Source: a virus
Length of the DNA stretch: 64,000 nucleotides
Reading direction: 5' to 3' (one strand)
IMG/VR virus record: IMGVR_UViG_3300016665_000824
Span: 32,001-96,000 of that record
This document shows positions 1-64,000 of this stretch, one piece after another. Within the stretch, counting starts at the first letter, position 1. The number at the start of each line of letters is the position of its first letter. The translations under genes and the position numbers were made by a program. Under the pieces are notes generated by a model. It did no database searches. It was given only the letters and a program-made list of their open reading frames with translations, and was not told where the DNA came from.

Positions 1-1756
1 ATATTGAGCTAAATACCTGTGGCTTGCTTGAATCGTAATCATAGACCTTTCGGATCACGCTGTTGTAAGCCTCTTCTCCCGCAAAAATAAATTCAGGACG
101 ATTATCGCCAGCCTTCCTTGTTGTAGTTGGCAAATACGGGTTAAATACAGGGCTTTTAGCAAAAGTAAAACAGCTTTTAAAACTACTCTCACTCTTAATC
201 CAAAAAGGTTCGGAGTCGGTCGGACTAGCAGTAATAATGCCTACAACATATTCAGGATCGATAACCGTAGTGCCATTTTGAGTGATATACGAGGGAGGAA
301 TATTTCCCCTAGCCACAATGTCTTGGGGAATATCAGTGTATTTTTGGACTTCAATCTGAAATGGGAAAGGAGTAGATACGGGATACAGCGATCGTATAGG
401 CGCAATCTCAAAGCCAGACCTCCCGTTAATTGGAATCTTTTTCCAGTCACAAAGCTCGGCTGCATAGCGAGATGTATTGTAAACATTGTCAGAAACTGCG
501 GGTGGAGTACTGTATATGGACTCGTACTTACCTTCCGTCTCTTTTTGGAGTCGGACGTACTTCCATCCACGAATCGTTGTGCCAATTAAATATTTGGCAT
601 TGTCAAGAATGGTCTGAAACCCATTCCCTTTCAGTACATTTGCCGAGTCTGGGTTAATATAAATTGGCGCTACTCTACCTGTGGAGGTGGCGTAAACATT
701 GAAATAGGCAAGAATAGAAGAATATTCATAGGTTACTTCTTGTTCTTCAACCTGAGTCCACCATAAGCTAGGAGAACCATTTAGTTTTAAAACGGTTCTT
801 TTACCCTCGATTGTCCCAAACTCAGCGACATCTACTGCCCTAAATTTATATCCGTAAATACGAGTTAATTCGCTCTGAACAACGCCATCGACAATTACGG
901 TGCGAGTATAAACTTTCTTAGGTCCCGATACGTCAAAATTCATATCAAGCGACTTAAGCGTTCCACTTGCTTCTTTAGATGAAAGTTGACTAGCATCGTC
1001 CCCAGTGTCGCCACCTCCATTCTGGATAACAATTTCTGTTTGAGGGGAAATTGGTAAAAGCAATTTATCTTCTTGGTCGAAAGGATCTTTGGAGAACTTA
1101 CCTGTGATCGCCACGTTGTCGATAATTGGCAGTACAGGACTGCGCTTCCTGCTCCCGTCATCGACGACCAAGTAATCGGGGAAAGCCCAAGAGCCAACCC
1201 CATCTATAGGAAGCATCTTTACAGCATCAACATCAGAAAACCGAACAAAACATCCTAGTCTGCGGCAGTTAGTTTTTAAGATCTCTTCAAAGGTTGTTTC
1301 GAGATTATCTGGGGAGAAAAATATTGCAGGTCCAGAGTAGGCAATACCTAGAAACGCGGCGATCGCTGCCACATTTACGCCAGTGGCATATTTAAACCTT
1401 GAAAAATTATCAGGTTGCACGAACGGGCTAACACTAAACTTTCTCTGGCACTTGGCTTTCCACTTTGAATCAAGGTTGACCACAACCTCATAGGTTTCAA
1501 TATCTCCACGACCATGACGTGATCGCTTGATCGACACCCCACTCGGCATCACGATAAAGCCAATGCCTTCGATATTTACAGTCGTTAAGTTTGGGTATGC
1601 AGTGGCGATCGTATTGGCAAGATCTAAAGTACACCCCTTATAAGTGATCGTCCCCGAAGGATAGTCTTCTAGCTTGTCAGACCACTGCAAATTACCTACT
1701 TGTAGCGGGTAGGGCAATTGAGGGTAACTCGTAAGCTGTTGAGAGATCGTAGGCAT
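1..1756 (-). CDS. Virion structural protein, tail fiber/baseplate-like; 3' partial, continues beyond window start
   Basis: Open minus-strand frame from ATG at 1756 to window edge, not in ORF track because no stop in window; TAATG stop/start overlap with upstream ORF; Ser/Thr/Gly/Asn-rich beta-type composition. Confidence 0.5.
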   Translation of the reverse strand, partial: MPTISQQLTSYPQLPYPLQVGNLQWSDKLEDYPSGTITYKGCTLDLANTIATAYPNLTTVNIEGIGFIVMPSGVSIKRSRHGRGDIETYEVVVNLDSKWKAKCQRKFSVSPFVQPDNFSRFKYATGVNVAAIAAFLGIAYSGPAIFFSPDNLETTFEEILKTNCRRLGCFVRFSDVDAVKMLPIDGVGSWAFPDYLVVDDGSRKRSPVLPIIDNVAITGKFSKDPFDQEDKLLLPISPQTEIVIQNGGGDTGDDASQLSSKEASGTLKSLDMNFDVSGPKKVYTRTVIVDGVVQSELTRIYGYKFRAVDVAEFGTIEGKRTVLKLNGSPSLWWTQVEEQEVTYEYSSILAYFNVYATSTGRVAPIYINPDSANVLKGNGFQTILDNAKYLIGTTIRGWKYVRLQKETEGKYESIYSTPPAVSDNVYNTSRYAAELCDWKKIPINGRSGFEIAPIRSLYPVSTPFPFQIEVQKYTDIPQDIVARGNIPPSYITQNGTTVIDPEYVVGIITASPTDSEPFWIKSESSFKSCFTFAKSPVFNPYLPTTTRKAGDNRPEFIFAGEEAYNSVIRKVYDYDSSKPQVFSSI

Positions 1757-2124
1757 TAGCTAACTTCACCACCTGAAATCTTGACATCGGAAAAATATGC
1801 GTAGCCATGCCCAAGAAATCGACTATCCACAGAGTCAAAGGAATAATAGTCGTCCTGAACTTTATAGCTTGATATTTCTAGTTCAATCCCAGCTTGCCCC
1901 AACTGCTTTTTTTCTGGTACTAAAGCCTCGGAGTCTACTGGGTAGCGCTTAAGCTCGGTGTCCTTGAGTATTCTGAGTTTCAATTTATTTGATAGAGATC
2001 GCTGCATTGATGACCCCAAAATTCTCTTTACAGGCTTGCATATTATGACCACTGCTTTTCTCTTTGTGTCATTCTTGCGATCGCTAAGCATTGTAGGTAA
2101 TACTGCCAACCGTCTGCCTGCCAT
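1756..2124 (-). CDS. Hypothetical protein in structural operon
   Basis: 122-aa ORF coupled to flanking minus-strand genes. Confidence 0.4.
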   Translation of the reverse strand: MAGRRLAVLPTMLSDRKNDTKRKAVVIICKPVKRILGSSMQRSLSNKLKLRILKDTELKRYPVDSEALVPEKKQLGQAGIELEISSYKVQDDYYSFDSVDSRFLGHGYAYFSDVKISGGEVS

Positions 2125-2935
2125 TTACAGGGGAAGGCTGTTCAACCTGAGATCCCGCAAACAATGCCATTGGCATGTATAGCGTCACATATTTTTCATC
2201 GTCGGATAAAAATTCGTAGACTTCGGGCGATCGCATGTTTAAAGCCCTCAAATAAGTACGCCCCGCAAAGTCAGAAACGAGTGTAAATTCTGGTAGTTCA
2301 TAAGTAGCGATCGCGGCGACAGGCTCCAACGTTAAATCTTGATGTAAATGTAGCATTGTTGCGCCCGTAGGGAATGGGGCTGTCGGATAGACAAAGATTG
2401 CATCGGTATCAACACCATAGGTTCCTACTACGCCGAGAGTTGGCGAGTACGGGAACGAGATGCCGTCTACGGCAATGGGGCTGGGACTAGTGAATGTACC
2501 CCATGTCGAAGTGTCGATACGATATACGTTTGCATTGTTTGTGGCGATCGCAGTGGCAGACACTGCCATATCTACTGAGATACTGACTGCTTTACTGCCT
2601 TCATATATGTGGACAGTGTTGGAATCAGTATTGAACCAAAATGAATGCGGTACAGCGAGCTTTGGTTCAACTTCATTTGAGCCAGCCACCGATACCGCTT
2701 CGACGGTGAACGGGAAGGTATGGCGGTAGTGAACACCCGAATAAATAGGGTTGACTGCGTGATAAACGACAGGTTGCAACCCGATCGCATTGGCATAAAG
2801 TACGGTGTAGTTACAACTGGCGATCGGAGCCATGCTGCGTGATGAGCCTTGCCATAACCTCATGACACTAGTACTGGTTTGTGATGGACTAGGTAGTGCG
2901 GTAGTAGGCAAGTCGTTGGACACGAGTTTAAACAT
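2084..2935 (-). CDS. Putative tail/baseplate structural protein
   Basis: 283-aa ORF; 16-bp palindrome immediately upstream of ATG; context downstream of giant tape-measure-like gene. Confidence 0.5.
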   Translation of the reverse strand: MFKLVSNDLPTTALPSPSQTSTSVMRLWQGSSRSMAPIASCNYTVLYANAIGLQPVVYHAVNPIYSGVHYRHTFPFTVEAVSVAGSNEVEPKLAVPHSFWFNTDSNTVHIYEGSKAVSISVDMAVSATAIATNNANVYRIDTSTWGTFTSPSPIAVDGISFPYSPTLGVVGTYGVDTDAIFVYPTAPFPTGATMLHLHQDLTLEPVAAIATYELPEFTLVSDFAGRTYLRALNMRSPEVYEFLSDDEKYVTLYMPMALFAGSQVEQPSPVNGRQTVGSITYNA

Positions 2936-2951
2936 AATTCAGATCTGAATT
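2936..2951. repeat. Perfect 16-bp palindrome AATTCAGATCTGAATT filling the intergenic gap before an ATG
   Basis: Member of ATTCAGATC[TG]GAAT family, also at 28783-28798, 36955-36969, 43314-43329, 53273-53290. Confidence 0.6.
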
Positions 2952-4403
2952 TTAATAATTCCAGTCAAGGGATTCGTAAACCAGAGTCATCGACTCGATC
3001 AGCTTCTCCGCGCCGACAAAGTATTCCTTCCCAGACGGCGTAGCGCCAATCAGGTAACAGTTTCTCAGTGTCGCGCCAAGCAAGCTAATTGTTCTCACTG
3101 CGGGGGTAGATCCTTTTGACAGGGCGGTGCGAGATGCGTTAGCTAGCGATCGCCATGCAATCACATCACTCGCTTTAACCCCTGACAACCCCAATGTTAC
3201 TGATTGGCGAGCGAGGGCTACCTGTGTTTGCACTCCATTGCGATTAAGGAGGATCTGTGAGTTATCGGCATCGGCAAAAGAGATCGAATCAACCTCATAG
3301 CCATCGAAGAAGTTTGCTGCGCCCGCACCCGTTTGATCGTAAGACCAATATTTGCTGATAAATTCAAGCTGGGTTGATGCTCGTATTTCCCGCCCGCTTA
3401 CGGTTACGGTTTCTGAAGGAGTGACATTAGTAAGAATTGCCGAGGGGATTGTGTAGCCAGCAACAGTTAACGAGATGACTTCAGGATTAAGAGCATCGGC
3501 AACATTTTCGACCTTGTGGATATAGTTGACTGCATATTCTGCGGGTGTGCCAATTACCGAGAAGGATATCCGCCGCTTAAAGGTTGGGACTTCGCGACGA
3601 CCCGAACCTGCTTGGTTAATTACAAATATCTTTGTATCAGCGCCAACATTAATATTCGCGATCGGGTAGCCATCGAAAGTCCCCTGAGAGAATGGGACAT
3701 CATAATTTCGAGTTTCATATTCAAGCACCAGTGCATCACTAATTTTGCCCAGCCCCGTAGTAATCGAAGCGGTCGGTGTTACTGATGTCAGTACTGCATT
3801 ACTTAAAGTAATACCGCCAATAGTAATGTCTTCAGTTAGTGGCGCAAGCAGGTCTGTATTCAGTAAGTTTAAAAATTTCTGATAGTCGGCTGGTGAAGTA
3901 CCTTTCAGGGTAATCGTCACCTTGCGGCGCTTAACTACGGCAGTACGAACTATGCCTGCATCGGCATACTGGACGCTAATCGAATCACCATCACCGAACT
4001 GAACCCCGTCTAACTCGACCGTATAACCTTTAAAGTGGTCGAAGGCTACACCATGCGTCCAAGTATTACTTTCGTAGAGCAGTCTTAAAGTCTCAACTAT
4101 TTGAGCTTCACCTACCTGCAAAATACCCGTTATTTCTGCGGAGACAAGGCGACATCCCGACAAACTGCGTCCACCATAGGAGATACTGTCACGGAGATCA
4201 GATCCTGCTTCTGCTGCGGACTGATAGTAAAGAACGTCGGCATCTGAGACCCCAGTAATGGTTATCCCGATGTTTGGGCGATAAGCCTTGAATTTTTGGA
4301 GCGTAGACCCGTCCTGCTTGGTGAATTCCCTAGACTCCGCCTCGCCAAACTGAATACCATCTGGCGCGATCGCAAATCCATCAAATTGTAAAAGCGAAAT
4401 CAT
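2952..4403 (-). CDS. Putative tail/baseplate structural protein
   Basis: 483-aa ORF, beta-rich composition, first large gene after tape-measure-like gene. Confidence 0.5.
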   Translation of the reverse strand: MISLLQFDGFAIAPDGIQFGEAESREFTKQDGSTLQKFKAYRPNIGITITGVSDADVLYYQSAAEAGSDLRDSISYGGRSLSGCRLVSAEITGILQVGEAQIVETLRLLYESNTWTHGVAFDHFKGYTVELDGVQFGDGDSISVQYADAGIVRTAVVKRRKVTITLKGTSPADYQKFLNLLNTDLLAPLTEDITIGGITLSNAVLTSVTPTASITTGLGKISDALVLEYETRNYDVPFSQGTFDGYPIANINVGADTKIFVINQAGSGRREVPTFKRRISFSVIGTPAEYAVNYIHKVENVADALNPEVISLTVAGYTIPSAILTNVTPSETVTVSGREIRASTQLEFISKYWSYDQTGAGAANFFDGYEVDSISFADADNSQILLNRNGVQTQVALARQSVTLGLSGVKASDVIAWRSLANASRTALSKGSTPAVRTISLLGATLRNCYLIGATPSGKEYFVGAEKLIESMTLVYESLDWNY

Positions 4404-4472
4404 TGGCGCATCAAAAAGGCGATCGCTTTATTTAATGTGCGATCGCCTTTTTGATATTTAATTGTTGCGGAA

Positions 4473-4715
4473 TTAGGAAGCCTTGAGACCCTCCAATACG
4501 ATCTGAGATTCTTCGAGCATCTGACGATCGCCTGTTCGCTGGCAGATATAAAAATAGCTGTCAGCATCATAATCATATAAACGCCGCTTGATCGTATAAG
4601 ACTTATTGGCGTACAAAATCCTTGTTCCTAGTTGGTATTTGGGAATTCCAATCGCGTAGCTTGCACTTTTTGCTGTCATATTGTGTTCGTGGGGATATCG
4701 CCACAAATCTACCAC
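4473..4715 (-). CDS. Small hypothetical protein (GTG start, or ATG at 4679)
   Basis: 80-aa ORF; start overlaps CCACAAA operator-like element. Confidence 0.3.
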   Translation of the reverse strand: MVDLWRYPHEHNMTAKSASYAIGIPKYQLGTRILYANKSYTIKRRLYDYDADSYFYICQRTGDRQMLEESQIVLEGLKAS

Positions 4716-4718
4716 AAA
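4699..4718 (+). promoter_or_regulatory. Operator-like direct repeat CGCCACAAATCTACCACAAA
   Basis: Two CCACAAA half-sites 11 bp apart, ~68 nt upstream of 4788 ATG; 19/20 identical to 27933-27952. Confidence 0.5.
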
Positions 4719-4787
4719 AATAGGTTAAAATAATTTATTCGCCGCAGCGTTGTAGCGCTCGGCGTGTGAATCACCAACCATAACTTA

Positions 4788-5321
4788 GTGACTACACATA
4801 TGATACGAGCAATTCGTGCAATCGTCGAGCTTGATGATTTTTCTTTCGATGCGTACCAAATGCCAGACGGTGAAAAGCGCATTGGGTTTTTGGGAGCTTC
4901 CAACGTTTTAGGCTATGCTGACAACTGGTTGGGCAGGTTACATAAAGGCGATTCTCGGCAGCTAAAGGCTATACAGGGTATGGGTTATAGCGGCTTACAA
5001 ACCGAGGTCGAAATCATTCAACGGGGTAGGGAGATTAGCGCCTACGGGACTCGTGCAAATACTATCTCTCTTCGGGATTTTATTAAACTTGTAACTTATG
5101 AGGCTATCAAGAAAACAAATACCCGCGCAATTACTATTCTTGCCTCAATGGCTGAGTTTGGTTTTGAGCAAGTCATTGACATGGCTTTTGCTGGCAACCC
5201 AATGGATGAAATCCTTTCAAAGATCGTTCACTTTAGTCTATGGACTCAAGAAGAATGGGAGCAAGCTTTGGCGGATAACAGGGAAGACTTAGCTAATTTG
5301 CGACTTGGGATGTGGCGATAA
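4788..5321 (+). CDS. Accessory (moron-like) protein, unknown function
   Basis: 177-aa ORF on opposite strand between structural genes; preceded by CCACAAA direct-repeat element; convergent with giant ORF. Confidence 0.55.
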   Translation: MTTHMIRAIRAIVELDDFSFDAYQMPDGEKRIGFLGASNVLGYADNWLGRLHKGDSRQLKAIQGMGYSGLQTEVEIIQRGREISAYGTRANTISLRDFIKLVTYEAIKKTNTRAITILASMAEFGFEQVIDMAFAGNPMDEILSKIVHFSLWTQEEWEQALADNREDLANLRLGMWR

Positions 5322-5352
5322 GGTAACAAGGACTTGAGTCCTTGTTACCTTA
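5319..5352. terminator. Strong hairpin (15-bp stem, 4-nt loop) spanning the stop codons of two convergent genes
   Basis: TAAGGTAACAAGGAC-TTGA-GTCCTTGTTACCTTA; no flanking U-tract. Confidence 0.45.
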
Positions 5353-8300
5353 CTCCGCTAGTAACACCCGCTACTCGTCTCAAGACATTATTAAGCGTGT
5401 CATTAACAGCCTTCTGGACATCATTGCCCACACCCGCCGCAGAACTAATGTTGCTTTGAGTATTGATAGCGATCGGGGCATTAACCGTAATATTTCCACT
5501 TGTACCCAGAGCCGCACCCGTAGGATTGCCCTGTTGCTGAGGAACAAGATCTTTACCGCCAAGACTACCGAAAGCCTGCGCCAATGCCTCCGCTCTTTGA
5601 AGTTGTCCTTCGTCAAGCAAGGCGATCGGCTTGTCGAGTTTCTTCTGGGCTTCCTCAAATGCCTTGTCGTCGATCTTCAATGTCACGGGGTTCTCGGAGA
5701 TTTGCTTCGACACACGGTTAAATTCCGCTTCCAGTCCTGCGGTTAAATCTTTAACCTTGAGATCTGGGGCAACCAACACCTTGGAGAAGCCTTCATCGAT
5801 TTGCTGAGTTAACTTGTCGAACGAAGACGCGATCGCCTGTTCTGGCTTTGCTTCCTCCGTAGGTTTGCCACCGTACTTAGCGTTAAGCTCCTCAAACGAG
5901 TTGGCTTGAGCAGGATACTTCTTGTTAAGCTCCTCAAAGCTGCCTGCCATGCCCTTGTCGGGATATTTCTTGGCTAACTCCTCAAAGCTAGTAGCGAACG
6001 GTGCGTTATCAGGCTTTGGTTCGGGTGCAGCCGTAAATACTCCGCCCTGCTCAACCTGCCCAAGCAATGCCGAGGTGGGGTTCTTAAACGAAGCACCGCG
6101 AACATTAACAGGTTGGCTTGCCGCAGCCACAGCATTACTTACATCCGTGGTAGTCAATGCTGCTGTACCCGTATTTTGAGTTAAGCGAGCAAGCTGCTCT
6201 CGTTGTAGGCGCTCTTGCAGCGCAGGATCTCTAGTTGCGCCAATAACATCGCCGATCGCCGTATTAGTTTCGCCTTGCTGTTTATTGGCAAGAGCTTGAC
6301 GATCATTCTTGTTGACAATCTCGTTAACCTTGGCTTCGTCGGCAATGAAACCCTTTTCTTGCTGCAATCCACCCAATTCAAGAAAGTTCTTCTCCTGTCC
6401 AAGCTTGGCTTGAGCAAGTTTAAGCTTCGCCTCTTCGGACTGGGGACGTAGTTTAACCTCCAACTCGGCGGCTTTGATAGCAGCATCCTGTGAGGCAATG
6501 TCCACCTTCTTCTTGGCGATCGCGATTTCATTTTCGACCTTCTTGCGTTCAAGCAATAGGTCACGCTTCTGGATTTCCCGCTCCAAGGACTCGGCTTCAA
6601 ACTTTTGCTGTTGCTTGAGGGAATTAAGCTTAAGAACGGCAAGTTTTTCCGCAAGAATCAGCTTTTTCTCTTCGAGTTCGAGATCGGCAAAGTTGCCCTG
6701 ACCACCTGCGGCACGGATGGCAGCTTGTTGGCGATCGTAGATCTTGTTGAGAGCAGCAAACTCTGACTCGCGTAATGCCACTGTAGACTGGGCAAGTTTA
6801 TTTGCCGACTCGGATAGGCGGCTTTGATTCTCAAGCCCCTTTTCTAGTGCGGTGAATAATAGTTTTTGACGTTCAAGCTTGAGGTTTTGCTGCTCAATCG
6901 TGACCGCATACTTTTGTGATTCCAAGACTAGGCGATCGCGCACTGCGGAAACTAATCCTTCAATCGCCGCGAGTTCGGCTTCAGCGAGCTGTTTGGATAG
7001 TTCAGCAACCTTGATTAGATTAGCGTTCTTAGTTTCCTTGCTAACACCAACGCCCTTCTTCTCAAGATCGGCGATCGCCTTCTGCTTTTGTTGTTCGAGT
7101 TGCAGCTCTAAAGTGATACTGCGTTTACGTTCGGCAGTTTCTTGAAGCTTAATTTCAGATTCAAGCTTAATTCCCGACTTGCGGAGTTGAGCTATCTGAG
7201 CAAGACGCTGAGTCTCGCCAACCTTTTCGGCGGCAAGGGTCTCCTTAATCTGTGCATCCAATCCCTTAACAAAGCGCTCGGAACGGGCTTTGGCTATTTT
7301 TGCCTCAGCGTCCTTCCGTTTGTTGTCGGCATCCTCTTCTAATCGCGCTTTCTGGGCGGCGGTAGCCTTAACTAGATCAAGCTCTTTTTTGTTTGCGTCA
7401 GCAATAGAGTTTTTCGCCAAGTTTTGACGTTCGGCATCTGGCTTTGCGATTGAGGAAAGTTGATCCCTCTTTGTCTGCAACGTCCGAAGTTCAGACTCTT
7501 TCTTGGCGATCGCGTCCTGTTCCGCCTTGATCTGTGCGGTGTACTCCGAGGAATTAAAAAATGGCGCGTCTTTTACGGTGTTGAATCGCTGTAATGTCTC
7601 CGCATTCCCAGCTTTCAGACTAGACAAGGCTTTTTCCCCATCTTCAATCTGCTTCGTAATTCCCTCTAGCTGTCCCTGAGTATCCTCTGACAACTTTAAG
7701 GTGCTATCCAAGGTTCCTTTCTGGCTCTGGAGGCTATTAAGTCTTGATTGCAACACAGCAAGCTCGTCCGTTACTTTCTTAACGTCCTCGGCAGCGTTAT
7801 CTCCCGCAACACCCGTACTTATAGACTCTTGGAGAGCCTTCTTCCTTGCCTCTGCATCTTTGATCTGTTGACTGGTATCGTCGATCTTTCCTTGCAAGAC
7901 AGGAGCTTGAGCTTCCCTGACCTGCCGTATCTTTGAAGGATCTCCAGTTGCAGCAGCTAACTGCGCTTCCGCCAACTCGCGATCGCGCTTAATCTGTTGT
8001 TTCTGCTCATTAGCGTTGGTCTCCAAGATCTGCTGTCTTGCTCTTAGAGCCTTTTGATCGGCTTCAGACTGGGCTTGAATCTTCTTCTCCTCTAATTGTC
8101 CAGAGAGGGCGATCGATTCAGACTCAGAGATTCGCCCCGTGGCGAGCAAAGCTTGAATCTGGGAAAGTTGAGCGTCATAAATAGCTATGCGGCGATCCGC
8201 CTCCTTTTTGTACGCGGCAGTAATCGCTTCTTGAGCCTTTATCTGTAAATCGCGATCGGCAGAGACATTCGTAGCTACTTTTTGAAACGCTCCCGCAACT

Positions 8301-11300
8301 TCGTCTGCACGGAGAATCCCTGCATCTTGAAGGGCGTTAGCCGTTTCAAGCAACTCGCCCAACTTCGCCTTAAATAGCGCAGGATCTCCCGCAGACTTGT
8401 TTAAAGCGTCAAGGGCTGCATTATATTTTGAAGTTGCCTGCTCGATCGCATTACCAATACGAGGAAGATCAATAGCCTGAATTTGCAGGTTTACCGACTT
8501 GTAGGATTCTTGAAGTTTTCTAAGGGCTTCAAGTTCTCGATCTCTTTCTGCGTCTAAACCTTCTACAGCTTGAACCTGATTAATGATTGCCTCGATATTG
8601 TTGTTTCTTTCGGCGATCTCCTTCTTCTTATTCTCGATCTGAATATCAAAACGCGCAGCACCATCTTTGTCGCTTAGCGCTTCCGCCTTGGACTTTTCCT
8701 GCTCTAATTTAATTAAATCCTCTTGGAGTTTCTTCTGAGCAGACAGTCCTATTCCTAGATCAACCCGCCGAGAAGCTGACTGATTTAAGACGTTTTTATT
8801 ATCTTGCAATCTTATTTGGACGGCTTTCTCTTCAAGATTTCCTGCGCGATCGCCTAGACCTAACTTGTCGGAAGCGCCAAACGTTACCGTTCTTAGCCCC
8901 TCTCTTGCCGCGTCACCTGTAAGAGCAAAACCTTCTGTAACGCGAGTACCAATATTGTCTCTCTCTTTTTTAACCTTCTCCCTCAACGCGTCTTCGGAGT
9001 TGGTTGGTTTGCTTTGTAATCCCCTCAACTCTTTGAGTTTTGCGAGCTGTTGATCATACAGCTTTAAAGTGGGGTCATCTTGGAGGATGCTCTTGTCTTG
9101 GATTGAGGCAACATATTTTTCGCGTTCTGAGGTTAGGTTTGCTAGCTCAGAAGCGGCATCCTTTCCTTGCGATTTGTTTAGGATCGCAACCCTTGCGTCA
9201 CTATCTTTGAGCGCATCGTTGAGTTTGTCTACATTGGCTGTAGCTGCTTTTGTTTCCTGATCGACGTAGCCAACCAAGGTTGTTATTGCGGCGAAAGCTG
9301 CGCTTAACAATAATGTAGGACCAATTTCTGCGGCGAGGGCGGCGAAGGATTTGCTGATACCTTTGACATTCTCGGAAATAAACGAGGTAGCGCCTACAGC
9401 ACCCTTTTTGAGGTTTGAATAAAGTCCACCGACACTAACGTTCGCGTTTTGAGTGAAATCAGCAAAGCTAGACTTAGCTCGCGAGCCAAAATCTTTGACA
9501 CCAGAAAGAGCATCTTGGAAACCTGTCTTTAACCCAGCACCTAAATTTTTGAGGCTTAAATCGGGGAGAGAAATAGACTTGACTTGATTGACAAACTTAT
9601 CTATAGCGATACGAGAATTAGCCAAAGAAGCGGGAATATTTAGCTCTCTAAAGAACTTATCGAGTCCCAGTCTCGCGTTTGCAAGAGAGGTAGGGACGTT
9701 GATCTGGGAAAATGCTTTTTCAACCCCGTTGCGGAGGTTTACCAGCGAGGCAGGAATGTTGATATTTGCAAAGGCGTTCCGAATGCTAGCTTTAGTATTC
9801 TCAATTTGCGCGGGGAGATTTGCAAAGATACCAGTTTTTTGACTCGAATCCTGACTGAACCTTCCCTTAATGTCAGATATAAAACTACCAATAGAGTCGC
9901 CCAAGGACTTCAAAGAAGTTTTTGTCTTTGTGGCGATCGCTCCAATATCTTCTGCGAACTGTTTTGTGAACGGGACGGGAATTGGATTGGCAATAATCTG
10001 ACTTCGGAGCGACTTGATTCTGTCGGTAGTCTCCTGATAACTTTTAAGAGCCGCCGCACGAGCTTCGGGGGTTAACGACAGATCTGTAGAGTCTTTTTGG
10101 CTCACGATCGCCTGCTGTTTTAGTCCAGAGACCTCTCGTTTAGCGGCGACAACCTGAGTAGGATTTAGAGTCGTTGACTGAACTGGCTTGCCCCCAAGTA
10201 TTTCTCGAACACTATCGTTTAGCTTCTTGATGCGCCCAAAGGTTTCGCCAATACTGGCTCCAGCACCGCTAATTCCCGTGTTAATTGTCTTAAATACATT
10301 GGAGATTGTGCCACCAAACAGCTTGGTAACAGCGATCGCGATTAGCAATCCGCCAACTACTTTTTGAAAAGGATTGGAGTTCTCGCCAAAAGTAAAGAAC
10401 GGCAATATCGTGTCTGCAACCACCTTAATTACTGGTGCTAATACCGACCCTACCGTATCCGCAAACTTACGAATAGCTGCGGTTACATCCTGAATGATTT
10501 TTTGTAGACCTTTGTTCTTCAGGATTAACTGATCGAAGAAGACAAAACCAACAAATGTTCCAGCACCCAACAAGGCTGTTGATACGGCAAAAGACCTTGC
10601 CGCAGCTCCTGCCGCTTTTAATGAATTAGAGAAGATGCTGTTTACTTTCTCGGTATTTGTAGCGACATCGGCAAACTTGCCCAAGCTCTTGGCTGCGTCC
10701 GCAATCAACGGGCTAAACGAGCCAAATAGTTGGGACTTACCAACAATGCCTGAGAAAGCTGTTAAGGCGATCGGCGCTGCCTTCGTAAATCCTTGCAGTG
10801 CGGTTCCTAGCGCAGGAAATGCTTGAGTAAGTCCAATCAGTTTTACCCCAAAGCCACCTAGTGTTGGCAAAGCGGCAGTTATAACTCCCGCGAATGGCGA
10901 GAACGCACCGAGAACTTTGCCCAACTCTTTTTGGACTAAGCCAGCAGCACCAGGGATCTTGTTTAGATTCTCCGCCAACAACAGGAATCCAGCAGACCCT
11001 CGACCGACAACCGAACTTAAATTAGCAAAAGTGTTGACAACCCCGTTAGTACGCTTGTCAAGCAGGAAGAGAACTTCTCCCAAACCTGGTACAAGATTAA
11101 ACATCAACGAGAAGCCTTTGTTTAATGCCCCGATCGCGCCCGAAAGAACTTTTGCGCCGACGGAGATGCCGATCCAAATCCCTCCAAGAGGACCTACAAC
11201 ACCTGCAATTTGTTCAAACACATTAATAGCTGGCTGAACAACAGCAAGAGTAAGGCTCATCGCATCGGAAAAAGCCTTTACTGCGCCAGCGAGAGACTTG

Positions 11301-13780
11301 AATAGGTATTCTGGAACCTGCCCAAAGATCTGGAAGAATGGCCCCGCGAGACTTTTTAGGGTCGCAATCACGTTCTTGAATACGTCAAACAGTATTCCTG
11401 CGAGACTCCCTACTTGAGCAGCGATCGCGTCTTTATTCTTTGAGAAATACTGGTAAAACCCGTCAAGTTCCGCTACTAAAGGTGCGAGGAATTTCTCCCC
11501 AGCGAGTCTGCCGATCTCATCAACTAGCTCTTGAATATTGCTAACAATCCCACCCACGGACTGAGCAGCTAGCTTGTTTCCAGACTTAAATGCTTCTAAT
11601 CGACCTAAAAGCTCTTTGACGAAGGTTCCTTGAGACTTCCACTTAGCCACCATCTCATTGTTGAGGTTAAGCGATTTGGCAAGAGCTGAGTTTTGGTCAA
11701 TAGTTCCCGAAGTTATACTAACAACCTCTTGACGGGCTTGATATAAAGGTATGCCAAGCGTTCCGAGTGCGGCGGCGAACGAGGTTGTAATATTAGCAGC
11801 GTCATTCAAGGACGCGCCAATGTTGCTTGCCTGCCCAGCAACGATCTGAAAAACCCCGACAAGATCTTTACTGGTTACGCCGACCAGCTCTAACGAGTCT
11901 TTACGAATTTTATCGATCGCCCCTTCAACCGCAGGGCCAACCGCCTTGATCGCTTGAGTTGGATCTGATACGCGATCGCCATTAACTACGATTCTATTGG
12001 TTGCCGCTAAGCTCGCCTGAGTAGAGAGTAGTTGCTCTTGGAGCCTGATGTTTTGCCCAATCAACAGATCGAAAGGGCCGTTTTGTACAAATCCTTGGAG
12101 TGCCTGCAATCCCAATCCCAAGAAAGCAAGTCTCTGAGATACTTCAAAGATCGCGTTGGTTGCCTTGCCAGCACCTTCGCTAATTAGATTGAATACTTCT
12201 AGTGGTTCCGTCGCCCCCGCCACTGGAGCAACCACTGCGGCGGCAATATCTACAGGTTCTTGCAGCTTCGGGGCTATCTCTTGAGTCTTTTGAAACCCCT
12301 TAACGATAACATCATCAACACTATCGATGACAGTACCGACTTCGGCAAGGATTGTTGATCTCAGTCCATCAACAAAATTCTTACCTGCGATCGCGCCAGT
12401 ATCTTTTAAAAGCGAACTAAATGTTCCGCCAAAAAACTCGTCAATCTTGGTTGCAAGTTTTTGCAGTGAGCCATCCCCGCTTCCGATAGAATCAATCGCC
12501 GCGCCCAACCCTCCGTCAATAGCATCGACAGCTTTTAGGGCTAAATTCCTGAGAGGCGCAAGGATGCTAGTATCTTCTACGCTAAACAAGCTATTGAGAG
12601 CCTGTCCAACGCCTCCCTTTTGAGTCTCTATTAAAGGGCGGAGGATGGCAAAAGCGGATCTTAAATCCTCTGGAATTGCTTTTTCTAGTCCATTAAATAA
12701 CTGTCCAGACAACGCATTTCCAAAATCTTGCAACTCATTAGAGGCAACAATCGACCCCAAATTTGCCACCCCGATCTTGTTGGCAATCAGTTTTGCTAGT
12801 GGTGGTAGTGGCAACTTATCTACAAGCTGAGGGATTCGCCCCGCTAGGCGGTTGATCAGCTCAGATACAGAGCCGCCTAACTGTTCGTCAAGAATTTTAA
12901 ATTGATCGGTCGCCTCAGATCTGCTGCCGACGATTGCCCTGCCGACCGATCCTCCTAAAGCGCTAGATAAGCGCCCTACAACTCTTTGTCCGTCCTCAAC
13001 GTTTGGCGCGATTGCGTTAACGGCAAAAGCTTTAGCAGCACCCGATACCGACCCACCAGCCAACTGCTTCGACACTTCCGACAGCAATCCAGTTTTTGCC
13101 GCAGTCCGAAATGAGTTGGCGACAATTGAGGTTAAATCCGCCCCGAAAGCTTGGTTAACAATACCTTTTAAAGCGTCGGGGAGTCCTCCCCCAACAACGC
13201 CCGAAATGAGTGAGTCGGCGATCGCGTTATCTAGCGTTCCAGTAAAAGCCTCAACTCCCACTCCAAGCTTGCGCTGAATTTCTTGATTTAGCTTTGAAGC
13301 CCTAACATTTGCTTCTAACGCTTTACCGAAACTGTTTGCAGAATCGCTAAGTATCTGCGTAATTCTCTTGCCGTTATCCGAAAATATTGCAGACTGAGCT
13401 TGCTCTGCCGACTGCTTAGATAAGAATCCTCCTCCGACATCTTTTCCTGCAGAGGTAATCCCCTTGATTACCTTTGAGAGCGGAGCTAGTTTTGAAACTG
13501 CACTGTCGGCGACATTCGAGATCTGTTCTAAAAATATTTTGCCCGACTGCGTATCTAGTACATCTCGAACCGACTGAATTGCGTCTCTCAGCCCTCCAAA
13601 CGTGCCAATCGCGGTTGCCCCTACCGTGCTGATCGTTCCGCCAAGGGCTTGTACAGATCCCTTTGTTACGTCCGCAACAACACCAACACTTTTTAGACCA
13701 GCAGCTATCTCCGAAACTTGTTTGCTTGCTTGATCTTTCGCCTGTATTAAGATCTCAACAATATTGGTTTGCGGAGCCAT
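5345..13780 (-). CDS. Giant virion protein, tape-measure-like (tail length tape measure or ejection/internal virion protein)
   Basis: Uninterrupted 2811-aa ORF; Gly/Ala/Ser-rich hydrophobic N-terminal third, long E/K/Q/A/L-rich coiled-coil centre, internal tandem repeats, position between head and tail-fiber genes. Confidence 0.6.
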   Translation of the reverse strand: MAPQTNIVEILIQAKDQASKQVSEIAAGLKSVGVVADVTKGSVQALGGTISTVGATAIGTFGGLRDAIQSVRDVLDTQSGKIFLEQISNVADSAVSKLAPLSKVIKGITSAGKDVGGGFLSKQSAEQAQSAIFSDNGKRITQILSDSANSFGKALEANVRASKLNQEIQRKLGVGVEAFTGTLDNAIADSLISGVVGGGLPDALKGIVNQAFGADLTSIVANSFRTAAKTGLLSEVSKQLAGGSVSGAAKAFAVNAIAPNVEDGQRVVGRLSSALGGSVGRAIVGSRSEATDQFKILDEQLGGSVSELINRLAGRIPQLVDKLPLPPLAKLIANKIGVANLGSIVASNELQDFGNALSGQLFNGLEKAIPEDLRSAFAILRPLIETQKGGVGQALNSLFSVEDTSILAPLRNLALKAVDAIDGGLGAAIDSIGSGDGSLQKLATKIDEFFGGTFSSLLKDTGAIAGKNFVDGLRSTILAEVGTVIDSVDDVIVKGFQKTQEIAPKLQEPVDIAAAVVAPVAGATEPLEVFNLISEGAGKATNAIFEVSQRLAFLGLGLQALQGFVQNGPFDLLIGQNIRLQEQLLSTQASLAATNRIVVNGDRVSDPTQAIKAVGPAVEGAIDKIRKDSLELVGVTSKDLVGVFQIVAGQASNIGASLNDAANITTSFAAALGTLGIPLYQARQEVVSITSGTIDQNSALAKSLNLNNEMVAKWKSQGTFVKELLGRLEAFKSGNKLAAQSVGGIVSNIQELVDEIGRLAGEKFLAPLVAELDGFYQYFSKNKDAIAAQVGSLAGILFDVFKNVIATLKSLAGPFFQIFGQVPEYLFKSLAGAVKAFSDAMSLTLAVVQPAINVFEQIAGVVGPLGGIWIGISVGAKVLSGAIGALNKGFSLMFNLVPGLGEVLFLLDKRTNGVVNTFANLSSVVGRGSAGFLLLAENLNKIPGAAGLVQKELGKVLGAFSPFAGVITAALPTLGGFGVKLIGLTQAFPALGTALQGFTKAAPIALTAFSGIVGKSQLFGSFSPLIADAAKSLGKFADVATNTEKVNSIFSNSLKAAGAAARSFAVSTALLGAGTFVGFVFFDQLILKNKGLQKIIQDVTAAIRKFADTVGSVLAPVIKVVADTILPFFTFGENSNPFQKVVGGLLIAIAVTKLFGGTISNVFKTINTGISGAGASIGETFGRIKKLNDSVREILGGKPVQSTTLNPTQVVAAKREVSGLKQQAIVSQKDSTDLSLTPEARAAALKSYQETTDRIKSLRSQIIANPIPVPFTKQFAEDIGAIATKTKTSLKSLGDSIGSFISDIKGRFSQDSSQKTGIFANLPAQIENTKASIRNAFANINIPASLVNLRNGVEKAFSQINVPTSLANARLGLDKFFRELNIPASLANSRIAIDKFVNQVKSISLPDLSLKNLGAGLKTGFQDALSGVKDFGSRAKSSFADFTQNANVSVGGLYSNLKKGAVGATSFISENVKGISKSFAALAAEIGPTLLLSAAFAAITTLVGYVDQETKAATANVDKLNDALKDSDARVAILNKSQGKDAASELANLTSEREKYVASIQDKSILQDDPTLKLYDQQLAKLKELRGLQSKPTNSEDALREKVKKERDNIGTRVTEGFALTGDAAREGLRTVTFGASDKLGLGDRAGNLEEKAVQIRLQDNKNVLNQSASRRVDLGIGLSAQKKLQEDLIKLEQEKSKAEALSDKDGAARFDIQIENKKKEIAERNNNIEAIINQVQAVEGLDAERDRELEALRKLQESYKSVNLQIQAIDLPRIGNAIEQATSKYNAALDALNKSAGDPALFKAKLGELLETANALQDAGILRADEVAGAFQKVATNVSADRDLQIKAQEAITAAYKKEADRRIAIYDAQLSQIQALLATGRISESESIALSGQLEEKKIQAQSEADQKALRARQQILETNANEQKQQIKRDRELAEAQLAAATGDPSKIRQVREAQAPVLQGKIDDTSQQIKDAEARKKALQESISTGVAGDNAAEDVKKVTDELAVLQSRLNSLQSQKGTLDSTLKLSEDTQGQLEGITKQIEDGEKALSSLKAGNAETLQRFNTVKDAPFFNSSEYTAQIKAEQDAIAKKESELRTLQTKRDQLSSIAKPDAERQNLAKNSIADANKKELDLVKATAAQKARLEEDADNKRKDAEAKIAKARSERFVKGLDAQIKETLAAEKVGETQRLAQIAQLRKSGIKLESEIKLQETAERKRSITLELQLEQQKQKAIADLEKKGVGVSKETKNANLIKVAELSKQLAEAELAAIEGLVSAVRDRLVLESQKYAVTIEQQNLKLERQKLLFTALEKGLENQSRLSESANKLAQSTVALRESEFAALNKIYDRQQAAIRAAGGQGNFADLELEEKKLILAEKLAVLKLNSLKQQQKFEAESLEREIQKRDLLLERKKVENEIAIAKKKVDIASQDAAIKAAELEVKLRPQSEEAKLKLAQAKLGQEKNFLELGGLQQEKGFIADEAKVNEIVNKNDRQALANKQQGETNTAIGDVIGATRDPALQERLQREQLARLTQNTGTAALTTTDVSNAVAAASQPVNVRGASFKNPTSALLGQVEQGGVFTAAPEPKPDNAPFATSFEELAKKYPDKGMAGSFEELNKKYPAQANSFEELNAKYGGKPTEEAKPEQAIASSFDKLTQQIDEGFSKVLVAPDLKVKDLTAGLEAEFNRVSKQISENPVTLKIDDKAFEEAQKKLDKPIALLDEGQLQRAEALAQAFGSLGGKDLVPQQQGNPTGAALGTSGNITVNAPIAINTQSNISSAAGVGNDVQKAVNDTLNNVLRRVAGVTSGVR
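5872..6000 (-). repeat. Three imperfect tandem ~42-48-bp repeats near the 3' end of the giant ORF
   Basis: Encodes SFEELAKKYP / SFEELNKKYP / SFEELNAKYG. Confidence 0.65.
9581..9820 (-). repeat. Four tandem 60-bp (20-aa) repeats inside the giant ORF
   Basis: Encodes NIPASLVNLRNGVEKAFSQI / NVPTSLANARLGLDKFFREL / NIPASLANSRIAIDKFVNQV / NLPAQIENTKASIRNAFANI. Confidence 0.7.
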
Positions 13781-13823
13781 AAGAATAACCGAGAGAGAGT
13801 CTTCTCAGTTATTCTTGTGGGGT

Positions 13824-14171
13824 TTACTTTTGCTTTAGCTTTTCTGGCTCATATCGCGACACCAAGGCGATAAGCAGATCTTGAGACGGCTTTATTTCTG
13901 AGTCAGCCCATTCTTTGAAATACTTGTGATATCTAGAACAGCTAGCCTCGGCTTTAGCGGTTTGCTCTAGGGCTAGCTGCTTCGTGGGGTCGCTATCAGG
14001 GAGGGTCTTTAACCCCTCCTCTTTTCCTAGCAGACTATACGAAGTCGAGCAATACCTGTAATCTTCGGCGATCGCTGTCGCTGCCGACTTGGACTGAAAA
14101 GACCTTACAGCGCCAACTGAAAGCAACGCTAGCACGACTACCGCCCCTAATGTGATTGGATTAAGCTTCAT
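13824..14171 (-). CDS. Small protein with N-terminal signal/anchor sequence
   Basis: Likely start at MKLNPITLGAVVVLALLSVGAVRS (ATG 14171) rather than track start 14288, which overlaps upstream gene; two Cys. Confidence 0.4.
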   Translation of the reverse strand: MKLNPITLGAVVVLALLSVGAVRSFQSKSAATAIAEDYRYCSTSYSLLGKEEGLKTLPDSDPTKQLALEQTAKAEASCSRYHKYFKEWADSEIKPSQDLLIALVSRYEPEKLKQK

Positions 14172-14220
14172 TGATTTTTGTGATTTCTTCACGAAGATTA
14201 TAGCGCGATCGCCTCGCAAT

Positions 14221-16428
14221 TTATCCCTTACCGTTACTGGGTTTTGAGGTTGGCTTATAGACATCATAGAGAGAGCCAATCTTCCCATTCTTCTTAGAGG
14301 CGTATAAAATCATAGGATCTTGACCCTCCATAGGGGCGAAGCCAGCCTTTTCGTAAATACTCTTACGCTTACTGCCAGCCCCATCTTTGTCATAAGCCCC
14401 AGCCGTAAGAATAGAGTTGTCGGGCATAGCCTCAATATGCTTGGCAAACGAAGCCTTTGTCATGCGAATAATTTGTTTTGCTCCAGAAGCCCCAAGGTTG
14501 GCGGACTCCTCCTTGTTATTGGATTCGTTTATGGCGAAAGAAACCTCGTAGACACTTCCTCCAGAAGCTTCTTTTTTGTACACAGTCGTAAAGGTGTACA
14601 AGGCTGGTCCAACAGAAGCTACAGTATAAACCCCACCATTCTTTCTATCCCTGTAAGTGAAGCTGTTCGATTCTTTGTCTACGTCAATAAGATCCCGACC
14701 CTTAATAGACTGAGTTTTTCTTGCCAAGGCGAGCTTGGTCATTCCGATAAGACCTTTTGCTTTGTCTTTAAGGGCTGGGCTTAAATCAGATCTATCCAAA
14801 GCCCGATCCGCCACTTTCCCCAAGGCTAAACTCTGCTTGTAGGTCATAATCAGTGCAACATCTGAAATCTTGTAATCTTTTGTCGCTTGAATATTGCCAA
14901 TACCGACGACTCCAGCTACCACTGAACCTACGCTACCTGCGACGATCGCTGCCTTGCGAGCGCCTTTGTTAGAAAGTAGTCCGATAGCCTTGTCTACTGG
15001 TGTCTCCTTTTTTTGTAGGGGCGGCTGAGGTATAGAGAATTCCGTTTTTGGTTGTTGTGACTCGCTTGGATTACCCCCTTTTGTTGACTTGCCTCGGTTT
15101 GCAGCGATCGCCGCCGCACCACCAACTAAGGCAGCAGCACCTAAACCAGTACCAACATTTCGGGCTAAATTATTCTCGCTTTTTTTCTCGCCGATCTTTT
15201 GACAGGCGTTTCCACGCTGGACATAGCCTTCCTTGCATTTGAGCGTTCTACCCTTGTCGTAGCGCAAAGATACCGACATACGCCCCTCAAGATAAGACGA
15301 ATCATTCTGTAGATCGGCATCAGTCCGCCTTGTAGTTGCACTTTGATAGATGTTGCTAAATAGGTAAAGAACTTCGATATCCTCGTCATCCTCAACCGAG
15401 TCTCCCCTCTTCTCATTTATCTGGGATATCTTCTCGTTTGTTTTAGCCTCTACGTTTTCTCTAAAGTCCTTGAGTCCACCCCTCTTTGTTGCGAGGGTGA
15501 GAGCAGTGCCAAGAAGAATGGTGTCTCGCTCAGCTCTTCTTAGAACCTTCTGAAAAGGAGATAAGGTAGATTCATTCTTACCACCCGAAATCGACTTGGA
15601 CACATATTCTCCCGCAATGCGTTGAATTTCAGGATCTTTAGACCACTCGGAAGCTACGGATGAGCCATATTTCAAGGCTGCGCTACGAGCTTTTGGATTG
15701 GTCAGCACCTCTTTTGCGATAACCATAGAGGCTTTTTTCTTTGCTTCAACTAAGTTTGTTTCGTTACTAAATTCAGGAGCGACAAAAGTTCCGACAGCGC
15801 TGGCTACTTCTGGCTTTTCCGCAAGAATACTCAAAATTGCGGTAGCTTTATCTCTGTAAGCAGGATTGTTTAAATCCTTGATGCGCCTTTTAATCAATAC
15901 TTGAGATAAATTGTCTCCCTCACTTTTGATTTCACCTTTCTTCTCTTTTGACAAAAGGTTTGCCACTACAGAGACAGTCTTGTTCACCGCCACCGAAGCC
16001 GCCTTTTTCGTTGCGCCCAATATAATCTGATTCTTTTTCTGAGAGATCGCAGCCCCAGTTACCGCAACAACGGTACTGGCTCCAGCCGCCAAATACCTCT
16101 TCGCCAGAGGAAGTCCTTTCTCCCCTTTTTTGGAGGCAGTAGAACTCGAAAGAAGGGCAACAGGGGCGGGATCTACGGCTCTGTTTTCTTGCGGAGATCT
16201 TCTCGATGCGATCGCCGCCACACCGCCGACTAAAGCCGCAGCCCCTAGCCCTGCGCTAATATTTCGAGCTAAATCACCCCCAGCCTTCTTCTCGCCAATC
16301 TTCTGGCAAGCAGCCCCGCGCTGTACATAACCTTGCTTACACTTAATCTTCTTCCCCGCATCTTGACGTAGAGCGACAGACACCTGCCCCTCAAGATAAG
16401 CTAAGTCACTGGCTAAATCTCTCGTCAT
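14221..16428 (-). CDS. Cys-motif/hydrophobic-helix protein with duplicated anchor module and GNAT-like C-terminus
   Basis: 735 aa; two copies of CK[QE]GYVQRGxAC followed by GLGAAALVGG-type hydrophobic segment; C-terminal GASGAK...IYEKAGF resembles GNAT acetyltransferase motifs. Confidence 0.6.
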   Translation of the reverse strand: MTRDLASDLAYLEGQVSVALRQDAGKKIKCKQGYVQRGAACQKIGEKKAGGDLARNISAGLGAAALVGGVAAIASRRSPQENRAVDPAPVALLSSSTASKKGEKGLPLAKRYLAAGASTVVAVTGAAISQKKNQIILGATKKAASVAVNKTVSVVANLLSKEKKGEIKSEGDNLSQVLIKRRIKDLNNPAYRDKATAILSILAEKPEVASAVGTFVAPEFSNETNLVEAKKKASMVIAKEVLTNPKARSAALKYGSSVASEWSKDPEIQRIAGEYVSKSISGGKNESTLSPFQKVLRRAERDTILLGTALTLATKRGGLKDFRENVEAKTNEKISQINEKRGDSVEDDEDIEVLYLFSNIYQSATTRRTDADLQNDSSYLEGRMSVSLRYDKGRTLKCKEGYVQRGNACQKIGEKKSENNLARNVGTGLGAAALVGGAAAIAANRGKSTKGGNPSESQQPKTEFSIPQPPLQKKETPVDKAIGLLSNKGARKAAIVAGSVGSVVAGVVGIGNIQATKDYKISDVALIMTYKQSLALGKVADRALDRSDLSPALKDKAKGLIGMTKLALARKTQSIKGRDLIDVDKESNSFTYRDRKNGGVYTVASVGPALYTFTTVYKKEASGGSVYEVSFAINESNNKEESANLGASGAKQIIRMTKASFAKHIEAMPDNSILTAGAYDKDGAGSKRKSIYEKAGFAPMEGQDPMILYASKKNGKIGSLYDVYKPTSKPSNGKG

Positions 16429-16763
16429 TTCTTGCTCCGCTTTTTAATCATCTTGCTAATAGCTTCAGCTCCATTAGCCACTTTAGACTCAACCTTGCCC
16501 GTAGCTCGACCCGTGTTAAAGATTGCCTTACCAGTATTAAAATCCTCTTTCAATCCTGTTTTACCTTTATCGGCAAGTTTGGCGATCGCCACAGCAGTCA
16601 GTCCCGCGATCACGCCACGACCAACTGCGCCAGCAACACTCTTAATCGCTGTTTTAAGTTTGCCTTTACCACAAGTAGCGCCTTGAGGGATGCAGTAGGT
16701 TTTACCATCTTCTCCTTGGCAGGGTTTGCCGCGATCGCACGTTGTGTCTAGTCTAATCTTCAT
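16425..16763 (-). CDS. Small Cys-knot/hydrophobic-helix protein
   Basis: 112 aa; CDRGKPCQGEDGKTYCIPQGATCG then Gly/Ala-rich hydrophobic helix; 4-nt overlap with neighbours. Confidence 0.55.
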   Translation of the reverse strand: MKIRLDTTCDRGKPCQGEDGKTYCIPQGATCGKGKLKTAIKSVAGAVGRGVIAGLTAVAIAKLADKGKTGLKEDFNTGKAIFNTGRATGKVESKVANGAEAISKMIKKRSKK

Positions 16764-18468
16764 ACTTATTTTTCACCGCTTTTTCCACCGCAAGTCTGGC
16801 TGCAATACCAATCGCGATCTTAACTATGGGATGAGAACCTTCTGCGTAAGAAGGAGAGGCTTTTTGTAACGCTGCAAATGAAGCTTTCGTGCCTACATAT
16901 TGCGTTGCCGCGTCAGAAAACATCAATAGCGCAGTTTTTTCTGTCTGACCTAACGAGGAGTCGGACAACGTTCTCTCTGTCGCATCACGAGCAACTTTAC
17001 CTCCAAAGGCTCCAACCAAACTAGAACCAATCTCATATCCAAGCATCTTGAGTTTGTCTTTTTCTTGCCTCCCAATCGATTTTAAGGTGACAAAATCGCC
17101 CACTTGCTGGACAAAGTTCTTTTTCGCTTGCGGAGTTTGAATCATGGCTTGGAGGCTTCTGCCTGCGCTTGAATTGCGGAGTTTTCCAATAGAGCGGGTT
17201 AAGCGATCTCCTAGTCCGCCCCTTCCTTTTACTGTGGATAGAATAGCCTCCCCGACCTGCATCCCGTCCCTAGCCTTCTGCCTTAAGTCGTGTTGCTTCC
17301 CCTTAGGGGCATTAGCGATTAGGGCTAGCGTAGTCGCCGAGGCTGCTGCTACCCCTATTGTTGCCAAGGTTCTTGAGGAAATAAAAGGTTTTCTCTTTTC
17401 TGACCCGCAGGTTGCGTTTTTTGGGATACAGTAAGTCTGACCGTCCTCGCCCTTGCACGGCTTTCCGCGATCGCAGGTAGAATCTATTCTATTTTGAATA
17501 GATCTTGTTTTTTTGTAGATGTATCCGCTAGTCCTCCCCGTCTTAGATCTCAAAAAAGAATCTGTTTCTGTACTGATTTTGCGTGCAAACCCCTGATAAT
17601 CCTGAAAACGATCGGTCACAGTTCTGGGTTGCTTGTCCTGCCATTTTTCTGTTAATTGCCTGTTTAGATTGGCGTGAACGTCAGCCAACTCTTTAGCTAG
17701 TGAGCTACTAGGAGAAAATGCCCCCTCTCTTTTAGCCTGTAATACAGAGGTGGTTTCCGCTCCAGTCGCACGAATTTCTTTGATGTTACTAAAAAACGCT
17801 CCTACTTTTAAGTCGGCGGGACTAAAGGCTGACGTATCTCCAACCCCAGCAATATCTGGGTGATTGTGAGTCATCAGTACTGTGTTTTTTGCGGCTTTTT
17901 GATTATACGCATCGGTTATTCCAAGAGAGACCGAGCCTATCTGCCCTTTTCTGATCAGTGAAGGCTTGCCATCCACGTCAAAAGCAAAAAGAGTCTCGAA
18001 ATCATTATGCTGGATCTTTCTTTCTGCCGCGTAAACACTAATTGCAAGTTCTTTGGGGAGGTGGCTATATGCAGGAGCATCTCTTGCGGGAATGCCATTC
18101 TTGGCTACGTCTTCTCGTTCTTTCGCAAACTCCTTATAGGTTTCAACATCATCAAGCTTCTCTCTTATAACCTTATTGGCAATCATGGCTCCCACCCCCA
18201 GCGCTAAAAACTTAGCCGCCGCCTGAGGATCTTTAGAAGCTAATGCGGCTCCTGCCGCTAGTACAGTCAGTTTTGCAAGAGTTCCAGTTCCATCGCCCTT
18301 ACTAGCTGTGGATAGGGAACCAGTTCTAGATATCGGATGACAGGCGGAGCCTCTTTGGACATAACCTTGCCGACAATTGATTTTTTTGTACTCATCCCGC
18401 CTCTCCACATATCGCGATCGCGACAGTAGATACCCCATTTCGTACTCGTTCTTGTTATCTAGTCTCAC
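16753..18468 (-). CDS. Cys-motif/hydrophobic-helix protein with JAB/MPN-like (JAMM) signature
   Basis: 571 aa; N-terminal CRQGYVQRGSAC plus hydrophobic segment; central THNHP...SPAD (aa 200-219) resembles RadC/JAB HxH...SxxD; C-terminal CDRGKPCKGEDGQTYCIPKNATCG plus hydrophobic segment. Confidence 0.55.
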   Translation of the reverse strand: MRLDNKNEYEMGYLLSRSRYVERRDEYKKINCRQGYVQRGSACHPISRTGSLSTASKGDGTGTLAKLTVLAAGAALASKDPQAAAKFLALGVGAMIANKVIREKLDDVETYKEFAKEREDVAKNGIPARDAPAYSHLPKELAISVYAAERKIQHNDFETLFAFDVDGKPSLIRKGQIGSVSLGITDAYNQKAAKNTVLMTHNHPDIAGVGDTSAFSPADLKVGAFFSNIKEIRATGAETTSVLQAKREGAFSPSSSLAKELADVHANLNRQLTEKWQDKQPRTVTDRFQDYQGFARKISTETDSFLRSKTGRTSGYIYKKTRSIQNRIDSTCDRGKPCKGEDGQTYCIPKNATCGSEKRKPFISSRTLATIGVAAASATTLALIANAPKGKQHDLRQKARDGMQVGEAILSTVKGRGGLGDRLTRSIGKLRNSSAGRSLQAMIQTPQAKKNFVQQVGDFVTLKSIGRQEKDKLKMLGYEIGSSLVGAFGGKVARDATERTLSDSSLGQTEKTALLMFSDAATQYVGTKASFAALQKASPSYAEGSHPIVKIAIGIAARLAVEKAVKNKYED

Positions 18469-21083
18469 TGGCTTTGCTTCCTCGCTTTACGGCGTTGAGT
18501 TAATGTTGCATTGAGTTTTTTGGCGATCGCGTCAGCAGCATTTACCGACAGGTAATCCACTGCGCTGCCGTTAGTTCCTGAGAAGCTATCGGGGTTTTTG
18601 CCCTTGAATGGAGTTCGACTCCAGAGATCGCCGTCCGACCACAGATCGGTCTTTGGAGTTTTTAGCAGATCTGTATCTACTTTTTTCTTATCTACCTTCT
18701 CTCCCCCAAAACCCAGCTCAGGAGTTCCCAAAGTAACAAGGTGAATTTGTTTAGCAATATAAGTCCCAGCAACATTTCCTTGCGAACCTGTTTTTTGCAT
18801 TGACTCCAAGATGTCCAAAGCCCTTTTTGCTGTTTCTCCACCTTGCTTTAGCCCAATAACAGAAATAGCTGGGTATTCAGTTGAGCTTCCCTCGTATGAG
18901 CTGTTTCCGATAGCGTAAAGTTCCGCAGCCAACTTTACAGCTTCAGGGTCTCGTCCCGCTTTGAGGGTCTTACTCATCACGGCTTCGTAGCTTCTTGCCA
19001 TAGTGTCAATAACACCCATAACCCTGCCCCTAGACTGAGGCGGGAGGGTTCGATCAAAAGAAACCACGTCGCTTTGATCGTAGAAGTCTTTCTCTGCTTG
19101 AGACTGAAGCTTTGATCCGTTACTTTTAATTGATTTGCCCAGAACATCGCTAGGAGTTTCTCCATCTCCTATTGCGATAATGACGCTGGGATTTATTGGG
19201 GTAGGCAAAGTCGTTCGTCCACTTGCTACAATCTCTTGAGCCTCAAGAGCAGACTTCGCTATATTGTTGTTGTATTTAACCCTCGCAGCCACAGCAGCAG
19301 TCACCGTTACTTGACCAAGTACGGCTACAGTATTAATCGCTGCTGCTGTGGGATTGTCTTGATATTTATCCTTGATCGCAGAAACCAGATTCCACGTCTT
19401 TCCTAGCGTTGGGTTTACCGCAGTGATCGCCGCCGCTATTTCTTTTGCCCCCTTGTCGCTAGACTTGCTTCCCGCAACAGAATTAGAGAAAAATCCAAAC
19501 GTCTCGCGGATTTTATCTCTGACCGTGCTATCGGTTAAGTAGTCCTCAATCTCATGCCCCTTGACCGAGCTGACAAACTGCGAAAACCTCTTAGGCAGGA
19601 TTGAGAAAGGATCGTTTTTGGAGGTAATAGTGCGGTTGTTAATGTTCGCCCAGTTCTTGTCGTCTTGAGTTGTGCCACCCGTCAAACCGAAGGATGCACC
19701 GCCAAGTCTGGCGATATTGAGGCGCTTCAGAACTTCTCCACCATCAAGCCCCCTAGCAGGCTTGATCCGACTCAAAATTTCGGCAGCTTCATCAACAACG
19801 TTGCCCCCAGAACCGTGACTAACTACGTTCAAAGGCTTGTCACGATACTTAGAGCCATAAGCATACAATTTAGAAGCCAGATCCACCGCAGCTTCGTTTC
19901 TGCCACCGACAATATTGCTTAGATATTTGCCAAAACTTTCTTTAGCTACATACCCCAGATACAAGGGATTGTAGTTCCCGTTTTTATCCTTTGGGAGAAT
20001 ATCGGTTGGAGGAACATTAAACTCCGAATTGTTGAAGGGGATGACCTGCTGGGTCTTGTTAAACCACTGTTCCCGTTTTGAAGTGTCAAGCGGAGTTTTT
20101 AAATATTCAGCGAGCTTATCACCAGAAGAGCCAAGGTTGGAAAATCCTCCTACAGCAAAAGTTAGTTGAGGTTTGGAGGTTGGCTCGACAGGAGTAGTTT
20201 GTGCTCTTTGGTACGCCATTAGCGCCGATTCAGGCAAGCCTTCTTTGTAGCGATCGCGAGCGGTCATCATTACCGATGAGGGAATGCCCAGCAGTACGCT
20301 TGCCGCTAATATGCCTGCCGCAGGGCGATTGTCTCCAAAAAACTTGCTAATCTTTTCGATATCTTTCCATGCGCCAGCAACGGGTTGGGGTAGCAAACTC
20401 TTAAGAGCTTTCTTGCTAGACTCTGCGCGATTCAAGCCTTCACGAACAATCTTCTGGCGATCGGGATTGGCTTTTTGCAGGCGAATTGATTCTCGCAATT
20501 GAGCCTGACTCATATACGAGTAGCGATACACGCCTCGTTTGCGAGCTTCTTCCTTTAATTCCCGAATATTCTTGTTATCAAGATCGTCCTCAACTGGGGC
20601 AACGCCAACAAATTTCGCTTTTTGAACTTGGTTTACCGCATCATTCAGATCGGAAATCTCTTGTCTATTTAAAGCTTCAGGAACGTCAATACGGCAGGTG
20701 TCCGTCTTTGCAATACAAGCGCCTTTGCAGGATAGTCCAACCTTACAGTTCTTGGGCTTAGAAATTTTATCGGTACGTTGACCGATATTGTTTGCATAAG
20801 CAAGTAAGTACTGATCTGCGTCAGTATCTACTGCATCAGTGCGACCATCCTGTACCTGCTTATACTCAATGCGATCTCCTAATTCCAGCCGAATCAGCTT
20901 TTGATCCTTGTCATCATCACGAAACAGACAAGTGATAAGCCCGTCATTACCGATATTGATATTAAGGATCTGATCGATACTCCCGTAGGCGCGAGAAATA
21001 ATGCGAGTTAATAGCCTCGCAATCGTTCTTCTTGCGGCGAGAGGATCTGTGGTTTGAATTGGTGGTGGTGCGATCGCGTACAT
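18465..21083 (-). CDS. Large virion/effector-like protein with possible alpha/beta-hydrolase-like region
   Basis: 872 aa; CKVGLSCKGACIAKTDTC motif; VVSHGSGG (aa 421-428), NDPF (aa 490-493), KGHE (aa 508-511) in the order expected of a Ser-Asp-His hydrolase, not canonical GxSxG. Confidence 0.5.
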   Translation of the reverse strand: MYAIAPPPIQTTDPLAARRTIARLLTRIISRAYGSIDQILNINIGNDGLITCLFRDDDKDQKLIRLELGDRIEYKQVQDGRTDAVDTDADQYLLAYANNIGQRTDKISKPKNCKVGLSCKGACIAKTDTCRIDVPEALNRQEISDLNDAVNQVQKAKFVGVAPVEDDLDNKNIRELKEEARKRGVYRYSYMSQAQLRESIRLQKANPDRQKIVREGLNRAESSKKALKSLLPQPVAGAWKDIEKISKFFGDNRPAAGILAASVLLGIPSSVMMTARDRYKEGLPESALMAYQRAQTTPVEPTSKPQLTFAVGGFSNLGSSGDKLAEYLKTPLDTSKREQWFNKTQQVIPFNNSEFNVPPTDILPKDKNGNYNPLYLGYVAKESFGKYLSNIVGGRNEAAVDLASKLYAYGSKYRDKPLNVVSHGSGGNVVDEAAEILSRIKPARGLDGGEVLKRLNIARLGGASFGLTGGTTQDDKNWANINNRTITSKNDPFSILPKRFSQFVSSVKGHEIEDYLTDSTVRDKIRETFGFFSNSVAGSKSSDKGAKEIAAAITAVNPTLGKTWNLVSAIKDKYQDNPTAAAINTVAVLGQVTVTAAVAARVKYNNNIAKSALEAQEIVASGRTTLPTPINPSVIIAIGDGETPSDVLGKSIKSNGSKLQSQAEKDFYDQSDVVSFDRTLPPQSRGRVMGVIDTMARSYEAVMSKTLKAGRDPEAVKLAAELYAIGNSSYEGSSTEYPAISVIGLKQGGETAKRALDILESMQKTGSQGNVAGTYIAKQIHLVTLGTPELGFGGEKVDKKKVDTDLLKTPKTDLWSDGDLWSRTPFKGKNPDSFSGTNGSAVDYLSVNAADAIAKKLNATLTQRRKARKQSQ

Positions 21084-21085
21084 GA

Positions 21086-22492
21086 CTATTTTTTAGCTTG
21101 CTTCTGGTTTTCTTCTTCCGCCTTGTTTATGGCGTGGGCTGCGAGAGCTAGAGATCCAGCAGTTGCCGCAACGTTCGCTCCGATCGCGCCAGCAACAGAT
21201 GCTCCGCGACCATGACCACGCGATCGTAAAGCTCTGTAAGTGCCGCTACCGATCGGCCCAGCCAGCGCCTGTACCGCCCCCTTTCCAAAAGCTTTGGCAG
21301 TCTCCCCAGCACAATTCTTTTCTTGAGGAATACAGATCTTTCCGCAAGGCTTAGTACCTGAACCGCACTTTGCGTCTTCACGAAGCTGCTCGACGAATGA
21401 GTCGATGCGCTCATCTAAGGATTCGTATCGACGACTTGTTTTATTCCACACTCTATTTGTAGTCATATTCGCTCTTCTAATTCGTTTTGGCATCTCCCTC
21501 CGAGTTGTTTTAACCTCAGATGCTTTTACGTCTACCGTATTATTCTTGTCAACAAAAGTCTGCATAAAACTTCTAGCGAAATTGTCTACGGCGTTAAGAG
21601 TTGATCGGGTGGTAGATCCCGCCTTTTTTGCCGCCTCGTTTAGGTCGATAGTTTTGTCGGCAAGATTCTTCCTCGCGACGCGATCGCGTTCTAGCCTTTC
21701 TTTTGTTTTTCGATACAACTTACCCGCCGCCGCACCTGCGGAACCAGCAGCTCTTGTTAATAGTGGCTTCTGAGGTTCGGCGATCGCACTACCACTACTC
21801 TTGCCCGATTCACTCGCAGCAATAGTTAATCCACCAGTAGATACCTTGGAAGCAGGAGGGTTGTATGGCAGTCGAGTTGGAGGTGGGGGTGTAGGAGTTT
21901 CAGGTTTATTGACGGGGACTAGTGCTCCACCGATTTCTGGCTTGGGCTTGGGTGATGGAAGGCGATCGGGCGGGGCTAGCCTCCTGCTTTCTATCTCGCC
22001 TTGCCGAGCTGCTTCTCGCTCAAGATCTTTCTTAGCCTTATATCGAAAATACTCCTCTTCTGCCGCAGCTTCCTCTGCTCTCCACCGCGCCCTCCGAGTT
22101 TCGCTATCCTTTTCGCCAGCCTTGTTTGCGCCCTTCTCGATAATGGGGCGAAGACCTACGGTGATGGCTTTATTCGCAATTACACCTGCGCCGAGTGATG
22201 CGGCAGTTCCACCGACCTTGATCGCCGCTTTCTTAGCAAACTCACCAACCTTATTGGGAGGTGACTGAGGAAGTATAGAAGCAGGCTCCGTCACAGGGAT
22301 AGGCTTCTGTTCTTCTGGCTTCTTCCTTAGCGCGATCGCTGCTGCCCCCAACCCACCCAAGGCAAGTGCAGCGCCAACACCCGCAGCCCCTTTCTTTGCT
22401 GCACTGGCATTGCGGAAGTATGAATAAGCCTTACGTCCATTTTGCGCTGGGACTTTAACTTCTACCTGTGCGTCCTGTCTTTCAGTACTCAT
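21086..22492 (-). CDS. Low-complexity basic/Pro-rich protein with Cys-knot motif and Gly/Ala-rich hydrophobic segments
   Basis: 468 aa; CGSGTKPCGKICIPQEKNCAG near C-terminus; several GAAGVGAALALGG-type segments. Confidence 0.5.
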   Translation of the reverse strand: MSTERQDAQVEVKVPAQNGRKAYSYFRNASAAKKGAAGVGAALALGGLGAAAIALRKKPEEQKPIPVTEPASILPQSPPNKVGEFAKKAAIKVGGTAASLGAGVIANKAITVGLRPIIEKGANKAGEKDSETRRARWRAEEAAAEEEYFRYKAKKDLEREAARQGEIESRRLAPPDRLPSPKPKPEIGGALVPVNKPETPTPPPPTRLPYNPPASKVSTGGLTIAASESGKSSGSAIAEPQKPLLTRAAGSAGAAAGKLYRKTKERLERDRVARKNLADKTIDLNEAAKKAGSTTRSTLNAVDNFARSFMQTFVDKNNTVDVKASEVKTTRREMPKRIRRANMTTNRVWNKTSRRYESLDERIDSFVEQLREDAKCGSGTKPCGKICIPQEKNCAGETAKAFGKGAVQALAGPIGSGTYRALRSRGHGRGASVAGAIGANVAATAGSLALAAHAINKAEEENQKQAKK

Positions 22493-22875
22493 CTGTTTGG
22501 CATCCTCGTTAAAATAATTTCCCAGCTAAAACTTTTGTTCTCAATAGTCCCCATTACCTCATTACACTTGATCGAACCATCGACAATGTAATACTTGCCC
22601 TTGCCCGTAAGCTGAGCCTCGGTGTATGCCGCAGATATACCGCTCACCTGATAGTCGTCAATACCAACCTTGATATTAGTGCTTTCAAACAAGGCGACAG
22701 TACGAGGGTTAACCCGTAGAATCGTGGGGTGAGGCAATATCTCTAGCCTTGTTTCTCCCGACGTAGTGCGAGTCACTACTGTTAATGGCAGCACATTAGG
22801 CGCACCGATCGCATCTCCTGCTAGGCGATCGCGCAGTGGTTGAAGTTTGGCAATAATCTTTGAGGCTAGTGACAT
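22489..22875 (-). CDS. Hypothetical virion protein (head-tail joining region)
   Basis: 128-aa ORF, 4-nt overlap with downstream gene. Confidence 0.4.
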   Translation of the reverse strand: MSLASKIIAKLQPLRDRLAGDAIGAPNVLPLTVVTRTTSGETRLEILPHPTILRVNPRTVALFESTNIKVGIDDYQVSGISAAYTEAQLTGKGKYYIVDGSIKCNEVMGTIENKSFSWEIILTRMPNR

Positions 22876-22968
22876 ATCGCTATTGTTTGATGCTCACAAG
22901 CAAACAGGCGATCGCTTGATGAATTAGCGATCGCCTGTTAGATCTCCTTGTACACATGGCACATGAGG

Positions 22969-23388
22969 CTAGAAGGCAATGAATGGTGGCACGGCAGGGA
23001 TACTGTCACCCATAAAACCGCCCGTTAGAACCAATTCCTTAAGCATTAGAAATTGCTGCCCATAGGTGGTTCGAGATAGATACACATCGGAGAATCTGCC
23101 ATTACCGTTTGCGGGGGTGGAGGTTCTCCGATTAGACATAGACTCACCAGTGTCGATCGCCTTAGCATTTGACACAGTGACAGTACCTTCCTCGGTATTG
23201 AGCGCCAAATAGTGAGCAGTCAGCAACATTACCGCCATTTCCGCATTGTCACCCCACTCTTCAATCGAGCAAAACCGCGAATAGAAATTCAGCCAGTTCT
23301 GGATAAAGATCAGCGACTCCCCAACAAAGTCAGAGAATGCTGCCTCGGAAGTGAAAGTATCTGCGGAAACGACGGGGTATGTTGCCAT
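22969..23388 (-). CDS. Putative head-tail adaptor/connector protein
   Basis: 139-aa ORF after capsid gene; AEMAVMLLTAHYLAL segment reminiscent of head-tail adaptor families (from memory). Confidence 0.35.
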   Translation of the reverse strand: MATYPVVSADTFTSEAAFSDFVGESLIFIQNWLNFYSRFCSIEEWGDNAEMAVMLLTAHYLALNTEEGTVTVSNAKAIDTGESMSNRRTSTPANGNGRFSDVYLSRTTYGQQFLMLKELVLTGGFMGDSIPAVPPFIAF

Positions 23389-23392
23389 GTAT

Positions 23393-24019
23393 TTAGACTG
23401 TTTCTACGTGAGCTCGTTCAGCACTGCGGAGGCTTTCCAGTTCATCATTCTTGATCTCTTCGAGTCTCGCCTTAATTGCACGGGCAATCTCTGGACGGGC
23501 TTGAGATTCACGACCATGCCAAAGCTCCAACTCAGCCTTGTCGTAGGAAGCCTTAATCAGAGCCTTCGCCTTTTCGGGGGTGAAGTGAATCGACATTGCC
23601 GTATCGTTGGCAATACCTTCAATATCTGCGCGATCGGGGGTAAGGATTTCTAGAACACCTTCTTTAATGAGGCGTTCAAGGTGCTCGGCGCTAGGACGAT
23701 GAGATTGGATGGCGCGAGCTGTTTCGAGAGGGATTTGATTGGGGCCAAAGTTAATCCAGATATCAGTCAAGGGCAAGGAACTCATTCCCTTGGGCACGTT
23801 AATATCGGCAAGAATATCCTTGGCGCGATCGGTTGGAGGGTATTGGAGATTGATTGGCGCGTTATTGCGAGTTTCATTGTGCTTAAACGACCAAACCACA
23901 TAAGCATAGGGATCTTCGGTCTTGTATTCTGGCTCTGCGACAGAAGGGTCCAAGACGGCGGTTGTAGATTTTGCCTTGGGAACCTTAATTTCGGTTGTTG
24001 GAGTAATATCTTCTGGCAT
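23393..24019 (-). CDS. Hypothetical virion protein
   Basis: 208-aa ORF in head-completion position. Confidence 0.4.
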   Translation of the reverse strand: MPEDITPTTEIKVPKAKSTTAVLDPSVAEPEYKTEDPYAYVVWSFKHNETRNNAPINLQYPPTDRAKDILADINVPKGMSSLPLTDIWINFGPNQIPLETARAIQSHRPSAEHLERLIKEGVLEILTPDRADIEGIANDTAMSIHFTPEKAKALIKASYDKAELELWHGRESQARPEIARAIKARLEEIKNDELESLRSAERAHVETV

Positions 24020-24029
24020 GATTTCTTCT

Positions 24030-24467
24030 TTAAGCTGGGAGGTAAAGGATATCTGATTTTGGTTTTTGAAGAGCGTTGCTTTTGGCTACATACTCATAAA
24101 GCTTGGTAATGGGCACTGCTTCGGCATGGGATTGACTATCCCAACCAACGTGCATCACCACGATCGCCTCAGATGGGTTGTAGCTACTTAGCGCTGTATG
24201 AGCTTCGCCCTGAACACCATCTGCCTGCTCTCGTAGTGCTTCTGGGTACATAAACCTTGCAATTACACCGAACTGATCGCTAATGCAGGACATAACAATG
24301 CCCTTCTCGCCAATATGGTTTCTATTGGCGTGGAGCAGGGTTTCAGCGTGGTTCTTGATTACAACATCGAATTCATCGGCGATCGTGCCGACAATTACGC
24401 GATCGCAATAGGCAAAGTTCCGCAGAAGCGGTGCGTTGAGGAGGAGATGATCAGGGTTTTGTTTCAT
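24030..24467 (-). CDS. Hypothetical virion protein
   Basis: 145-aa ORF in head-completion position. Confidence 0.4.
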   Translation of the reverse strand: MKQNPDHLLLNAPLLRNFAYCDRVIVGTIADEFDVVIKNHAETLLHANRNHIGEKGIVMSCISDQFGVIARFMYPEALREQADGVQGEAHTALSSYNPSEAIVVMHVGWDSQSHAEAVPITKLYEYVAKSNALQKPKSDILYLPA

Positions 24468-24528
24468 AATTCAATAGATATAAAAATATCGAGCGCAGGT
24501 ATTCCCACGCTCGATATTGGCGATCGCC

Positions 24529-25440
24529 TTACAATCCGTGCAACCAGAGTACGGAGTAGGGACGCTTGATAATCAAGCCGCCGTACTTCATACGGGCGGT
24601 GCGCTGCATCCCACGAGGAAGCTCAATCCACTTCTTGAAGGAGAAAGGCTCGGTAATGCGGAACTTGATTTTGTTCGGATCGCGCTTGTAGTAACAAGCA
24701 ACGTTAGAACCGCCATCACCAACACCTTCGAGAGGGAGTAAGGGGAAGTAATCCTTAATGTAAGTTGCCTTACTCAAGTAGTAATCAAGAACAGAATCAC
24801 TGTTGAAGTCACTGAGACGACGGAAGCTGATTTCATCGTGAGTTGCCTGAGCAAACAAGATCGTGTCAGGGGTCTCAATATTGCGGGTCAAACGACGCAT
24901 GGCGTTGCCAGTGTTGTTCAATACCGCAAGAAGCTGAGCTACCGTAGCATTGCTGTCAAAAGCGTATGCAGAGTAGGACTTCAAAGTATCAGGATGGTTG
25001 AAGAAACCGCGCAATTGACCGTCACCCAAGAACACCATCTTGTCGAGGTATTGTTGACCTGCTTCAAGCACGATCTGGACTTTTTCCGCCTCAATGCCAG
25101 TACCAAACTTTTGAGAAAGTTCGATTTCTTTGTCATTAAGGGTATAAGCACCAATATGCTCAGAAACTCTTTGGCGGAATTCTCTCGACACGATCTCGAC
25201 GTTAGGAACGTGAGTGGTGTAGTCGCGAGCAGCTTCCCACCGACCGATACCAGTTACCTTGCGATAGCCAGTTTCTTCGAGTTCAGGTTTGTTCCAATCT
25301 TCGCGAGGAAGGAGAGTGCCGTTAGCCCAGTAAAGCTGTTCGTACTCTTCTTTTTCGAGAGACTGTTCTAGTTCGACGAGCTGCTCTTTGAAGTAGCCCA
25401 CCGACCAATCATCATTCTTAATTTCAGTAGCTGTGGTCAT
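24529..25440 (-). CDS. Putative major capsid protein
   Basis: Start reassigned to ATG 25440 (MTTATEIKND), preceded by AGGAGG; track start 25728 runs through upstream gene; ~303 aa, downstream of protease/scaffold-like gene. Confidence 0.45.
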   Translation of the reverse strand: MTTATEIKNDDWSVGYFKEQLVELEQSLEKEEYEQLYWANGTLLPREDWNKPELEETGYRKVTGIGRWEAARDYTTHVPNVEIVSREFRQRVSEHIGAYTLNDKEIELSQKFGTGIEAEKVQIVLEAGQQYLDKMVFLGDGQLRGFFNHPDTLKSYSAYAFDSNATVAQLLAVLNNTGNAMRRLTRNIETPDTILFAQATHDEISFRRLSDFNSDSVLDYYLSKATYIKDYFPLLPLEGVGDGGSNVACYYKRDPNKIKFRITEPFSFKKWIELPRGMQRTARMKYGGLIIKRPYSVLWLHGL

Positions 25441-25450
25441 TGGACTCCTC

Positions 25451-26323
25451 CTAGAAGTTCGCGTAAACTTTGACAACCCTGTTGTTGTTGATGTCGATAA
25501 CAACATCGGAGCGGAAACTGGCGCGGGTCGAAGCGTCGATCGCGCTGTTCGCATTGGTCTTTTGGGCATAACCCTTAGAGCCAGCAGCAACAGAGATATA
25601 AACGGTGTCGGACTCGGCGATACTGGTTTCCAAAGTAGGAACCCAAATACCAGAGAGATCACCCAATCGTCGTTGAACATCAACCGCCAACTGGTTAGCT
25701 TCGTATCCAGCAGTCGCCGCTTCGCCAACCACGTCTTTTTGAACGGAGGTGTTTAGGCGGGTGATGCCGCAGATAGCGGAGATTGCGTCACCACTGTTAG
25801 GAAGGCGAATGCTGCCACCATTGAGAGTTCCAGTCACACGAGGAGTTGTGCCTGCGACCTTGGTGACAAACAATCCAAAGCCAATGCGAGATGGGGCTGC
25901 GGCTGCGGTAGTTGGAGTGGTAGGCACGGTTAAAGGTGCTGCACCGCCACCACTGACGCTCACAAACATCGGGGTATTATCCTTGCGATGAGTGAAGACC
26001 AAAGTTGAGGTGTTATTTACCACCGAGGCAATCTGGCTGGCGCGAAGGTTAGCGCGGAACGCTGCGTACAAGCCTGCGGCAAGGTCGGCGCGAACAGTTG
26101 AAGCGGTGGTAAAAGAGAAGGTGATTGGGTTATCGGAGGTATCAGCATCATAGATAGTGATGCTGTACACAGTGGCTGTAACGGGAGTTGCAGGAGTTGT
26201 AACCGTCCAAACTTCCTTAACGTAGCCACTGTCATTGTGATAGGCTTCAACAGAGCCAACACCCATGCCCTCAACCATTCCAGCGAGAGCCTGTGTGTAA
26301 TACTGGCGATAATTCTTTTGCAT
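25451..26323 (-). CDS. Ala/Thr-rich head structural protein (decoration or capsid-associated)
   Basis: 290-aa ORF between scaffold-like and capsid-like genes. Confidence 0.4.
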   Translation of the reverse strand: MQKNYRQYYTQALAGMVEGMGVGSVEAYHNDSGYVKEVWTVTTPATPVTATVYSITIYDADTSDNPITFSFTTASTVRADLAAGLYAAFRANLRASQIASVVNNTSTLVFTHRKDNTPMFVSVSGGGAAPLTVPTTPTTAAAAPSRIGFGLFVTKVAGTTPRVTGTLNGGSIRLPNSGDAISAICGITRLNTSVQKDVVGEAATAGYEANQLAVDVQRRLGDLSGIWVPTLETSIAESDTVYISVAAGSKGYAQKTNANSAIDASTRASFRSDVVIDINNNRVVKVYANF

Positions 26324-26336
26324 TGTTTAGTTGCTC

Positions 26337-27827
26337 CTATTTTCTAGTGGAACGAGCTAAGGGTTTGGAGTAGTTCTTGCCGTAGCGCTCGTTATTGCGT
26401 TCTGCGGCATCCTTCTTCTCCTCGGAATCTTTACGCTCAGTGCGACCAACCTTTACGGCGGTCTCTAGGCGATCTGCGTAGCTAGGCGCAGGAACAAGAG
26501 TTGCGTACTCAGCCGCGCTATCGAAACGGGCTTCGATGTAGCTATCGTTGCGATCGCTTAAATCAACTTCAGGATGAATAGCCTTCAGTGCAGCGCGACG
26601 AATCTCGGTGGAGTCCATCGTGGTTTCGATACCTGCATCCTCGATGTTGATACCCTTAGAGGTAAGAAGGTCGTGAGCCTTGCCAATTGCATCGAGGCGA
26701 TCGGCAGTCTGGCGATTGATTTCTTCAGCGAGGAATTCACGGACTTCATCGGAGTCAAGAACGACTGCCAACTCAGAAGAGTCCATCTTCTTGCCCTTCT
26801 TCATCTTTTTCTTGATGAAGTCAGGCATCTTGCTTTCACCCTCGGATTCCTCATCGTCAGGCTCGCCTTCGCCGTCTTCCTTGTCACCACAAGAAGCATC
26901 CTGACGGATAGTTTCGAGTTGAGTTAGGGTTTCGGTTAGCTCATCTTCAAGAGCGTCAGCACGACCCTTGGTGCGATTAACTTCGGAAGTAAGGTCGGCG
27001 ATCGCGTCAGCCTTCTCTTTGAGTTCAGCCTCAAGAGAATCCACGCGAGACTTATATTTAGATAGTTCTTCGAGTTTTTGCGACAGGGGGTAGAGCGCGA
27101 TGTCCTCCACCTGAAACTCGCCAGCGCCATCCACGCGCAATGTTTTTGTTTTCAAATCGGACATAGCGGAGCTACCCTCATTTTTAATTGTTGGAATAAC
27201 GACAACGCTGTTCGGAGCAGAGGCTTTAACTTGGATCGAGTCAAAGCGAACTAGCTCAACAACCTCATCCCCATCGGCATCGGCACTATCGAGGTGCATC
27301 CTCACAGTGCTCCCCCCGCGTGGGTTGTCAGTTGCGGCGCAATGGTCTGGTCGAATCTTGGTTTGAACACGGTCAAAATCGCCCCGATAGGTGATCTGGT
27401 CGATCGCGTCGAACCATTCGCCATTCGGGGCTTCTACGATTTCGCATTCATATCCAAGAGAAAGACCGTTCTTTTTGCCTGCCTTTACGGACTGGGCAAA
27501 ATCGGGGTTAGAGATTCGGGCAATATTCTGTACAACCCCCTCGTTATCGTTGTACTCACCCGCCCTTGTTAATTCACCAACAGCGCTATCTCGTTTTCCC
27601 CGCAATAGCGAAGATGGATGCTCGACAGTCATCGGCAATCCTTTTAGGGACTCAAGGAAATCGCGATCGCGGTTTGCCGAAGCAGGTCGCAATTCACGAA
27701 CTCGCTTTCCGTCACCTCGAAAGTATGTCAATATGCCGTCTCGACAAACCGTGCTGTACGCATACAGCCCGTCCGCACGTTCTTCAGTGCGGGTCGCGAA
27801 ACTTACGTCATCAAAACGAAATGCCAT
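26337..27827 (-). CDS. Putative head maturation protease/scaffolding protein
   Basis: 496 aa; globular N-terminal half, coiled-coil and strongly acidic C-terminal half typical of scaffold; precedes capsid genes. Confidence 0.45.
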   Translation of the reverse strand: MAFRFDDVSFATRTEERADGLYAYSTVCRDGILTYFRGDGKRVRELRPASANRDRDFLESLKGLPMTVEHPSSLLRGKRDSAVGELTRAGEYNDNEGVVQNIARISNPDFAQSVKAGKKNGLSLGYECEIVEAPNGEWFDAIDQITYRGDFDRVQTKIRPDHCAATDNPRGGSTVRMHLDSADADGDEVVELVRFDSIQVKASAPNSVVVIPTIKNEGSSAMSDLKTKTLRVDGAGEFQVEDIALYPLSQKLEELSKYKSRVDSLEAELKEKADAIADLTSEVNRTKGRADALEDELTETLTQLETIRQDASCGDKEDGEGEPDDEESEGESKMPDFIKKKMKKGKKMDSSELAVVLDSDEVREFLAEEINRQTADRLDAIGKAHDLLTSKGINIEDAGIETTMDSTEIRRAALKAIHPEVDLSDRNDSYIEARFDSAAEYATLVPAPSYADRLETAVKVGRTERKDSEEKKDAAERNNERYGKNYSKPLARSTRK

Positions 27828-27932
27828 TGGCTAATTCAACTTAGGTCAATGGCATTACTTTCTTGTTTTGTCAAGATGAATATTCGGTTTTATGGAAATT
27901 AGCGATCGCTTTTCTTTAAATACGCTCAATAC

Positions 27933-27952
27933 CGCCACAAATCCACCACAAA
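27933..27952 (+). promoter_or_regulatory. Operator-like direct repeat CGCCACAAATCCACCACAAA
   Basis: Same element ~38 nt upstream of 27991 ATG. Confidence 0.5.
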
Positions 27953-27990
27953 GCCACGTTTCAATGCGAAAATCCGAGTAGAGTTACCAG

Positions 27991-28554
27991 TTGAATATGG
28001 CAGTAAAAAGTAAAGTCAAGCTCGGCGCGTATATCGGGCGAAGGCTGGAGCAGGAACGTACCGATGCCGATTACGGTCAGCAAGAAGTCATTAATGAGAT
28101 CCACAGAATAACGTCATCCCCAGAAGTTATTGCTGCGCTAGAGATATCTGTCGCCGCAAACCTAACCAAGTTTCGAGAGTTTCGAGGCAAACGCCAGAAA
28201 GATTTAGCCGCAGATCTAAACAACTTGCGCGATACCTTGCATGGCGTAGGTATAGATACTGAAGTGTCTGGCGATGTGTCTTGGATGTCTAAGGTTGAGA
28301 ATAGCGATCGCATCATGCAGGCGGTCGAACTACGACTCTTTAGCCTTGCTTTGGGTGTTCCGATGGAGGCATTTTTCCCTAATGAGTTAAACGTACTAGC
28401 AGAAAGTAATGACCCGTTCGCCCCTTACCGATATCTGGGACGCAGTATCGAGGGTATTCAAAAGTATCGACATGTCAGCGATCGCAACAAAATTGCGATC
28501 GTTTATTGTTCAGAAGGGTTGTCTTTACCTGATGGTGTGGGGAAATATCTATGA
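27991..28554 (+). CDS. Hypothetical protein, first gene of accessory island
   Basis: 187-aa ORF; CCACAAA direct-repeat element ~40 nt upstream; ATGA overlap with next gene. Confidence 0.5.
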   Translation: MNMAVKSKVKLGAYIGRRLEQERTDADYGQQEVINEIHRITSSPEVIAALEISVAANLTKFREFRGKRQKDLAADLNNLRDTLHGVGIDTEVSGDVSWMSKVENSDRIMQAVELRLFSLALGVPMEAFFPNELNVLAESNDPFAPYRYLGRSIEGIQKYRHVSDRNKIAIVYCSEGLSLPDGVGKYL

Positions 28555-28784
28555 GTGTTTATTCAAGCCCCGAATTCACTGGTACAATCATTCGAGAAAG
28601 CCATGAGAGTGGCGTTTTGCTAGTCACGGTCGTAGAGTTACCAGGGCTAGTCTTAGTGCTCAACTCCCATAGCGAAGAAGAAATCGTATTGCCCCAAGCT
28701 ATTAGATCGTATCTAAGTCTTGAGGAGCAATTGAAGATTAAGCGATCGCGACCCAAAGTCACAGCAGTAAAAATATCCATCTAA
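28551..28784 (+). CDS. Small protein with HicB-like (UPF0150-type) features
   Basis: 77 aa; VTVVELPGLV resembles the PELPGC motif of HicB-type antitoxins (from memory). Confidence 0.35.
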   Translation: MSVYSSPEFTGTIIRESHESGVLLVTVVELPGLVLVLNSHSEEEIVLPQAIRSYLSLEEQLKIKRSRPKVTAVKISI

Positions 28785-28812
28785 TTCCGATCTGAATCAC
28801 CACGAAGAAATC

Positions 28813-30786
28813 ATGTCCTATGAAGCCCTGCCGTCGGGAAGCTTAGTCAAAGCTCCCATCGATCTGATCGAAACTCATCCACAGAACCCCGCCCCTACAT
28901 CACAGAGGTATAGCGAAATATTGGGGTATCCCGTCAGGGTTGAGGATGCTCAGGTCGAGTCCCTGATTGAACTACTAAGGGCGGAGGGCTACAACCCCAA
29001 TAAGCCTATGCTGCTCAGACCAGTTGGCGATCGCCTCCAAGCCGTTGAGGGCAACCACCGTTTTGTGGCAATGTGGATGCTCACCAAGGTACTCAGAGAG
29101 TTTGAACAGGACTATATTCCCGCGATCGTGGATGAAGATCTATCCGAAGAGGACGCTCTGATTAAGTTGAGTACTCTTAATACTCAGCGCAGGATGGAGG
29201 GTTGGCGGTTAGCTCGATTGGCTTACTACACTTGCGTTGAGAAAGGCATGTCTCAGCCTGAGTATGCGGCAAAGGTGGGATACGTCCTTGAGGGTGGAAA
29301 GCCAAATGGTCCACGGATTTCTAAGTTGATTCAAGCCTGTCGATTTGTTGACTATATTGCTGCCAACTCACCGATTGAAGAACTGCAAGACGTTGAGGCT
29401 TTAACCGAACCTAAGAACGGTTTGTTTAGGTCAGTTGATCGCGTCGTTGAGTTTATGTACCTCGACCAAGAGGACTGGTTATGGATTGCAGAGTTCTACC
29501 TCCGTCATCACATGCAGATCTCGGCAAAACAACGAGTCAACCTAGCCAAGGCGATCAAAGATACAAAGGATTTGCTCAACAGATCTACCTCGTATCCCGA
29601 TCGCTGGAGTCAATGGTTGCGCTGGGAGTATATACGCGGAGAGGTCGCTAGTCAGTGTGCGGCAAACGAGGAGTCCCAATTAGCCAAGAGTTTATTACCC
29701 CAACTAATTTCTGAGGCGAATAAAACCTACGAGTCGGACGACTTGCCATTCATTCACAACTATCACGAAGTTACTGGTAACAGGGTTGAAGAGAAAACTG
29801 CCAATCTCAAGGAGGAATTTCGTGCTGAGTTAATCAAGCAGATCGAAGGGCGTAGTGCCAAGTTTTACAGGCTTGTTGATGTTGCTGAAGCTGCGCGGAC
29901 TGTGATCGATCGCTATGCGTTTATCGATCAGAAGTACGAAAACTTCAAAAAGATCGAAAACACGGTACATATCGAGCAAGAGATTGTTGCGATCGCACCT
30001 CCGACGACCTCAAAGTCAAAATCTACGCCAACAACATCTACGCGATCGCCTGTTGCAGAAACAAAGCCCAAGCTTGATACCGAAAAGCGAGTGTGGATTG
30101 AGGAACAATATCAGCCAAAAGGCATGGTTTCTTCTCTAGAAGATTATGCTTTCCACGGCGGCAAACAGTACGGGCTGATATTCTCCCGTCTTGGCAATAG
30201 CGGCATGGAGGACTTCTTTCAAAATACCGACTATATCTATAGAACGCTTACCGAAGATGGAGTATTCGCACTGATATTGCCGCATAAATATTCCTTCGCG
30301 GTAATTGAGGAGCTTGAGTATAAGGTAGCTAACTCTAGTCGCTTACACCTTCGAGGGTTGGATGGCGGCATATATTCCGATGATGAAAAGCCGAGATTGG
30401 CGATCGCCGCATCAAACCGTACATTGATTCATCAAGAGTACGAAGAATTATTATTGTTCACCACTCAAGACGATACTCCTCTGCCATTGCGATCGCCTCT
30501 CCCTCGGATGGCGCTGGAGCCAGTTCACGATATTCTGACCGCTTTTGGCGACCTGAGCGAGCCGTTCTTAGATCCGTTCGCCTTCAGTGGTGAGGTCGTA
30601 GTCGCAGCAAAAAGTCTTGGGTATCGGTGCGACTATCTCGTACAGACTCCAAACCAGTTGGACTTGGTTACGCGCTGGTGCGATCGGACTGAGTTTCCTG
30701 AGAGTCTACTTAGATTTGCGGAAGAGTTTACTCATTTTGATGAGGCACTGTTTAGTGATCGAGCAACTACTCGTGCAAGATCCTGA
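28813..30786 (+). CDS. ParB-like nuclease domain protein with degenerate methyltransferase-like C-terminus
   Basis: 657 aa; N-terminal LLRPVGDRLQAVEGNHRFVAMW fits ParB/Srx fold; C-terminal LDPFAFSGEVVVAAKSLGYRCDYL aligns to MTase motif I (DPFxGSGTT) with glycines replaced; no DPPY motif. Confidence 0.55.
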   Translation: MSYEALPSGSLVKAPIDLIETHPQNPAPTSQRYSEILGYPVRVEDAQVESLIELLRAEGYNPNKPMLLRPVGDRLQAVEGNHRFVAMWMLTKVLREFEQDYIPAIVDEDLSEEDALIKLSTLNTQRRMEGWRLARLAYYTCVEKGMSQPEYAAKVGYVLEGGKPNGPRISKLIQACRFVDYIAANSPIEELQDVEALTEPKNGLFRSVDRVVEFMYLDQEDWLWIAEFYLRHHMQISAKQRVNLAKAIKDTKDLLNRSTSYPDRWSQWLRWEYIRGEVASQCAANEESQLAKSLLPQLISEANKTYESDDLPFIHNYHEVTGNRVEEKTANLKEEFRAELIKQIEGRSAKFYRLVDVAEAARTVIDRYAFIDQKYENFKKIENTVHIEQEIVAIAPPTTSKSKSTPTTSTRSPVAETKPKLDTEKRVWIEEQYQPKGMVSSLEDYAFHGGKQYGLIFSRLGNSGMEDFFQNTDYIYRTLTEDGVFALILPHKYSFAVIEELEYKVANSSRLHLRGLDGGIYSDDEKPRLAIAASNRTLIHQEYEELLLFTTQDDTPLPLRSPLPRMALEPVHDILTAFGDLSEPFLDPFAFSGEVVVAAKSLGYRCDYLVQTPNQLDLVTRWCDRTEFPESLLRFAEEFTHFDEALFSDRATTRARS

Positions 30787-30822
30787 TCGGTTAAGCGTGG
30801 GTAGCCACGACGCTTGTTCAAG

Positions 30823-30863
30823 GCAATAAAAAAGGAGTCCAATTGAGACTCCTTTTTTATTGC
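30823..30863. terminator. Bidirectional intrinsic terminator
   Basis: 17-bp perfect stem GCAATAAAAAAGGAGTC / GACTCCTTTTTTATTGC with 7-nt loop, A/T tracts on both sides, between convergent genes. Confidence 0.7.
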
Positions 30864-30869
30864 TGTAGT

Positions 30870-31595
30870 TTAATCAAAGAATTTTCTAACCGCCGCTTCT
30901 ACATCCTTGTTTGGCATCGGGTAGCACCAAATCGGCATCATCCGACCATTGCAAATCCTTTCTTCTTGTTTGCCAAGAGCCTCGCAAGTAGCTTTGACAA
31001 ATTTTCCTAATGTGGTGCGGTTTTTAGCTGTTACGGGCAAACTCAAAGATTCAGCAATTTCTACGGCTCCCATCCACTTTGTCTCCGAGGCTGGAGCGAT
31101 CGCCTTGATAACAGCCATTGCGTCGTTGATCGCAACATCTACAAGCATTTGACATAAGCGAGGGTCGGAATCAGCAAGCATATCCTTGATCTCAAAGACT
31201 GACTTCGCTGTTTCGAGTGCTATTACACGAGAGGGCAATGCGGGAACAGGAGTGGGGGTAGTAGGCACTGATTGTAACAATGCCTTCGCCTTAGAGAAGG
31301 CTTCAACCAGATCGAGCTTGCTCTGAACAACGGCTACCGTGTTTCGGCTCAGGGTCATTAAAGCGGTCGCTTGGTCTTCGTTGAGTAGCGCAAATTTAGG
31401 AGGGTTCCCTGTCGCCTTTTCGGGGACTCCGATTTTAAATCGGATACCCGCGAACCTTGCTTCAATCATGTCTTGGTACTTCTTGATGTTCCGCATAAAG
31501 CTCTCGTGATCAATCCCAAGTCGCTCGGCAATCAGTCGAGAGTCAACAAGCAATTCGCCATCTTCATTGATGATTGGTACAATACTTTCGGACAT
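30870..31595 (-). CDS. Rha-family phage regulatory protein
   Basis: 241 aa; N-terminal LLVDSRLIAERLGIDHESFMRNIKKY matches Rha domain pattern. Confidence 0.6.
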   Translation of the reverse strand: MSESIVPIINEDGELLVDSRLIAERLGIDHESFMRNIKKYQDMIEARFAGIRFKIGVPEKATGNPPKFALLNEDQATALMTLSRNTVAVVQSKLDLVEAFSKAKALLQSVPTTPTPVPALPSRVIALETAKSVFEIKDMLADSDPRLCQMLVDVAINDAMAVIKAIAPASETKWMGAVEIAESLSLPVTAKNRTTLGKFVKATCEALGKQEERICNGRMMPIWCYPMPNKDVEAAVRKFFD

Positions 31596-31678
31596 ATAAT
31601 CTACCTTTTCTAGGTTATGTGTTACGCGATCGCACCTTCAAAAACTTGCGATCGCTATCCTTAATATTATACCTTGAT

Positions 31679-31697
31679 CTTGTGGCGATTTTGTGGG
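31679..31697 (-). promoter_or_regulatory. Operator-like CCACAAA-N4-CCACAAG dyad, inverted orientation
   Basis: Reverse complement reads CCCACAAAATCGCCACAAG; between Rha gene start and 31727 ATG. Confidence 0.4.
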
Positions 31698-31726
31698 AGT
31701 ATTAATAAACGTCACAGGAATTTTTT

Positions 31727-32686
31727 ATGTCTGAATACTATTTATACGGCGATCGCGAAGGTAATGCTCTTGATCGGTTAAAAGCTTCTCGCCCTCAGCT
31801 AATCAATAAGCTTTACTACTGGGCTGGCAAACGGCTTGACTATCGGGTTAAGCATTCGCTTATGGCGGAGCAGGATGTTTCCAAGCAGGTTGATCGATAT
31901 CTAGAGGCGATTGCATTTGCTTCGTCGGAAAAGGATCTGCTAAACACGCTCAACAGTTGGAACCTCCTGTCACCTCAAGAGAAGGCGATTATGGCAAAGC
32001 TGTTCCCCTTCAAACCAAATCATCGGTTTGATCCTACAAATTTACAGTTTGAAGGATGGTTTACTGGGTGTAATTGGTACGAATTGAGAAAGGGCGAGTA
32101 CATCACCGCAGAAGAGGAAGTTCTTGACGGCATTGCCTATCAAGGACAGGAAGTAGCGATCATCACAAAGAATGCTTACGAGGCAGAAGTTTTGAACGCC
32201 AAGAATATGATGATTGTTGACGTGGATCTTGAGGGTGATCAGGCGATCGTGCAGAATGCTCAGTTCGCTCTTGACGTACTTCGATCTTTTATTAGCAACA
32301 CAAAAAATTGGGATCTAGGCTTTAGGGTTTACAAAACTGCGGCAGGTTTGAGATATATCTGCACGACCCATGAATTTGAAGCGACAGATCCTCTTAGCGA
32401 CAAGATTATGCGTAATTTACTCGCTGATGATCGCTACCGAGCTTTGTGTAAATTCCAAGATACCTATCGCGCTCGATTAACTCCAAAACCTTGGCGAGCT
32501 TCTGACATTGCGTGGCGTAATCGCGGAGTGTGGGATGTTTCAGGCGAATGGGTGGAATATTTCAGGGTGTGTGACTCGCTTAGCCTCTACGGAAATACTA
32601 ATATCCTTCCCCAGTTCGCCAAGGCGATCGAATACCATGATCGAATCACAAATGTCTTTGCCGATCCAAAACTAATCCTCGCGTAG
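31727..32686 (+). CDS. Hypothetical protein
   Basis: 319-aa ORF; inverted CCACAAA dyad ~30 nt upstream. Confidence 0.5.
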   Translation: MSEYYLYGDREGNALDRLKASRPQLINKLYYWAGKRLDYRVKHSLMAEQDVSKQVDRYLEAIAFASSEKDLLNTLNSWNLLSPQEKAIMAKLFPFKPNHRFDPTNLQFEGWFTGCNWYELRKGEYITAEEEVLDGIAYQGQEVAIITKNAYEAEVLNAKNMMIVDVDLEGDQAIVQNAQFALDVLRSFISNTKNWDLGFRVYKTAAGLRYICTTHEFEATDPLSDKIMRNLLADDRYRALCKFQDTYRARLTPKPWRASDIAWRNRGVWDVSGEWVEYFRVCDSLSLYGNTNILPQFAKAIEYHDRITNVFADPKLILA

Positions 32687-33109
32687 ATACTCTTCCAGAA
32701 TAATCCCGATCTCTACCTCATCCTCTTTGGATACACCCAAGAACTTACGCACGGGTAAACCCTCTAGTCCTAATTGATGCTTCCGCATATAGTCCACATT
32801 AGTACCCACAACCACGCGATCTTTAGTTGCCGCATAGTTAATCGAAGCTCGACCTCGACCTGACGCTTGGAGGATTTTATCGATATACCCCTTAGCCTTC
32901 TTTAGTCGCCTTGTATAGGGCGTATTAGCCTTCCAAGGGTTTCCGTCGGGGTCAACCTCTTTCTCGAATCTCTGGTCTGTACTCAATAGAAGTTGCTGTC
33001 CGATCTCATTCATTACTGGAGTGAGGTCGGATGTTTTTTTGATCAACTTTCGGAGTTGCTCTTGGATGGCTTTGTCATTATAAGTGAGCGAGATGATTGG
33101 ATCAGCCAT
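32672..33109 (-). CDS. Phage virion morphogenesis protein (Mu G-like)
   Basis: 145 aa; DPDGNPWKANTPYTRRLKKAKG...VVVGTNVDYMRKHQLG resembles Mu G-family pattern; adjacent to Mu F-like gene. Confidence 0.55.
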   Translation of the reverse strand: MADPIISLTYNDKAIQEQLRKLIKKTSDLTPVMNEIGQQLLLSTDQRFEKEVDPDGNPWKANTPYTRRLKKAKGYIDKILQASGRGRASINYAATKDRVVVGTNVDYMRKHQLGLEGLPVRKFLGVSKEDEVEIGIILEEYLRED

Positions 33110-33812
33110 TGACTTTCGCCTTGATTTGCTTCTTGACTTGAGTTCTCAGGTCTGGGGATAGTCGCTTCAGTCCCTGATTCAATATTTGCTGAGTTGTCTT
33201 CGCGTCTGTACCGCGACGAAAGTTGACACCCATGATCGTGTCGGGATCTGGTGGGTTTTCCAAGATTTCAATACCATTTCGCTCGCAGTAAGCGCGAGAC
33301 ACAGCGATCGCAGTACACTTGCAATTCCAATCACATGGAAATCCTATTCGCCTCCAGAAAGGAGAGGCTGCGGGAATCCCTTTATTGTGTAAAGCCTTAT
33401 GTGCTGGACGAGGCACTACCGAGTCGCGATGTCTCCATACCCATATATCGAGTTTCGCCATCACTTCAGGACTCCGCATCACCTTCTCCCTACCCTGCCA
33501 ATAAGACTTGTTGATATTCGTATCAAAAATCAACTTAATCTTCTGACCATTCGGCTGATATCCTGCGCGACCGATACGACGGTTAAAGCTACGAGTAAAT
33601 TGCTCGAAGGACGTGCCATCTTCAAGGGCTTTACCGATTAACCACTTAGTTGCTTCAAGTAAATCTGCTCGCATTAATCCAGATACCATAAAAGCGTGGT
33701 CGTGGATACGGGCATCTAAACCTTTGTAGTCGGATATAGGTAGAGCTAACCGATCGCGTAAGGCTGCGATCGCATCAACAGGTTTTAACTTCAAATACTC
33801 AGGGGTTGCCAC
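33102..33812 (-). CDS. Phage head morphogenesis protein, Mu F-like / SPP1 gp7 family
   Basis: 236 aa; WVWRHRDSVVPRPAHKALHNKG matches Mu F-like signature. Confidence 0.65.
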   Translation of the reverse strand: MATPEYLKLKPVDAIAALRDRLALPISDYKGLDARIHDHAFMVSGLMRADLLEATKWLIGKALEDGTSFEQFTRSFNRRIGRAGYQPNGQKIKLIFDTNINKSYWQGREKVMRSPEVMAKLDIWVWRHRDSVVPRPAHKALHNKGIPAASPFWRRIGFPCDWNCKCTAIAVSRAYCERNGIEILENPPDPDTIMGVNFRRGTDAKTTQQILNQGLKRLSPDLRTQVKKQIKAKVNG

Positions 33813-36394
33813 TAGCTCACCCTCCGAAACTTGTCGCGGGTTTCCCAGTAGGCTGCGAGGTAGACTTCCGATGTGGCGATCGCGTCGTTATTGAGTTGAC
33901 TGTCAATGAAGTCGCGTCCCTCCTTCTGCTTTTTCTGGATTTGCTCTTGTTGATAGGCGATCGCTTTTTGTAGTTTTGAGATCTGCTTCTCAGGGGTTAG
34001 TGTTCCAAATCCAGTTATATCTATCCCCATATTGGTTAGTGCTGTTTGAGATGCAGCTAGCGGCTTCTTCCCTGACTGAATTCGAGCAAGGGTCGCCTCT
34101 AAGGTCTTAGTGGTTGCCTCCATCTTGCTGATGTTGTTTTGAAGCGTTTTCAAGTCTATAGGCGGAGTAGCAGTCTTTGATTCAGTACTTGCAGCAGTAT
34201 CCACTGATTTATTTTTACGCGATCGTTTTTGGGTTGCGGTAGTACTGGTTGCAGTACTTACTGATTTACTGCTAGGCGATCGCGTAGAACTTTTTGAAAG
34301 GGGTGGCGCGGCGGAAGACTTAGCTCCGTAGTTTTCGGGATATCGGGCTTTGTTTTCTTGCACCAGTGATTCGTAGTAATCGGCGAATCCGTCTGCCGCT
34401 TCTTTTGCCTGTTCAAGGGAAAAGAAGCGGGTTTTATCTCTGTTCCTACCGCTAAACATATCGGCTAAATCTTCAGGTTCGTGCTCTTCGGTATAAACCA
34501 TCCACCCATCATCTTCTTTTTGGATGGAAATAAAGAGTGATGCGTCTTTGTCTGAAGCCTTTTTTCTTGCGTTGGAGCTGTATCTGTCAGCAGAGTCTGG
34601 ATCTTTAACCCACTCTCCAGCAATAACCTTGTCCAGCTTTTTATTGTATGTTTCTCGTGCTTTCTGTCTTCTCTCTGCGGCTTTCTGTTTTTTGGCAAAC
34701 TCTGCCAGTGTTTTTTCGGCGCTAGATACTAAACTGTTGGACTGACTTGAAGTCAAGTTGTCGGGTTTGCTGCTAGGCGATCGCTCTTGAGGGGTTTCGG
34801 GTTCTGCTTTAGGTGGTTTCGGAGCAACATACTTTTTACCAATCATCGCCTCATGCAGCAGCATTAATTCCTTGGCTTCAGAAGTATCAACACCTAGTGT
34901 CTCGATATCCCTAGCAATGACGGAGGCAAGCTTAGACTTTTGTTCTGGGGTAGCCTTGTCCGCAAACACCTCCTGATCCGACTGAGGAAACTTCTTGGTG
35001 TTTCTCAGCTCGTAAGCCGCATTTATGTTTGCTATCCCATCAACAGCCTTGGAAATCCTAACAGCTTCTTCCTGTGCTATTTCTTTCTTGCTTTTAGGTT
35101 TGACTGGAACATTCGCCTCCTGAGCGATCGCCGCTACTGGCTGGATAACTTCTTCAGTTTTTGGTTTTACCGCCCTGCTGCGACTCTTCTTAGGCTCGCC
35201 CTCTACGGGGTTTTTGGTTGATCTTTCTGTGTTAGGAGTCTCGTCTACCTGAGTTTTTGGAGGCTTAGCCGCTTTCTCTGTCGATCGAGACTTCGCCCGT
35301 GGGTTCTTGATGTTCTCGGCGATCGCCTCTTGAATCTTGTCTTGATTACGAGTAAACCGCATCTCGCCTACACGAATAACTCCTTTCCCATCCCTAAGAT
35401 CGATAGAGTATTGATTTGCACTCTCGGCAAGAGGAGTTCCTTTTTTCTTGTCAATGGCTCCACGAAACTGGATAGAGTCCTCAAGTCCATGTTCTTTAAG
35501 CTTGTCGTATAGTCGCTGCAAATCGACAGACTGTTTTTCGCGAGCAACCTTGTTTACAATACCGTTTCCTGCGCGAGCCTTTACGTCGTCGATACGGACA
35601 TATCCCTCATCATCAGCTAACTCAAGGTTCTGCTTCTTCCTCTCGATCTCTTCTGGGAGGAGTTGCTTACGTTTCAGTTCCGCAGCTAGAGCTAGTTCAT
35701 ACCCCCTCTTTTGGGCGGGGTAATTAACCGAAACTAGCTCCTTCAGGGCTTGAATCTTGGGTTGCTCAGCTTCGTATGCGGACTGGGCTTCTGGAGTTCT
35801 AACCTCTTGAGTCTTCTGCGGTTTTGTTACAGGAGTAGACTCAACCTGTTCAACTATGGGTTCAACCTCTTTAATATCTGTGTTTGCGGGTGGAGTTGAC
35901 TTGTTTGCGATCGCCGCACCAACACCCAATCCAACAGTCGCAGCCGCACCAACACCTACCGCAACATTTCTTGAAGTATTAGAGGGCGGAAGAGTTGGTC
36001 TCTGCCTAACGGGTTCCTGATAAGGTTCACTAGAACGCCCTGCGTTCACCACTGCGCCAGTCAAGGCTAGTCCGCCAACAGCTAATCCCGCACCGATCGC
36101 CGCTTTACTAAGAAAGCCCATCTCAGATTTTGGTGGTTCCTGCGATCGCGCCAATGCTCGCTCTAATTTTGATGGTGGTAGTACATTTACGCCCTGTCCT
36201 TGTGGAGCTTTCCGATAATAAAAACCACCCCTAACACGTCTATCCTGAACGCAAACATAACCTGCCCGTGGAGCGCAAGCATCGTAGCGCAACTTAACTT
36301 CTAGAGCCGCATCAATATACTCTTGAGGCATTACATCAAGAGTAATTTCGTCTAGATACAGACCAGCAAGGTAGTTCTTATCGAGATCTGGCAT
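33812..36394 (-). CDS. Large virion protein with N-terminal Cys-motif/hydrophobic module
   Basis: 860 aa; CAPRAGYVCVQDRRVRGG motif then AAIGAGLAVGGLALTGAVV and NVAVGVGAAATVGLGVGAAIA segments; Pro/Lys-rich low-complexity remainder. Confidence 0.55.
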   Translation of the reverse strand: MPDLDKNYLAGLYLDEITLDVMPQEYIDAALEVKLRYDACAPRAGYVCVQDRRVRGGFYYRKAPQGQGVNVLPPSKLERALARSQEPPKSEMGFLSKAAIGAGLAVGGLALTGAVVNAGRSSEPYQEPVRQRPTLPPSNTSRNVAVGVGAAATVGLGVGAAIANKSTPPANTDIKEVEPIVEQVESTPVTKPQKTQEVRTPEAQSAYEAEQPKIQALKELVSVNYPAQKRGYELALAAELKRKQLLPEEIERKKQNLELADDEGYVRIDDVKARAGNGIVNKVAREKQSVDLQRLYDKLKEHGLEDSIQFRGAIDKKKGTPLAESANQYSIDLRDGKGVIRVGEMRFTRNQDKIQEAIAENIKNPRAKSRSTEKAAKPPKTQVDETPNTERSTKNPVEGEPKKSRSRAVKPKTEEVIQPVAAIAQEANVPVKPKSKKEIAQEEAVRISKAVDGIANINAAYELRNTKKFPQSDQEVFADKATPEQKSKLASVIARDIETLGVDTSEAKELMLLHEAMIGKKYVAPKPPKAEPETPQERSPSSKPDNLTSSQSNSLVSSAEKTLAEFAKKQKAAERRQKARETYNKKLDKVIAGEWVKDPDSADRYSSNARKKASDKDASLFISIQKEDDGWMVYTEEHEPEDLADMFSGRNRDKTRFFSLEQAKEAADGFADYYESLVQENKARYPENYGAKSSAAPPLSKSSTRSPSSKSVSTATSTTATQKRSRKNKSVDTAASTESKTATPPIDLKTLQNNISKMEATTKTLEATLARIQSGKKPLAASQTALTNMGIDITGFGTLTPEKQISKLQKAIAYQQEQIQKKQKEGRDFIDSQLNNDAIATSEVYLAAYWETRDKFRRVS

Positions 36395-36953
36395 AATGTC
36401 TTTTCACTTCTAGATAGGCGGCTTGGTACTCAAGGGGTTTGGTTGAGTCAACTCGTTTAGATTTTGCGAGTGGTTTCTTATAGTTCGGAGCCTTGTCTTG
36501 ACCACCACAAGCGCATTGAGCTTTAGTCAACCCTTTCTTCTTGCAGTCCGAACATCCGCATTTATCGTTCATACCCATAGAATCCACCTTGTATTTATTA
36601 CTGCCGTTAGCAGGAAGGCTCTTTGACCACAAATCTTTCCTTGCCCAATGATTGGGACTAAACACGTCGTTTGCTGTGGACTGCCCTGATTTGTTTTTAA
36701 TCCCCGCCGATCGCGCTAAGTAGCTCTTCTTCGCCTCGGCGCTGTAGTTGTTCTGATATCCAGTTGCGCCATAGTGGACAACCTTGATGCGATCGCCTTT
36801 TTTCACGAGTACAGCCCGTTTCTTGCCTGGTCGCCATGACTTGATGGGTTTGTTAAAAGCGGGAAAGGTATGCCCAGCATAGTTAATACCGCCACCTTCC
36901 TTCTTGAGGCAGCGCTTGCCTGCCGAGATATATCCTTTGCCGCATTGAGCCAT
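36378..36953 (-). CDS. Cys-rich basic protein
   Basis: 191 aa; CGKGYISAGKRC motif; C-terminal CGCSDC...CACGG cluster; near-palindrome directly upstream of ATG. Confidence 0.5.
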   Translation of the reverse strand: MAQCGKGYISAGKRCLKKEGGGINYAGHTFPAFNKPIKSWRPGKKRAVLVKKGDRIKVVHYGATGYQNNYSAEAKKSYLARSAGIKNKSGQSTANDVFSPNHWARKDLWSKSLPANGSNKYKVDSMGMNDKCGCSDCKKKGLTKAQCACGGQDKAPNYKKPLAKSKRVDSTKPLEYQAAYLEVKRHYARSR

Positions 36954-37039
36954 GATTTAGATCTGAATACGTTGTCCGATAATAAGCGATCGCCAATTCA
37001 GCTTCATTTAAAATCTCCGAAGGCGCGATCGCTAAGATT

Positions 37040-38593
37040 TTGGCATTTAGTTGTGCGATCGCTATGGCAAAATTTACAACAGGAGATCAGGCTTCAACTG
37101 CTGCTCTGTCGCGAGTTGACACTCTTCTCCAAACTATAAATACCGACGCAGACTATGCGCTTTGGCGGGAATGGATTTATGACAGGGCGATCGCCAAACT
37201 AGCACTAGGCTTAACTGGCGGAGGTGGAAGCTCCACTTCAATTCTTGCGGGTTTCAAGGCGATCGCTAATGGCACTGGCTACAGTATTGGCGATTTGATA
37301 TTTTTGCGGCAAACAGGAACTAACCAAACCGAATATTACAACGGTACTACAGGTTTAGTTATTACACCTGCCCCACCTAGCAGCGATCTTGGCTCTATTA
37401 TCTCTTCTAGTAATGTTGCTGTTACATCACTTCCTCCATTGCCGTCTGGCGCAAATACCATTGGCGCTATATCAAATGCTAGTTTTGGTATTAGTGGTAG
37501 CTTGCCAGCATTTGCTAGCACACCCACAGTAAATATTGGTACTACTGGCGCGATCGCCACTGATAGCACCTTACAGCAAGTAAGGGACGCGATCAAAGCA
37601 CAGATCGATATCGCCTCAACAATTTGGACAGATAACACAGATACTTTTTATGTACGACGAGATCTGGTAAACGAAGGAACGGGAGTAATCACTGTATCTT
37701 TTACTTTGCCAGACGGTACGGCGGCTACACCTAGCGCTGGACTTAGACCTCTAGCAACCGTAGATAAAGATGTTCTTAGTGATTATTACGATGTATTGAT
37801 TGCGGGTACTGGCTATGCGATCGGGGATTTATTAGCAAGGGTTGCGATCATTGATGCAAACGGTGCTTCTCCAACATCAACATTTATCTGGCTGAATTTG
37901 ACGGCAGGGACAATCCTCGGAACAGCACCTAGTTCTGCAAATATTGAAAGAGCGAACGAAACTATCGGTGCTAGGCAAAGCGGTACATGGAATATCACCA
38001 ATATTAGTGGTACGGTATCACTACCTACGGGAGCCAGTACATCGGCTAATCAGGCTACAGCGATCTCAAGCCTTGGCAGCATTGACGGAAAACTCCCTGC
38101 GAGTTTAGGGGTAAAAACTGCTGCTAATTCACTTGCTGTAACGCTTTCAACGGATGGAATCGCGAGTGGAATTGACACAAAAATTGGCGAAGTCCAAACA
38201 ACTCCAACTGCTAATACTGTTTTGGCGAGATTAAAAAATATTGCTGATGCGTTGGTGTTTGGGGCAAAATCACCAGCTAATAGTATTTCAGTTACCCAAG
38301 CTTTCGCCGCAACATCTACCCTAGCGAATGTGGCTAGTAGTGCGACATCAGTTAGCTTGTTAGCTGCCAACAATAACCGCAAAACAGCAATCATTCTAAA
38401 TGATTCGACTTCAGATTTATACGTTACTCTCAACGCAAGCGCCGCCAGTACGACGAATTATTCATTATTTTTAGCCGCTAAAGTTGGTAACACGCCATCA
38501 TTTTTAGCTATAAATGGTGATGATTATTCGGGCGAAATTCGTGGAATTTGGAGTAGTGCTAATGGTTTCGCAAGAATTACGGAGGTCGTGTAA
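37040..38593 (+). CDS. Tail fiber-like protein
   Basis: 517 aa, Ser/Thr/Gly/Ala/Asn-rich beta-type composition; precedes second fiber-like gene. Confidence 0.55.
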   Translation: MAFSCAIAMAKFTTGDQASTAALSRVDTLLQTINTDADYALWREWIYDRAIAKLALGLTGGGGSSTSILAGFKAIANGTGYSIGDLIFLRQTGTNQTEYYNGTTGLVITPAPPSSDLGSIISSSNVAVTSLPPLPSGANTIGAISNASFGISGSLPAFASTPTVNIGTTGAIATDSTLQQVRDAIKAQIDIASTIWTDNTDTFYVRRDLVNEGTGVITVSFTLPDGTAATPSAGLRPLATVDKDVLSDYYDVLIAGTGYAIGDLLARVAIIDANGASPTSTFIWLNLTAGTILGTAPSSANIERANETIGARQSGTWNITNISGTVSLPTGASTSANQATAISSLGSIDGKLPASLGVKTAANSLAVTLSTDGIASGIDTKIGEVQTTPTANTVLARLKNIADALVFGAKSPANSISVTQAFAATSTLANVASSATSVSLLAANNNRKTAIILNDSTSDLYVTLNASAASTTNYSLFLAAKVGNTPSFLAINGDDYSGEIRGIWSSANGFARITEVV

Positions 38594-39498
38594 TGATTAT
38601 TGTTAATAATTCCACTAGTGCTGCTGGCATTGGGAAAAACTATTTTAAGAATCCCAATTTTCAAGTAATCCAAGGCACTGCATCAGGGACGCTCGCCAAT
38701 TCCACAGCATTACCCACAGCATCACTAGGATACCTAGGTGAGACTGAATGGGGTATTGCGGCGGCGGGTGGCACTCCTGCTTATGCTTTTAGCTCAGCGA
38801 ATGAATCTGTTACCTTTACGGGTGCAGCATCAACTACCGCTATTTATTTGCTTCAAAGACTTGAAAGCAGAGATATTACTACTCTAGCCAACAAACTGGC
38901 GACAATTACTTTTAGTGCTGAGATATCTAATTCGCTGCTTACTTCGGTAATTTGGGAAGTATTTCGCCCTACTACCACTGCTGACACTCATGGCACAATT
39001 GGCACACCTACGCAGACATTGATTGCTAGTGGAACGTTCACCGTAAACTCAACGCTGACAAAGTATAGCGCCACATTTACCCTTCCTGCATTAGCTGCTA
39101 ATGGACTGGAGGTAAGACTAAGAGTAGGGGCGCAAACTTCTGGAACTTGGGTGGTGTCAAGGTTGCAATTAGAAGAAGGTAGTGTTGCTACTAACTTCAT
39201 TTGTGATGATTATTTGACTGAATTGAATCAATGTCAAAGATACTTTAGAAGATTATCAGATTATCTATATGTTTATTTTGGTACTACTGGTGTATTAAAT
39301 AGTGAACGAATGCATTTAAATATGTTTGGTACTACTAGAATTAGAAATTTAATAGCACAAAATTCAATAGGTGGAACTGGAGTTACTATATCAGCAGGAC
39401 TTAATGAAGATTCAACTAGAGCTAATTATATAAATAATGCTGGAGCTGGTTACTATGGTGGCAATCCATTATATACAGTGTCAGCACACATCCCTTAA
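38593..39498 (+). CDS. Tail fiber protein (receptor-binding candidate)
   Basis: 301 aa; [11 protein letters not shown]...LNQCQRYF motif typical of phage tail fibers; AT-rich 3' third. Confidence 0.6.
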
Positions 39499-39515
39499 AA
39501 ATACAAATAAAAACA

Positions 39516-39896
39516 ATGGAATTTACATATAAACTAATACAAAATCAACCAAACTCCATCATAAGACTTGAAGATGGAGCAATTATCCCAGAAGGGCATA
39601 ATGGTGATTGGCAACTTTACGAGGCATGGTTAGCTGAAGGAAATACGCCTGAAGCCGCTGATGCGCTGCCTATTGTAGTGCGGGAAATCGATGCTCGTAA
39701 ACTGCGATTAGCTTTGCTTCAATTAGGGCATCTATCTACCGTCACTAGCGCTATTTCTAGCCTTGGTGAGGCTGCAATCATTGATTGGGAATATGCCACA
39801 ATCATTCGCGAAGATTACCCTTTGGTACTGGCTTTGGCAAGCAATTTAAATTTGGATATTAAAGCAATATTTGATTTAGCGAATTCATTGGTGTAA
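39516..39896 (+). CDS. Hypothetical protein (possible fiber chaperone)
   Basis: 126-aa ORF immediately after fiber gene. Confidence 0.4.
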
Positions 39897-39898
39897 TT

Positions 39899-40444
39899 GT
39901 GGCAGGAGATCTAATCCCAATCTTAAAGAGCTATTTTGATTTTGCGGTGATCGCGCAAATATCGGACAATAGAGGTACGGTTGGGATACCTTCTCAATCA
40001 AATCCCCCCGACAGCAGCATCAGCCAGATCAGCACTGCTGCTGTCGGTAGTGCTGTCGTTGTTACTGCTCTTTTTAAATTGTTTGAAAAATTTGGAACAA
40101 ATGTAATTGATGGGCAAAAAAGCAGGCTTAGCCTTGATTTAAAGGCTAAAGAGCTAGAGCTAGAATTTGAAAAGGCTGAAAAGTTGGCAGCCAGAAAAGA
40201 GGAAGAGCGCAAAACTGAACTAATCGAACAAATACTGAATAACGCACTGTCACACGTTTACAGCACAGCCAAAGAAAACAAAGAAATTTACCATGAATTG
40301 CTTGAAAAATTCCAAAAAAGTAACGAAATTAACGAGAAAGCTTGGAGCAAAATAGAAGAACAAAGCCAAGAAATCCATTTGTTAAACCAAACTTTAAAAG
40401 ATGTTTTAGCGACGCTAAGTTTGAAAGATCGTCAAAAAACCTAA
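39899..40444 (+). CDS. Hypothetical protein with hydrophobic segment and coiled coil
   Basis: 181-aa ORF; AAVGSAVVVTALF hydrophobic stretch then K/E-rich coiled coil. Confidence 0.4.
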   Translation: MAGDLIPILKSYFDFAVIAQISDNRGTVGIPSQSNPPDSSISQISTAAVGSAVVVTALFKLFEKFGTNVIDGQKSRLSLDLKAKELELEFEKAEKLAARKEEERKTELIEQILNNALSHVYSTAKENKEIYHELLEKFQKSNEINEKAWSKIEEQSQEIHLLNQTLKDVLATLSLKDRQKT

Positions 40445-40510
40445 AACAAAAGCCCAACTCAAGCTATGGCAAGAATTGGGCGTAGGTTACGGACAGGGGT
40501 GGCTATGGGG

Positions 40511-40930
40511 TCAGGCCATTCCTACTTGATCTTGACCAGATAACGTAGCGATCGCCAACCACTCCGCTAGTCCATCGGCAAATCCTTTGTCACTGTATTC
40601 GTCAAGGCTGTAGATAGAGTCGATGCGATCACGCACCTCTTCTAGCGTCAAACCTTCTTTTTGCCATTGTTTTAGCTTTCGCCCAATCACTTGATTGAAC
40701 TTCTCGATTTGTGGCGCTAGATTTTCTCTCGCCAACTCAGAAATGCGATCGCGCAAATCATTCTCTTCGATTTCGGAGATCTCATCGTCAAACCGTTGCA
40801 GATATTCGGGATTTTCTTGAGCAATGCGAACGCGGAGTAGCTGTATCGCATCATCGAACAGGATGTCGATTTCGTTAGGTGCGATCGCGTCAGTCCTATA
40901 GCCAAGCTTTTCTAATACTTCGAGTTTCAT
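40511..40930 (-). CDS. Hypothetical protein
   Basis: 139-aa ORF, ATGA overlap with upstream gene. Confidence 0.45.
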   Translation of the reverse strand: MKLEVLEKLGYRTDAIAPNEIDILFDDAIQLLRVRIAQENPEYLQRFDDEISEIEENDLRDRISELARENLAPQIEKFNQVIGRKLKQWQKEGLTLEEVRDRIDSIYSLDEYSDKGFADGLAEWLAIATLSGQDQVGMA

Positions 40931-41337
40931 ACCTCTACCGCCTTAACACCATAATCGAAACTGAGAAGCTTGATCAAAAAGCTTGGCAACTCATCTTCAA
41001 GTCTAGTAAATCCAGTCTCTGACTGCCCTTCAAGATACGTGTAAACGTAGTAGGGAGCTTCTTCTTGGAGTAAGAAATAAAATTGATATCCTTGATGATC
41101 GTAAAAAACAATAGCTTCGTCAGGAAGTTCCTTTAAAAACCCATCCTCTTTGAGCAAAGATTTAAAAGCTGCTTTTACTTCGGAGCAAGAGTGAACAAGC
41201 AGGGCTATCAACTTGTTGTTCTCGCCTAGTAGTAGTTCTGTACTCATAGACTGATGGAGTCGCTCAAACTCTTCGGTAGGAGCGTCGGAAAAATTTATTC
41301 TTAGGAGATCCTGAACCTTATCGAAAACTATATACAT
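40927..41337 (-). CDS. Hypothetical protein
   Basis: Start reassigned to ATG 41337 (MYIVFDK); track start overlaps upstream gene. Confidence 0.4.
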   Translation of the reverse strand: MYIVFDKVQDLLRINFSDAPTEEFERLHQSMSTELLLGENNKLIALLVHSCSEVKAAFKSLLKEDGFLKELPDEAIVFYDHQGYQFYFLLQEEAPYYVYTYLEGQSETGFTRLEDELPSFLIKLLSFDYGVKAVEV

Positions 41338-41552
41338 TTTAATCCTAAATCCTTGGTGGCTTTGATAGCGTCCTTTTCTGAGTCGGCGGCGTACAGGCAA
41401 AACTTGTCGGCGATCGCCTGTACCTTCCATAGCCCTGCCCATCCCTGCTCGATCTCAACTGGTTCCTGTGTATTCACAATGTTGGTGGCACGAATCAAGG
41501 TGTTGCTGAGCAGGTGGGAGTTTTGAATATCTTCGAGTGTTAATTTTGCCAT
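41328..41552 (-). CDS. Small hypothetical protein
   Basis: 74-aa ORF directly after portal-like gene. Confidence 0.4.
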   Translation of the reverse strand: MAKLTLEDIQNSHLLSNTLIRATNIVNTQEPVEIEQGWAGLWKVQAIADKFCLYAADSEKDAIKATKDLGLKCI

Positions 41553-43208
41553 TTATTTGAGTCGTCCCTCAACCCACATCTTAGCAAAGGGAGAGTCCAA
41601 ATCCTTAAACAACCGAGAAGCAATTTCTACAGCCGAAACGGAATCCTGTTTAACACCTTCTTCGGGAGGTGTATCTGCTTGACCCTGATCTGCACCTTGA
41701 TCGCCAAAGTAGTCGCCACCTTGATCGCCGCCATATCCCTGTAGAGCTGCAAGCTCTTGTTGCTGCTTGGCTAATTCTTCATCCTGCTTCAGTTTTTCCC
41801 ACGCTTCCTTATCGAGAGAGACCTCATAGGAGTACTCTGTTCCACCGTAGAGGCTAGCGCGAACTTCATCCTTAGTAATTGCTCCCGACTGGGTTTGCAG
41901 AGCGATAAGCATATTAGTGTGAGCAGTTTGGTTGGCTACTTCATCTTTGCGACTCTCTACATAGAGGGGTTTAAACTTATAAGACCATCCTTCAGGGATC
42001 TTACCCTTCGTAGGGCCATCTTGAGCGAGCCAAATATACTTGTAAAGCATATCCAACTTGCGGTGGCGATAATTCTGCTCTTGATAGGCAGCAACGGTCT
42101 TTGACCAAACCTGATCTTCGGTTTCTCCAGTACCACCTGCCGCTAACCCTTTTGGTCCACGCCCAAAGATCATTGTGTAAGGAATCCCCACCGCAGCAAC
42201 CAAATCTTCTTGAAAGCTCGCTTTCATGTCGGACAAGCCTTGGTAGTTCCGCACTAGATAAGTAAGGTCATCTTCCGAGTCTACCGACACCGCCCCCAGC
42301 TTCCGCATCTGCATCTTCATGGCGCGAAACTGTTCTGAAAGAATGGTTAAAGCTTTTGGCACTCCATTGGTAGTGGCAGCTCCACCAGCAGCTTTTTCTT
42401 GGGCAAGATTTTGTTTGATCAGGTTTTGCAGGTTCTTCATCTTGTGGAGAAGAATCGTGTGATCTTGAATCATCTCCGCCATTGCGTCGGAGACTTTTGT
42501 GTAGCGAGCAATTTCTTTGAGTGCTGAGACGATTAGCGGATCGCCCCATCCACCCGTCGATCGCAACAATCTTGGAGGTAATCGAGAACCATCAAATCGA
42601 ATAATCCGCGATTTGTGAATTAAGTTGAACGAGGTGTAGTTTGAGCCTAACTTATCTATCTTGGATTTCGATTCTTGGGAGTAAAAGACCTGATAAAAGT
42701 CGGGGTCATCAGAGGGTGCATCAAGGTTTGGGAAATACGGGCGGATATCCTGCGGGTCAAGCTCGTAGATACCCTTGATGGTTTTAATTTTTGCCGTGTT
42801 AACTGGCTCGTTTGGGGGTAGCCCATCATCGATATTGACGAGAATAGCTGCGCCGCCATAAATATTCGCTAGCCAGTCAGCCTTATTAAATTTGTATTTC
42901 GCTTCTATCCTTTCTTCGTACTGTTCAAAGGCTGTGGCAATCTTGCGATCAGTGTCCTTAACTAAGCTAATCTCAGTCCATTTTCTTGTTGCCTCGTCAG
43001 GAAACACCGAGACAATTTTCTTTCCTAGCCAGTCCCTAGATAGTTCTTCGAGGGCTTTGTAGCTTAGTCTGCGCCGATCGCCTGTGCTATTCATCCCCAG
43101 ATCATTCTGAGCGAGCAGGTTGTTGTTGTACTCAGCCTCATAGAGCGCATCGATAATGGCTCCGTCTTGTCTCACATAGACTTCGGGATAATCTGTTTCT
43201 TTGGACAT
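41553..43208 (-). CDS. Putative portal protein
   Basis: 551 aa; no Walker A, so not terminase large subunit; Gly/Asp-rich acidic C-terminal tail; AVGIPYTMIFGRG segment; structured 5' leader. Confidence 0.45.
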   Translation of the reverse strand: MSKETDYPEVYVRQDGAIIDALYEAEYNNNLLAQNDLGMNSTGDRRRLSYKALEELSRDWLGKKIVSVFPDEATRKWTEISLVKDTDRKIATAFEQYEERIEAKYKFNKADWLANIYGGAAILVNIDDGLPPNEPVNTAKIKTIKGIYELDPQDIRPYFPNLDAPSDDPDFYQVFYSQESKSKIDKLGSNYTSFNLIHKSRIIRFDGSRLPPRLLRSTGGWGDPLIVSALKEIARYTKVSDAMAEMIQDHTILLHKMKNLQNLIKQNLAQEKAAGGAATTNGVPKALTILSEQFRAMKMQMRKLGAVSVDSEDDLTYLVRNYQGLSDMKASFQEDLVAAVGIPYTMIFGRGPKGLAAGGTGETEDQVWSKTVAAYQEQNYRHRKLDMLYKYIWLAQDGPTKGKIPEGWSYKFKPLYVESRKDEVANQTAHTNMLIALQTQSGAITKDEVRASLYGGTEYSYEVSLDKEAWEKLKQDEELAKQQQELAALQGYGGDQGGDYFGDQGADQGQADTPPEEGVKQDSVSAVEIASRLFKDLDSPFAKMWVEGRLK

Positions 43209-43257
43209 ATTCAGTGGCGATCGCGTATGTCCATCTGACAGGCGATCGCCACTGAAT
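43209..43257 (-). promoter_or_regulatory. 16-bp-stem hairpin directly upstream of the portal-like gene start codon
   Basis: ATTCAGTGGCGATCGC...GCGATCGCCACTGAAT ending 1 nt from ATG at 43208. Confidence 0.45.
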
Positions 43258-43281
43258 CAGGAGTATTTGCTAAAAAAGCAA

Positions 43282-43307
43282 AACAGGACTGCGTTGGCAA
43301 TCCTGTT
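43282..43307 (-). terminator. Intrinsic terminator, minus strand
   Basis: 11-bp stem (one G-U) with CAAC loop, then U-rich tract on minus strand; between 43329..44063 and portal-like gene. Confidence 0.55.
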
Positions 43308-43328
43308 TTAGGTGATTCAGATCGGAAT

Positions 43329-44063
43329 CTATTCTGGGATGTCTATATCCCCAAGCGCTCTTATCTTCTCTCTAAACTCTATAAATGTCCTTACCACGCC
43401 TATGTAGTCACTAAATCGAGTCTTAAGCTCAGAGACTTCTTTCTGGCTTAGCTGTAGAGACTCAATATAGTTTTGTTCTCGATCCTTGAGGTTCGCGTTC
43501 TCTTCCTTAAGATCCGCAATCTGTCTGCGTAGATCGGCGATCGCTATTAGGATCTGATCAATCTCCTCCTTTGTTATTGCGCTTGGAGGATCTTCAAACT
43601 CCCCATTCTGTAGGGCGATCGCGCCAATCTTCCGAATAGCTTCGCGGTACTGAAGTCTTTCTTTCTGGAGGTCGTAGGCACTTTTCTCGATCTTTGTATA
43701 CTCTGCGTCAGTCACGTATGGAGGGGACTCCACTTCGACACACAGAAAGTTCGTGCCAATTCTTGCTAATCTATACCCAATCTCGGACTTAGCTCGACGG
43801 ATATGATTTATCTGGGATTCCAGCTTTGTATAGAACTCGTCGGTCTCAACGTCGGACGGAGAAAAACCTTCGTCTAGCAAGAGCCTGCCAAGATAATCAA
43901 TCTTTTTAGCGAATAGCTTCTTGGTTTCTACTGCTCGTTCGTAGTCTTCTAGCTGCTCAACATAGGTCTGTGCAAGCGTCTGAATACTCTCGTACTGCGA
44001 TCGCGGAACGAACCACTTGGAAAGGATGTCGTTAATTAGATTCAAATCAATCCTCCAGCTCAT
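43329..44063 (-). CDS. Coiled-coil hypothetical protein
   Basis: Start reassigned to MSWRID (ATG 44063); followed by minus-strand terminator. Confidence 0.4.
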   Translation of the reverse strand: MSWRIDLNLINDILSKWFVPRSQYESIQTLAQTYVEQLEDYERAVETKKLFAKKIDYLGRLLLDEGFSPSDVETDEFYTKLESQINHIRRAKSEIGYRLARIGTNFLCVEVESPPYVTDAEYTKIEKSAYDLQKERLQYREAIRKIGAIALQNGEFEDPPSAITKEEIDQILIAIADLRRQIADLKEENANLKDREQNYIESLQLSQKEVSELKTRFSDYIGVVRTFIEFREKIRALGDIDIPE

Positions 44064-44736
44064 CTGCGTCTGGGGGTGCGGGAGTGCTAACCACAGTAAG
44101 CCAATTAGCTTTTTGCTCAACTAAAGCCGCTTGATAGTCCTGCTCCTCAAGAGTGGAGAGATCGGGGCGCAACTCGGCTAGTTTTTCGTCAGGAATGGCA
44201 ATCAATTTTTCGGCAGTTTTGACTGCGGCGATTTCTTCGGGAGTTACTTGCTGCCCAGTGAGATCTTCTAGGGTTGGCGCTTCAGGAGTTTTTTCGCCGA
44301 AGCCTTTTTTCTTGCGAGATTTCTTTTCTGGTTGAGGCTCCTCCACTGCGGCTTCCGTATTTTGAGGTAACACCGCATTGATAAATTCAATCAGTTCAGT
44401 TGCACCCAAACTTGCTGGCAAGGTGGGGATTAGCTTTCTGAGATTATTCTCCAATGCTACGCGGGGATTCTTGGCGGGGTCTGGCTCGATTTCAGGGTCT
44501 AGGTTTAGAGAGAACAAGAAAGCCGAGTCGCGATCGCTAGATTGTGTTTCCACCATTAGATCCTGAAAGGCTTTTACGGGATCTTTGGTTGTTAGCGCCG
44601 ACTCATAGGCTTTGGCGGACGAAATTTTTAAAAGCGACCAAATAATCTTGGTGGCAGGATCGATCGCGGCATCGCCAGAAACGAAGGGGTACTCAACGCC
44701 GCGCACGGTGATAGTGTTACTCAACGAATTCTCCAT
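44047..44736 (-). CDS. Acidic hypothetical protein
   Basis: 229-aa ORF, coupled to neighbours. Confidence 0.4.
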   Translation of the reverse strand: MENSLSNTITVRGVEYPFVSGDAAIDPATKIIWSLLKISSAKAYESALTTKDPVKAFQDLMVETQSSDRDSAFLFSLNLDPEIEPDPAKNPRVALENNLRKLIPTLPASLGATELIEFINAVLPQNTEAAVEEPQPEKKSRKKKGFGEKTPEAPTLEDLTGQQVTPEEIAAVKTAEKLIAIPDEKLAELRPDLSTLEEQDYQAALVEQKANWLTVVSTPAPPDADELED

Positions 44737-45247
44737 AAATATTTAGGTTTGACTGATATCGAAAAATCACGCCGAAGGGGATATCGACTATCCATGCAGG
44801 TGACTGCTCATACTGCGTCCTTATGGGCTGTCTTGGTACAGGGGTAATATCCCGTCCGTCCCATTCGACTCCTAAGAAGTTTTTGCTGGGGATTTTAAAT
44901 CTGTTGTACTTCGCGATCGCGTGAGAGATGAACGCCAGTTCGACAGGAACTTTTTGTTTGTATTCAGTCTCGTTGGCATATCCTTTGATCGCCAAAACCT
45001 CAATCCTTTGCATTCGATAAGCCCTGTTTGGGCTGTCGGGACGCTCAGAATCTTTGCCGTGGTCGCCAATTGAAGCTATGCCGACGGTCTCGCCTTCGAT
45101 CACGTTGTAGTAATCCCCACTAGTGTCTAAGTGCAGCTCACTGATAATGTGTGCGACAAAGTGATTTATCGACTCGGTTATAAGCCCTTTGTAATAGTCT
45201 TCAAAGTTCATCGTGGCGATCGCAAAATATTGCCTTGATATTACCAC
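44717..45247 (-). CDS. Hypothetical protein
   Basis: 176-aa ORF. Confidence 0.4.
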   Translation of the reverse strand: MVISRQYFAIATMNFEDYYKGLITESINHFVAHIISELHLDTSGDYYNVIEGETVGIASIGDHGKDSERPDSPNRAYRMQRIEVLAIKGYANETEYKQKVPVELAFISHAIAKYNRFKIPSKNFLGVEWDGRDITPVPRQPIRTQYEQSPAWIVDIPFGVIFRYQSNLNIYGEFVE

Positions 45248-45262
45248 AGAAATGCGTTATGG

Positions 45263-45805
45263 TTGTTATGCGATCGCCAAGTCTCAATTGGCAGGAAGAA
45301 TGTCACTGGCGACAAACATAAGGATACGCGGCGAGATACTGGCGATCATCTTAAAAGAAATCGTAAAAACCACATGAAAGAACTTGAAAACAATAAAGAT
45401 CTTGAATCTTTTCTAAAAGAGCTGCGAGAGCAGGCGGTTGCGGGTGACTTTGGTGTGGATGCTCTGCTTAACGAAGTAAGGAAAGCCGCAAAAAAGTGTG
45501 AAGAATTTAGGAATACAGAGTCTAGTCAGCCCAAGGATATTGAGTTTATTCAAGCTCTAATGCGATTTGCCGCTAACCAGCCCAGTCTTGCATTTCTAAC
45601 CCCTTATTTTGGCAAACAAAAATCAGAAGAAGAAGTTCAGGCTATTTTTAAATCGTTGCTGCTTAGGGAGTTAGGAGAACTCAAACTCTCTGCTAATCAC
45701 CACAAAGCCAGTATTCAGTTCTATCAATATGAACTAAAAAGGAACGAGAGATATCGAGCAGACATAGAAGAAGCGATCTCCAGAAATTATCCAAACCTAA
45801 AATAA
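45263..45805 (+). CDS. Hypothetical protein (plus-strand insert; start may be ATG ~45376)
   Basis: 180-aa ORF followed by small membrane protein. Confidence 0.4.
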   Translation: MLCDRQVSIGRKNVTGDKHKDTRRDTGDHLKRNRKNHMKELENNKDLESFLKELREQAVAGDFGVDALLNEVRKAAKKCEEFRNTESSQPKDIEFIQALMRFAANQPSLAFLTPYFGKQKSEEEVQAIFKSLLLRELGELKLSANHHKASIQFYQYELKRNERYRADIEEAISRNYPNLK

Positions 45806-46050
45806 TGAACTTGTATATTTCAATTCTGTCGTACCTATCCCTTGGAGTTGCCTATACTCTTCTGAGGTACAAATACCTTGAAGACAACTGTATTAGGGCT
45901 TTGCGAGACAATTTTTCTTATCTGGATTCACGAACTCAAAATCTTCTGCTAAAACAGGTTCTTTTCTCCGTCGTCTTGACTTATCCTCTGTTTATTCTTG
46001 GAGGCATTTGGGACTGGATATGCGATCGCTTTAATCCGCCCGAAGACTAA
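45805..46050 (+). CDS. Small membrane protein (two predicted TM helices)
   Basis: 81 aa; hydrophobic segments ISILSYLSLGVAYTLL and VLFSVVLTYPLFILGGIW. Confidence 0.45.
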   Translation: MNLYISILSYLSLGVAYTLLRYKYLEDNCIRALRDNFSYLDSRTQNLLLKQVLFSVVLTYPLFILGGIWDWICDRFNPPED

Positions 46051-46781
46051 AACCCATCGGGGAAACAAACTCCCCGATCGCGCAGAATTCCCGCAATATC
46101 ATCCTTAACCCCTTCCCAGTATTCCCGATCAATCTTGCCGACTGCGACAGTCCGAGAAGTGGTCGGGAATTTTTGATCTTTCTCGGCATCTTTAGGATCT
46201 CGCTGGAGGTTAGCAGCTTCCTCAAGAATATCCATGACCATGCCCATGCCAAAACTCTTAAGCACCGTATCGCCAGAGCCTTTGAAATTTAGATGTACTG
46301 CGGCAATGATGCGAGCGTCCAAATTGCCTGTCGAGAGCGGTGCGGAAGGCTTGTCTTTGGACTGTTTGGGTTGACGACTTTGCTTGGCGGGATAGGTCAA
46401 ACCCATCAACAATTGCAGTTGTGATAGACCAGGCATTTCCTGCTCGTAGCCAACGGGTTTAACTGGCTCGGTACAGAAGAAAAAGTTGTGGCGGGACTTA
46501 GTGGTGAGATTGTCGATATTTAGGAGGCAGTCTGGCTGGGTGCGGCGAAATATCAGCGCGATCGCCTCTAAATGTTTGCGCGATCGATATACCAAGAACT
46601 GATGCACCGTAATTTCATCCTTTAATACTGCGTCGGGCGGATATACTGGTACACCCCTGATGAGTTCGAGCATGTCGTCGATAACAGGGATTAACTCGGA
46701 ACGGGTATGAAAAGATGGTTCGCGAATAAATTCCCACGACTCGTCTTCATAGTTAATTTTCTGAGGATAAATTAAGGGCAC
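46047..46781 (-). CDS. Hypothetical protein
   Basis: 244-aa ORF. Confidence 0.45.
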   Translation of the reverse strand: MPLIYPQKINYEDESWEFIREPSFHTRSELIPVIDDMLELIRGVPVYPPDAVLKDEITVHQFLVYRSRKHLEAIALIFRRTQPDCLLNIDNLTTKSRHNFFFCTEPVKPVGYEQEMPGLSQLQLLMGLTYPAKQSRQPKQSKDKPSAPLSTGNLDARIIAAVHLNFKGSGDTVLKSFGMGMVMDILEEAANLQRDPKDAEKDQKFPTTSRTVAVGKIDREYWEGVKDDIAGILRDRGVCFPDGF

Positions 46782-47508
46782 TTACGGCTAAATTGTTGTT
46801 ATCGAAAGCTAATCTCAAGGTGATGTTCTGCGCGTCGGCATCAAAAGCCTCAATTACGGGCAAAACATCCTTGATGACAACATGGTACGGCACTTCGCTT
46901 TTTATTGCCACAAGATTTAATTCGATGGGGGGTAAGGGCTGATTAGTGTTAACAACAACATCGTCCACCAAAACAACTGCCATTTGAGAGACGATCCGTT
47001 TGCCATAAAAGCTCCTGTTAACTTGAAAAGTACCATCGGGTGCGATCGCCACATCATTCCCATCGGTGTATTTGTCAGCAATCCGTAACGAAATATTGTC
47101 GCAAAGAACTTTGGGCTGGTCGGTTGTATCGAGCTTATAGTTAGCCGTCAATCGCTGAGTTGGTTCTAGCCTGCCCGTACCATCTTGATTGACGTTGGCT
47201 TGAAACAAGTAGCGTTGGCGGTAGTTTTTGTGGACTTTGTAATCTGAGCCAGAGGCGATCGCCACAATCTCCGCGCTATTAACAGTCTCAAATGACAATG
47301 CGACCACAGGCATTTTTACTGGCGTACTTTCCTGTGATCGCATCTTACCGAAAAACATTTTGTCCGAGCAGGCATCTCGAAAGATCTCCTGCTCGGAGAT
47401 GGCGATCGCGCCCAAGGACGGATACGCCGAAACTACTCGGCTTGGCTCCAATACAAGCCAAGCGCGGTAGAACACCATATCGTCGAGACTAGACTCCACG
47501 GGCAGCAC
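46753..47508 (-). CDS. Hypothetical virion protein
   Basis: 251-aa ORF. Confidence 0.45.
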   Translation of the reverse strand: MLPVESSLDDMVFYRAWLVLEPSRVVSAYPSLGAIAISEQEIFRDACSDKMFFGKMRSQESTPVKMPVVALSFETVNSAEIVAIASGSDYKVHKNYRQRYLFQANVNQDGTGRLEPTQRLTANYKLDTTDQPKVLCDNISLRIADKYTDGNDVAIAPDGTFQVNRSFYGKRIVSQMAVVLVDDVVVNTNQPLPPIELNLVAIKSEVPYHVVIKDVLPVIEAFDADAQNITLRLAFDNNNLAVSALNLSSEN

Positions 47509-48202
47509 GTAAAGCCTTGATAGACTTGGCGTGTTTAGCAGGTGCTAGGGTAACAACACCACTAGCACTTGCGGCGGTGGGTTGAGCACCGTCGAAGGAC
47601 TGGAAGTCCACGCTGACTTGGAAGTAAGCATCGGCATCACCAGAAACACCAGCATTGATATTGGTGGTAAAGATCTTGCCGTAGTTGGGTACACCGCTCG
47701 CAGCCGTCGCAACGGTCGTACTGGAAATTGTAAAAGATGTGCCAGTCTCGGTAACAGCGATCGTGTGGGCTTGACCAGGAACTACCGAGGTTACGGTAAT
47801 CGTGTAAGGACTAGCGACAGAAGCGGTGCTGGCGTAGAGATAAGGATTGAGGTTGATTAGAGCCAAGACAATTTCGATTACATCAGCAAGGCTGTCGCCA
47901 GACTGAACCGTGTAAGTCAACTCGCGAGTCTTGGGAGATCCAGAACCGTCGGTTGCCGAGACAATAACAGTGTCGCCTGCGGTAGGAGATGTTGCGGCAA
48001 TAGTAAAGGTGGAAACTTGAGCGATCGCGCTAGGGTTGAAAGATAGGTAGTGGTCAACTGTGTTGCGCTTGTTGGAGCCTACAAAGTTGACACTAGTTTG
48101 AGCGGTCAGAGGCAGTGTTGTAGGGGTCGAAGTGGTCGCGGTTTGACCGTAAGTAATCGAAGATACTGCTTGAGCCGAAGCTTCGGGGCTGTAGGAAGGC
48201 AT
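47489..48202 (-). CDS. Thr/Ser/Ala-rich putative virion structural protein
   Basis: 237-aa ORF, first gene after 150-bp intergenic region. Confidence 0.45.
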   Translation of the reverse strand: MPSYSPEASAQAVSSITYGQTATTSTPTTLPLTAQTSVNFVGSNKRNTVDHYLSFNPSAIAQVSTFTIAATSPTAGDTVIVSATDGSGSPKTRELTYTVQSGDSLADVIEIVLALINLNPYLYASTASVASPYTITVTSVVPGQAHTIAVTETGTSFTISSTTVATAASGVPNYGKIFTTNINAGVSGDADAYFQVSVDFQSFDGAQPTAASASGVVTLAPAKHAKSIKALRAARGV

Positions 48203-48351
48203 TGAAAGTAATCCTCATGAGGGAATCCCCCGATACTTTCAGTTAAATAAGAAGGCTGTTTTTTTTTAGAGGAATTAGCGAATGTTATTCCCTATTTACC
48301 CTCGTTCTTGAGGTAGAATTACTTCAATCGATAACAAGCAGGGGTCTTCAC

Positions 48352-48630
48352 TTGGTGATTACGCAACAACTACGGGGGCTAGAAAGCTTCCTGTCGGAAC
48401 TATGCCCGTCACACGGATCTGGAATTGAATTAACTTCGATAGGCGATCGCGTCGTTAAAATTGCGTGTCAATACGAGGGTCACGCAAGAATTATTAGTGA
48501 TCTGCTAAAGCTGCAAAAAAACATAGCCAAGCTCGAAGGGCTTGGCTATGAAAAAGCAATAATTGTCTTTGCCAGCGCGACAAAGAAAGAAGTTATCTTG
48601 ACCGTAGAGACCTGTGACTATCTTCCCTGA
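48352..48630 (+). CDS. Small hypothetical protein
   Basis: 92-aa ORF. Confidence 0.3.
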   Translation: MVITQQLRGLESFLSELCPSHGSGIELTSIGDRVVKIACQYEGHARIISDLLKLQKNIAKLEGLGYEKAIIVFASATKKEVILTVETCDYLP

Positions 48631-49471
48631 TTGGCTCAAAGCCTAGTGGCGTTGCTAGCAGCTCCGCCACTGAATAGGGATCTCCATTCTCTTTCTTAAG
48701 GACTTCGAGCTTTGCTAGTTGCTTAACAATGCTCCTGATTTGTCCTAGATAAGAGCTTTCAGAGATTTTGTTTATGATCAGTTCTAGCTCCATCCTCACA
48801 AAGTTTTGTCCATCTTCGTTCATCTGATCGACTAGCGATCGCAGAACCCCGTCTTGAGTTATTCCTCTTAACGTCATTTGCTCTCTAACGTACTTACTCA
48901 GCAAGTCAGAGATGGTTGTCTCGGATTCCATGCGGTTTTCTTTTGTAGGTATTGTCTTCGACTCTATAGCCTCGACCTTCTTCCGCGAGTCGGCGGAAGG
49001 CGCTTTACTGGCAACTATTAGCGGGATCTCCTTCCTTATCCACGCATTTTTGGGTAGTTTGCCATCATCATTCGTGTCTAAATAATCAAAAACGTTGTAA
49101 TCCGAATCCACACTTCCCGTCATACAGAAGAGGAGGAATAATTTAGTCCAAGCTTCGTTCACTTTCGAGTCAGAATATCTTTGTTCTATTTCAAATCCGC
49201 GAGCCATCTCAGTAAGCTCCCCCCGCAGCCTTTCCTGAGCGGAAAATCTGTCCTTAGCTGTCAAGTTTGTGCCGTCTAGTTTGAGCAGATAGATAATAAA
49301 CTGCTGCATGTAATTACCAAACTCCGCTTGGCTCATTACCATTACATCTTTACGATAGCGCGAGAACCATCTTGAAAATGCCTTAGATCGAATTTTTGTT
49401 CTAGGGTCGTCCTTCCCCTTCTTGAGACTGCCTTGCTTTTCTTTGTCTTTCACCATAGTTGCCGAAGGCAT
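48593..49471 (-). CDS. Hypothetical protein with basic N-terminus
   Basis: ATG at 49471 (MPSATM) preferred over TTG at 49495; divergent from plus-strand genes. Confidence 0.45.
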   Translation of the reverse strand: MPSATMVKDKEKQGSLKKGKDDPRTKIRSKAFSRWFSRYRKDVMVMSQAEFGNYMQQFIIYLLKLDGTNLTAKDRFSAQERLRGELTEMARGFEIEQRYSDSKVNEAWTKLFLLFCMTGSVDSDYNVFDYLDTNDDGKLPKNAWIRKEIPLIVASKAPSADSRKKVEAIESKTIPTKENRMESETTISDLLSKYVREQMTLRGITQDGVLRSLVDQMNEDGQNFVRMELELIINKISESSYLGQIRSIVKQLAKLEVLKKENGDPYSVAELLATPLGFEPIREDSHRSLRSR

Positions 49472-49487
49472 AATTTTCCTCTTGTTT

Positions 49488-49498
49488 TGCCACAAAAT
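49488..49498 (+). promoter_or_regulatory. TGCCACAAAAT half-site motif
   Basis: One of three exact copies of the 11-mer (49488, 49613, reverse at 61932). Confidence 0.4.
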
Positions 49499-49522
49499 TA
49501 AAACATTTTTACGTTATATATG

Positions 49523-49573
49523 GTATCCTTATGAGGTGTCCATATATTGGATCAAATCCTAGTATAAGGATAC
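49523..49573. promoter_or_regulatory. Nested palindromes in divergent intergenic region (candidate operator)
   Basis: GTATCCTTAT...ATAAGGATAC 10-bp inverted repeat around TCCATATATTGGA and GGATCAAATCC palindromes. Confidence 0.4.
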
Positions 49574-49595
49574 ACCAAAAAACGGAAAAACGAGT

Positions 49596-50051
49596 ATGTC
49601 TAACTCTAGTTCTGCCACAAAATTGGCGATCGCAAGATTAAAAGGATCTGACCTGCCTATTTTTGTTCCAGTTTCAGTCTCTGAGAAAGTCGCAACCCTA
49701 GTCAGGGAGTGTATTTTACAGTCCGACAGTTTAAAGATATTAAAAGTTACTACTACAGTTTACAACGAGCTTACTAAGCATTTAAAGCAGTACGAAAAGC
49801 CAAAATATACCATTCCTCAGTATCTTTTGATGCTCCTATATACGGTTTCTACTACTTCAGAATTGATCGAAAAACACAACAAGGGTTTAATTTCAGATGA
49901 CGAGTTTATTAACTGTATCAAAAACAACAAAAACGCAAACGGGACTAAAACCTCCCGCAAAATGGGTCGGAAGAAAGCAAGCGTTGATGCCAGCGATCGC
50001 GCAGTACTTCCCCGCGAGGTTCACAAAAGAACCAGTTCCAAGGTTTCTTGA
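49596..50051 (+). CDS. Hypothetical protein; 3' end overlaps methyltransferase start
   Basis: 151-aa ORF; ~155-nt overlap with next gene in another frame. Confidence 0.35.
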   Translation: MSNSSSATKLAIARLKGSDLPIFVPVSVSEKVATLVRECILQSDSLKILKVTTTVYNELTKHLKQYEKPKYTIPQYLLMLLYTVSTTSELIEKHNKGLISDDEFINCIKNNKNANGTKTSRKMGRKKASVDASDRAVLPREVHKRTSSKVS

Positions 50052-50814
50052 TTTCAAAAAGGGTGTCGGCAATTTCCACGACCCTTTCGTTGGTACTGGT
50101 AGTGCATTTTTGTATTTTGCGGATGGATTTCGAGGCGATCGCAAGATTTTTATTAGTGACAGTAATCCTGAACTCATTAATATTTGGCTGTGCATTCAAG
50201 CCGATCCTCTAAGGCTTTTAAGATCCTTGCTTGAATACAAGCGCCCTGTATTTAACAGCGCCGAATCGTACTATCACGAAAGGCAGATCTTCAATCAGCA
50301 GTTTAAAGGTTCTTACGACTACGAGCTAGCAGCAAGAATGATCTACTTAATTCAGGCTGGTTTCAATAGCCTATGGAGGGTTAACAGCGACGGTGAAATG
50401 AACACGCCTTTTGGCTCTCAGAAGCAAATTGCCCTTCTTACCGAGAATGATTTGACCGCGCTTTCGGTTCTCCTTCAAAAAGCGACAATCAAACATCAGC
50501 CTTTTGAAGAGTCGCTAAAAGATGTACAACCCAATGATGTCGTCTATCTCGACCCGCCATACATTGAAGTCAAAAAGAATTCCTTCAATAAATACACCAC
50601 AAAAGGTTTTAGCAGAGAGCAGCAGATACTCCTCCGCCAAGAAGCCGATCGCCTGCACGATCTAGGCGCTTATGTATACGCCAGTAATAGCGATACCCCC
50701 TTGAGTCGCGAAATTTGGTCGGGCTGGAAAATCGCAGAACTGACGAGATCGGGCTGCATGAACTCAGATGCAACCAAGCGTCAACGGGTTGGAGAGTTGT
50801 TATTTTATAAATAA
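49897..50814 (+). CDS. dam: DNA N6-adenine methyltransferase, Dam (D12) class
   Basis: KWVGRK N-terminal motif, FVGTGS motif I, VYLDPPY motif IV. Confidence 0.8.
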   Translation: MTSLLTVSKTTKTQTGLKPPAKWVGRKQALMPAIAQYFPARFTKEPVPRFLDFKKGVGNFHDPFVGTGSAFLYFADGFRGDRKIFISDSNPELINIWLCIQADPLRLLRSLLEYKRPVFNSAESYYHERQIFNQQFKGSYDYELAARMIYLIQAGFNSLWRVNSDGEMNTPFGSQKQIALLTENDLTALSVLLQKATIKHQPFEESLKDVQPNDVVYLDPPYIEVKKNSFNKYTTKGFSREQQILLRQEADRLHDLGAYVYASNSDTPLSREIWSGWKIAELTRSGCMNSDATKRQRVGELLFYK

Positions 50815-51418
50815 AAAAAGCCAGTCGCGGGACTGGCTACAGGTAAAACAACAAAAGACAACTAAGCGGAAATCAACATATACCGAGCATTTGTGGAGAA
50901 CAGCTCAGGCACTTATGGATATTAGCACAGAATTAAAACAAATCACTGTGAGATCGATGCGAGGAGGCAGCTTTTCGTTCGGTCCTCACGATATTCGAGT
51001 CGATCGCGGGTCGATCTTAGGCAATCCCTACGAGATGGCGAAAGATGAATCCAATCGCGATCGCGTATGCCTTGCCTACAAGCACTGGCTATTTGCAAAT
51101 ATTCGGTACTGGCTGGACATGAAAGAAAAAGGCATTGCAAAGGCTCTCTGGTGGCATATCGATCCAAAGAGCATAGCGATCGCCTCGGATTTAAGAATTG
51201 CTCCGTCGTGGAAGCAGTTCACTGTTGCTCAGGTGGAGAGTGAATTTACTCGCCTCTGCTATGAAGCAACCCAGCACGATATCAACCTCATTTGCTGGTG
51301 CTTTCCAAAAGCTTGCCATGCGGATGTACTGCGAGCAGCCTTGATCTGGTACTACGAGGAGCATTACTTAAAGGAGTGCTCACGGATTGAAACGACTATT
51401 AAAGAATTTTTTAGGTAA
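50768..51418 (+). CDS. DUF4326-like small protein (real start probably ~50908-50956)
   Basis: GSILGNPY and LICWCFPKACHADVL motifs recalled from DUF4326-type proteins; N-terminal part of track ORF spans a hairpin. Confidence 0.4.
   Translation: MQPSVNGLESCYFINKKSQSRDWLQVKQQKTTKRKSTYTEHLWRTAQALMDISTELKQITVRSMRGGSFSFGPHDIRVDRGSILGNPYEMAKDESNRDRVCLAYKHWLFANIRYWLDMKEKGIAKALWWHIDPKSIAIASDLRIAPSWKQFTVAQVESEFTRLCYEATQHDINLICWCFPKACHADVLRAALIWYYEEHYLKECSRIETTIKEFFR
50819..50838 (-). terminator. Terminator-like hairpin oriented for the minus strand
   Basis: AGCCAGTC-GCGG-GACTGGCT preceded by A7 on plus strand (U7 after hairpin on minus); directly after Dam stop. Confidence 0.35.
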
Positions 51419-51423
51419 ACACT

Positions 51424-51690
51424 ATGAGAAAACAAGTCCACTATGCCGTTCGCGCCGTTAAAGCCTTGATGGATGGCGATGTTGTAACAATCGATGGGAT
51501 GGATTATATCTATCAAGACGGGCAGATACTGATAAGGGCTACTCGCATTGAAGACGGCGTTGAGTCTGAAGTATGGCTGGGAGGAATGTGCTCCGAAATG
51601 AGTCTCGACTACTTTTTGAATTACTGCGCCAACAAAACTTTTGAAGATCAAGTTCTCGATTTTCCCGTAAAAATTCCATCACGGTACTAA
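51424..51690 (+). CDS. Small hypothetical early protein
   Basis: 88 aa, tightly packed array. Confidence 0.45.
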   Translation: MRKQVHYAVRAVKALMDGDVVTIDGMDYIYQDGQILIRATRIEDGVESEVWLGGMCSEMSLDYFLNYCANKTFEDQVLDFPVKIPSRY

Positions 51691-51691
51691 T

Positions 51692-51901
51692 ATGAATACA
51701 CAAATTAAGCTCAGGCATTCCGTTGTTTTACCTACACCCCTAAAAGTTGGCGATCGCGTAGAAATCGCAGGTCCATCTCGCCACGTTGGAATTATTACGG
51801 AGATTAAAGATAGTCCATATTCGGGGCTATCCTACAGCGTCAAGTTTGGCAGCAATATCCGTCTTGACCGTATCGCCCCAGAAGCCTTGACAAAGTTATG
51901 A
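51692..51901 (+). CDS. Small hypothetical protein (SH3/KOW-like composition)
   Basis: 69 aa; GDRVEIAGPSRHVGIITEI. Confidence 0.45.
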   Translation: MNTQIKLRHSVVLPTPLKVGDRVEIAGPSRHVGIITEIKDSPYSGLSYSVKFGSNIRLDRIAPEALTKL

Positions 51902-52230
51902 TTAAGAAGCGTCCAGCGATCGGGCGGCTAGTAAGGTTGCCAAGTAAAATCGTCACTGTTGTGGGGTATAAGGATGGGGTTTTTCTAGTCCGCGTCGGCA
52001 CGGGAAAGACTCAGAAAATCACGGAATCGTTTCTTATGGCGCACGGCGTTCTTGTCGAGAAGGAGTGGCGCGAGGAGAAGAAGTCTGCACCCAAACAGGA
52101 ATACGTGAACCGAGAGTTTAAACGCTTCTTTGAGGAGCGAGCCGAAAGGGACTACCAAGAAAAAGTTCTTAAGGGCTTTAAGATTGAGGATGAAGTTATC
52201 GAAGGATTTGAGGCGATCGCGGAGGAATAA
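51898..52230 (+). CDS. Small hypothetical protein
   Basis: 110 aa, ATGA overlap with previous gene. Confidence 0.45.
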   Translation: MIKKRPAIGRLVRLPSKIVTVVGYKDGVFLVRVGTGKTQKITESFLMAHGVLVEKEWREEKKSAPKQEYVNREFKRFFEERAERDYQEKVLKGFKIEDEVIEGFEAIAEE

Positions 52231-52437
52231 ATGGATATCGAAGAACTTGTTGCCGCAGCATCCGTAAGTCGGCATATATATCTTGAGCGCGTCGGCAAAG
52301 GTAGGCTACCAAAAGGATTTCCCTGTGGTGAGCTAATGTGCGTTAATTCGGACGGCAACCGAACTTATTTATTTGATTCGGCGAAAGTCTTAAAGTGGTG
52401 TCGAAAGCAAAATAATCAGGCGATCGCGGAGGAATAA
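52231..52437 (+). CDS. Small hypothetical protein
   Basis: 68 aa, abuts neighbours. Confidence 0.4.
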   Translation: MDIEELVAAASVSRHIYLERVGKGRLPKGFPCGELMCVNSDGNRTYLFDSAKVLKWCRKQNNQAIAEE

Positions 52438-52703
52438 TGCGAAAAATAGACAAGGACTACAGTTTTACAGAACGAGAGATTCAGGCGTTAATGTTGATAT
52501 GCACTATTGGACGAGAAGACTGGCTCACTAAAGAGGTGAAGGAGATATTGTCGCAATACATAAGCAGAAAGATGTATCACAGGACTGCTTCTCAAGTCTT
52601 TGCTCACAGAAAAAGAGTTCTGGGTTCTTTCCCTAGCAATGCGGGTAAATACTTACTTGAAAGGCGAACTAGCTTTATTGAGCGATCGCGGAGGAGTGAG
52701 TAA
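52437..52703 (+). CDS. Small hypothetical protein
   Basis: 88 aa; stop lies in bidirectional terminator. Confidence 0.4.
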   Translation: MRKIDKDYSFTEREIQALMLICTIGREDWLTKEVKEILSQYISRKMYHRTASQVFAHRKRVLGSFPSNAGKYLLERRTSFIERSRRSE

Positions 52704-52753
52704 AAATATAAAAAGACGATCCGACGTGAGATCGGATCGTCTTTTTATATTTT
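52703..52753. terminator. Bidirectional intrinsic terminator
   Basis: 22-bp stem AAAATATAAAAAGACGATCCGA / TCGGATCGTCTTTTTATATTTT between convergent small-gene array and primase. Confidence 0.65.
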
Positions 52754-52874
52754 GGTAGGCTGTGAAACAACTAATACAAAAGGGTTTTAGGGTATTGGAA
52801 GGAATTTTGGTAAGGTGTGAATCTCGCTGCTTTTTAATTACGCGAATACACGTAATTCATATTTACCAATACCT

Positions 52875-54632
52875 CTAGCTAGCGATCGCCATTAATTTAG
52901 TCAACCCAGCCTTCCGCAACATCTCTTGCTGGAGCTTGGTTTGAAAATATGGCTTATCCTCAGCACTTGCTACTCGATACAGTTCCAGCCAGTATTTCTC
53001 CCGCTTCTCGCAGTGTATATGCTGAATCTTGGCGATCGCACGGTCAACCACTGCCTTGACATCGCCAGCGATCGCCTCTTGCATTGCGTAAGGTATGTCC
53101 GAAAAGTCATCGTTCAGGAATTTATCCCACAGCGCACAGTGATCGTCATGGGCAAATTCGATCTCTTGAAGCAGGATATACCCCCGCAAATCGGGATGAT
53201 GGACAAAGGCTTTTAGTATCTGCATTTCGGCTAGTTGCAGAGCAGTATAACTGGGTTTTGCGGCAACCTGTGGTGATTCAGATCGGAATACCGATCGCGC
53301 AAGTCGATGTAAATCCTCCTCAATGCGTACGGCAAGGCGAGCATTTCCCTGAGCTAACTTCTGAGCACACTTATGGGTATAGTGGCTACGTCGGGCATCC
53401 ATCGGCAATGGGGCGAGTATTTGCGCGATCGCTTGATTAGCTCGCTGGAAGTCGGCAGAATTGTTAAGGTCTTTGCCCTTAATCTCAAGGTCAATTAACC
53501 AGTCAAGGTATAGCGGCGCTTCGCGGAGCAGCGATAAGTACGCTTCAGAACCATAAGTGGTTAGGTACTCGTCGGCATCTTTTTTGCCCTCAATGGTTAG
53601 TATCCGTAGATTTACCGTACCATCCAGAACTAGCTCTAGGACTTGACTTACGGCTTTTTTAGTTGCCGTAACACCTGCTTTGTCCGAGTCGAAGTTGCAA
53701 ACTATACGCTTCGACTCAGTATGGCGTAAAACCTGTTTAATTTGAGCGGCGCTAAGCGCTGTGCCCATTGAGCCGACTGCATGGGTAATTCCATTTTGGT
53801 GCAGGGAAATCACGTCGAGGTGTCCTTCGACAATTACCGCCTCGTCGTTCTTGGCGATCGCCTCACAAGCTTTGTCTAGTCCAAACAGTAGTTCACCCTT
53901 TTTGAACAACTCGGTTTCGGGCGAGTTGATATACTTTGCGCCGTCGTCCTCACCGCTTAGCGATCGCGCAGAAAATCCAACCACGCGACCACGGATATCG
54001 GCGATCGGGATAATCAGGCGATCGCGAAATCGGTCATAGTAGCCTTCGTTTTCTTTGCGAGGTATCGCCAACCCCAATTCTTCAAGAGTTTGAACGGGGA
54101 TATTTAACTCGGCAAGGTTACTCCACCCCGCAGGCGCGTAACCGAGCTTGAACTTATTGCAGGTATCTCTGGTGATTTTGCGTTTTTCTAAGTAGGCAAG
54201 GGCTTTGGTGTTGAGCTGTTGCTGGTAGTAACGAGTGACTTTAGCTATTTGATCGAAGAGGTATTCCCTGTGCGATCGCTCCTTAACGATTTGCTCGGCA
54301 TGTTCTGGCTCTTCGGTTCTTACTTCAACCCCGTAACGACCAGCCAAATCTAGTACGGCATCTGGGAACGATTTATGACCAATCTCCATCATAAACTTGA
54401 TCGCACCACCCGACGCACCGCAGTTATGGCAGTAATACATGCCTTTGCTGGGGTCTACCGAGAGGGCGCTGGGATTCGTGCCGTTGTGAAATGGGCAAGC
54501 GCCACGAAATGAGTGACCCGACCGCTTAAGTACGACGTTTTCGCTAACGACATCAACGATGTCGGCTTTGTCGTTTACTGCGGCGATCGTATCAGCATGG
54601 ATTCGGAATGATTTAGGTTTGGCGGATTGCAT
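52875..54632 (-). CDS. dnaG: DNA primase, DnaG-type
   Basis: N-terminal CHC2 zinc finger (CPFHNGTNPSALSV...YYCHNCGASGG), central polymerase region, TOPRIM-like EGHLDVISL and DSDKAG. Confidence 0.85.
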   Translation of the reverse strand: MQSAKPKSFRIHADTIAAVNDKADIVDVVSENVVLKRSGHSFRGACPFHNGTNPSALSVDPSKGMYYCHNCGASGGAIKFMMEIGHKSFPDAVLDLAGRYGVEVRTEEPEHAEQIVKERSHREYLFDQIAKVTRYYQQQLNTKALAYLEKRKITRDTCNKFKLGYAPAGWSNLAELNIPVQTLEELGLAIPRKENEGYYDRFRDRLIIPIADIRGRVVGFSARSLSGEDDGAKYINSPETELFKKGELLFGLDKACEAIAKNDEAVIVEGHLDVISLHQNGITHAVGSMGTALSAAQIKQVLRHTESKRIVCNFDSDKAGVTATKKAVSQVLELVLDGTVNLRILTIEGKKDADEYLTTYGSEAYLSLLREAPLYLDWLIDLEIKGKDLNNSADFQRANQAIAQILAPLPMDARRSHYTHKCAQKLAQGNARLAVRIEEDLHRLARSVFRSESPQVAAKPSYTALQLAEMQILKAFVHHPDLRGYILLQEIEFAHDDHCALWDKFLNDDFSDIPYAMQEAIAGDVKAVVDRAIAKIQHIHCEKREKYWLELYRVASAEDKPYFQTKLQQEMLRKAGLTKLMAIAS

Positions 54633-54861
54633 CTTGATCTTCCCTATCTACGCGAGCTTCTCCCTCTAAAACTTTTTGCAGGTCTAAAACTCTGAAGCCG
54701 ACTGGGTTGCACTGAGTTAACTTGGCTGCGTCATGGATGGCATGACCATACTCTTCGTAAATCTTTCCCTCTTCTACCCCCGCTTCGGCGCAGGCAGGGC
54801 CAGAATAAGGCTCGGAGGTGTAACGACTCGATTTATTGATGATGTACTTAGGCATATTCAC
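54613..54861 (-). CDS. Small hypothetical protein
   Basis: 82-aa ORF upstream of primase. Confidence 0.4.
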   Translation of the reverse strand: MNMPKYIINKSSRYTSEPYSGPACAEAGVEEGKIYEEYGHAIHDAAKLTQCNPVGFRVLDLQKVLEGEARVDREDQDAIRQT

Positions 54862-54896
54862 CTCTTGAGAATCTTTTGTACGATCGCTTGTTGTCG

Positions 54897-55199
54897 TTAA
54901 ACAAATAGGAAGGACTGAACTTCATCAGCCTTGGTTGCGACCAACGGCAAGTGCTGACGCAGTATCTTGTACCCTTGCATCTCCCAAGTCAAAGCAATCC
55001 TCTCCGCTAGCTCTAAAGCGTCATAACAAGGATTTAATCGATGAAAAACACCGCTCAGTAATTCGTACCCACACTCAGGGGGGAGTTGCTCAAGATCTTG
55101 GATTAGCTGAGTAATTTTAGTACTTACCGTGATACCACCTTGATTAACAAAAATAGTCGCGTCAAATGTTTTGCTTAGACCTTTCAAATTGATTGTCAT
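54897..55199 (-). CDS. Small hypothetical protein
   Basis: Start at MTINLKG (ATG 55199) with AGGAAG 6 nt upstream. Confidence 0.45.
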   Translation of the reverse strand: MTINLKGLSKTFDATIFVNQGGITVSTKITQLIQDLEQLPPECGYELLSGVFHRLNPCYDALELAERIALTWEMQGYKILRQHLPLVATKADEVQSFLFV

Positions 55200-55209
55200 T
55201 TTGTTCTTC

Positions 55210-55674
55210 CTATATCTTTTGCGCGATCGCTTGCTTATGGATGCGATCGCTATGTGTTTGCACTGCCGCCAATTCCCGCTCAAGCTGATCGAATGTCACT
55301 CCATCCCTCTTGTCGCCGTCAACCACTGGGGTTAGTACGGGGTTGATAACTGGGGAGTAGACACACCAGCAGATAGCGATCATGTCGAACTCGGAAGACA
55401 ATCCTTCAGCCTTAAAGACCTCTACCGAATCAACAACCCAATCGGACTTACGAGAATGTGTAGTCCCATCGTCACGCTGATGGGACTTGAGAGACTCGGT
55501 TACTGTTACTGGGTGGATAGGTCGATCGCCTTTCTTTGGCACGGGTTTTGATGAGTAGCTAAGAACCGTGTAGAGGATGTCGGTAAATAGATTGCAGTGA
55601 GTTAGCTTGCGATCGCTAGCACCCTCAGTTTGTCCCACTTTTGCCTTATAGATAATATATTTACTCACTGTCAT
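55210..55674 (-). CDS. Hypothetical early protein
   Basis: 154-aa ORF. Confidence 0.45.
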   Translation of the reverse strand: MTVSKYIIYKAKVGQTEGASDRKLTHCNLFTDILYTVLSYSSKPVPKKGDRPIHPVTVTESLKSHQRDDGTTHSRKSDWVVDSVEVFKAEGLSSEFDMIAICWCVYSPVINPVLTPVVDGDKRDGVTFDQLERELAAVQTHSDRIHKQAIAQKI

Positions 55675-55882
55675 TGTCTCCGTATGTTCTGGGGAATTTT
55701 GCTTCGCCTTTGTAGAAGCAGTTGTGTGTCAGGATTGGATCTCTTGTCAGCTCGTAATGAGAGTAATCCCAATCGTATTTCTTAGCCATTTTTATACATC
55801 TTTCTTCGCTTGACGCGCTGTGAGTTGTATAAAACTCCTGTTCTTCGTCGTCGTCATTCTGTGGCAAAATCTCGTTAGCCAT
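55661..55882 (-). CDS. Small acidic hypothetical protein
   Basis: 73-aa first gene of leftward early operon. Confidence 0.4.
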   Translation of the reverse strand: MANEILPQNDDDEEQEFYTTHSASSEERCIKMAKKYDWDYSHYELTRDPILTHNCFYKGEAKFPRTYGDNDSE

Positions 55883-56027
55883 TAGACCTCTCAGATAGGT
55901 TTGTTTGGTTAGAGGTGATTGCTTGTTGAGAGCAGGCGATCGCCTCGATAGAAATATTATTGCAGAAGTATTGCCAAAACGTCAACTATTGTTTTACACT
56001 TAGAGCATATTAATTCGGTGTAGCGAT

Positions 56028-56261
56028 ATGACTAGTTCTACTTTTGTTGTTGAAGTACCTGTAGAGGTCGGAGACCTACCCCAAAAAATATGGGAGGCTC
56101 GGAGACTTTGCCGACGCAATCATGTTGATTTGTGTAGGGATGCTGGCATAACCCGACAATATTGGACACAAATTGAGAAGGGGCAACGCAAATCAATCCC
56201 TTTACACACACTAAGAAAAATAGAAAAAGCTTTAGGCGTTGATTTTGGTATTCAGGCTTAG
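56028..56261 (+). CDS. XRE-family helix-turn-helix transcriptional regulator (Cro/CI-like)
   Basis: 77 aa; LCRDAGITRQYWTQIEKGQRKSIPLHTLRKIEKALGV HTH pattern; heads rightward operon. Confidence 0.75.
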   Translation: MTSSTFVVEVPVEVGDLPQKIWEARRLCRRNHVDLCRDAGITRQYWTQIEKGQRKSIPLHTLRKIEKALGVDFGIQA

Positions 56262-56266
56262 AAATT

Positions 56267-56623
56267 ATGAAAAAGTTAGACCCCGATGAAATTATCAACA
56301 TCAGCTTTGGCTGGTGCTACTTACTTAAAAATGGCGATCGCGTCTGGGAGCAGGACGACGAAGCTATCTGGGCGCATGATGGTGAGGGTGAAATTCGGTG
56401 GGATCGTGTCAAGGATATTGAGGCGATCGCTGCTCAAGACCCCACCGCCAGATACTTGCTAGTTGTAGACGGAGCCATGTATTCGCGAATATACGAGCGC
56501 TTTGCAACTGGCTGGGTGCAGATTAGGCAGATGCTCGGATTTGCGGATGACTACAGCGCTGAGCTTTTTCAAGAAGAGTTGGAGCGGATTGTTCGTGAAA
56601 AGACATTGTGTTTTGTTGAATAG
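56267..56623 (+). CDS. Hypothetical protein
   Basis: 118-aa ORF. Confidence 0.5.
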   Translation: MKKLDPDEIINISFGWCYLLKNGDRVWEQDDEAIWAHDGEGEIRWDRVKDIEAIAAQDPTARYLLVVDGAMYSRIYERFATGWVQIRQMLGFADDYSAELFQEELERIVREKTLCFVE

Positions 56624-56655
56624 GCTGCGATCGCATAAAAATCGAGGAGAAAACC

Positions 56656-57102
56656 ATGAGTTACGACGGGAACATTTACGAGGATGCTATGGAATCAATT
56701 TCACAGTTATCCTCAACGGAAAATCTTTTGTCTTGGGCTAAGAAACTGCGAGAGGCGGCTGAAGTCGAAACGTATCGCAGTCAGTTTTTGATAAATACAG
56801 CGTGGAATCTTGAGGAGTGCGCGTGGATGCCTGAGCTATTACAGCAGCTTGAGGATATGGGGATCAAAAGAAACACAATGTTTGGCGGCGCTCCGACTGG
56901 GAGGGGGCAGACAGGATACTGGACCCATTTAGCCCCCAAGGACTGCGATTTCGATCCTTGTATCTCACCCGTGTTTGGTAAGACTGAGTATGAGTCACTG
57001 AAAGAGGCGATCGCGCTGGAGGTACAAATCCGAGAGTATATGACTGGTTGGAGCAAAATACCCTTTGCTTGTTCTATACCTGCGGAAGTAGGCGATCGCT
57101 AA
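56656..57102 (+). CDS. Hypothetical protein
   Basis: 148-aa ORF. Confidence 0.5.
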   Translation: MSYDGNIYEDAMESISQLSSTENLLSWAKKLREAAEVETYRSQFLINTAWNLEECAWMPELLQQLEDMGIKRNTMFGGAPTGRGQTGYWTHLAPKDCDFDPCISPVFGKTEYESLKEAIALEVQIREYMTGWSKIPFACSIPAEVGDR

Positions 57103-57397
57103 TTTTTAATCCGCAACGTAATTTTGTTGTGCTATTGTTGTAATCACCAAAGAAGCAAATGAGAGACCCACCTGCTAAAAATAAGCAAAAAATAAAAGAG
57201 CCAACCGCCAAGTCGCTCTTTCATTCTTTGAAAATGATTGTTTGTTTCACTTCAGTTTCGGTTGTTCCTTCCACCTCGTCGTTTACACGCCTTGGCTGTT
57301 TGTGTTCAACACGACACTAATTTCCTGAATACTCTAACACATGGCGATCGCTTTGTGAAGGGGAATTTACGGAATTGGTGAAAAAACTGGAAGACAA

Positions 57398-57997
57398 GTG
57401 GTTTCTTGGGAATCTCAAGAACGCTTTGGTTGTTTTTTACACTTTAGTTTCGTAGGAAATTTAGTTATGCTCTCAAGCGAAGAATACATACGCGACAGAC
57501 AAGACTTCGGTTGCTGGGAAGCCCGTATATTTTACTCCCCAGAATTAGATGCCGTTGTTGCGGCAGGTTTTATGGATGGGTTGATCTTCAACAAGGAAGA
57601 ACTCTTCCAGCTAGGCTCATTACTCCTTGATGCCTCAATTAACGTTTCGGGTAAAGACATCTGCCACCTCAATAATCGGACATCGGCGAGAGGTCGTTCT
57701 GACAAGGATTTTTGGCTACAGCGCAAGAATAGATCTGGACTCGTGTATCTAATCAAGGCGATCGGGACTAACTACTACAAAATTGGTAGAACAAAAGATA
57801 TTGAGACTAGATTAGAGACCCTGCAAAAGTCATCTCCATTCGACCTCTCGCTGATTCTTGCCATAGAAACATCAGACTCTTTGGCTCTAGAGAGGTACTT
57901 CCACGATAAGTACAATGATTGTCGAGTTAGGGGTGAGTGGTTTGAGCTAGATGAGTATGCGATCGCTGAATTTATGAGCTACGAGGAGGTCGCGTGA
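57398..57997 (+). CDS. T5orf172 (GIY-YIG-like) domain protein
   Basis: GLVYLIKAIGTNYYKIGRTKDIETRLETL matches T5orf172/MUG113 pattern; start may be internal. Confidence 0.6.
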   Translation: MVSWESQERFGCFLHFSFVGNLVMLSSEEYIRDRQDFGCWEARIFYSPELDAVVAAGFMDGLIFNKEELFQLGSLLLDASINVSGKDICHLNNRTSARGRSDKDFWLQRKNRSGLVYLIKAIGTNYYKIGRTKDIETRLETLQKSSPFDLSLILAIETSDSLALERYFHDKYNDCRVRGEWFELDEYAIAEFMSYEEVA

Positions 57998-59220
57998 TGA
58001 AAGGATACGAACAGACCTGCCCCAAAGTCGAAGCGATCGGGCAAATCAACTTTCACGGCGACGGTGTTTTTACGCCAAACAACTGGTATCACAACATCTG
58101 TCACAAGAACGGTAAACCCTATCTCGAAGCAATAATTCTTCTTGCGGATATTGTTTCTTGGTATTTGCCCATCTACGAAAGAGATGAAGTCACTGGCAAG
58201 ACGATTGGGGTCAGGAAAAAATTCAAGGCAGACAAACTCCAGCGAAACTACGACTCTTTTGCGGACCATTATGGCATGACCAAAGATCAAGCTAGAAATG
58301 CTCTGAAACACCTAGAAAGAGACGGACTCATAGACCTAGAGCTAAGAACAGTCGAAACTTCAGTACAAAAGCTTGGAAATGTTTTGTTTATCGGTGTTTA
58401 CCCAGAAAAAATCAAGGATTACACTTTCACCCTCTCGCCAAAAGAACAGACCCCTGTGCTCACAGAAACCGATAGGGGTATCGACAGAAAAGCAGAGGGG
58501 TCTGCACAGAAACAGACAGCACTCCCCACAGAAGCCCAGACAAATACAGATCAATCTACAGATCTTTCTACTGATCAATCTACTAAAAATATAAGAGCGG
58601 ATGAATTTTTTGCGATCGCTCCTTCGTCGCAAATCCAAGAAAATTCTTTTCCCGCACAAACAGAAAATCCGAGAATTGAAGAAACCCCAACACCCCCTAC
58701 CCCCTCTTCCCCTTCCGCGCCCGAAAATATCGGCAAGGCGATCGCGCCCTCGGTAGCCACCTCAAAACAGGCAGAAGCGTATATGCAGTTTGAGCAGCGC
58801 TTTAGCCAACCAAAACCTCAAAACCGCCACGTACCCAAACTGCTTGTGGAGGCTGGCTATGCAGAATGGCACAACGGCAAACACCCGAACGACTGGCGCA
58901 AATCCTTGATAGATGTTTGCATCCAAAGGAAGAAAAAGCGTGGCGATGAAGCGACTGTAGGTGCAGCCACCGACTTTATTTTTAACGTAATGAAAGACTG
59001 TATTTCCCTCGGATTCTGGGGTAAGTTCCAAGAGCTTGTTGATCAAGCCCTAAAGCTCGAAGCCGTCGAAGCGATCGCCGCACAACAAAAACAAATTGAA
59101 GATCAGCGATTCGAGCAACAGCCAGTTGAATCTAACGCCCCCACAATGACTCTTGAACTTCGCAAGCAATATGCTGCCGAATTGAGACGTAAAGCCAACA
59201 ACATGAGACTAATTGCTTAA
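57994..59220 (+). CDS. Putative replication initiation / replisome organizer protein
   Basis: 408 aa; globular N-terminal domain, Thr/Pro/Ser-rich linker, C-terminal domain; immediately upstream of DnaB-like helicase. Confidence 0.45.
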   Translation: MMKGYEQTCPKVEAIGQINFHGDGVFTPNNWYHNICHKNGKPYLEAIILLADIVSWYLPIYERDEVTGKTIGVRKKFKADKLQRNYDSFADHYGMTKDQARNALKHLERDGLIDLELRTVETSVQKLGNVLFIGVYPEKIKDYTFTLSPKEQTPVLTETDRGIDRKAEGSAQKQTALPTEAQTNTDQSTDLSTDQSTKNIRADEFFAIAPSSQIQENSFPAQTENPRIEETPTPPTPSSPSAPENIGKAIAPSVATSKQAEAYMQFEQRFSQPKPQNRHVPKLLVEAGYAEWHNGKHPNDWRKSLIDVCIQRKKKRGDEATVGAATDFIFNVMKDCISLGFWGKFQELVDQALKLEAVEAIAAQQKQIEDQRFEQQPVESNAPTMTLELRKQYAAELRRKANNMRLIA

Positions 59221-60952
59221 AACTATGAAAGACCCACAACAGATCCAAAGACTCAACGCTCAGATCGAACCTAGCAACGTTGAAGCCGAACAAACGATCA
59301 TTGCGGGGGTTTTTGAAGGTGGAAGCCTTCTTAGCCTAGTCGCCGACGCAATCACACCTGAGATGTTTTTTTCGAGCCTTCTAGGGGCATTTTTTAGGGC
59401 ATCGTTGTTTTTGAGAAATAGCGATCGCGACATAAACACCCTAACCTTAGCCGCCGCGCTACAGGAGATGGGTTTTAAAGACTTTTACGGCTTTGACAGT
59501 ATCTCGGCGCTAGTCCACAACACCTATGCCGACATTATGGGCAGCACGTATATTCAAAGTCCAGCCCACTACGAATCTGCCGCCGCCCTAATCCGTGAAG
59601 CCTCCGTAAGGCGAGACCTGATTAAAGCTGGCAGAGCAGCGATCGCCGCAGCCTACGATCAAGAAATATCTGTGCTTGATGCCTGTACTAAAGCTCAAGA
59701 TTTGATTGGGGATGCTATGACATCATCTCAGGTTCGTAGTACCGTGTTTGAGGTTGGTACAACCTACACAAACATGTGTGCGGAACTTCTCGATCCTCAA
59801 ATTGGAGAGTTCAATCCCGTAATCCCCAGTGGTTATGCGGCGTGGGATGAAATGCTTGAAGGTGGTTTTCGGGGTGCTGAACTCGCGGTTATTGGTGGAG
59901 ACTCGGCGATCGGTAAGTCGATGCTCTTGTTTGGTGCGGCATGGAATATGGCGAAATTCCTTTCGGATCAAGGTAGGGTGGGTTATATCGGCTCGATGGA
60001 AATGTCCACTCGTAGCGTTGTGCATCGCTGGATTGCTTCCGAAGCGCAAGTGGCTTTATCTCGGATGCGTCGCCGAGAATTAAGCGAAGCCGATTGCGAA
60101 AGGATTATGAAGGCATCTAGCGCTGGCGAAATGTTGAATAACCTTGTAATTGACGAGGACAACAAGGCTACTATCCCCCAAATGCTTAACCGAGCCAAAG
60201 AATTTGCACGTAAACATGCTAGAAAATATGGCGGTAGCGGCGAGCTTGGCTTTATGGTTATCGACAACATCAAGATCGCCGAAAAAGGTGGTGACGATTT
60301 CAACTTGGTTAACCGATACCTCAAAGATCTCAAGGGGATTGCAAAGGATTACAACATCCCGATAATCTCTTTGTCTCAGCTAACTAGAGAATCCCTGTTA
60401 AAAAGTTCTGACAAACGCCCTACTGTTGAGGGGTTGTATGGCGGCAAAGCGATTGAAGAAAATGCTGACGACATTTTTGGCTTGTATCGAGGTGTTAAGT
60501 ACGACGATTTCTCTATCCCCACAAACCGAGCTGAGATTATTCGTCTGAAAGGTCGAAACTCAGACCAGTCAAAGGAAAATAGAACGATTTTGCTTGGCTT
60601 CAATGGCGCTCTTTCTACTTTTTACGACCTTGGCGAACCAAAACTAGCCCAAAAATCGGAGCAAAAACAAGCGATCGCCACACCAGTCACCGAAGACATT
60701 AACTACTTCGGCGATCTCGAAGATGGATGTCAAGTTGTTCTGGATATTTCCTACTCAACACCTGAAGAAAAATCGGAGATCAGCGATCGTATCAACGCAA
60801 AGCAGCTACCAAAGCCCAATGAAGTCTGTGGAGTAACCCGCCTAAGCGTTTGCGAAACTCCTGAAGTAGGTAAATTTGGGGTTGCCCACCTAATACTGCC
60901 CGACAACTCCGAAATGAAGGTTGCAGTAGACGAATTGCGCCGAGTCAGTTAG
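59213..60952 (+). CDS. dnaB: Replicative DNA helicase, DnaB-type
   Basis: N-terminal IEPSNVEAEQTIIAGV motif; Walker A GGDSAIGKS; RecA-like C-terminal domain. Confidence 0.85.
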   Translation: MLKTMKDPQQIQRLNAQIEPSNVEAEQTIIAGVFEGGSLLSLVADAITPEMFFSSLLGAFFRASLFLRNSDRDINTLTLAAALQEMGFKDFYGFDSISALVHNTYADIMGSTYIQSPAHYESAAALIREASVRRDLIKAGRAAIAAAYDQEISVLDACTKAQDLIGDAMTSSQVRSTVFEVGTTYTNMCAELLDPQIGEFNPVIPSGYAAWDEMLEGGFRGAELAVIGGDSAIGKSMLLFGAAWNMAKFLSDQGRVGYIGSMEMSTRSVVHRWIASEAQVALSRMRRRELSEADCERIMKASSAGEMLNNLVIDEDNKATIPQMLNRAKEFARKHARKYGGSGELGFMVIDNIKIAEKGGDDFNLVNRYLKDLKGIAKDYNIPIISLSQLTRESLLKSSDKRPTVEGLYGGKAIEENADDIFGLYRGVKYDDFSIPTNRAEIIRLKGRNSDQSKENRTILLGFNGALSTFYDLGEPKLAQKSEQKQAIATPVTEDINYFGDLEDGCQVVLDISYSTPEEKSEISDRINAKQLPKPNEVCGVTRLSVCETPEVGKFGVAHLILPDNSEMKVAVDELRRVS

Positions 60953-60958
60953 TAAAAA

Positions 60959-60983
60959 GCCCACGAGACCCATTCTTGTGGGC
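60959..60983 (-). terminator. Terminator-like hairpin oriented for the minus strand
   Basis: 9-bp stem GCCCACGAG / CTTGTGGGC with A-tracts both sides; directly after DnaB stop. Confidence 0.3.
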
Positions 60984-61559
60984 AAAAACACACAAAATTA
61001 CAACAAAACTATGCAAGAAGAAATCTCACAACAGGAAATCGCTGCGATCGCAGCCGCAAAACTGAAAAGAATGCAGCGATCGCAACAACAAGAGCCGATA
61101 ACGAAGGTCGAGCCAAAAACTCCAAGTCCCGCACCAGCAAAACAGTCAAAATCAGCAACAAACAGCTACTGGAACAAACCTCAAAGCAGCATCGACATCG
61201 TGAAAAACCCCAAGCACGTTGCCGATATTTACACCATGACCCCGTGGATACCCCAGCCACAGGTAGATGATATCTGCGCGATCGCCGAAAGACCCTACGG
61301 CGACTGGATAGACCTCGAAGCGCAGCATATCGAAGGCAAGTGGGATAGGCAAAGATTCATTGAGTCAGCCTATAACTGGCCTTTCCGCGCCAAGATGCGA
61401 TGTGTTGAAATTTCTGAGGACGGACTGATGGCAACAGTATCCGTCTCAGGAGTCCGCAAACGATTACCACTAGTGTGTTTATGGGAGATGAATGAAATAG
61501 TTGACACTATGACTAATAGTGAGTATGATGAATCTTGGTTTCAGGTAAGACAATTATGA
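60978..61559 (+). CDS. Hypothetical protein
   Basis: 193-aa ORF; 3' end contains consensus promoter for next gene. Confidence 0.5.
   Translation: MGKNTQNYNKTMQEEISQQEIAAIAAAKLKRMQRSQQQEPITKVEPKTPSPAPAKQSKSATNSYWNKPQSSIDIVKNPKHVADIYTMTPWIPQPQVDDICAIAERPYGDWIDLEAQHIEGKWDRQRFIESAYNWPFRAKMRCVEISEDGLMATVSVSGVRKRLPLVCLWEMNEIVDTMTNSEYDESWFQVRQL
61501..61529 (+). promoter_or_regulatory. Sigma70-type promoter, consensus TTGACA-17-TATGAT (copy 1)
   Basis: TTGACA 61501-61506, 17-nt spacer, TATGAT 61524-61529; ATG at 61556. Confidence 0.6.
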
Positions 61560-61870
61560 CAAAGACTTTAATCTGTAGAGAGATTAAGTGCCTGTATTTC
61601 GACGTTTCAGACCCAATGAGTTCTGGTTGTAAATTCTACGAAAGCGCTCGTCAATGTCACCTACTGTCTGGGATGCTTTCTACTGAAAAGACAGCACTGG
61701 CGACTGACTACGAAATAATTGCTGAAGATTTGTATACGGCTGAAGACCTGATCAGGGTTGAAAACGATTTTTACATTAAATGTTCTGAAAAGTATTTACG
61801 CGATTGTGAGCTTCAGGGGCTTACACCTGAACCCGTAAGAGAAAATGTTCGAGCATGGTTTCGTAGATGA
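61556..61870 (+). CDS. Cys-containing small hypothetical protein
   Basis: ATG at 61556 preferred over TTG at 61535. Confidence 0.5.
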   Translation: MTKTLICREIKCLYFDVSDPMSSGCKFYESARQCHLLSGMLSTEKTALATDYEIIAEDLYTAEDLIRVENDFYIKCSEKYLRDCELQGLTPEPVRENVRAWFRR

Positions 61871-61957
61871 CTCCAGCAACTAAAGCAAGATTCACAAATA
61901 GGCGATCGCCTTCTCTGCCTCGTTTTTTAACATTTTGTGGCAGTTAAAAGAAAATGT

Positions 61958-61986
61958 TTGACAGTATGCCTAGTAGTGTGTATGAT
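61958..61986 (+). promoter_or_regulatory. Sigma70-type promoter, consensus TTGACA-17-TATGAT (copy 2)
   Basis: TTGACA 61958-61963, 17-nt spacer, TATGAT 61981-61986; ATG at 62012; ~65 bp similar to copy 1. Confidence 0.6.
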
Positions 61987-62011
61987 GGTATTTAGTTTCA
62001 GGTAAAACAAT

Positions 62012-62530
62012 ATGACGAATAGCTTGGCTGTGACCTACCAATCGCTCCCACAGAAAGAACAGCTTGAGATACTAGCAGGAGTATCACACCTTATGATAAA
62101 GGTAATGGCAGGTAAAATCCCAACAACAGAAGAGATGGACTTGGCTTCAAAAGCCCAGACCCATCCAAGCCTATTTTTAAAATGCTTCTCTGCCGAACTT
62201 ATGGGAGAGGAGTGGAGACCAAAGCTATTGCCTCAAGGCGGAGAAGGGTATATTATTCGCTGGAAATCCGATGAATACGAAGAGGTAGAGACCGACTCCT
62301 ATCCCTTTAAAAAGAGGGTTTACAAAGAAGAGGGCAATGGACTTGAAATCCAAAGCTACGAGCAGGCGATCGCCAATTGTGAATTTCTAAATAAGCAATA
62401 CCCAGAGAGGACTTACTGGCACTTCTGGGTAAACCAAGACATCCTCAACAACGCAGAAAGCGAGGGTCTTCAACTCATAGACACTGTTGCTCAGCATCTC
62501 TTTGAGGCTCTATCACAGGCTCATGGTTAG
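62012..62530 (+). CDS. Hypothetical protein
   Basis: 172-aa ORF preceded by duplicated consensus promoter. Confidence 0.55.
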   Translation: MTNSLAVTYQSLPQKEQLEILAGVSHLMIKVMAGKIPTTEEMDLASKAQTHPSLFLKCFSAELMGEEWRPKLLPQGGEGYIIRWKSDEYEEVETDSYPFKKRVYKEEGNGLEIQSYEQAIANCEFLNKQYPERTYWHFWVNQDILNNAESEGLQLIDTVAQHLFEALSQAHG

Positions 62531-62533
62531 TTT

Positions 62534-62824
62534 ATGACCCCAGAAACTAGAGCGCGATTCAAAGAATGGGCGATCGCCTACTGGAAGAAAAATCCAAAGT
62601 TACTGAAGCCACCCGATGACTTTCTCACGCAAGGACAGCAGTTGGCGATCGCTATCTACCATGCCATTCCCGCCGATGGGAAGTTTATTAAAGCTGATGC
62701 GATCGCTACTAAGCTCAAACGCAAAACCAGACAAATAGAAGAGATTCTGGGGCTAATCAAAGAGCCGTGGCATCTCAAGTCAAGTAAAAACAACAAGGAA
62801 GGAGGATATACGAGAAATGAGTGA
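62534..62824 (+). CDS. Small hypothetical protein
   Basis: 96-aa ORF. Confidence 0.5.
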   Translation: MTPETRARFKEWAIAYWKKNPKLLKPPDDFLTQGQQLAIAIYHAIPADGKFIKADAIATKLKRKTRQIEEILGLIKEPWHLKSSKNNKEGGYTRNE

Positions 62825-63089
62825 CACAGTTGGTTTGATTTTTGGTAAGGAAGATAGCAGGACAGAGCAGGAAATCTCTGAGCTTGCGGAGGTCGTAAAA
62901 GCGGCTGGAATTAAGAGAAACCCTGCCATGTTTGCAAGATTTATTTACACACTCGACAAGACAAAAACCTGTCACCCGTCGATTGACCGTGAAGCCTTTC
63001 TGCTAACACTTCAAGAAGTATGGGAAGAGAAGGGACTCCAAGGACTTTCTCTCGCTGAAGAAATATATCAAAGAGGTTTTACAAGATGA
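62817..63089 (+). CDS. Small hypothetical protein
   Basis: 90-aa ORF. Confidence 0.5.
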   Translation: MSDTVGLIFGKEDSRTEQEISELAEVVKAAGIKRNPAMFARFIYTLDKTKTCHPSIDREAFLLTLQEVWEEKGLQGLSLAEEIYQRGFTR

Positions 63090-63823
63090 TTGAAAGGCAA
63101 GTTAAACTGCTGGTTCTAGACAAAGACGGTACACTCGTTCGCCCCAAATCTGGCAATACCTTCGTCCAGCACCCCGAAGATCAGGAGCTAATCGAAGGAG
63201 TGGCTGAAGCTATTCAGAGGTATGTTGCTGATGGATGGCAGTTGGCGATCGCGTCAAATCAGGGTGGATGCGAAGTGCGATGGTGTCACCCCGCCGAATT
63301 ACCTGTAGGTAGTTACTGCAATGTAGATAACATTGCCATCAAGGTTGAATACCTTCAAGACACTGGTGAGTTTATACTCGTAAATGGGCATCACCCACTA
63401 CCAAAAACTAGGTTTGCGAAGTTCCAATACAAGACTCTCGGCATAGCGATCGCAGAGATGCAGTATGCGATGAAGCTGATCGGCATTCAGTATCATGGTC
63501 TATTCTGTCCAGACATGCAAGGGAATGAATGCTACATGACTTCGGACTTTGCTGCTCCGCCATTACACAAGGTTGATAGATACAAACACTTAATAGGCTC
63601 GTTCCGTAAGCCCAGTGGTGGAATGTTGCTAGCATTAAAGCAGCACTTTGAAACACATCTTGATGATGTTGATCGGCTGCTCATGATCGGCGATCGTCCC
63701 GAAGATTTGGGATCGGCTCAAGCCGCAGGATTCGATTTTGTGTGGGCAGAAGACTGGCGAAATAACGAACTAGACAAAGTTCTGCCCTACAGGAGCGAAG
63801 AATGGATCGCTCTGAACTCCTAA
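63086..63823 (+). CDS. HAD-superfamily phosphatase (polynucleotide 3'-phosphatase/GmhB-like)
   Basis: LVLDKDGTL (DxDGT motif I), IASNQ, MIGDRPEDLGSAQAAGF. Confidence 0.7.
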   Translation: MIERQVKLLVLDKDGTLVRPKSGNTFVQHPEDQELIEGVAEAIQRYVADGWQLAIASNQGGCEVRWCHPAELPVGSYCNVDNIAIKVEYLQDTGEFILVNGHHPLPKTRFAKFQYKTLGIAIAEMQYAMKLIGIQYHGLFCPDMQGNECYMTSDFAAPPLHKVDRYKHLIGSFRKPSGGMLLALKQHFETHLDDVDRLLMIGDRPEDLGSAQAAGFDFVWAEDWRNNELDKVLPYRSEEWIALNS

Positions 63824-64000
63824 CTCGCATCCAAGTCCAGCGAATGTGGCTAGAGGACATCCGTGGCAAGTCTCTAGCTCCTCAGTTGGAGATTTGGAAG
63901 AACAAATACCTTGCCGCAAATAATCTCACGCATCTGGATGCTCAGGGGCTGGAGCAACTGCTTAAGGCTCTTGAGTCTATGACTAAGGCTACGGTGAGTA
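63812..64000 (+). CDS. Hypothetical protein, 5' partial view (continues beyond window end)
   Basis: ATG at 63812 overlaps previous stop; open to window end. Confidence 0.35.

What the first reader, a model, noticed from the sequence alone, without database searches (positions are those of the whole stretch)
1..64000. Host-like HIP1 (GCGATCGC) enrichment throughout phage genes
The palindromic octamer appears far more often than the roughly one or two copies expected by chance, inside coding regions and in most hairpin stems. Exact count not made. This points to a cyanobacterial host and long co-evolution or shared repair/methylation pressure.
Basis: partly seen in the sequence, partly recalled or inferred. 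Interest (0 to 1): 0.45.

Follow-up and report, generated by a model that had tools for sequence, protein, structure and literature searches.

The report
Cyanophage genome saturated with host HIP1 palindrome
This window is part of a complete ~134 kb virus of cyanobacteria (probably of freshwater Pseudanabaena) whose DNA carries the cyanobacterial signature octamer GCGATCGC at full host density while nearly every other short GC-containing palindrome has been purged; the motif itself is well known, but a phage that copies it so exactly is a useful natural test of how it arises.

Summary
The core observation holds. GCGATCGC (HIP1) occurs 139 times in 64 kb against about 1 expected, and it is the commonest 8-mer by far. 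121 copies lie inside genes. The clause "most hairpin stems" fails: 3 of 15 perfect hairpins carry it.

The enrichment acts on the DNA and not through codon usage. Synonymous-codon shuffles give about 14 copies. Ala-Ile-Ala is 6-fold over-represented, and 74 of its 76 occurrences are spelled GCGATCGC.

HIP1 sites are conserved in related metagenomic phages at 83% against about 40% for control 8-mers.

The window belongs to a circular ~134 kb phage genome of the PaV-LD/CL131 group. The primase's nearest cellular homologues, the nearest portal in genome assemblies, and a shared total purge of CCGG and GGCC all point to freshwater Pseudanabaena. Chromosomal DNA from that genus has the same HIP1 density, codon-frame split and palindrome spectrum.

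The phage encodes a Dam-family methyltransferase (in the window) and a C5 methyltransferase (just outside it). Other cyanophages, including the Pseudanabaena phage PA-SR01, contain no GATC at all.

Most likely reading: HIP1 is made and kept by the host's methylation-linked process acting on phage DNA that tolerates GATC/CGATCG. Known motif, new carrier; moderate interest.

The parts
1..64000 (.). 139 copies of HIP1 (GCGATCGC) spread across the window. They sit within 204 CGATCG and 506 GATC.
49897..50814 (+). Dam-family N6-adenine DNA methyltransferase (D12 class). Presumed GATC-specific; specificity not tested. The metagenome gene caller started it at 50110, but the family model aligns from residue 18 of the long ORF.
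   Evidence: Pfam PF02086, E = 7e-43. NCBIfam TIGR00571 'dam', 188.8 bits against a cutoff of 114.85. Its homologues form a phage-only clade at 68-93% identity, then nothing above 35%.
52875..54632 (-). Bacterial-type DnaG primase. Serves as a marker for the host clade.
   Evidence: Pfam domains. The nearest cellular homologues, at 43-49% identity, are all Pseudanabaena/Pseudanabaenaceae; Leptolyngbyaceae follow at 41-44%.
59213..60952 (+). DnaB-type replicative helicase.
   Evidence: PF03796 and PF00772
41553..43208 (-). Portal protein. Used to anchor the phage lineage.
   Evidence: PF06381. About 30% identical to the portals of S-CBS4, CL131 and PaV-LD. 49% identical to a Pseudanabaena 'Roaring Creek' contig.
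24529..27827 (-). Head module: DUF2213 protein (26337-27827), an unknown gene (25451-26323), and the major capsid protein (within 24529-25728).
   Evidence: PF09979 and PF09950. The same gene order occurs in PaV-LD and CL131. Capsid protein is 33% identical to theirs.
43209..43257 (-). Hairpin with a 16 bp perfect stem whose inner half is a HIP1 pair. It directly abuts the portal start codon and is conserved with compensatory changes.
   Evidence: L010 has a 21 bp perfect stem with both arms changed. In the ~96% relatives the two changes form G.U pairs only in the minus-strand RNA (-29.1 against -20.1 kcal/mol).
4410..4455 (.). Intergenic hairpin with a 17 bp perfect stem built on a HIP1 pair.
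22903..22939 (.). Intergenic hairpin with a 14 bp perfect stem built on a HIP1 pair.
18381..18521 (.). Position of the 141 nt end overlap of assembly contig k141_20893. The window runs across the circular junction.
   Evidence: Coordinate arithmetic. The junction is continuous in an independent assembly, L006.

Best explanation
The window is 64 kb of a complete, circularly assembling ~134 kb genome of an uncultured tailed cyanophage of the PaV-LD/vB_AphaS-CL131 group. Its most probable host is a freshwater Pseudanabaena.

Shown. The phage carries the host's whole short-palindrome fingerprint. HIP1 is at host density (about 2.2 per kb), with the host's codon-frame split and the host's CGATCG-to-HIP1 ratio. 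CCGG, GGCC and about 25 six-base palindromes are purged in both. The enrichment is imposed on the DNA and overrides coding, as seen in the Ala-Ile-Ala excess and Ala-Val-Ala deficit. It is hierarchical, with a CGATCG core and G/C flanks: one-mismatch variants are common only at positions 1 and 8. It is maintained at orthologous sites across diverged relatives.

Inferred. Phage DNA replicating in the cell is subject to the same methylation-linked process that creates and preserves HIP1 in cyanobacterial chromosomes. That process could be a biased mismatch-repair ratchet, as Elhai proposed, or selection on methylated HIP1; these data cannot separate the two. The phage can accumulate the motif because it does not have to avoid GATC or CGATCG. 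It encodes a Dam-family methyltransferase and a C5 methyltransferase that presumably methylate those sequences, whereas other phages of HIP1-rich hosts have eliminated GATC altogether. A few HIP1 pairs have additionally been built into conserved intergenic hairpins.
For: Count and significance.
DNA-level cause: synonymous shuffles give 14.3 +/- 3.4 against 124 observed. AIA occurs 76 times against 13 expected, and 74 of 76 are encoded as GCGATCGC. AVA occurs 4 times against 12.4 expected.
Hierarchy: variants at positions 1/8 total 62 against about 6 expected; variants at positions 3-6 total 6 against about 13. Elhai 2015 (PMC4390886) reports the same bias for cyanobacteria.
Maintenance: 83% of HIP1 sites are conserved against 37-43% of control 8-mers (L009), and 58-90% against 13-19% (L010).
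Phage identity and completeness.
Host. The Pseudanabaena FACHB-1998 locus has 2,186 HIP1 per Mb, CGATCG O/E 15.6 and frame split 0.56/0.30/0.14, against the phage's 2,172, 13.6 and 0.60/0.28/0.12. Spearman rho is 0.74-0.88 over six-base palindromes.
Methyltransferases. The best phage-database match of the C5 MTase is the MTase of HIP1-rich PaV-LD, and the similarity includes the variable region.
Contrast set: PaV-LD, CL131, Nostoc A1 and Nodularia 2AV2 are HIP1-rich. A-4L, Pf-WMP4 and PA-SR01 have 0 GATC and Mic1 has 2.
Against: The sequence specificity of neither methyltransferase was determined. The C5 enzyme lies outside the window, and no link to the cyanobacterial CGATCG enzyme DmtC was established.
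Mic1 is annotated with a DNA adenine methylase yet is almost free of GATC, so 'has an MTase' does not by itself predict HIP1.
The HIP1-rich phages sampled are mostly one related group, or possibly temperate, so the contrast with GATC-free phages is confounded by phylogeny and lifestyle, and the sample is small (9 cultured phages, partial genomes).
The host assignment is inferential: there is no CRISPR spacer or culture evidence, and primase identity is only 43-49%.
About 45-50 kb of the genome was not examined.
Xu et al. 2018 (PMC5861425) argue that conservation favours selection over biased repair. My data do not discriminate.
Confidence: 0.6

Rival explanations
1. Amelioration during lysogeny. 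The phage is temperate, or recently was. It acquires HIP1 and the palindrome purge while it is replicated and repaired as part of the host chromosome. Its own methyltransferases are irrelevant.
For: More distant members of the same portal family lie on long cyanobacterial scaffolds, for example a 119 kb Nostoc linckia z4 scaffold, and are HIP1-rich. PaV-LD has an annotated integrase and CL131 an integrase/resolvase-like gene. Among the GATC-free phages sampled, PA-SR01 is described as lytic in its paper; A-4L and Pf-WMP4 are T7-like podoviruses, which I take to be lytic from general knowledge. The window has an HTH protein and a pRha-type antirepressor-like gene.
Against: No integrase or recombinase domain was found among the genes of the 82 kb examined, or in 10 kb more of a relative. 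The contig closes on itself with no host flanks. No close integrated copy was found in 185,579 species genomes; the only good hit is a 3.5 kb contig. The Nostoc myophage A1 is also HIP1-rich.
Confidence: 0.25
2. Direct selection for a phage function of HIP1 itself, independent of host repair. Examples would be hairpin terminators or RNA elements, recombination or packaging signals, or a 'self' mark that shields DNA from a host defence.
For: Site conservation is far above background. HIP1 is 2.4-fold denser in intergenic DNA (P = 0.001). Three to four perfect 14-17 bp hairpins are built on HIP1 pairs, and one shows compensatory covariation next to the portal start.
Against: 87% of copies are inside genes, in all three frames, at the same proportions as in the host. 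Only 3 of 15 hairpins use HIP1, and close pairs are at chance frequency. For cyanobacteria, Xu et al. found no support for an RNA, peptide or expression role. Phages of the same host genus do entirely without the motif.
Confidence: 0.12
3. The enrichment is a by-product of amino-acid or codon usage, of host-derived gene insertions, or of a chimeric assembly.
For: None beyond the fact that HIP1 can encode the common residues Ala, Ile, Asp, Arg and Ser.
Against: Shuffles that preserve codon usage and protein sequence give about 14 copies, not 124. The motif is spread through structural genes that have no cellular homologues. Two independent assemblies are 100% identical over 38 kb. Eight diverged IMG/VR relatives show the same enrichment.
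Confidence: 0.02

Closest known systems
HIP1 (Highly Iterated Palindrome 1, GCGATCGC) of cyanobacterial chromosomes (Robinson et al. 1995; Elhai 2015, PMC4390886; Xu et al. 2018, PMC5861425)
   Same: Same octamer. O/E is 193, within the reported 55-228, and density is 2,172 per Mb, within 300-2,700. Same bias of one-mismatch variants toward the first and last base. Same conservation of sites between relatives. Same predominance of the Ala-Ile-Ala frame as in Pseudanabaena DNA.
   Different: The carrier is a phage genome, not a chromosome. The papers I could read on HIP1 do not discuss phages. Density is near the top of the cyanobacterial range and above every genome of 44-49% GC in Elhai's table. 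The 10-90 kb periodicity could not be assessed in 64 kb.
Planktothrix phage PaV-LD and Aphanizomenon phage vB_AphaS-CL131 (freshwater and brackish cyanosiphoviruses)
   Same: Portal about 28-31% and capsid about 33% identical. Same DUF2213 - unknown - capsid gene order. They carry DNA methyltransferases. HIP1 is their commonest 8-mer, at 540 and 1,400 per Mb in the first 50 kb.
   Different: Very distant: there is no nucleotide match. Different hosts. They do not share the total CCGG purge, with O/E of 0.65 and 0.98. The CL131 genome paper does not mention HIP1.
Restriction-site (palindrome) avoidance in phage and bacterial genomes (established concept; cited from my own knowledge)
   Same: 25 of 64 six-base palindromes are absent. 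CCGG occurs 0 times against 166 expected and GGCC 9 against 192, while only 2.3% of non-palindromic hexamers are absent. The pattern tracks the candidate host.
   Different: Here the purge coexists with a 14-fold excess of one palindrome, CGATCG/HIP1. It is the only strongly enriched one.
Orphan Dam and Dcm-type methyltransferases: cyanobacterial DmtA/M.Ssp6803III (GATC) and DmtC/M.Ssp6803I (m5CGATCG) (PMC6105098), and phage-encoded Dam enzymes
   Same: The phage has one Dam-family and one C5 enzyme, the same two enzyme classes that methylate HIP1 in cyanobacteria.
   Different: The phage enzymes are not close to any cellular protein: at most 35% identity for Dam, and 38% for the best NCBI-sourced C5 hit, 48% for any hit outside the phage clade. 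Their specificities are untested, and orthology to DmtA or DmtC was not shown.
Pseudanabaena phage PA-SR01 (MT234670)
   Same: Same probable host genus, similar genome size (137 kb), and the same total purge of CCGG and GGCC. Rho is 0.79 with this phage over six-base palindromes.
   Different: Opposite treatment of the HIP1 family: 0 GATC, 0 CGATCG and 0 HIP1 in 25 kb. It has its own DNA polymerase, and its paper lists no methyltransferase. It is unrelated in portal and capsid.

Membership tests
HIP1-type genome signature (cyanobacterial) | GCGATCGC is grossly over-represented (reported 15- to 300-fold) and is typically the top octamer | tested here: met
   139 copies, O/E 193 by composition and about 108 by dinucleotide shuffles; ranked first among 8-mers
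HIP1-type genome signature (cyanobacterial) | One-nucleotide deviants are biased to the first and last positions (Elhai 2015) | tested here: met
   Positions 1/8: 62 observed against about 6 expected. Positions 3-6: 6 against about 13
HIP1-type genome signature (cyanobacterial) | Sites are conserved between related genomes beyond background (Xu et al. 2018) | tested here: met
   83% against 37-43% (L009); 58-90% against 13-19% (L010)
HIP1-type genome signature (cyanobacterial) | Co-occurrence with GATC-specific and CGATCG-specific DNA methyltransferases | tested here: inconclusive
   A Dam-family enzyme (TIGR00571 passed) and a C5 enzyme (PF00145, TIGR00675) are encoded. Their recognition sequences are not known.
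HIP1-type genome signature (cyanobacterial) | HIP1 is actually methylated (G-m5C-G-m6A-TCGC) | not testable with these tools
   Needs methylome sequencing or methylation-sensitive digestion of virion DNA
HIP1-type genome signature (cyanobacterial) | Quasi-periodic distribution at 10-90 kb scale | not tested
   A 64 kb window (82 kb held) is too short. Spacing is compatible with uniform placement.
PaV-LD/CL131-like cyanosiphoviruses | Homologous portal (PF06381) and capsid (PF09950), with the DUF2213-x-capsid module | tested here: met
   Identities are only 28-34%, so this is the same broad group, not the same genus.
Integrated prophage or host chromosomal segment | Flanking host genes, an integrase, or attachment sites | tested here: not met
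   The circular contig has a 141 nt k-mer overlap and no host flanks. No integrase domain was found in 82 kb. About 50 kb remains unexamined.
Restriction-avoidance genome | Selective depletion of short palindromes relative to non-palindromes | tested here: met
   25 of 64 palindromic hexamers are absent (simulations: 0.02) against 2.3% of non-palindromic hexamers. CCGG 0 of 166 expected.
Phage of freshwater Pseudanabaena (host assignment) | Host-specific sequence signals: homologues of host-derived genes, oligonucleotide fingerprint, CRISPR spacers, culture | tested here: inconclusive
   Primase homologues, portal relative in a Pseudanabaena assembly and the CCGG/GGCC/HIP1 fingerprint all agree. 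CRISPR spacers and infection were not testable.

The most novel reading that the evidence does not exclude
HIP1 status in cyanophages is bimodal and conditional. A phage either purges GATC, CGATCG and HIP1 completely, or it methylates its own DNA with Dam- and Dcm-type enzymes and is then driven to host-level HIP1 saturation by the host's methylation-dependent repair or recognition system. If so, phage genomes are a natural experiment showing that HIP1 is generated or maintained on any suitably methylated replicon inside the cell. HIP1 may then act as a methylated 'self' mark that such phages counterfeit. This would make the 30-year-old question of HIP1 function directly testable with a phage and its two methyltransferases.
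Probability: 0.3. Interest if true: 0.7.

Novelty: new member of a known kind. Interest (0 to 1): 0.45.

Why it matters
HIP1 has been known since 1995, and its origin (biased repair or selection) and its function are still unsettled. A small, fast-evolving replicon would be a tractable system for that question if it shows the full signature, and this one does: host-level density, the same codon-frame split, the same variant spectrum, and site conservation. It also brings its own candidate HIP1 methyltransferases, and it has sister phages of the same host genus that carry no GATC at all. On the practical side, the combined HIP1 and palindrome-purge fingerprint assigned a metagenomic phage to a host genus, and two gene-based signals agreed. 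The limits are that HIP1 richness is already visible in published cyanophage genomes (PaV-LD, CL131, Nostoc A1, Nodularia 2AV2), and nothing here shows a new mechanism.

Tried and rejected
1. Megablast of 22 kb against 50,697 phage records found no match.

2. A single-protein portal scan of genome contigs found nothing. It succeeded only with a four-sequence alignment.

3. A tRNA scan for host clues found none.

4. The consensus promoter/terminator scan of 20-40 kb was at or below shuffle expectation and did not single out HIP1 hairpins.

5. I tried to infer the specificity of the C5 MTase. The nearest solved structures are M.HaeIII, M.HhaI and DNMT1 at only E ~1e-12. Cluster look-up of the NCBI-sourced homologues gave no organism or specificity. 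NCBIfam gave only the superfamily. Specificity stays unknown. I could not obtain a DmtC/M.Ssp6803I sequence for comparison.

6. Using HIP1 flanking extensions for host typing: GGCGATCGCC is only 11% of copies, so the flank preference is weak and not diagnostic against Elhai's Table 3.

7. The 3 kb HIP1-free stretch over the tail-fibre-like genes (37.5-40.5 kb, lower GC) looked like a possible recent import, but the gap is not significant (P = 0.16).

8. Walking into the unexamined ~50 kb: MazG relatives in IMG/VR are distant, unrelated and HIP1-free phages. The relative L040 added 10 kb containing only an IS200/IS605 element and unknown ORFs.

9. An m5C-deamination signature at HIP1 position 2: C/T differences are frequent between relatives, but in the standing pool GAGATCGC is as common as GTGATCGC, so no claim is made.

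10. Literature: four full-text searches found no paper treating HIP1 in phage genomes. Delaye & Moya 2011 did not turn up in these searches and was not read.

Full report
**1. The observation**

GCGATCGC occurs 139 times in the 64,000 bp window. One hundred dinucleotide-preserving shuffles give a mean of 1.29 and a maximum of 5. Base composition alone predicts 0.72. That is 2,172 copies per Mb with O/E about 193. It is the most frequent 8-mer, and the next 24 in the ranking all overlap it.

The enrichment is hierarchical. There are 506 GATC, 204 CGATCG and 139 HIP1. Once the frequencies of its 7-mers and 6-mer core are given, the octamer count is fully predicted (141.6 expected).

With a greedy ORF map (94% coding), 121 copies lie inside genes and 18 are intergenic or straddle a gene end. 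The intergenic density is 2.4-fold higher (P = 0.001).

The copies are spread over the whole window. The largest gap is 2,998 bp, over the tail-fibre-like genes at 37.5-40.5 kb, and it is not significant (P = 0.16). The structural module is poorer than the replication and early region, 1.58 against 2.63 per kb (P = 0.005).

Three of 15 perfect hairpins with stems of at least 10 bp carry HIP1, and 3 of the 6 with stems of at least 14 bp do. Close HIP1 pairs are no more frequent than random placement gives.

**2. It is a DNA-level phenomenon that overrides coding**

Shuffling synonymous codons within each gene, which keeps the protein and the codon usage, gives 14.3 +/- 3.4 copies against 124 observed. 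Shuffling codon order gives 2.2.

The proteins themselves are distorted. Ala-Ile-Ala occurs 76 times against 13.0 +/- 3.6 expected, and 74 of the 76 are spelled GCGATCGC. Ala-Val-Ala is depleted (4 against 12.4). The other two reading frames (x-Asp-Arg and Arg-Ser-x) are also enriched. The frame split is 72/34/15.

One-mismatch neighbours are abundant only at the outer positions: NCGATCGC and its complement total 62 against about 6 expected. Variants at core positions 3-6 are at or below expectation, 6 against about 13. Elhai reported the same bias for cyanobacterial genomes (PMC4390886).

**3. What the window is**

The genes are those of a tailed phage. They include a portal (PF06381), a major capsid protein (PF09950), a DUF2213 protein, a Mu-F-like protein, very large structural proteins, DnaG, DnaB and a D12-class adenine methyltransferase.

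The identical proteins occur on ENA metagenome contig ERZ27292652 k141_20893, which is 134,398 bp. The three sets of record coordinates fit the window only if the contig ends are joined with a 141 nt overlap (the assembler's k). That gives a circular genome of about 134,257 bp which the window crosses at 18,381-18,521.

An independent Logan assembly is 100% identical across that junction. So this is a complete phage genome and not a prophage inside a chromosome.

I hold 81.7 kb of it (window plus flanks). It contains 186 HIP1 copies, or 2.28 per kb. Just outside the window lie a C5 cytosine methyltransferase, dCTP deaminase, ThyX, RusA and MazG.

There is no nucleotide-level match among 50,697 phage records. 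By protein, the nearest portals and capsids belong to the cyanosiphoviruses S-CBS4, vB_AphaS-CL131 and PaV-LD, at 24-34% identity. The latter two share the head-module gene order.

**4. The motif is old and maintained in the lineage**

IMG/VR holds relatives at about 96% and 80% portal identity and others found through a structural protein. All are HIP1-rich, at 1.2-2.5 per kb.

In blastn alignments to the window, 83% of HIP1 sites are HIP1 in L009 (85.6% nucleotide identity), against 37% of all 8-mers and 43% of other 8-mers with six G+C. For L010 (75% identity) the figures are 58-90% against 13-19%. This mirrors the conservation that Xu et al. 2018 reported for cyanobacteria (PMC5861425).

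**5. Host**

Three independent signals converge on freshwater Pseudanabaena.

(a) The phage's full-length bacterial-type DnaG has its best cellular matches, at 43-49% identity and 98% coverage, exclusively in Pseudanabaena, Pseudanabaenaceae, Tumidithrix and PCC 7367. Leptolyngbyaceae follow at 41-44%.

(b) A portal-alignment scan of one genome per 185,579 species finds its best hit in Pseudanabaena sp. 'Roaring Creek', at 49% identity over the full length (E = 1e-167).

(c) Chromosomal loci around dnaG in three freshwater Pseudanabaena assemblies show the same palindrome fingerprint:
- HIP1 at 960-2,186 per Mb; FACHB-1998 has 2,186 against the phage's 2,172.
- CGATCG O/E of 15.6 against 13.6.
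- CCGG O/E of 0-0.09 and GGCC O/E of 0.03-0.06.
- Spearman rho of 0.88 over all 64 six-base palindromes, and 0.74-0.86 without CGATCG.

The total CCGG purge is the discriminating feature. It is absent from PCC 7367, two Leptolyngbya genomes and six other cyanophages (O/E 0.45-2.35). It is present in PA-SR01, a cultured Pseudanabaena phage.

The codon-frame split of HIP1 matches too, 0.56/0.30/0.14 in FACHB-1998 against 0.60/0.28/0.12 in the phage. So does the near-exclusive HIP1 spelling of Ala-Ile-Ala, 24 of 25.

The assignment is inferential. There is no CRISPR or culture evidence.

**6. The palindrome purge**

In the window, 25 of the 64 six-base palindromes are absent, while first-order Markov simulations average 0.02 absent. 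CCGG occurs 0 times against 166 expected and GGCC 9 times against 192. Only 2.3% of non-palindromic hexamers are absent.

CGATCG is the one strongly enriched palindrome, at 14-fold. GATATC, AGATCT, AATATT and TCGCGA are mildly enriched.

**7. HIP1 is not automatic for phages of HIP1-rich hosts**

In partial genomes of cultured cyanophages:

| Phage | HIP1 per Mb | Note |
|---|---|---|
| PaV-LD | 540 | HIP1 is the top 8-mer |
| CL131 | 1,400 | HIP1 is the top 8-mer |
| Nodularia 2AV2 | 500 | HIP1 is the top 8-mer |
| Nostoc A1 | 650 | HIP1 strongly enriched |
| A-4L | 0 | 0 GATC in 25 kb; its Anabaena hosts have about 800 HIP1 per Mb |
| Pf-WMP4 | 0 | 0 GATC, 49 expected |
| PA-SR01 | 0 | 0 GATC |
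| Mic1 | 0 | 2 GATC, 53 expected |
| Ma-LMM01 | 0 | GATC not purged |
| S-EIV1 | 0 | GATC not purged |

All relatives of the portal family found in cyanobacterial assemblies are HIP1-rich across 39-54% GC.

The HIP1-rich PaV-LD and CL131 carry DNA methyltransferases. The best match of this phage's C5 enzyme in the whole phage database is PaV-LD ORF010R, at 31% identity over the full length including the variable region.

The in-window enzyme passes the curated Dam-family model (TIGR00571, 188.8 bits against 114.85). It belongs to a phage-only clade with no cellular relative above 35% identity.

PA-SR01's published gene list has its own DNA polymerase and no methyltransferase. Mic1 is a counter-example: it has an annotated adenine methylase but almost no GATC.

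**8. Mechanism**

Shown: the motif is imposed at the DNA level, is built on a CGATCG core, is maintained at orthologous sites, and quantitatively copies the candidate host.

Inferred: phage DNA is subject to the same methylation-linked process that makes and keeps HIP1 in the host. In cyanobacteria, HIP1 is methylated by a Dam-like enzyme (G-m6A-TC) and by M.Ssp6803I/DmtC (m5C-GATCG) (PMC6105098).

Elhai proposed a G-m5C-directed mismatch-repair ratchet that turns CGATCG into HIP1. Xu et al. favour selection. My data fit both and cannot separate them.

The phage's own Dam-family and C5 enzymes would make GATC and CGATCG safe and methylated. That would explain why this lineage accumulates HIP1 while others purge GATC. 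The step is plausible but unproven, because the specificities are unknown.

**9. Hairpins**

Some HIP1 pairs have been built into larger structures: 17, 14 and 16 bp perfect stems at 4410-4455, 22903-22939 and 43209-43257.

The last one abuts the portal start codon. In L010 both arms have changed in a compensatory way, giving a 21 bp perfect stem. In the ~96% relatives the two changes are G.U pairs only in the minus-strand (coding-strand) RNA, at -29.1 against -20.1 kcal/mol. It is therefore a conserved, probably RNA-level element. This is a minority use of the motif.

**10. Rivals**

The strongest rival is amelioration during lysogeny. Distant family members lie on long cyanobacterial scaffolds and PaV-LD has an integrase. 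PA-SR01, one of the GATC-free phages, is described as lytic. However, no integrase was seen in 82 kb, or in 10 kb more of a relative, and the genome assembles as a free circle. About 50 kb is unexamined.

Direct functional selection in the phage is possible, but it is needed for only a few hairpins.

Codon usage, host gene insertions and assembly artefact are excluded.

**11. Novelty and verdict**

HIP1 is a long-known cyanobacterial signature. Finding it in a phage adds a new carrier, not a new kind of element, and it is already latent in published cyanophage genomes. The papers I could search do not discuss that.

What adds value is the exactness of the host mimicry, the coexistence of HIP1 saturation with an extreme palindrome purge, the phage-borne methyltransferase pair, and the contrast between HIP1-rich and GATC-free phages, including within one host genus.

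Interest is moderate at 0.45. The conditional-methylation reading has a probability of about 0.3 and would deserve about 0.7 if true.

Noticed in passing
window 1-64000 (and flanks in L003, L005): Extreme short-palindrome purge. CCGG occurs 0 times (166 expected) and GGCC 9 times (192 expected). 25 of 64 six-base palindromes are absent, against 2.3% of non-palindromic hexamers. The pattern matches freshwater Pseudanabaena chromosomal DNA and the Pseudanabaena phage PA-SR01.
   Followed up: yes
L014 (PA-SR01), L015 (A-4L), L020 (Pf-WMP4), L021 (Mic1): Four cultured freshwater cyanophages have essentially no GATC: 0, 0, 0 and 2 copies in 20-25 kb, where about 50-80 are expected. They also have no CGATCG or HIP1. 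This is the opposite state to this phage, PaV-LD, CL131, Nostoc A1 and Nodularia 2AV2. I did not find it discussed in the papers read.
   Followed up: partly
window 18381-18521: The window spans the end-to-end junction (141 nt k-mer overlap) of the source contig ERZ27292652 k141_20893. The contig is therefore a closed ~134,257 bp genome. An independent assembly (L006) is continuous across the junction.
   Followed up: yes
window 43209-43257 (minus strand), next to the portal start at 43208: A conserved hairpin with compensatory changes in L010 and G.U-only changes on the coding-strand RNA in the closer relatives. It could be a translational or RNA-stability element for the portal gene.
   Followed up: partly
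window 14221-22492, 33812-36953 (minus strand): Several consecutive large proteins with no Pfam match share short Cys-rich motifs. Examples are C-[KR]-Q-G-Y-V-Q-R-G-x-A-C, and T-C-D-R-G-K-P-C-x-G-E-D-G-x-T-Y-C-I-P-x-x-A-T-C-G, which is present in both the 112 aa and the 571 aa ORFs. Seen by eye in the translations.
   Followed up: no
window 5345-13780 (minus strand): A single 2,811 aa ORF with no Pfam hit on record. Presumably a tape-measure or tail protein.
   Followed up: no
window 28813-30786 (plus strand): A 657 aa protein with no Pfam or NCBIfam hit. By eye, its C-terminus contains a DPFAFSG motif reminiscent of the AdoMet-binding motif of N4/N6 DNA methyltransferases. It may be a third, divergent or inactive MTase. 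Unverified.
   Followed up: no
window 1-27900 versus 27901-64000: HIP1 density is lower in the structural module (1.58 per kb) than in the replication and early region (2.63 per kb; P = 0.005). The flank beyond the window, which holds the C5 MTase and nucleotide-metabolism genes, is richest: L005 overall has 3.2 per kb.
   Followed up: partly
L040 17415-19052: A relative of this phage (85% identical structural protein) carries an IS200/IS605 element (Y1 TnpA plus TnpB/Cas12f-like) that is absent from the corresponding region held for this genome.
   Followed up: no
L045 (MAG labelled Acetobacteraceae, JBIPLY010000606.1): A 49 kb contig binned as Acetobacteraceae encodes a portal of this cyanophage family. 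It has 41.5% GC and HIP1 at O/E 67, so it is probably a mis-binned cyanophage contig.
   Followed up: no
window 50768-51418 and 57398-57997: A DUF4326 protein sits immediately downstream of, and overlapping, the Dam-family gene. A T5orf172/MUG113 (GIY-YIG-like) domain protein lies upstream of the replication genes.
   Followed up: no

Follow-up and report, generated by a model that had tools for sequence, protein, structure and literature searches.

We asked what a short palindrome is doing when it makes up the entire spacer between two genes of a phage. The palindrome (s1, Table 1) runs from the TAA stop (2952–2954, minus strand) of a 483-aa gene to the ATG (2935–2933) of a 283-aa gene in what we refer to as the window, the whole 64-kb stretch of viral DNA that was analyzed. 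A preliminary description of the window had regarded it as one of a family of palindromes at gene junctions, and had left three options for their role: translational coupling in the place of ribosome-binding sites, RNA processing or a protein-binding site. That the palindrome is perfect over 16 bp and is all that precedes the ATG at 2935 can be read directly. The same is true of the near-copy (ATTTAGATCTGAAT, 36955–36968) lying 1 nt from the ATG at 36953 and of the variants reported at stop codons, since 28784–28797 includes the last base of a TAA and 43315–43328 directly follows a TAG. Our analyses favor the third option, as a prediction that fits best, and do not support a stand-in for ribosome-binding sites or an autonomous RNA hairpin.

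Exact-protein look-ups placed the window on contig ena:ERZ27292652:k141_20893 (134,398 bp). For both window ends to map consistently, this contig must be circular and overlap itself by 141 bp, which indicates a complete genome of ~134.26 kb and not a prophage within a host chromosome. Metagenomes from blooms frequently contain the phage (examples are ERZ27292652 and JGI 3300005805). No close cultured phage was found among 50,697 phage records, either by megablast with the first 20 kb of the window or by tblastn with its primase. Gene orientation changes ~14 times across the window, and 11.7% of its DNA is intergenic. The 2811-aa ORF had no Pfam or PDB sequence match, and the idea that it contains a virion RNA polymerase was dropped as its weak tape-measure match stands alone. 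The window also contains 139 copies of HIP1, the highly iterated palindromic octamer of cyanobacteria, GCGATCGC (~1 per 460 bp) compared to an expectation of 1.3, a very high density of a host-type iterated palindrome for a free circular 134-kb phage genome.

Table 1. Window coordinates of the palindrome sites and of the genes and terminator referred to in the text.
Feature	Position	Strand	Remarks
s1, AATTCAGATCTGAATT	2936–2951	−	Perfect 16-bp palindrome; fills the spacer between two genes
2811-aa ORF	5345–13780	−	Weak tape-measure PHROG match, residues 16–493
s2, TTTCCGATCTGAAT on sense strand	20643–20656	−	Inside 872-aa gene; encodes (I)SDLN
Head maturation protease	26337–27827	−	
187-aa XRE-like HTH protein	27991–28554	+	Alternative candidate binder; weak HTH_31 match, E = 0.055
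77-aa ORF	28551–28784	+	Stop overlaps s3; no family match
s3, ATTCCGATCTGAAT + CACC tail	28784–28801	+	18-mer copy 1
657-aa ParB/Noc-fold protein	28813–30786	+	Candidate binder; gene follows s3
s4, ATTTAGATCTGAAT (plus strand)	36955–36968	−	In 86-bp divergent region
Portal gene	41553–43208	−	
Intrinsic terminator	43279–43310	−	14-bp stem + U-tract; directly after s5, upstream of portal gene
s5	43311–43328	−	18-mer copy 2 (motif 43315–43328); after TAG stop 43329–43331 of 263-aa gene
DnaG primase	52875–54632	−	
s6	53272–53289	−	18-mer copy 3 (motif from 53276); inside DnaG primase gene; encodes VFRSESP
DnaB helicase			Gene in window

A search of both strands of the whole window for the pattern ATTCAGATC[T/G]GAAT (ATTC[A/C]GATC[T/G]GAAT) with up to two mismatches identified six sites (2937, 20643, 28784, 36955, 43315 and 53276). 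These correspond to 12 strand-matches, compared to 1.25 ± 1.33 in 100 shuffled sequences, the largest count in any of which was 5. An unbiased k-mer count gave the same result by a different route, ATTCCGATCTGAATCACC being the sole 16- or 18-mer to occur three times in the window, with exact copies at s3, s5 and s6. The family first described is real and biased to junctions, but its sixth site, within the 872-aa gene, had been missed. Similarly, the 18-mer had been correctly placed at 43311–43328 and in the primase gene, although its coordinates in the latter are 53272–53289 and not 53273–53290, and its third exact copy (28784–28801) had gone unnoticed. Elsewhere in the window the half-site GATCTGAAT is present just one more time, at 8636, and a degenerate copy at 4767 (TGAATCACC) was judged to be due to chance. 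Three further copies were found in the 20 kb of the same genome fetched past the ends of the window (L089:11267, L089:12008 and L090:19993), giving a copy number of ~9 in 84 kb, or a density of ~1 per 9 kb.

The element has a 14-bp core with two-fold symmetry (ATTCAGATCTGAAT), ATTC[A/C]GATCTGAAT, often followed by (C/T)ACC. In an alignment of 18 instances, positions 2–4 and 11–13 are invariant or nearly so, and the center is AGATCT, CGATCT or AGATCG but never CGATCG. On the sense strand the consensus is [A/T]TT[C/T]N-GATCTGAAT, with a nearly invariant right half and a looser left half, to which most deviations from symmetry belong (~11 versus 3). A tail, CACC(AC) after s3, s5 and s6 and TACCAC after both L089 sites, is present on the 3′ side alone, with no mirror copy 5′ of the motif. 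Like HIP1, the element is palindromic with a GATC center and is repeated in the same phage genome; however, HIP1 is a ubiquitous 8-mer, mostly coding and shared with the host, whereas the phage motif is a junction-biased 14-mer with TTC/GAA arms. A HIP1 variant was ruled out, as arms and copy number differ, the center is never CGATCG and the HIP1 copies are separate. Since the center is GATC, it is of interest that the phage genome encodes DNA methyltransferases: a Dam-type (D12) adenine methyltransferase next to a DUF4326 protein (window 49897–51418) and a C5 cytosine methyltransferase just outside the window (L089:13543–14487).

Four of the six window sites are intergenic (P = 0.002 given the intergenic share of the DNA), and every site whose orientation can be read runs in the same direction as the local gene. 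Site s3 shares its first A with the TAA stop of the 77-aa ORF, as the final base of that codon, and s4 lies beside the start of a 191-aa gene. The terminator that follows s5 folds at −22.7 kcal/mol (z = −5.9) and has compensatory changes in its stem in one related lineage, designated C. Each of the two L089 sites precedes a small gene, at exactly 15 nt from its ATG, and the leader, TACCACAAAAGCACA, is identical in both, although the core at L089:12008 has two mismatches. L090:19993 overlaps a TAA stop and is followed by a bidirectional terminator that separates two convergent genes. With no GC-rich stem and no U-tract of its own, the motif is not an intrinsic terminator, those after s5 and L090:19993 being separate elements.

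Relatives of the phage were fetched via four anchor proteins and clusters of the ParB-like protein encoded next to s3. The preliminary description had suggested a search of related genomes for the palindrome, and we found the motif at the same places in lineages having 51–95% protein identity, while their intergenic flanks have diverged. The most widely kept is s3, the sole site present in all seven lineages, where it always touches or overlaps the stop codon and is 4–20 nt from the next ATG. In lineage B (L035), the 16-bp s1 spacer is replaced by a non-coding insert of 585 bp (L035:11453–12036) that includes a terminator hairpin. The motif is retained, as ATTCCGATCTGAAT, at the 3′ end of the insert, where 27 nt rather than the 1 nt of s1 separate it from the downstream ATG of the 283-aa gene. 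Site s2 is kept in lineages B and C with a single synonymous change that is the A/C permitted by the motif, whereas in lineage D it has decayed to TTTCGGATCTGAAC by synonymous changes that leave the peptide EISDLND identical. Lineage D (64% identity) has s3 with one mismatch, lacks s4 and s5, and keeps only that one site in the 22 kb available. No second motif family was found in lineage D, and a shift of its motif to GATCTGAAC was considered and dropped, the extra copies simply encoding Asp-Leu-Asn. The conservation across lineages, set against the decay in lineage D, indicates selection at the nucleotide level in the other lineages together with turnover of individual sites. Other differences among these genomes include a small gene in the structural module of relatives with Tad2-like or Acb2/Tad1-like Pfam matches (anti-Thoeris/anti-CBASS sponges; L027:3887–4135 and L036:2647–2967), whose counterpart in the window is a 93-bp spacer (22876–22968) with two HIP1 copies. 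Lineage D also has a PAS-EAL protein, a putative c-di-GMP phosphodiesterase (L036:17873–18901), with no counterpart in the window.

The element is not a repeat acquired from the host. A search of 185,579 bacterial and archaeal species genomes (one for each species) yielded nine scattered single matches to the 18-mer, none of which was cyanobacterial, where by our estimate ~17 would be expected by chance. Its absence from cyanobacterial reference genomes and the unrelated nature of the nine matches rule out a host repeat. The preliminary description had named a common host repeat without positional bias as the finding that would overturn it, and both the host search and the junction bias point the other way. 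In IMG/VR the 18-mer marks only a handful of related HIP1-rich contigs, and a full-text search of the literature for the motif returned cloning primers only. A REP/BIME palindrome was also rejected, as the motif is 14 nt rather than ~20–40 nt, forms no stable hairpin and is absent from bacterial genomes.

These comparisons bear on the idea that the element is a selfish or neutral micro-repeat, or a recombination linker at module boundaries, that has no regulatory role and spread from s3 together with its CACC tail. The three 18-mers are identical beyond the palindrome, and both L089 sites (exact over 28 nt) and L090:19993 have the additional flanking bases CACAAAAGC in common, which suggests copying. 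In addition, gene content differs beside two of the sites, s1 in lineage B and s5 in lineage C. Nevertheless, the core has been kept at the same places amid diverging flanks, including at synonymous positions of s2 and s6, there are no transposase-like ends or target duplications, and known MITE and REP types are longer than the element. We consider a neutral origin very improbable. In sum, this is a genuine motif family that is specific to the phage lineage, is maintained by selection, favors gene junctions and follows the direction of transcription.

Can such an element act in RNA? The suggestion that it takes the place of ribosome-binding sites is not supported, since a Shine-Dalgarno-like sequence precedes only 14 of the 57 window genes, and with its absence being normal in this phage a replacement by the motif would be nothing special. 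Nor is there the fixed tie to the start codon that the first sites had implied: the distance from motif to ATG varies from 1 to 27 nt, both between sites and between relatives at one site, s5 and L090:19993 precede terminators, and two sites are intragenic. The rare use of Shine-Dalgarno sequences and the variable spacing both weaken this option. RNA folding of the junctions, which had been proposed as a check, was equally unfavorable to a hairpin, with the perfect palindrome at −0.9 kcal/mol and the commonest variant, whose C at position 5 breaks a base pair, at 0. Among the 18 instances there were no compensatory pairs and most variation disrupts pairing, 83% of cells being paired compared to 84.6% in shuffles, and no Rfam family matched at its gathering threshold. 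An autonomous RNA hairpin is ruled out by the negligible folding energy and the lack of covariation.

An RNA-level operator, in which a phage protein would recognize a 4-bp AUUC/GAAU stem with an NGAUCU loop, sometimes next to a CA-rich leader, and so control translation initiation, mRNA processing or stability, is a different matter. Because the element always points with gene transcription, a role in RNA together with a bound protein is favored on this count, and the right half is almost invariant on the sense strand. Five of the nine genome sites end 1–15 nt before an ATG, three of them (s3 among these) with a CA-rich leader of exactly 15 nt, and four are in contact with the stop codon before them, so that a ribosome terminating there would cover the site. 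Furthermore, TGAAT heads the list of 5-mers enriched within 25 nt upstream of starts (11 of 89 genes, 2.2 expected), outranking Shine-Dalgarno 5-mers (examples are at 43209–43213, 24468–24474 and 27834–27839). Four of these 11 occurrences come from motif sites and some others lie within GGTGA-type Shine-Dalgarno variants; the enrichment may be regarded as a lead toward an RNA-level role. The portal gene has CTGAAT directly against its ATG. A strictly co-oriented, though different, motif in the distant relative L041 (seven of seven copies, see below) also agrees with this reading. Opposed to it are the folding energies, the pair-breaking variation and the unconserved spacing described above, the two sites before terminators and the two inside genes, and the lack of an Rfam match or of an identified RNA-binding protein. 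The closest precedents, the lambda nut/boxB hairpins and T4 RegA-type operators, are likewise short interrupted palindromes co-oriented with transcription that are placed between a stop codon and a terminator, or immediately 5′ of a start codon. However, boxB has a stable GC stem whereas the phage stem would have four A/U-rich pairs at ~0 kcal/mol and no covariation, the phage motif has many more copies, and no N-like or RegA-like protein was identified. We consider an RNA-level operator unlikely, although it is the most probable of the rival readings.

The same positions and orientations could be those of a phage-specific promoter, read by an RNA polymerase or sigma-like factor that the phage encodes or modifies, and producing transcripts with very short or leaderless 5′ ends. 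Consistent with this, the sites are co-oriented, mostly intergenic and directly upstream of starts, they are conserved within the clade but replaced by another oriented motif in L041, and ~1 site per 9 kb would suit a single class of promoters. On the other hand, s5 and L090:19993 would fire into terminators, the latter also facing convergent genes, and two-fold symmetry is unexpected of promoters. A −10 element of the sigma-70 type, with its essential A in second place, is lacking, the sites are spread over early-type and structural modules alike, and no RNA polymerase or sigma gene was detected among the genes with family matches in the ~84 kb covered. This makes a promoter class improbable. 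Sigma-70 promoters at every site were also rejected, since only s4 coincides with a −35/−10 match at 16–18 bp spacing. Site s4 overlaps a −35-like TTTAGA on the plus strand that is spaced by 16 nt from GATAAT (promoter-like match 36956–36983), and is just downstream of a minus-strand −10-like TATTAT (36984–36979) that is conserved as TACTAT in lineage C and TATGAT in lineage D. These promoter-like elements are consensus matches only, from a scan that gave fewer matches than shuffled sequence. The AT-rich hexamer region at 36978–36984 is −10-like on both strands (GATAAT on the plus, TATTAT on the minus), an arrangement that suggests a pair of putative back-to-back divergent promoters sharing s4.

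The gene adjoining s3 provides a candidate for a protein that would bind the site. On its own, the 657-aa product falls below Pfam thresholds. Among PDB sequences it is best matched by Spo0J/ParB (1vz0, E = 0.002), in an alignment that spans the GxxR box and the HTH. A HMMER search with it returned just 25 representatives among 1.84 billion proteins, and of 27 aligned homologs 22 match PF02195 (ParB_N) and 10 match PF01555 (N6_N4_Mtase). An AlphaFold2 model with a mean pLDDT of 83 was used for Foldseek searches, in which the N-terminus matched ParB-parS and Noc-NBS structures and the C-terminus matched beta-class adenine/cytosine-N4 methyltransferases such as M1.HpyAVI, CcrM and M.BceJIV. In this protein the catalytic DPPY is now SRLGN and the SAM-binding FxGxG is now FAFSGE, whereas active relatives keep both. 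Together these results identify it as a DNA binder of the ParB/Noc type that is fused to a methyltransferase fold, the latter probably dead, and thus as a probable pseudo-enzyme. Fusions of ParB-fold proteins with N6/N4 methyltransferases rank among the most frequent ParB fusions of phages, yet neither a function nor a DNA site is known for any of them (PMC12704722). The ParB-like gene is the last of a three-gene cassette that begins with the XRE-like gene and has the 77-aa ORF between them, an order conserved down to the L041 clade. Homing-endonuclease genes are present just 3′ of the ParB-like gene in two relatives (LAGLIDADG, L039:6930–7829; HNH, L041:11052–11474).

ParB-fold proteins read 14–16-bp palindromes, such as parS (TGTTTCACGTGAAACA) and NBS (ATTTCCCGGGAAAT), that are scattered through genomes and frequently intragenic, one of them being close to parB. 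The phage core has the length and symmetry of such sites. It is conceivable that the ParB-like protein loads at centromere or condensation sites of the parS type for segregation or compaction, for instance of a plasmid prophage, without a direct role in expression. The scatter of the palindromes through the genome and the presence of one beside the ParB-fold gene in every lineage are in keeping with that. Yet the parS and NBS sequences differ from the phage motif, as do the box II of the protein (GNHR, not GERR) and its C-terminal domain, where a dead methyltransferase fold occupies the place of the dimerization domain of a true ParB. No ParA/CbiA was found in the proteins scanned or in precomputed Pfam matches (84 kb of the genome), the orientation and junction bias would not be expected of parS, and lineage D keeps only one site. 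A segregation role thus appears quite improbable.

Two systems in which dispersed sites control transcription are closer in their logic. The OB sites of the IncP plasmid RK2 are short palindromes scattered both at and far from promoters, and their reader KorB, an HTH protein with a ParB fold, loads and slides so as to silence transcription globally (PMC11790492). The phage resembles this arrangement in its scattered short palindromes and in the ParB/Noc-fold gene beside the universally conserved site, for whose product binding is predicted. However, the OB core TTTAGCGGCTAAA is unrelated in sequence to the phage motif, the dead methyltransferase fold stands in place of the KorB C-terminus, no KorA-like partner is known for the phage, and the phage sites are orientation-biased. 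The stoperators of cluster A mycobacteriophages (L5 gp71 type) are present in many copies at promoters and in short intergenic spaces, with an orientation that strikingly correlates with the direction of transcription (PMC9283540; PMC6550527). The phage motif is similar in having many intergenic or promoter (s4) copies that are oriented with transcription. The two differ in that stoperators are asymmetric 13-bp sites bound by a monomer, whereas the phage core is two-fold symmetric. They also differ in density, the L5 genome being roughly 50 kb and having about one stoperator every 2 kb, while the phage motif is sparser at ~1 per 9 kb. More than twenty stoperators occur in L5 (PMC9283540). The genes examined included neither an L5-type repressor nor an integrase. 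Stoperator-like logic would favor a temperate phage. The element belongs to no described family, although a dispersed phage regulatory repeat is a familiar kind of thing.

The reading that we favor, with a probability of about 0.4, is that the element is a dispersed operator read on double-stranded DNA by a phage HTH protein, in the manner of KorB OB sites or stoperators. From the evidence above we infer all three parts of it, namely the binding of the site by a protein, the identity of that protein and an effect on transcription. The leading candidate is the ParB/Noc-fold pseudo-methyltransferase, whose gene starts 4–20 nt past the universally kept s3, and the second is the XRE-like protein of the same operon. 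Whichever it is, the protein would probably bind as a dimer and thereby control transcription. At the divergent promoter region s4 would be an ordinary operator, since it overlaps the rightward −35-like hexamer and would lie a few bases into the leftward transcript; at intra-operon junctions and before terminators the sites might instead be roadblocks or loading sites for a sliding clamp, much as OB sites serve KorB on RK2 and stoperators serve the L5-type repressor. In favor of a DNA operator we counted the real two-fold symmetry of the family, with s1 a perfect palindrome, the evidence against a host repeat, the conservation of the motif amid diverging flanks, which indicates purifying selection, and the negligible RNA hairpin without covariation. 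Also counted in its favor were the adjacency of s3 to the ParB/Noc-fold gene in every lineage, the overlap of s4 with promoter-like elements on both strands, and the junction bias and co-orientation, which match stoperator behavior. Counted against it were the left-half deviations and the 3′ CACC tail, as a symmetric dimer site should ignore orientation, together with the sub-threshold Pfam score of the candidate, the ParA that was not found among the genes examined, the promoter scan that gave fewer matches than shuffled sequence and the different oriented motif of L041.

The last of these points deserves consideration, as L041 has the same gene order and an equivalent XRE/76-aa/ParB-like cassette, whose ParB-like protein is 30% identical to that of the phage. 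Its dispersed motif, CCCCTCAACCCCGAAGTCAC, is non-palindromic and is present in seven copies in 20 kb (L041:1998–17346), all of them co-oriented with genes. One copy is in the equivalent spacer between the 76-aa and ParB-like genes, and another is arranged in the order stop codon, motif, terminator. Two of the copies are intragenic and have inverted arms, GTGAC...GTCAC, around them. That oriented repeats are found at these positions in both clades supports a directional role tied to gene expression, while the different and non-palindromic sequence in L041 weakens the idea of a symmetric site for a ParB dimer. A leader upstream of the ParB-like gene, AATCACCAC, is common to both clades; hence, the CACC tail may belong to that leader and not to the palindrome. 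A metagenome scan for more distant cassettes yielded two short L041-like contigs only.

Returning to the dispersed DNA operator, a bolder form of it, which we regard as rather doubtful, would make the ParB/Noc-fold pseudo-methyltransferase a genome-wide regulator that loads at GATC-centered palindromes at gene junctions and brings about orientation-dependent silencing or insulation, a phage counterpart of KorB and the stoperators. As the phage encodes its own Dam, binding might depend on Dam methylation of the central GATC. Should the element act in RNA instead, it would be a translation-control signal in a host group in which most genes are without a Shine-Dalgarno sequence. The element is a concrete, conserved and easily synthesized candidate site for one ParB-methyltransferase fusion, in a version without catalytic motifs, and it provides a testable handle on gene regulation in an uncultured ~134-kb cyanophage lineage, most of whose genes are unannotated.

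What the first reader, a model, noticed from the sequence alone, without database searches (positions are those of the whole stretch)
4699..4718. Conserved CCACAAA direct-repeat element upstream of plus-strand accessory genes
CGCCACAAATC[TC]ACCACAAA occurs at 4699-4718 and 27933-27952 (19 of 20 identical, half-sites one helical turn apart), and inverted at 31679-31697. Each lies 30-70 nt upstream of a plus-strand accessory gene (4788, 27991, 31727). This looks like a shared operator or promoter element defining a small regulon of accessory genes.
Basis: seen in the sequence. Interest (0 to 1): 0.65.

Follow-up and report, generated by a model that had tools for sequence, protein, structure and literature searches.

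The report
Shared operator-like repeat in a cyanophage
A short tandem DNA repeat (CCACAAA, four bases, CCACAA) sits on the core promoters of three small regulatory-gene cassettes in an uncultured cyanophage; it is conserved in related phages and is most likely the binding site of a phage-encoded regulator, which makes it a real but ordinary kind of phage control element.

Summary
CCACAAA-N4-CCACAA occurs three times (4701-4717 +, 27935-27951 +, 31680-31696 -) against 0.07 expected, and all three copies lie in the 7% of the window that is intergenic.

The window is an uncultured, HIP1-rich cyanophage. Each copy heads a self-contained cassette inside the minus-strand structural gene cluster:
- gp4800
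- an operon of an XRE-like gene, a 77-aa gene and a ParB-like gene
- a Rha-type antirepressor-like gene

At sites 1 and 3 the repeat lies exactly 8 bp upstream of a near-consensus -10 hexamer, and no -35 hexamer is present. Site 2 is ambiguous.

Thirteen orthologous versions from related contigs keep the half-sites while spacers and flanks drift (4/39 versus 22/42 variable columns, p = 4e-5).

Site 3 is on the minus strand. It travels with the Rha/Bro gene in some relatives and with the 319-aa plus-strand gene in others, so it acts in both directions. Homologues of gp4800 in other phage lineages lack the repeat.

Best reading: an operator for a lineage-specific regulator encoded in the site-2 operon. 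An activator box with lambda CII or PhoB geometry is the main rival. No protein binding was tested.

The interest is moderate. This is a new member of a known kind.

The parts
4701..4717 (+). Site 1: CCACAAA-TCTA-CCACAA. The identity with site 2 extends to 4695-4718, 22 of 24 positions.
   Evidence: The orthologue in L112 reads CCATAAA-TCTA-CCACAA with the same 8-nt gap to TAAAAT.
4726..4731 (+). -10-like hexamer TAAAAT, 8 nt after site 1, with G at -14. No -35 hexamer lies 16-18 nt upstream.
   Evidence: The promoter scan finds no sigma-70 -35/-10 pair here.
4800..5321 (+). gp4800 (173 aa, PHROG 32599, function unknown), the cassette gene downstream of site 1.
   Evidence: Homologues occur in PaV-LD and in metagenomes. 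In relative L097 the cassette is replaced by IS200/IS605 genes.
5322..5349 (.). Perfect 12-bp hairpin GGTAACAAGGAC-TTGA-GTCCTTGTTACC at the 3' end of gp4800. It overlaps the stop codon of the tape-measure gene and has no T run.
   Evidence: Read.
27935..27951 (+). Site 2: CCACAAA-TCCA-CCACAA.
   Evidence: Conserved in 7 distinct relatives, with spacer variants TCCA, ACCG and ACTG and one C-to-T change in the proximal half-site.
27960..27973 (+). Two candidate -10 hexamers for site 2. TTCAAT (27960-27965) is 8 nt after the repeat, matches poorly and varies in relatives. GAAAAT (27968-27973) is 16 nt after the repeat and is conserved as GARAAT.
27997..28554 (+). gp27997 (185 aa), an XRE-like helix-turn-helix protein with an insertion. 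First gene after site 2 and a candidate reader of the motif.
   Evidence: HTH_31 E = 0.052, below threshold. JGI calls a homologue 'transcriptional regulator with XRE-family HTH domain'. A profile search links residues 52-131 to P0013, which has HTH_19/HTH_31 domains above threshold.
28551..28784 (+). 77-aa gene, possibly UPF0150/HicB-like.
   Evidence: The only support is a weak UPF0150 hit (E = 0.05) on the homologous ORF in L099.
28813..30786 (+). gp28813 (657 aa) with a ParB/Spo0J-like N-terminal domain and helix-turn-helix. Second candidate reader of the motif.
   Evidence: Matches Spo0J 1vz0 over residues 46-158, E = 4e-4. No Pfam or NCBIfam hit.
30828..30858 (.). Bidirectional terminator-like hairpin (A run, GGAGTC..GACTCC, T run) between the convergent site-2 operon and the Rha gene.
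   Evidence: Read.
30870..31595 (-). Rha-type antirepressor-like gene: pRha N-terminal domain plus a conserved C-terminal domain.
   Evidence: Phage_pRha E = 3e-11. PHROGs label it antirepressor or Rha-like regulator.
31666..31671 (-). Perfect TATAAT on the minus strand, 8 nt after site 3, with G at -14. Candidate Rha promoter.
   Evidence: It reads TACAAT in relatives L006, L007 and L058.
31680..31696 (-). Site 3: CCACAAA-ATCG-CCACAA, read on the minus strand.
   Evidence: Present next to Rha/Bro alone, next to the 319-aa gene alone, or next to both, in different relatives.
31700..31705 (+). TATTAA, 3 nt from the distal half-site of site 3. Candidate -10 for the plus-strand 319-aa gene, conserved in L059 and L012.
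31727..32686 (+). 319-aa gene of unknown function, 30 nt from the inverted site 3.

Best explanation
The repeat is the binding site of a sequence-specific DNA-binding protein. It lies on the core promoters of three self-contained cassettes that interrupt the late structural gene cluster of an uncultured cyanophage.

Each site has two 7-bp half-sites (CCAYAAA) in tandem, 11 bp apart, so they face the same side of the helix. If TAAAAT and TATAAT are the -10 elements, the repeat covers about -37 to -21, where a -35 hexamer would normally sit.

My preferred mechanism is negative control. A lineage-specific regulator made from the site-2 operon binds the repeats, blocks RNA polymerase at these -10-driven promoters, and so limits its own operon. 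The regulator would be the XRE-like gp27997 or, less likely, the ParB-like gp28813. Binding would also keep gp4800, the Rha/Bro antirepressor-like gene and the divergent 319-aa gene silent until the regulator is lost or inactivated.

Shown here: the motif, its positions, its orientation, its conservation and the gene contents.
Inferred: that these are promoters, that a protein binds, which protein binds, and the direction of the effect.

I put about 0.8 on 'functional regulator-binding site at promoters', and about 0.45 on 'repressor operator read by a site-2-operon protein'.
For: - Non-random and only between genes.
- The repeat sits 8 bp from TAAAAT at site 1 and 8 bp from TATAAT at site 3, in the same orientation. 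G at -14 and T at -12 are invariant across 13 orthologous sequences. No -35 hexamer is present.
- Half-site columns vary in 4 of 39 cases, against 22 of 42 for adjacent spacer and flank columns, p = 4e-5.
- Homology between relatives starts at or just upstream of the repeat.
- The cassettes have their own ends: a hairpin at 5322-5349 and a bidirectional terminator-like hairpin at 30828-30858.

Evidence for repression specifically:
- The -10 elements are near consensus.
- gp4800 homologues in other lineages are preceded by plain extended -10 sequences (TGgTAAAAT, TGgTAGAAT) with no repeat. In this lineage the repeat therefore looks like an addition to a -10-only promoter.
- Site 3 survives intact (13 of 13) in inverted orientation next to the 319-aa gene in L059, where Rha is absent and the 'forward' -10 has decayed to TAGCTC. 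Orientation-independent retention fits an operator.
- The targets include antirepressor-like genes.
- One site lies directly upstream of an XRE-like gene.

Evidence for a factor from the site-2 operon:
- The gp27997 family is tiny and confined to this lineage: 10 clusters at 78-96% identity, plus two remote members. This matches the distribution of the motif.
- A 32%-identical homologue (P0012, L099) has CTACAAA-N7-CCACAAA-N6-TTTCAATG upstream.
Against: - No binding or transcript data exist.
- At site 2 the hexamer at the 8-bp offset is poor (TTCAAT, TTCAGT, TTCGGT). The conserved GARAAT lies 8 bp further on, so the promoter geometry is not uniform.
- The strict orientation and spacing at sites 1 and 3, together with the missing -35, are equally typical of activator-dependent promoters.
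- XRE proteins usually bind inverted repeats, not direct ones.
- P0011 has the same recognition-helix sequence as P0012, yet has no such repeat upstream.
- In L099 the half-sites are 14 bp apart, not 11.
- The structure prediction of gp27997 failed (pLDDT 38).
- Only 64 kb of a genome of about 134 kb was scanned.
Confidence: 0.45

Rival explanations
1. Activator box. The tandem repeat replaces the -35 hexamer, and a bound activator recruits RNA polymerase. The geometry matches lambda CII sites (TTGC-N6-TTGC straddling -35), PhoB Pho boxes (7+4-bp units ending about 10 bp from -10) and T4 MotA boxes. The cassettes would then form a timed 'middle' or decision class of genes.
For: - No -35 hexamer at any site, whereas the phage has near-consensus TTGACA-17-TATGAT promoters elsewhere.
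- Identical orientation and an 8-bp gap to the -10 at sites 1 and 3 and their orthologues.
- The 7+4+7 layout has an 11-bp period.
- CII sites occur at several dispersed promoters and even upstream of a conversion cassette in phage epsilon34 (PMC2629481).
Against: - Activator-dependent promoters usually have weak -10 elements; here they are TATAAT and TAAAAT.
- Site 3 is retained in inverted orientation, with a decayed forward -10, in L059.
- Site 2 does not share the geometry clearly.
- No homologue of CII, MotA or a response regulator was found among the proteins scanned.
Confidence: 0.28
2. Host factor site. A cyanobacterial OmpR/PhoB-family response regulator (RpaB-like) binds the repeats, tying these phage cassettes to a host signal such as light or redox state.
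For: - Tandem 7-8-bp repeats with a 10-11-bp period at or near -35 are the signature of this family.
- The half-site shares ACAAA with the HLR1 octamer (G/T)TTACA(T/A)(T/A). RpaB represses or activates depending on position (PMC6525291).
Against: - The core is CCACA, not TTACA, in all 13 sequences. The period is 11 bp, not 10.
- A scan of 185,579 species' genomes with the motif plus TANNNT gave 33 hits, close to chance. A few are cyanobacterial, with unrelated downstream genes (ThiG, a PstS-like protein by eye, none). Many hits are simple tandem 11-mer duplications.
- gp4800 homologues in other cyanophage lineages lack the motif.
- PaV-LD has none.
Confidence: 0.1
3. Centromere-like or silencing sites for the ParB-like gp28813. 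The dispersed sites would be read by a ParB-family protein for partition or spreading-based silencing, with promoter overlap as a secondary feature.
For: - gp28813 has a Spo0J/ParB-like N-terminal domain and helix-turn-helix (E = 4e-4).
- It is encoded directly downstream of site 2.
- Dispersed ParB-type sites are known in linear plasmid-prophage N15 and in KorB regulons (my own knowledge, not checked here).
Against: - No ParA-type ATPase was seen among the proteins scanned.
- ParB helix-turn-helix proteins normally read inverted repeats.
- The fixed register with -10 hexamers, and the position of each site at a cassette head, point to promoter control.
- Nothing shows that the phage is maintained as a plasmid.
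Confidence: 0.07
4. Module-junction sequence. The repeat is mainly a short shared sequence at which cassettes are exchanged by recombination, like the promoter-stem-loop cassettes of T4-type phages. Any regulatory role would be incidental.
For: - Breakpoints of homology between relatives fall at or within a few bases of the repeat at all three sites.
- The cassettes behind it are gained, lost or replaced, for example by IS200/IS605 genes in L097.
Against: - The shared sequence is only 17-24 bp.
- Selection acts on the two half-sites and not on the spacer between them. That is the signature of protein recognition rather than of recombination homology.
- This reading is compatible with, and not an alternative to, a promoter element at a cassette boundary.
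Confidence: 0.07
5. Chance, or a recent local duplication with no function.
For: Sites 1 and 2 are nearly identical over 24 bp, which could reflect copying.
Against: - 3 hits against 0.07 expected.
- The sequence diverges immediately beyond the 24 bp.
- The half-sites are conserved in relatives that differ by 4-22% in neighbouring proteins.
Confidence: 0.03

Closest known systems
Lambda/P22 CII (C1)-dependent promoters PRE, PI and PaQ, with TTGC-N6-TTGC sites
   Same: - A tandem direct repeat with a period of about one helical turn overlaps the -35 region of promoters that lack a -35 hexamer.
- A handful of sites are dispersed in one phage genome, and they can also head accessory cassettes (PMC2629481).
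   Different: - The sequence is different and the half-sites are 7 bp, not 4 bp.
- The -10 elements here are strong.
- No CII homologue was found.
- The target genes are not cI or int.
- One site works in inverted orientation.
PhoB/OmpR-family boxes, including the cyanobacterial RpaB site HLR1
   Same: - Two tandem units of about 7-8 conserved plus 3-4 variable bases on one face of the helix, just upstream of the -10.
- Position decides whether the factor represses or activates (PMC6525291).
   Different: - The core is CCACA instead of TTACA (HLR1) or CTGTCAT (E. coli Pho box, from my own knowledge).
- The period is 11 bp instead of 10.
- No host regulon was detected.
- The motif is specific to one phage lineage.
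Phage immunity regulons with dispersed asymmetric operators: P1 C1 operators, mycobacteriophage L5/Bxb1 stoperators, and P22 Mnt/Arc control of ant
   Same: - A phage regulator reads short non-palindromic sites scattered through the genome.
- Sites occur upstream of antirepressor-type and accessory genes, and upstream of the regulator's own gene (my own knowledge of these systems).
   Different: - Only three sites in 64 kb, rather than 17-30.
- Each site is a tandem pair.
- No homology to C1, gp71, Mnt or Arc was detected.
- Lysogeny is not established for this phage.
Controller (C) proteins of restriction-modification systems and their C-boxes
   Same: A small XRE-type helix-turn-helix gene heads an operon, with its operator immediately upstream of its own gene.
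   Different: - C-boxes are inverted repeats.
- The downstream 657-aa protein is ParB-like. A methyltransferase-like C-terminus was seen by eye only, and no family search supports it.

Membership tests
Canonical sigma-70 (SigA) promoter | -10 hexamer close to TATAAT | tested here: met
   TAAAAT at 4726-4731 and TATAAT at 31671-31666. Site 2 is ambiguous: TTCAAT or GAAAAT.
Canonical sigma-70 (SigA) promoter | -35 hexamer close to TTGACA, 16-18 nt upstream of the -10 | tested here: not met
   The promoter scans list nothing at the three sites. The hexamers at that position are ACAAAT and ACAAAA.
Lambda CII-type activator site | TTGC-N6-TTGC direct repeat | tested here: not met
   The sequence is CCACAAA-N4-CCACAA.
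Lambda CII-type activator site | Direct repeats straddling the -35 region of a promoter that lacks a -35 hexamer | tested here: met
   The half-sites lie at about -37..-31 and -26..-21 relative to the inferred -10 at sites 1 and 3. The transcription start is inferred, not mapped.
Lambda CII-type activator site | A CII homologue encoded by the phage | tested here: inconclusive
   No Phage_CII hit among about 60 proteins scanned. Not every ORF was scanned, and only 64 of about 134 kb was available.
RpaB HLR1 site | Two octamers (G/T)TTACA(T/A)(T/A) separated by 2 nt (PMC6525291) | tested here: not met
   The core is CCACA in 13 of 13 sequences, and the units are 11 bp apart.
Pho box (PhoB/SphR) | Tandem 11-bp units ending about 10 bp from the -10 | tested here: met
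   7+4+6 bp, ending 8 bp from the -10 at sites 1 and 3.
Pho box (PhoB/SphR) | Pho-box sequence and phosphate-acquisition genes downstream | tested here: not met
   The sequence differs from the Pho-box consensus (recalled from my own knowledge). The downstream genes are regulators or of unknown function.
Replication iterons or DnaA boxes | A cluster of three or more repeats next to a replication gene or AT-rich region; DnaA box TTATCCACA | tested here: not met
   There are two half-sites per locus, at three loci inside the structural gene region. The best DnaA-box match is 6 of 9, by inspection.
Dispersed-operator immunity regulon (P1 C1 or L5 stoperator type) | Asymmetric sites dispersed in the genome, including one at the regulator's own gene | tested here: met
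   Three dispersed asymmetric sites, one of them directly upstream of the XRE-like gene.
Dispersed-operator immunity regulon (P1 C1 or L5 stoperator type) | The repressor binds the sites and confers immunity | not testable with these tools
   This needs EMSA or footprinting and an infection assay.
XRE-family HTH (for gp27997) | A Pfam HTH_3/HTH_31-type domain above the gathering score | tested here: inconclusive
   HTH_31 scores 14.3 bits against a cut-off of 27, E = 0.052. The family profile reaches P0013, which carries HTH_19/HTH_31 above the cut-off. The AlphaFold model is unusable.
Known RNA families | An Rfam covariance-model hit | tested here: not met
   No Rfam family reaches its gathering score and no tRNA is found in the window.

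The most novel reading that the evidence does not exclude
The repeat is the operator of a previously undescribed cyanophage decision circuit. An atypical XRE-like protein, with a long insertion in its helix-turn-helix (or its ParB-like operon partner), would read tandem rather than inverted half-sites. It would jointly gate a set of exchangeable antirepressor-type cassettes (Rha/Bro, gp4800, the 319-aa gene) embedded in the late operon of a 134-kb freshwater cyanophage. This would be one of the first defined transcriptional switches in a non-marine cyanophage, and a handle on whether such phages have a lysogenic or carrier state.
Probability: 0.25. Interest if true: 0.55.

Novelty: new member of a known kind. 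Interest (0 to 1): 0.35.

Why it matters
Very few regulatory circuits are defined in cyanophages outside the marine T4- and T7-like groups. The nearest isolated phages to this one share only about 30% identity in the portal protein.

A short, testable operator shared by an XRE-like/ParB-like operon and antirepressor-type genes gives a concrete starting point: three 40-bp probes and two candidate proteins. It would help to find out how such phages time or silence accessory genes, and whether they have an immunity or lysogeny-like state.

It also shows how gene cassettes inserted in a late operon carry a common lineage-specific control element while the genes behind it are swapped. As a class of feature it is expected, not surprising.

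Tried and rejected
1. My first scan of viral contigs used the wrong spacing (12-bp period). It gave 32 unrelated hits and serves only as a negative control.
2. The correct pattern plus TANAAT found only three close relatives. The pattern ATAY-N2-motif found no further sites in the relatives' contigs.
3. Host regulon. The genome scan gave 33 hits with heterogeneous downstream genes, and many were tandem 11-mer duplications. I rejected it as evidence for a host regulon.
4. PaV-LD, the nearest isolated phage with a gp4800 homologue, has no such repeat.
5. Rha autoregulation is unlikely, because relatives replace the pRha domain with Bro-N and keep the promoter and repeat.
6. Tandem helix-turn-helix idea. 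I looked for an internal duplication in gp27997 that would explain direct repeats. hhalign gave probability 0.3%, so I rejected it.
7. The AlphaFold2 model of gp27997 from an 11-sequence alignment is useless (pLDDT 38), so I ran no fold search.
8. The gp27997 family is absent from isolated phages, from the genome collection and from nearly all metagenome contigs.
9. gp4800 shows no similarity to Bro-N despite a resemblance by eye.
10. PADLOC, Rfam, tRNA and literature searches for the motif found nothing relevant.
11. Other intergenic regions, including the head of the plus-strand island at 37040, carry no copy.

Full report
**Observation**

- CGCCACAAATCTACCACAAA at 4699-4718.
- CGCCACAAATCCACCACAAA at 27933-27952, identical at 19 of 20 positions.
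- CCACAAAATCGCCACAA on the minus strand at 31680-31696.

In each copy the two half-sites start 11 bp apart. The pattern CCACAAA-N4-CCACAA has three exact hits against 0.07 expected, and none of 100 shuffles gave three. There is no fourth copy with one mismatch. Weaker matches are almost all inside genes. All three copies lie in the 7.2% of the window that is intergenic, P = 4e-4.

**Context**

The window is phage DNA with very dense HIP1 (GCGATCGC): 139 copies in 64 kb, at 46% G+C. That points to a cyanobacterial host.

The minus strand carries the structural genes:
- portal, 41553-43208
- minor head proteins
- neck protein
- head protease, 26337-27827
- major head protein, 24529-25728
- a 2811-aa tape-measure-like protein, 5345-13780

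The right end carries a primase, a DnaB helicase and a methyltransferase.

The overlapping part of the window is 100% identical to a 134,398-bp metagenome contig. Isolated phages are only distant relatives. The portal is about 30% identical to those of S-CBS4, vB_AphaS-CL131 and PaV-LD.

**Anatomy of the sites**

When each copy is read in its own orientation, a -10-like hexamer follows after exactly 8 nt:
- site 1: TAAAAT
- site 2: TTCAAT
- site 3: TATAAT

A hexamer matching TATAAT at 4 or more of 6 positions occurs at about 5% of intergenic positions. I chose the offset after seeing the data.

None of the sites has a -35 hexamer. The phage does have near-consensus TTGACA-17-TATGAT promoters elsewhere.

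If these hexamers are the -10 elements, the half-sites cover about -37 to -31 and -26 to -21.

Site 2 is the weak point. Its hexamer at the 8-nt offset lacks the A at -11 and drifts in relatives. A conserved GARAAT lies 8 nt further downstream.

**The units behind the sites**

Each site heads a small unit with its own ends.
- **Site 1** precedes gp4800 (PHROG 32599, function unknown). A perfect 12-bp hairpin follows the gene.
- **Site 2** precedes three genes, followed by a bidirectional terminator-like hairpin.
  - gp27997 is XRE-like. It is weak on its own (HTH_31 E = 0.052). JGI annotates a homologue as XRE-family. A profile search links it to a genuine XRE-domain protein.
  - The 77-aa gene has a very weak UPF0150/HicB-like signal.
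  - gp28813 (657 aa) matches Spo0J/ParB over its N-terminal domain and helix-turn-helix, E = 4e-4.
- **Site 3**, read on the minus strand, precedes the Rha-type gene 30870-31595 (Phage_pRha E = 3e-11; PHROGs label it antirepressor or Rha-like regulator).

**Comparative evidence**

Related contigs supply 13 distinct orthologous versions of the three sites. Protein identities to the window range from 78% to 96% for gp27997 and 78% for gp4800.

Within the orthologous sets, half-site columns vary in 4 of 39 cases. Flanking, spacer and linker columns vary in 22 of 42 cases (Fisher p = 4e-5).
- The only half-site changes are C-to-T at position 4, one A at position 1 and one G at position 6.
- The 4-nt spacer takes seven forms.
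- A G at -14 and a T at -12 are invariant.

Homology between relatives begins at or a few bases upstream of the repeat. Further upstream, the sequence is unrelated.

The cassettes themselves come and go.
- In one relative the site-1/gp4800 cassette is replaced by IS200/IS605 tnpA-tnpB genes. In another relative (L112) it is kept, with CCATAAA-TCTA-CCACAA and the same 8-nt gap to TAAAAT.
- More distant gp4800 homologues (58-67% identity) in other lineages have no repeat. They are preceded by extended -10 sequences, TGgTAAAAT or TGgTAGAAT.

**Site 3 in detail**

In L006, L007 and L058 that gene is absent. The repeat follows the neck gene directly: its stop codon overlaps the distal half-site. 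The repeat precedes TACAAT, a conserved leader and the Rha-type gene. So the repeat goes with Rha.

In L059 and L012, however, Rha is absent. The repeat stays in the same inverted orientation, 30 nt upstream of the 319-aa gene and 3 nt from a conserved TATTAA. In L059 the hexamer on the Rha side has decayed to TAGCTC. L013 lacks both genes and lacks the site.

Site 3 is therefore a bidirectional control point. Both readings are partly right.

In the relatives that keep the Rha-type gene, its N-terminal pRha domain is replaced by Bro-N (E = 3e-23). The C-terminal domain, leader and repeat are kept.

**Who binds**

Nothing here tests binding. Circumstantial evidence favours a protein from the site-2 operon.
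- Site 2 is the one site present in every relative.
- It lies directly upstream of an XRE-like gene and a ParB-like gene.
- The gp27997 family is tiny and restricted to this lineage, as is the motif.
- A 32%-identical homologue (P0012) has a related pair, CTACAAA-N7-CCACAAA, followed by the same N6-TTTCAATG upstream.

Against this:
- P0011 has the same recognition helix as P0012 and lacks the pair.
- The spacing in L099 is 14 bp.
- XRE proteins usually read inverted repeats.
- An internal duplication in gp27997 was not found, and its structure model failed.

**Repressor or activator**

For repression:
- the -10 elements are near consensus;
- in other lineages the same gene is preceded only by an extended -10 hexamer;
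- an inverted copy is retained where its forward -10 has decayed;
- the targets are antirepressor-type genes;
- one site sits at the head of the candidate regulator's own operon.

For activation:
- no -35 hexamer is present;
- orientation and spacing relative to the -10 are strict at sites 1 and 3;
- the layout matches lambda CII sites and PhoB-type boxes.

I favour repression at about 0.45 against 0.28. I put about 0.8 on the general claim that this is a functional regulator-binding site at promoters.

**Other rivals**

*Host response regulator.* The half-site shares ACAAA with the RpaB site HLR1. But HLR1 is defined as (G/T)TTACA(T/A)(T/A) with a 2-nt gap, and that definition is not met. A scan of 185,579 species' genomes gave 33 hits, close to chance. 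Their downstream genes are unrelated and many hits are simple tandem 11-mer duplications.

*ParB-type centromere.* This is conceivable because gp28813 is ParB-like. However, no ParA was seen, and the sites are in register with -10 hexamers.

*Recombination-junction role.* This fits the breakpoints between relatives. It does not explain why the half-sites are conserved while the spacer between them is not.

*RNA.* Rfam and tRNA scans are empty.

**Verdict**

The motif is real, conserved and positioned like a regulator-binding site. It defines a small, lineage-specific set of co-controlled cassettes.

The corrections concern the orientation and targets of site 3 and the likely regulator.

As a kind of feature it is familiar from lambda, P22, P1 and the mycobacteriophages. 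It is new only in its sequence, its phage group and its still-unknown binder.

Noticed in passing
window 61470-61560 and 61927-62017: An imperfect direct repeat of about 85-90 nt (the alignment's mean column identity is 84%). Each copy holds a near-consensus sigma-70 promoter (TTGACA-17-TATGAT at 61501-61529 and 61958-61986) and a conserved leader ending GTTTCAGGTAArACAAT before an ATG. Each copy also has a single inverted CCAYAAA half-site about 18 nt upstream of the -35 (TTTGTGG at 61934-61940). This is probably a duplicated early promoter module.
   Followed up: partly
window 30870-31595 versus L007 5701-6399: The antirepressor-like gene keeps its C-terminal 133 residues (91% identity), its leader and its promoter. 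Its N-terminal DNA-binding-type domain is pRha in the window and Bro-N in relatives, a clean domain swap.
   Followed up: yes
L097 (IMGVR_UViG_3300005805_000129), reverse-complement coordinates 5624-7954: The slot between the tape-measure gene and the next gene holds the site-1/gp4800 cassette in the window. In this relative it holds an IS200/IS605-type tnpA (133 aa) and tnpB (403 aa) plus a 125-aa ORF. TnpB-like genes also sit near gp4800 homologues in L113 and L116.
   Followed up: partly
window 28813-30786: The 657-aa protein has a Spo0J/ParB-like N-terminal domain and helix-turn-helix: PLLVRP..GERRYRA in Spo0J aligns with PMLLRP..GNHRFVA here (E = 4e-4). No Pfam or NCBIfam model hits it. 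By eye the C-terminus looks like a degenerate DNA methyltransferase motif (LDPFAFSGE), but no search supports that.
   Followed up: partly
window 31626-31655 (minus-strand leader of Rha) and L115 about 2935-2975: The leader carries two HIP1 octamers 14 nt apart that can pair as a hairpin, followed by GTAACACA. It is shared by the Rha leader here, the Bro-type gene leader in L007, and the leader of a gp4800 homologue in an unrelated contig (L115). It may be a mobile leader module.
   Followed up: no
window 4739-4799 versus L112: The roughly 60-nt leader of gp4800 is 100% identical between the two phages. The promoter just upstream has about 10 substitutions and the proteins are 78% identical. 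The leader contains a GC-rich imperfect palindrome, CGCCGCAGCG..CGCTCGGCG.
   Followed up: no
L099 about 85-185: Between the repeat-like element and the gp27997 homologue lie two copies of a roughly 30-nt direct repeat (GAAACCCGAA[TG/GC]CG?CTAGC..AA.AA). This looks like an inserted small repeat element.
   Followed up: no
L087 and L091 (cyanobacterial MAG contigs): An identical 26-nt stretch, AATTGATTGCCACAAAATTGCCACAA, occurs in two contigs whose flanks are unrelated. It is a tandem 11-mer. In L087 it ends 9 nt before the thiG start codon. It may be a dispersed short repeat of some cyanobacteria.
   Followed up: partly
window 1-64000 versus contig ena:ERZ27292652:k141_20893: The window matches the 134,398-bp contig perfectly where they overlap. 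Given its orientation, it would run off the contig's end after about 18.5 kb. The window's source must therefore be a circular permutation or another assembly of the same genome, which suggests a circular or terminally redundant genome of about 134 kb.
   Followed up: no
window 56028-56261: A 77-aa Cro/CI-type XRE protein (HTH_3 E = 1.5e-6) lies in a divergent early-looking region, next to promoter-like sites at 55956-56000. No CCACAAA repeat is nearby. This is a second, conventional regulator.
   Followed up: partly
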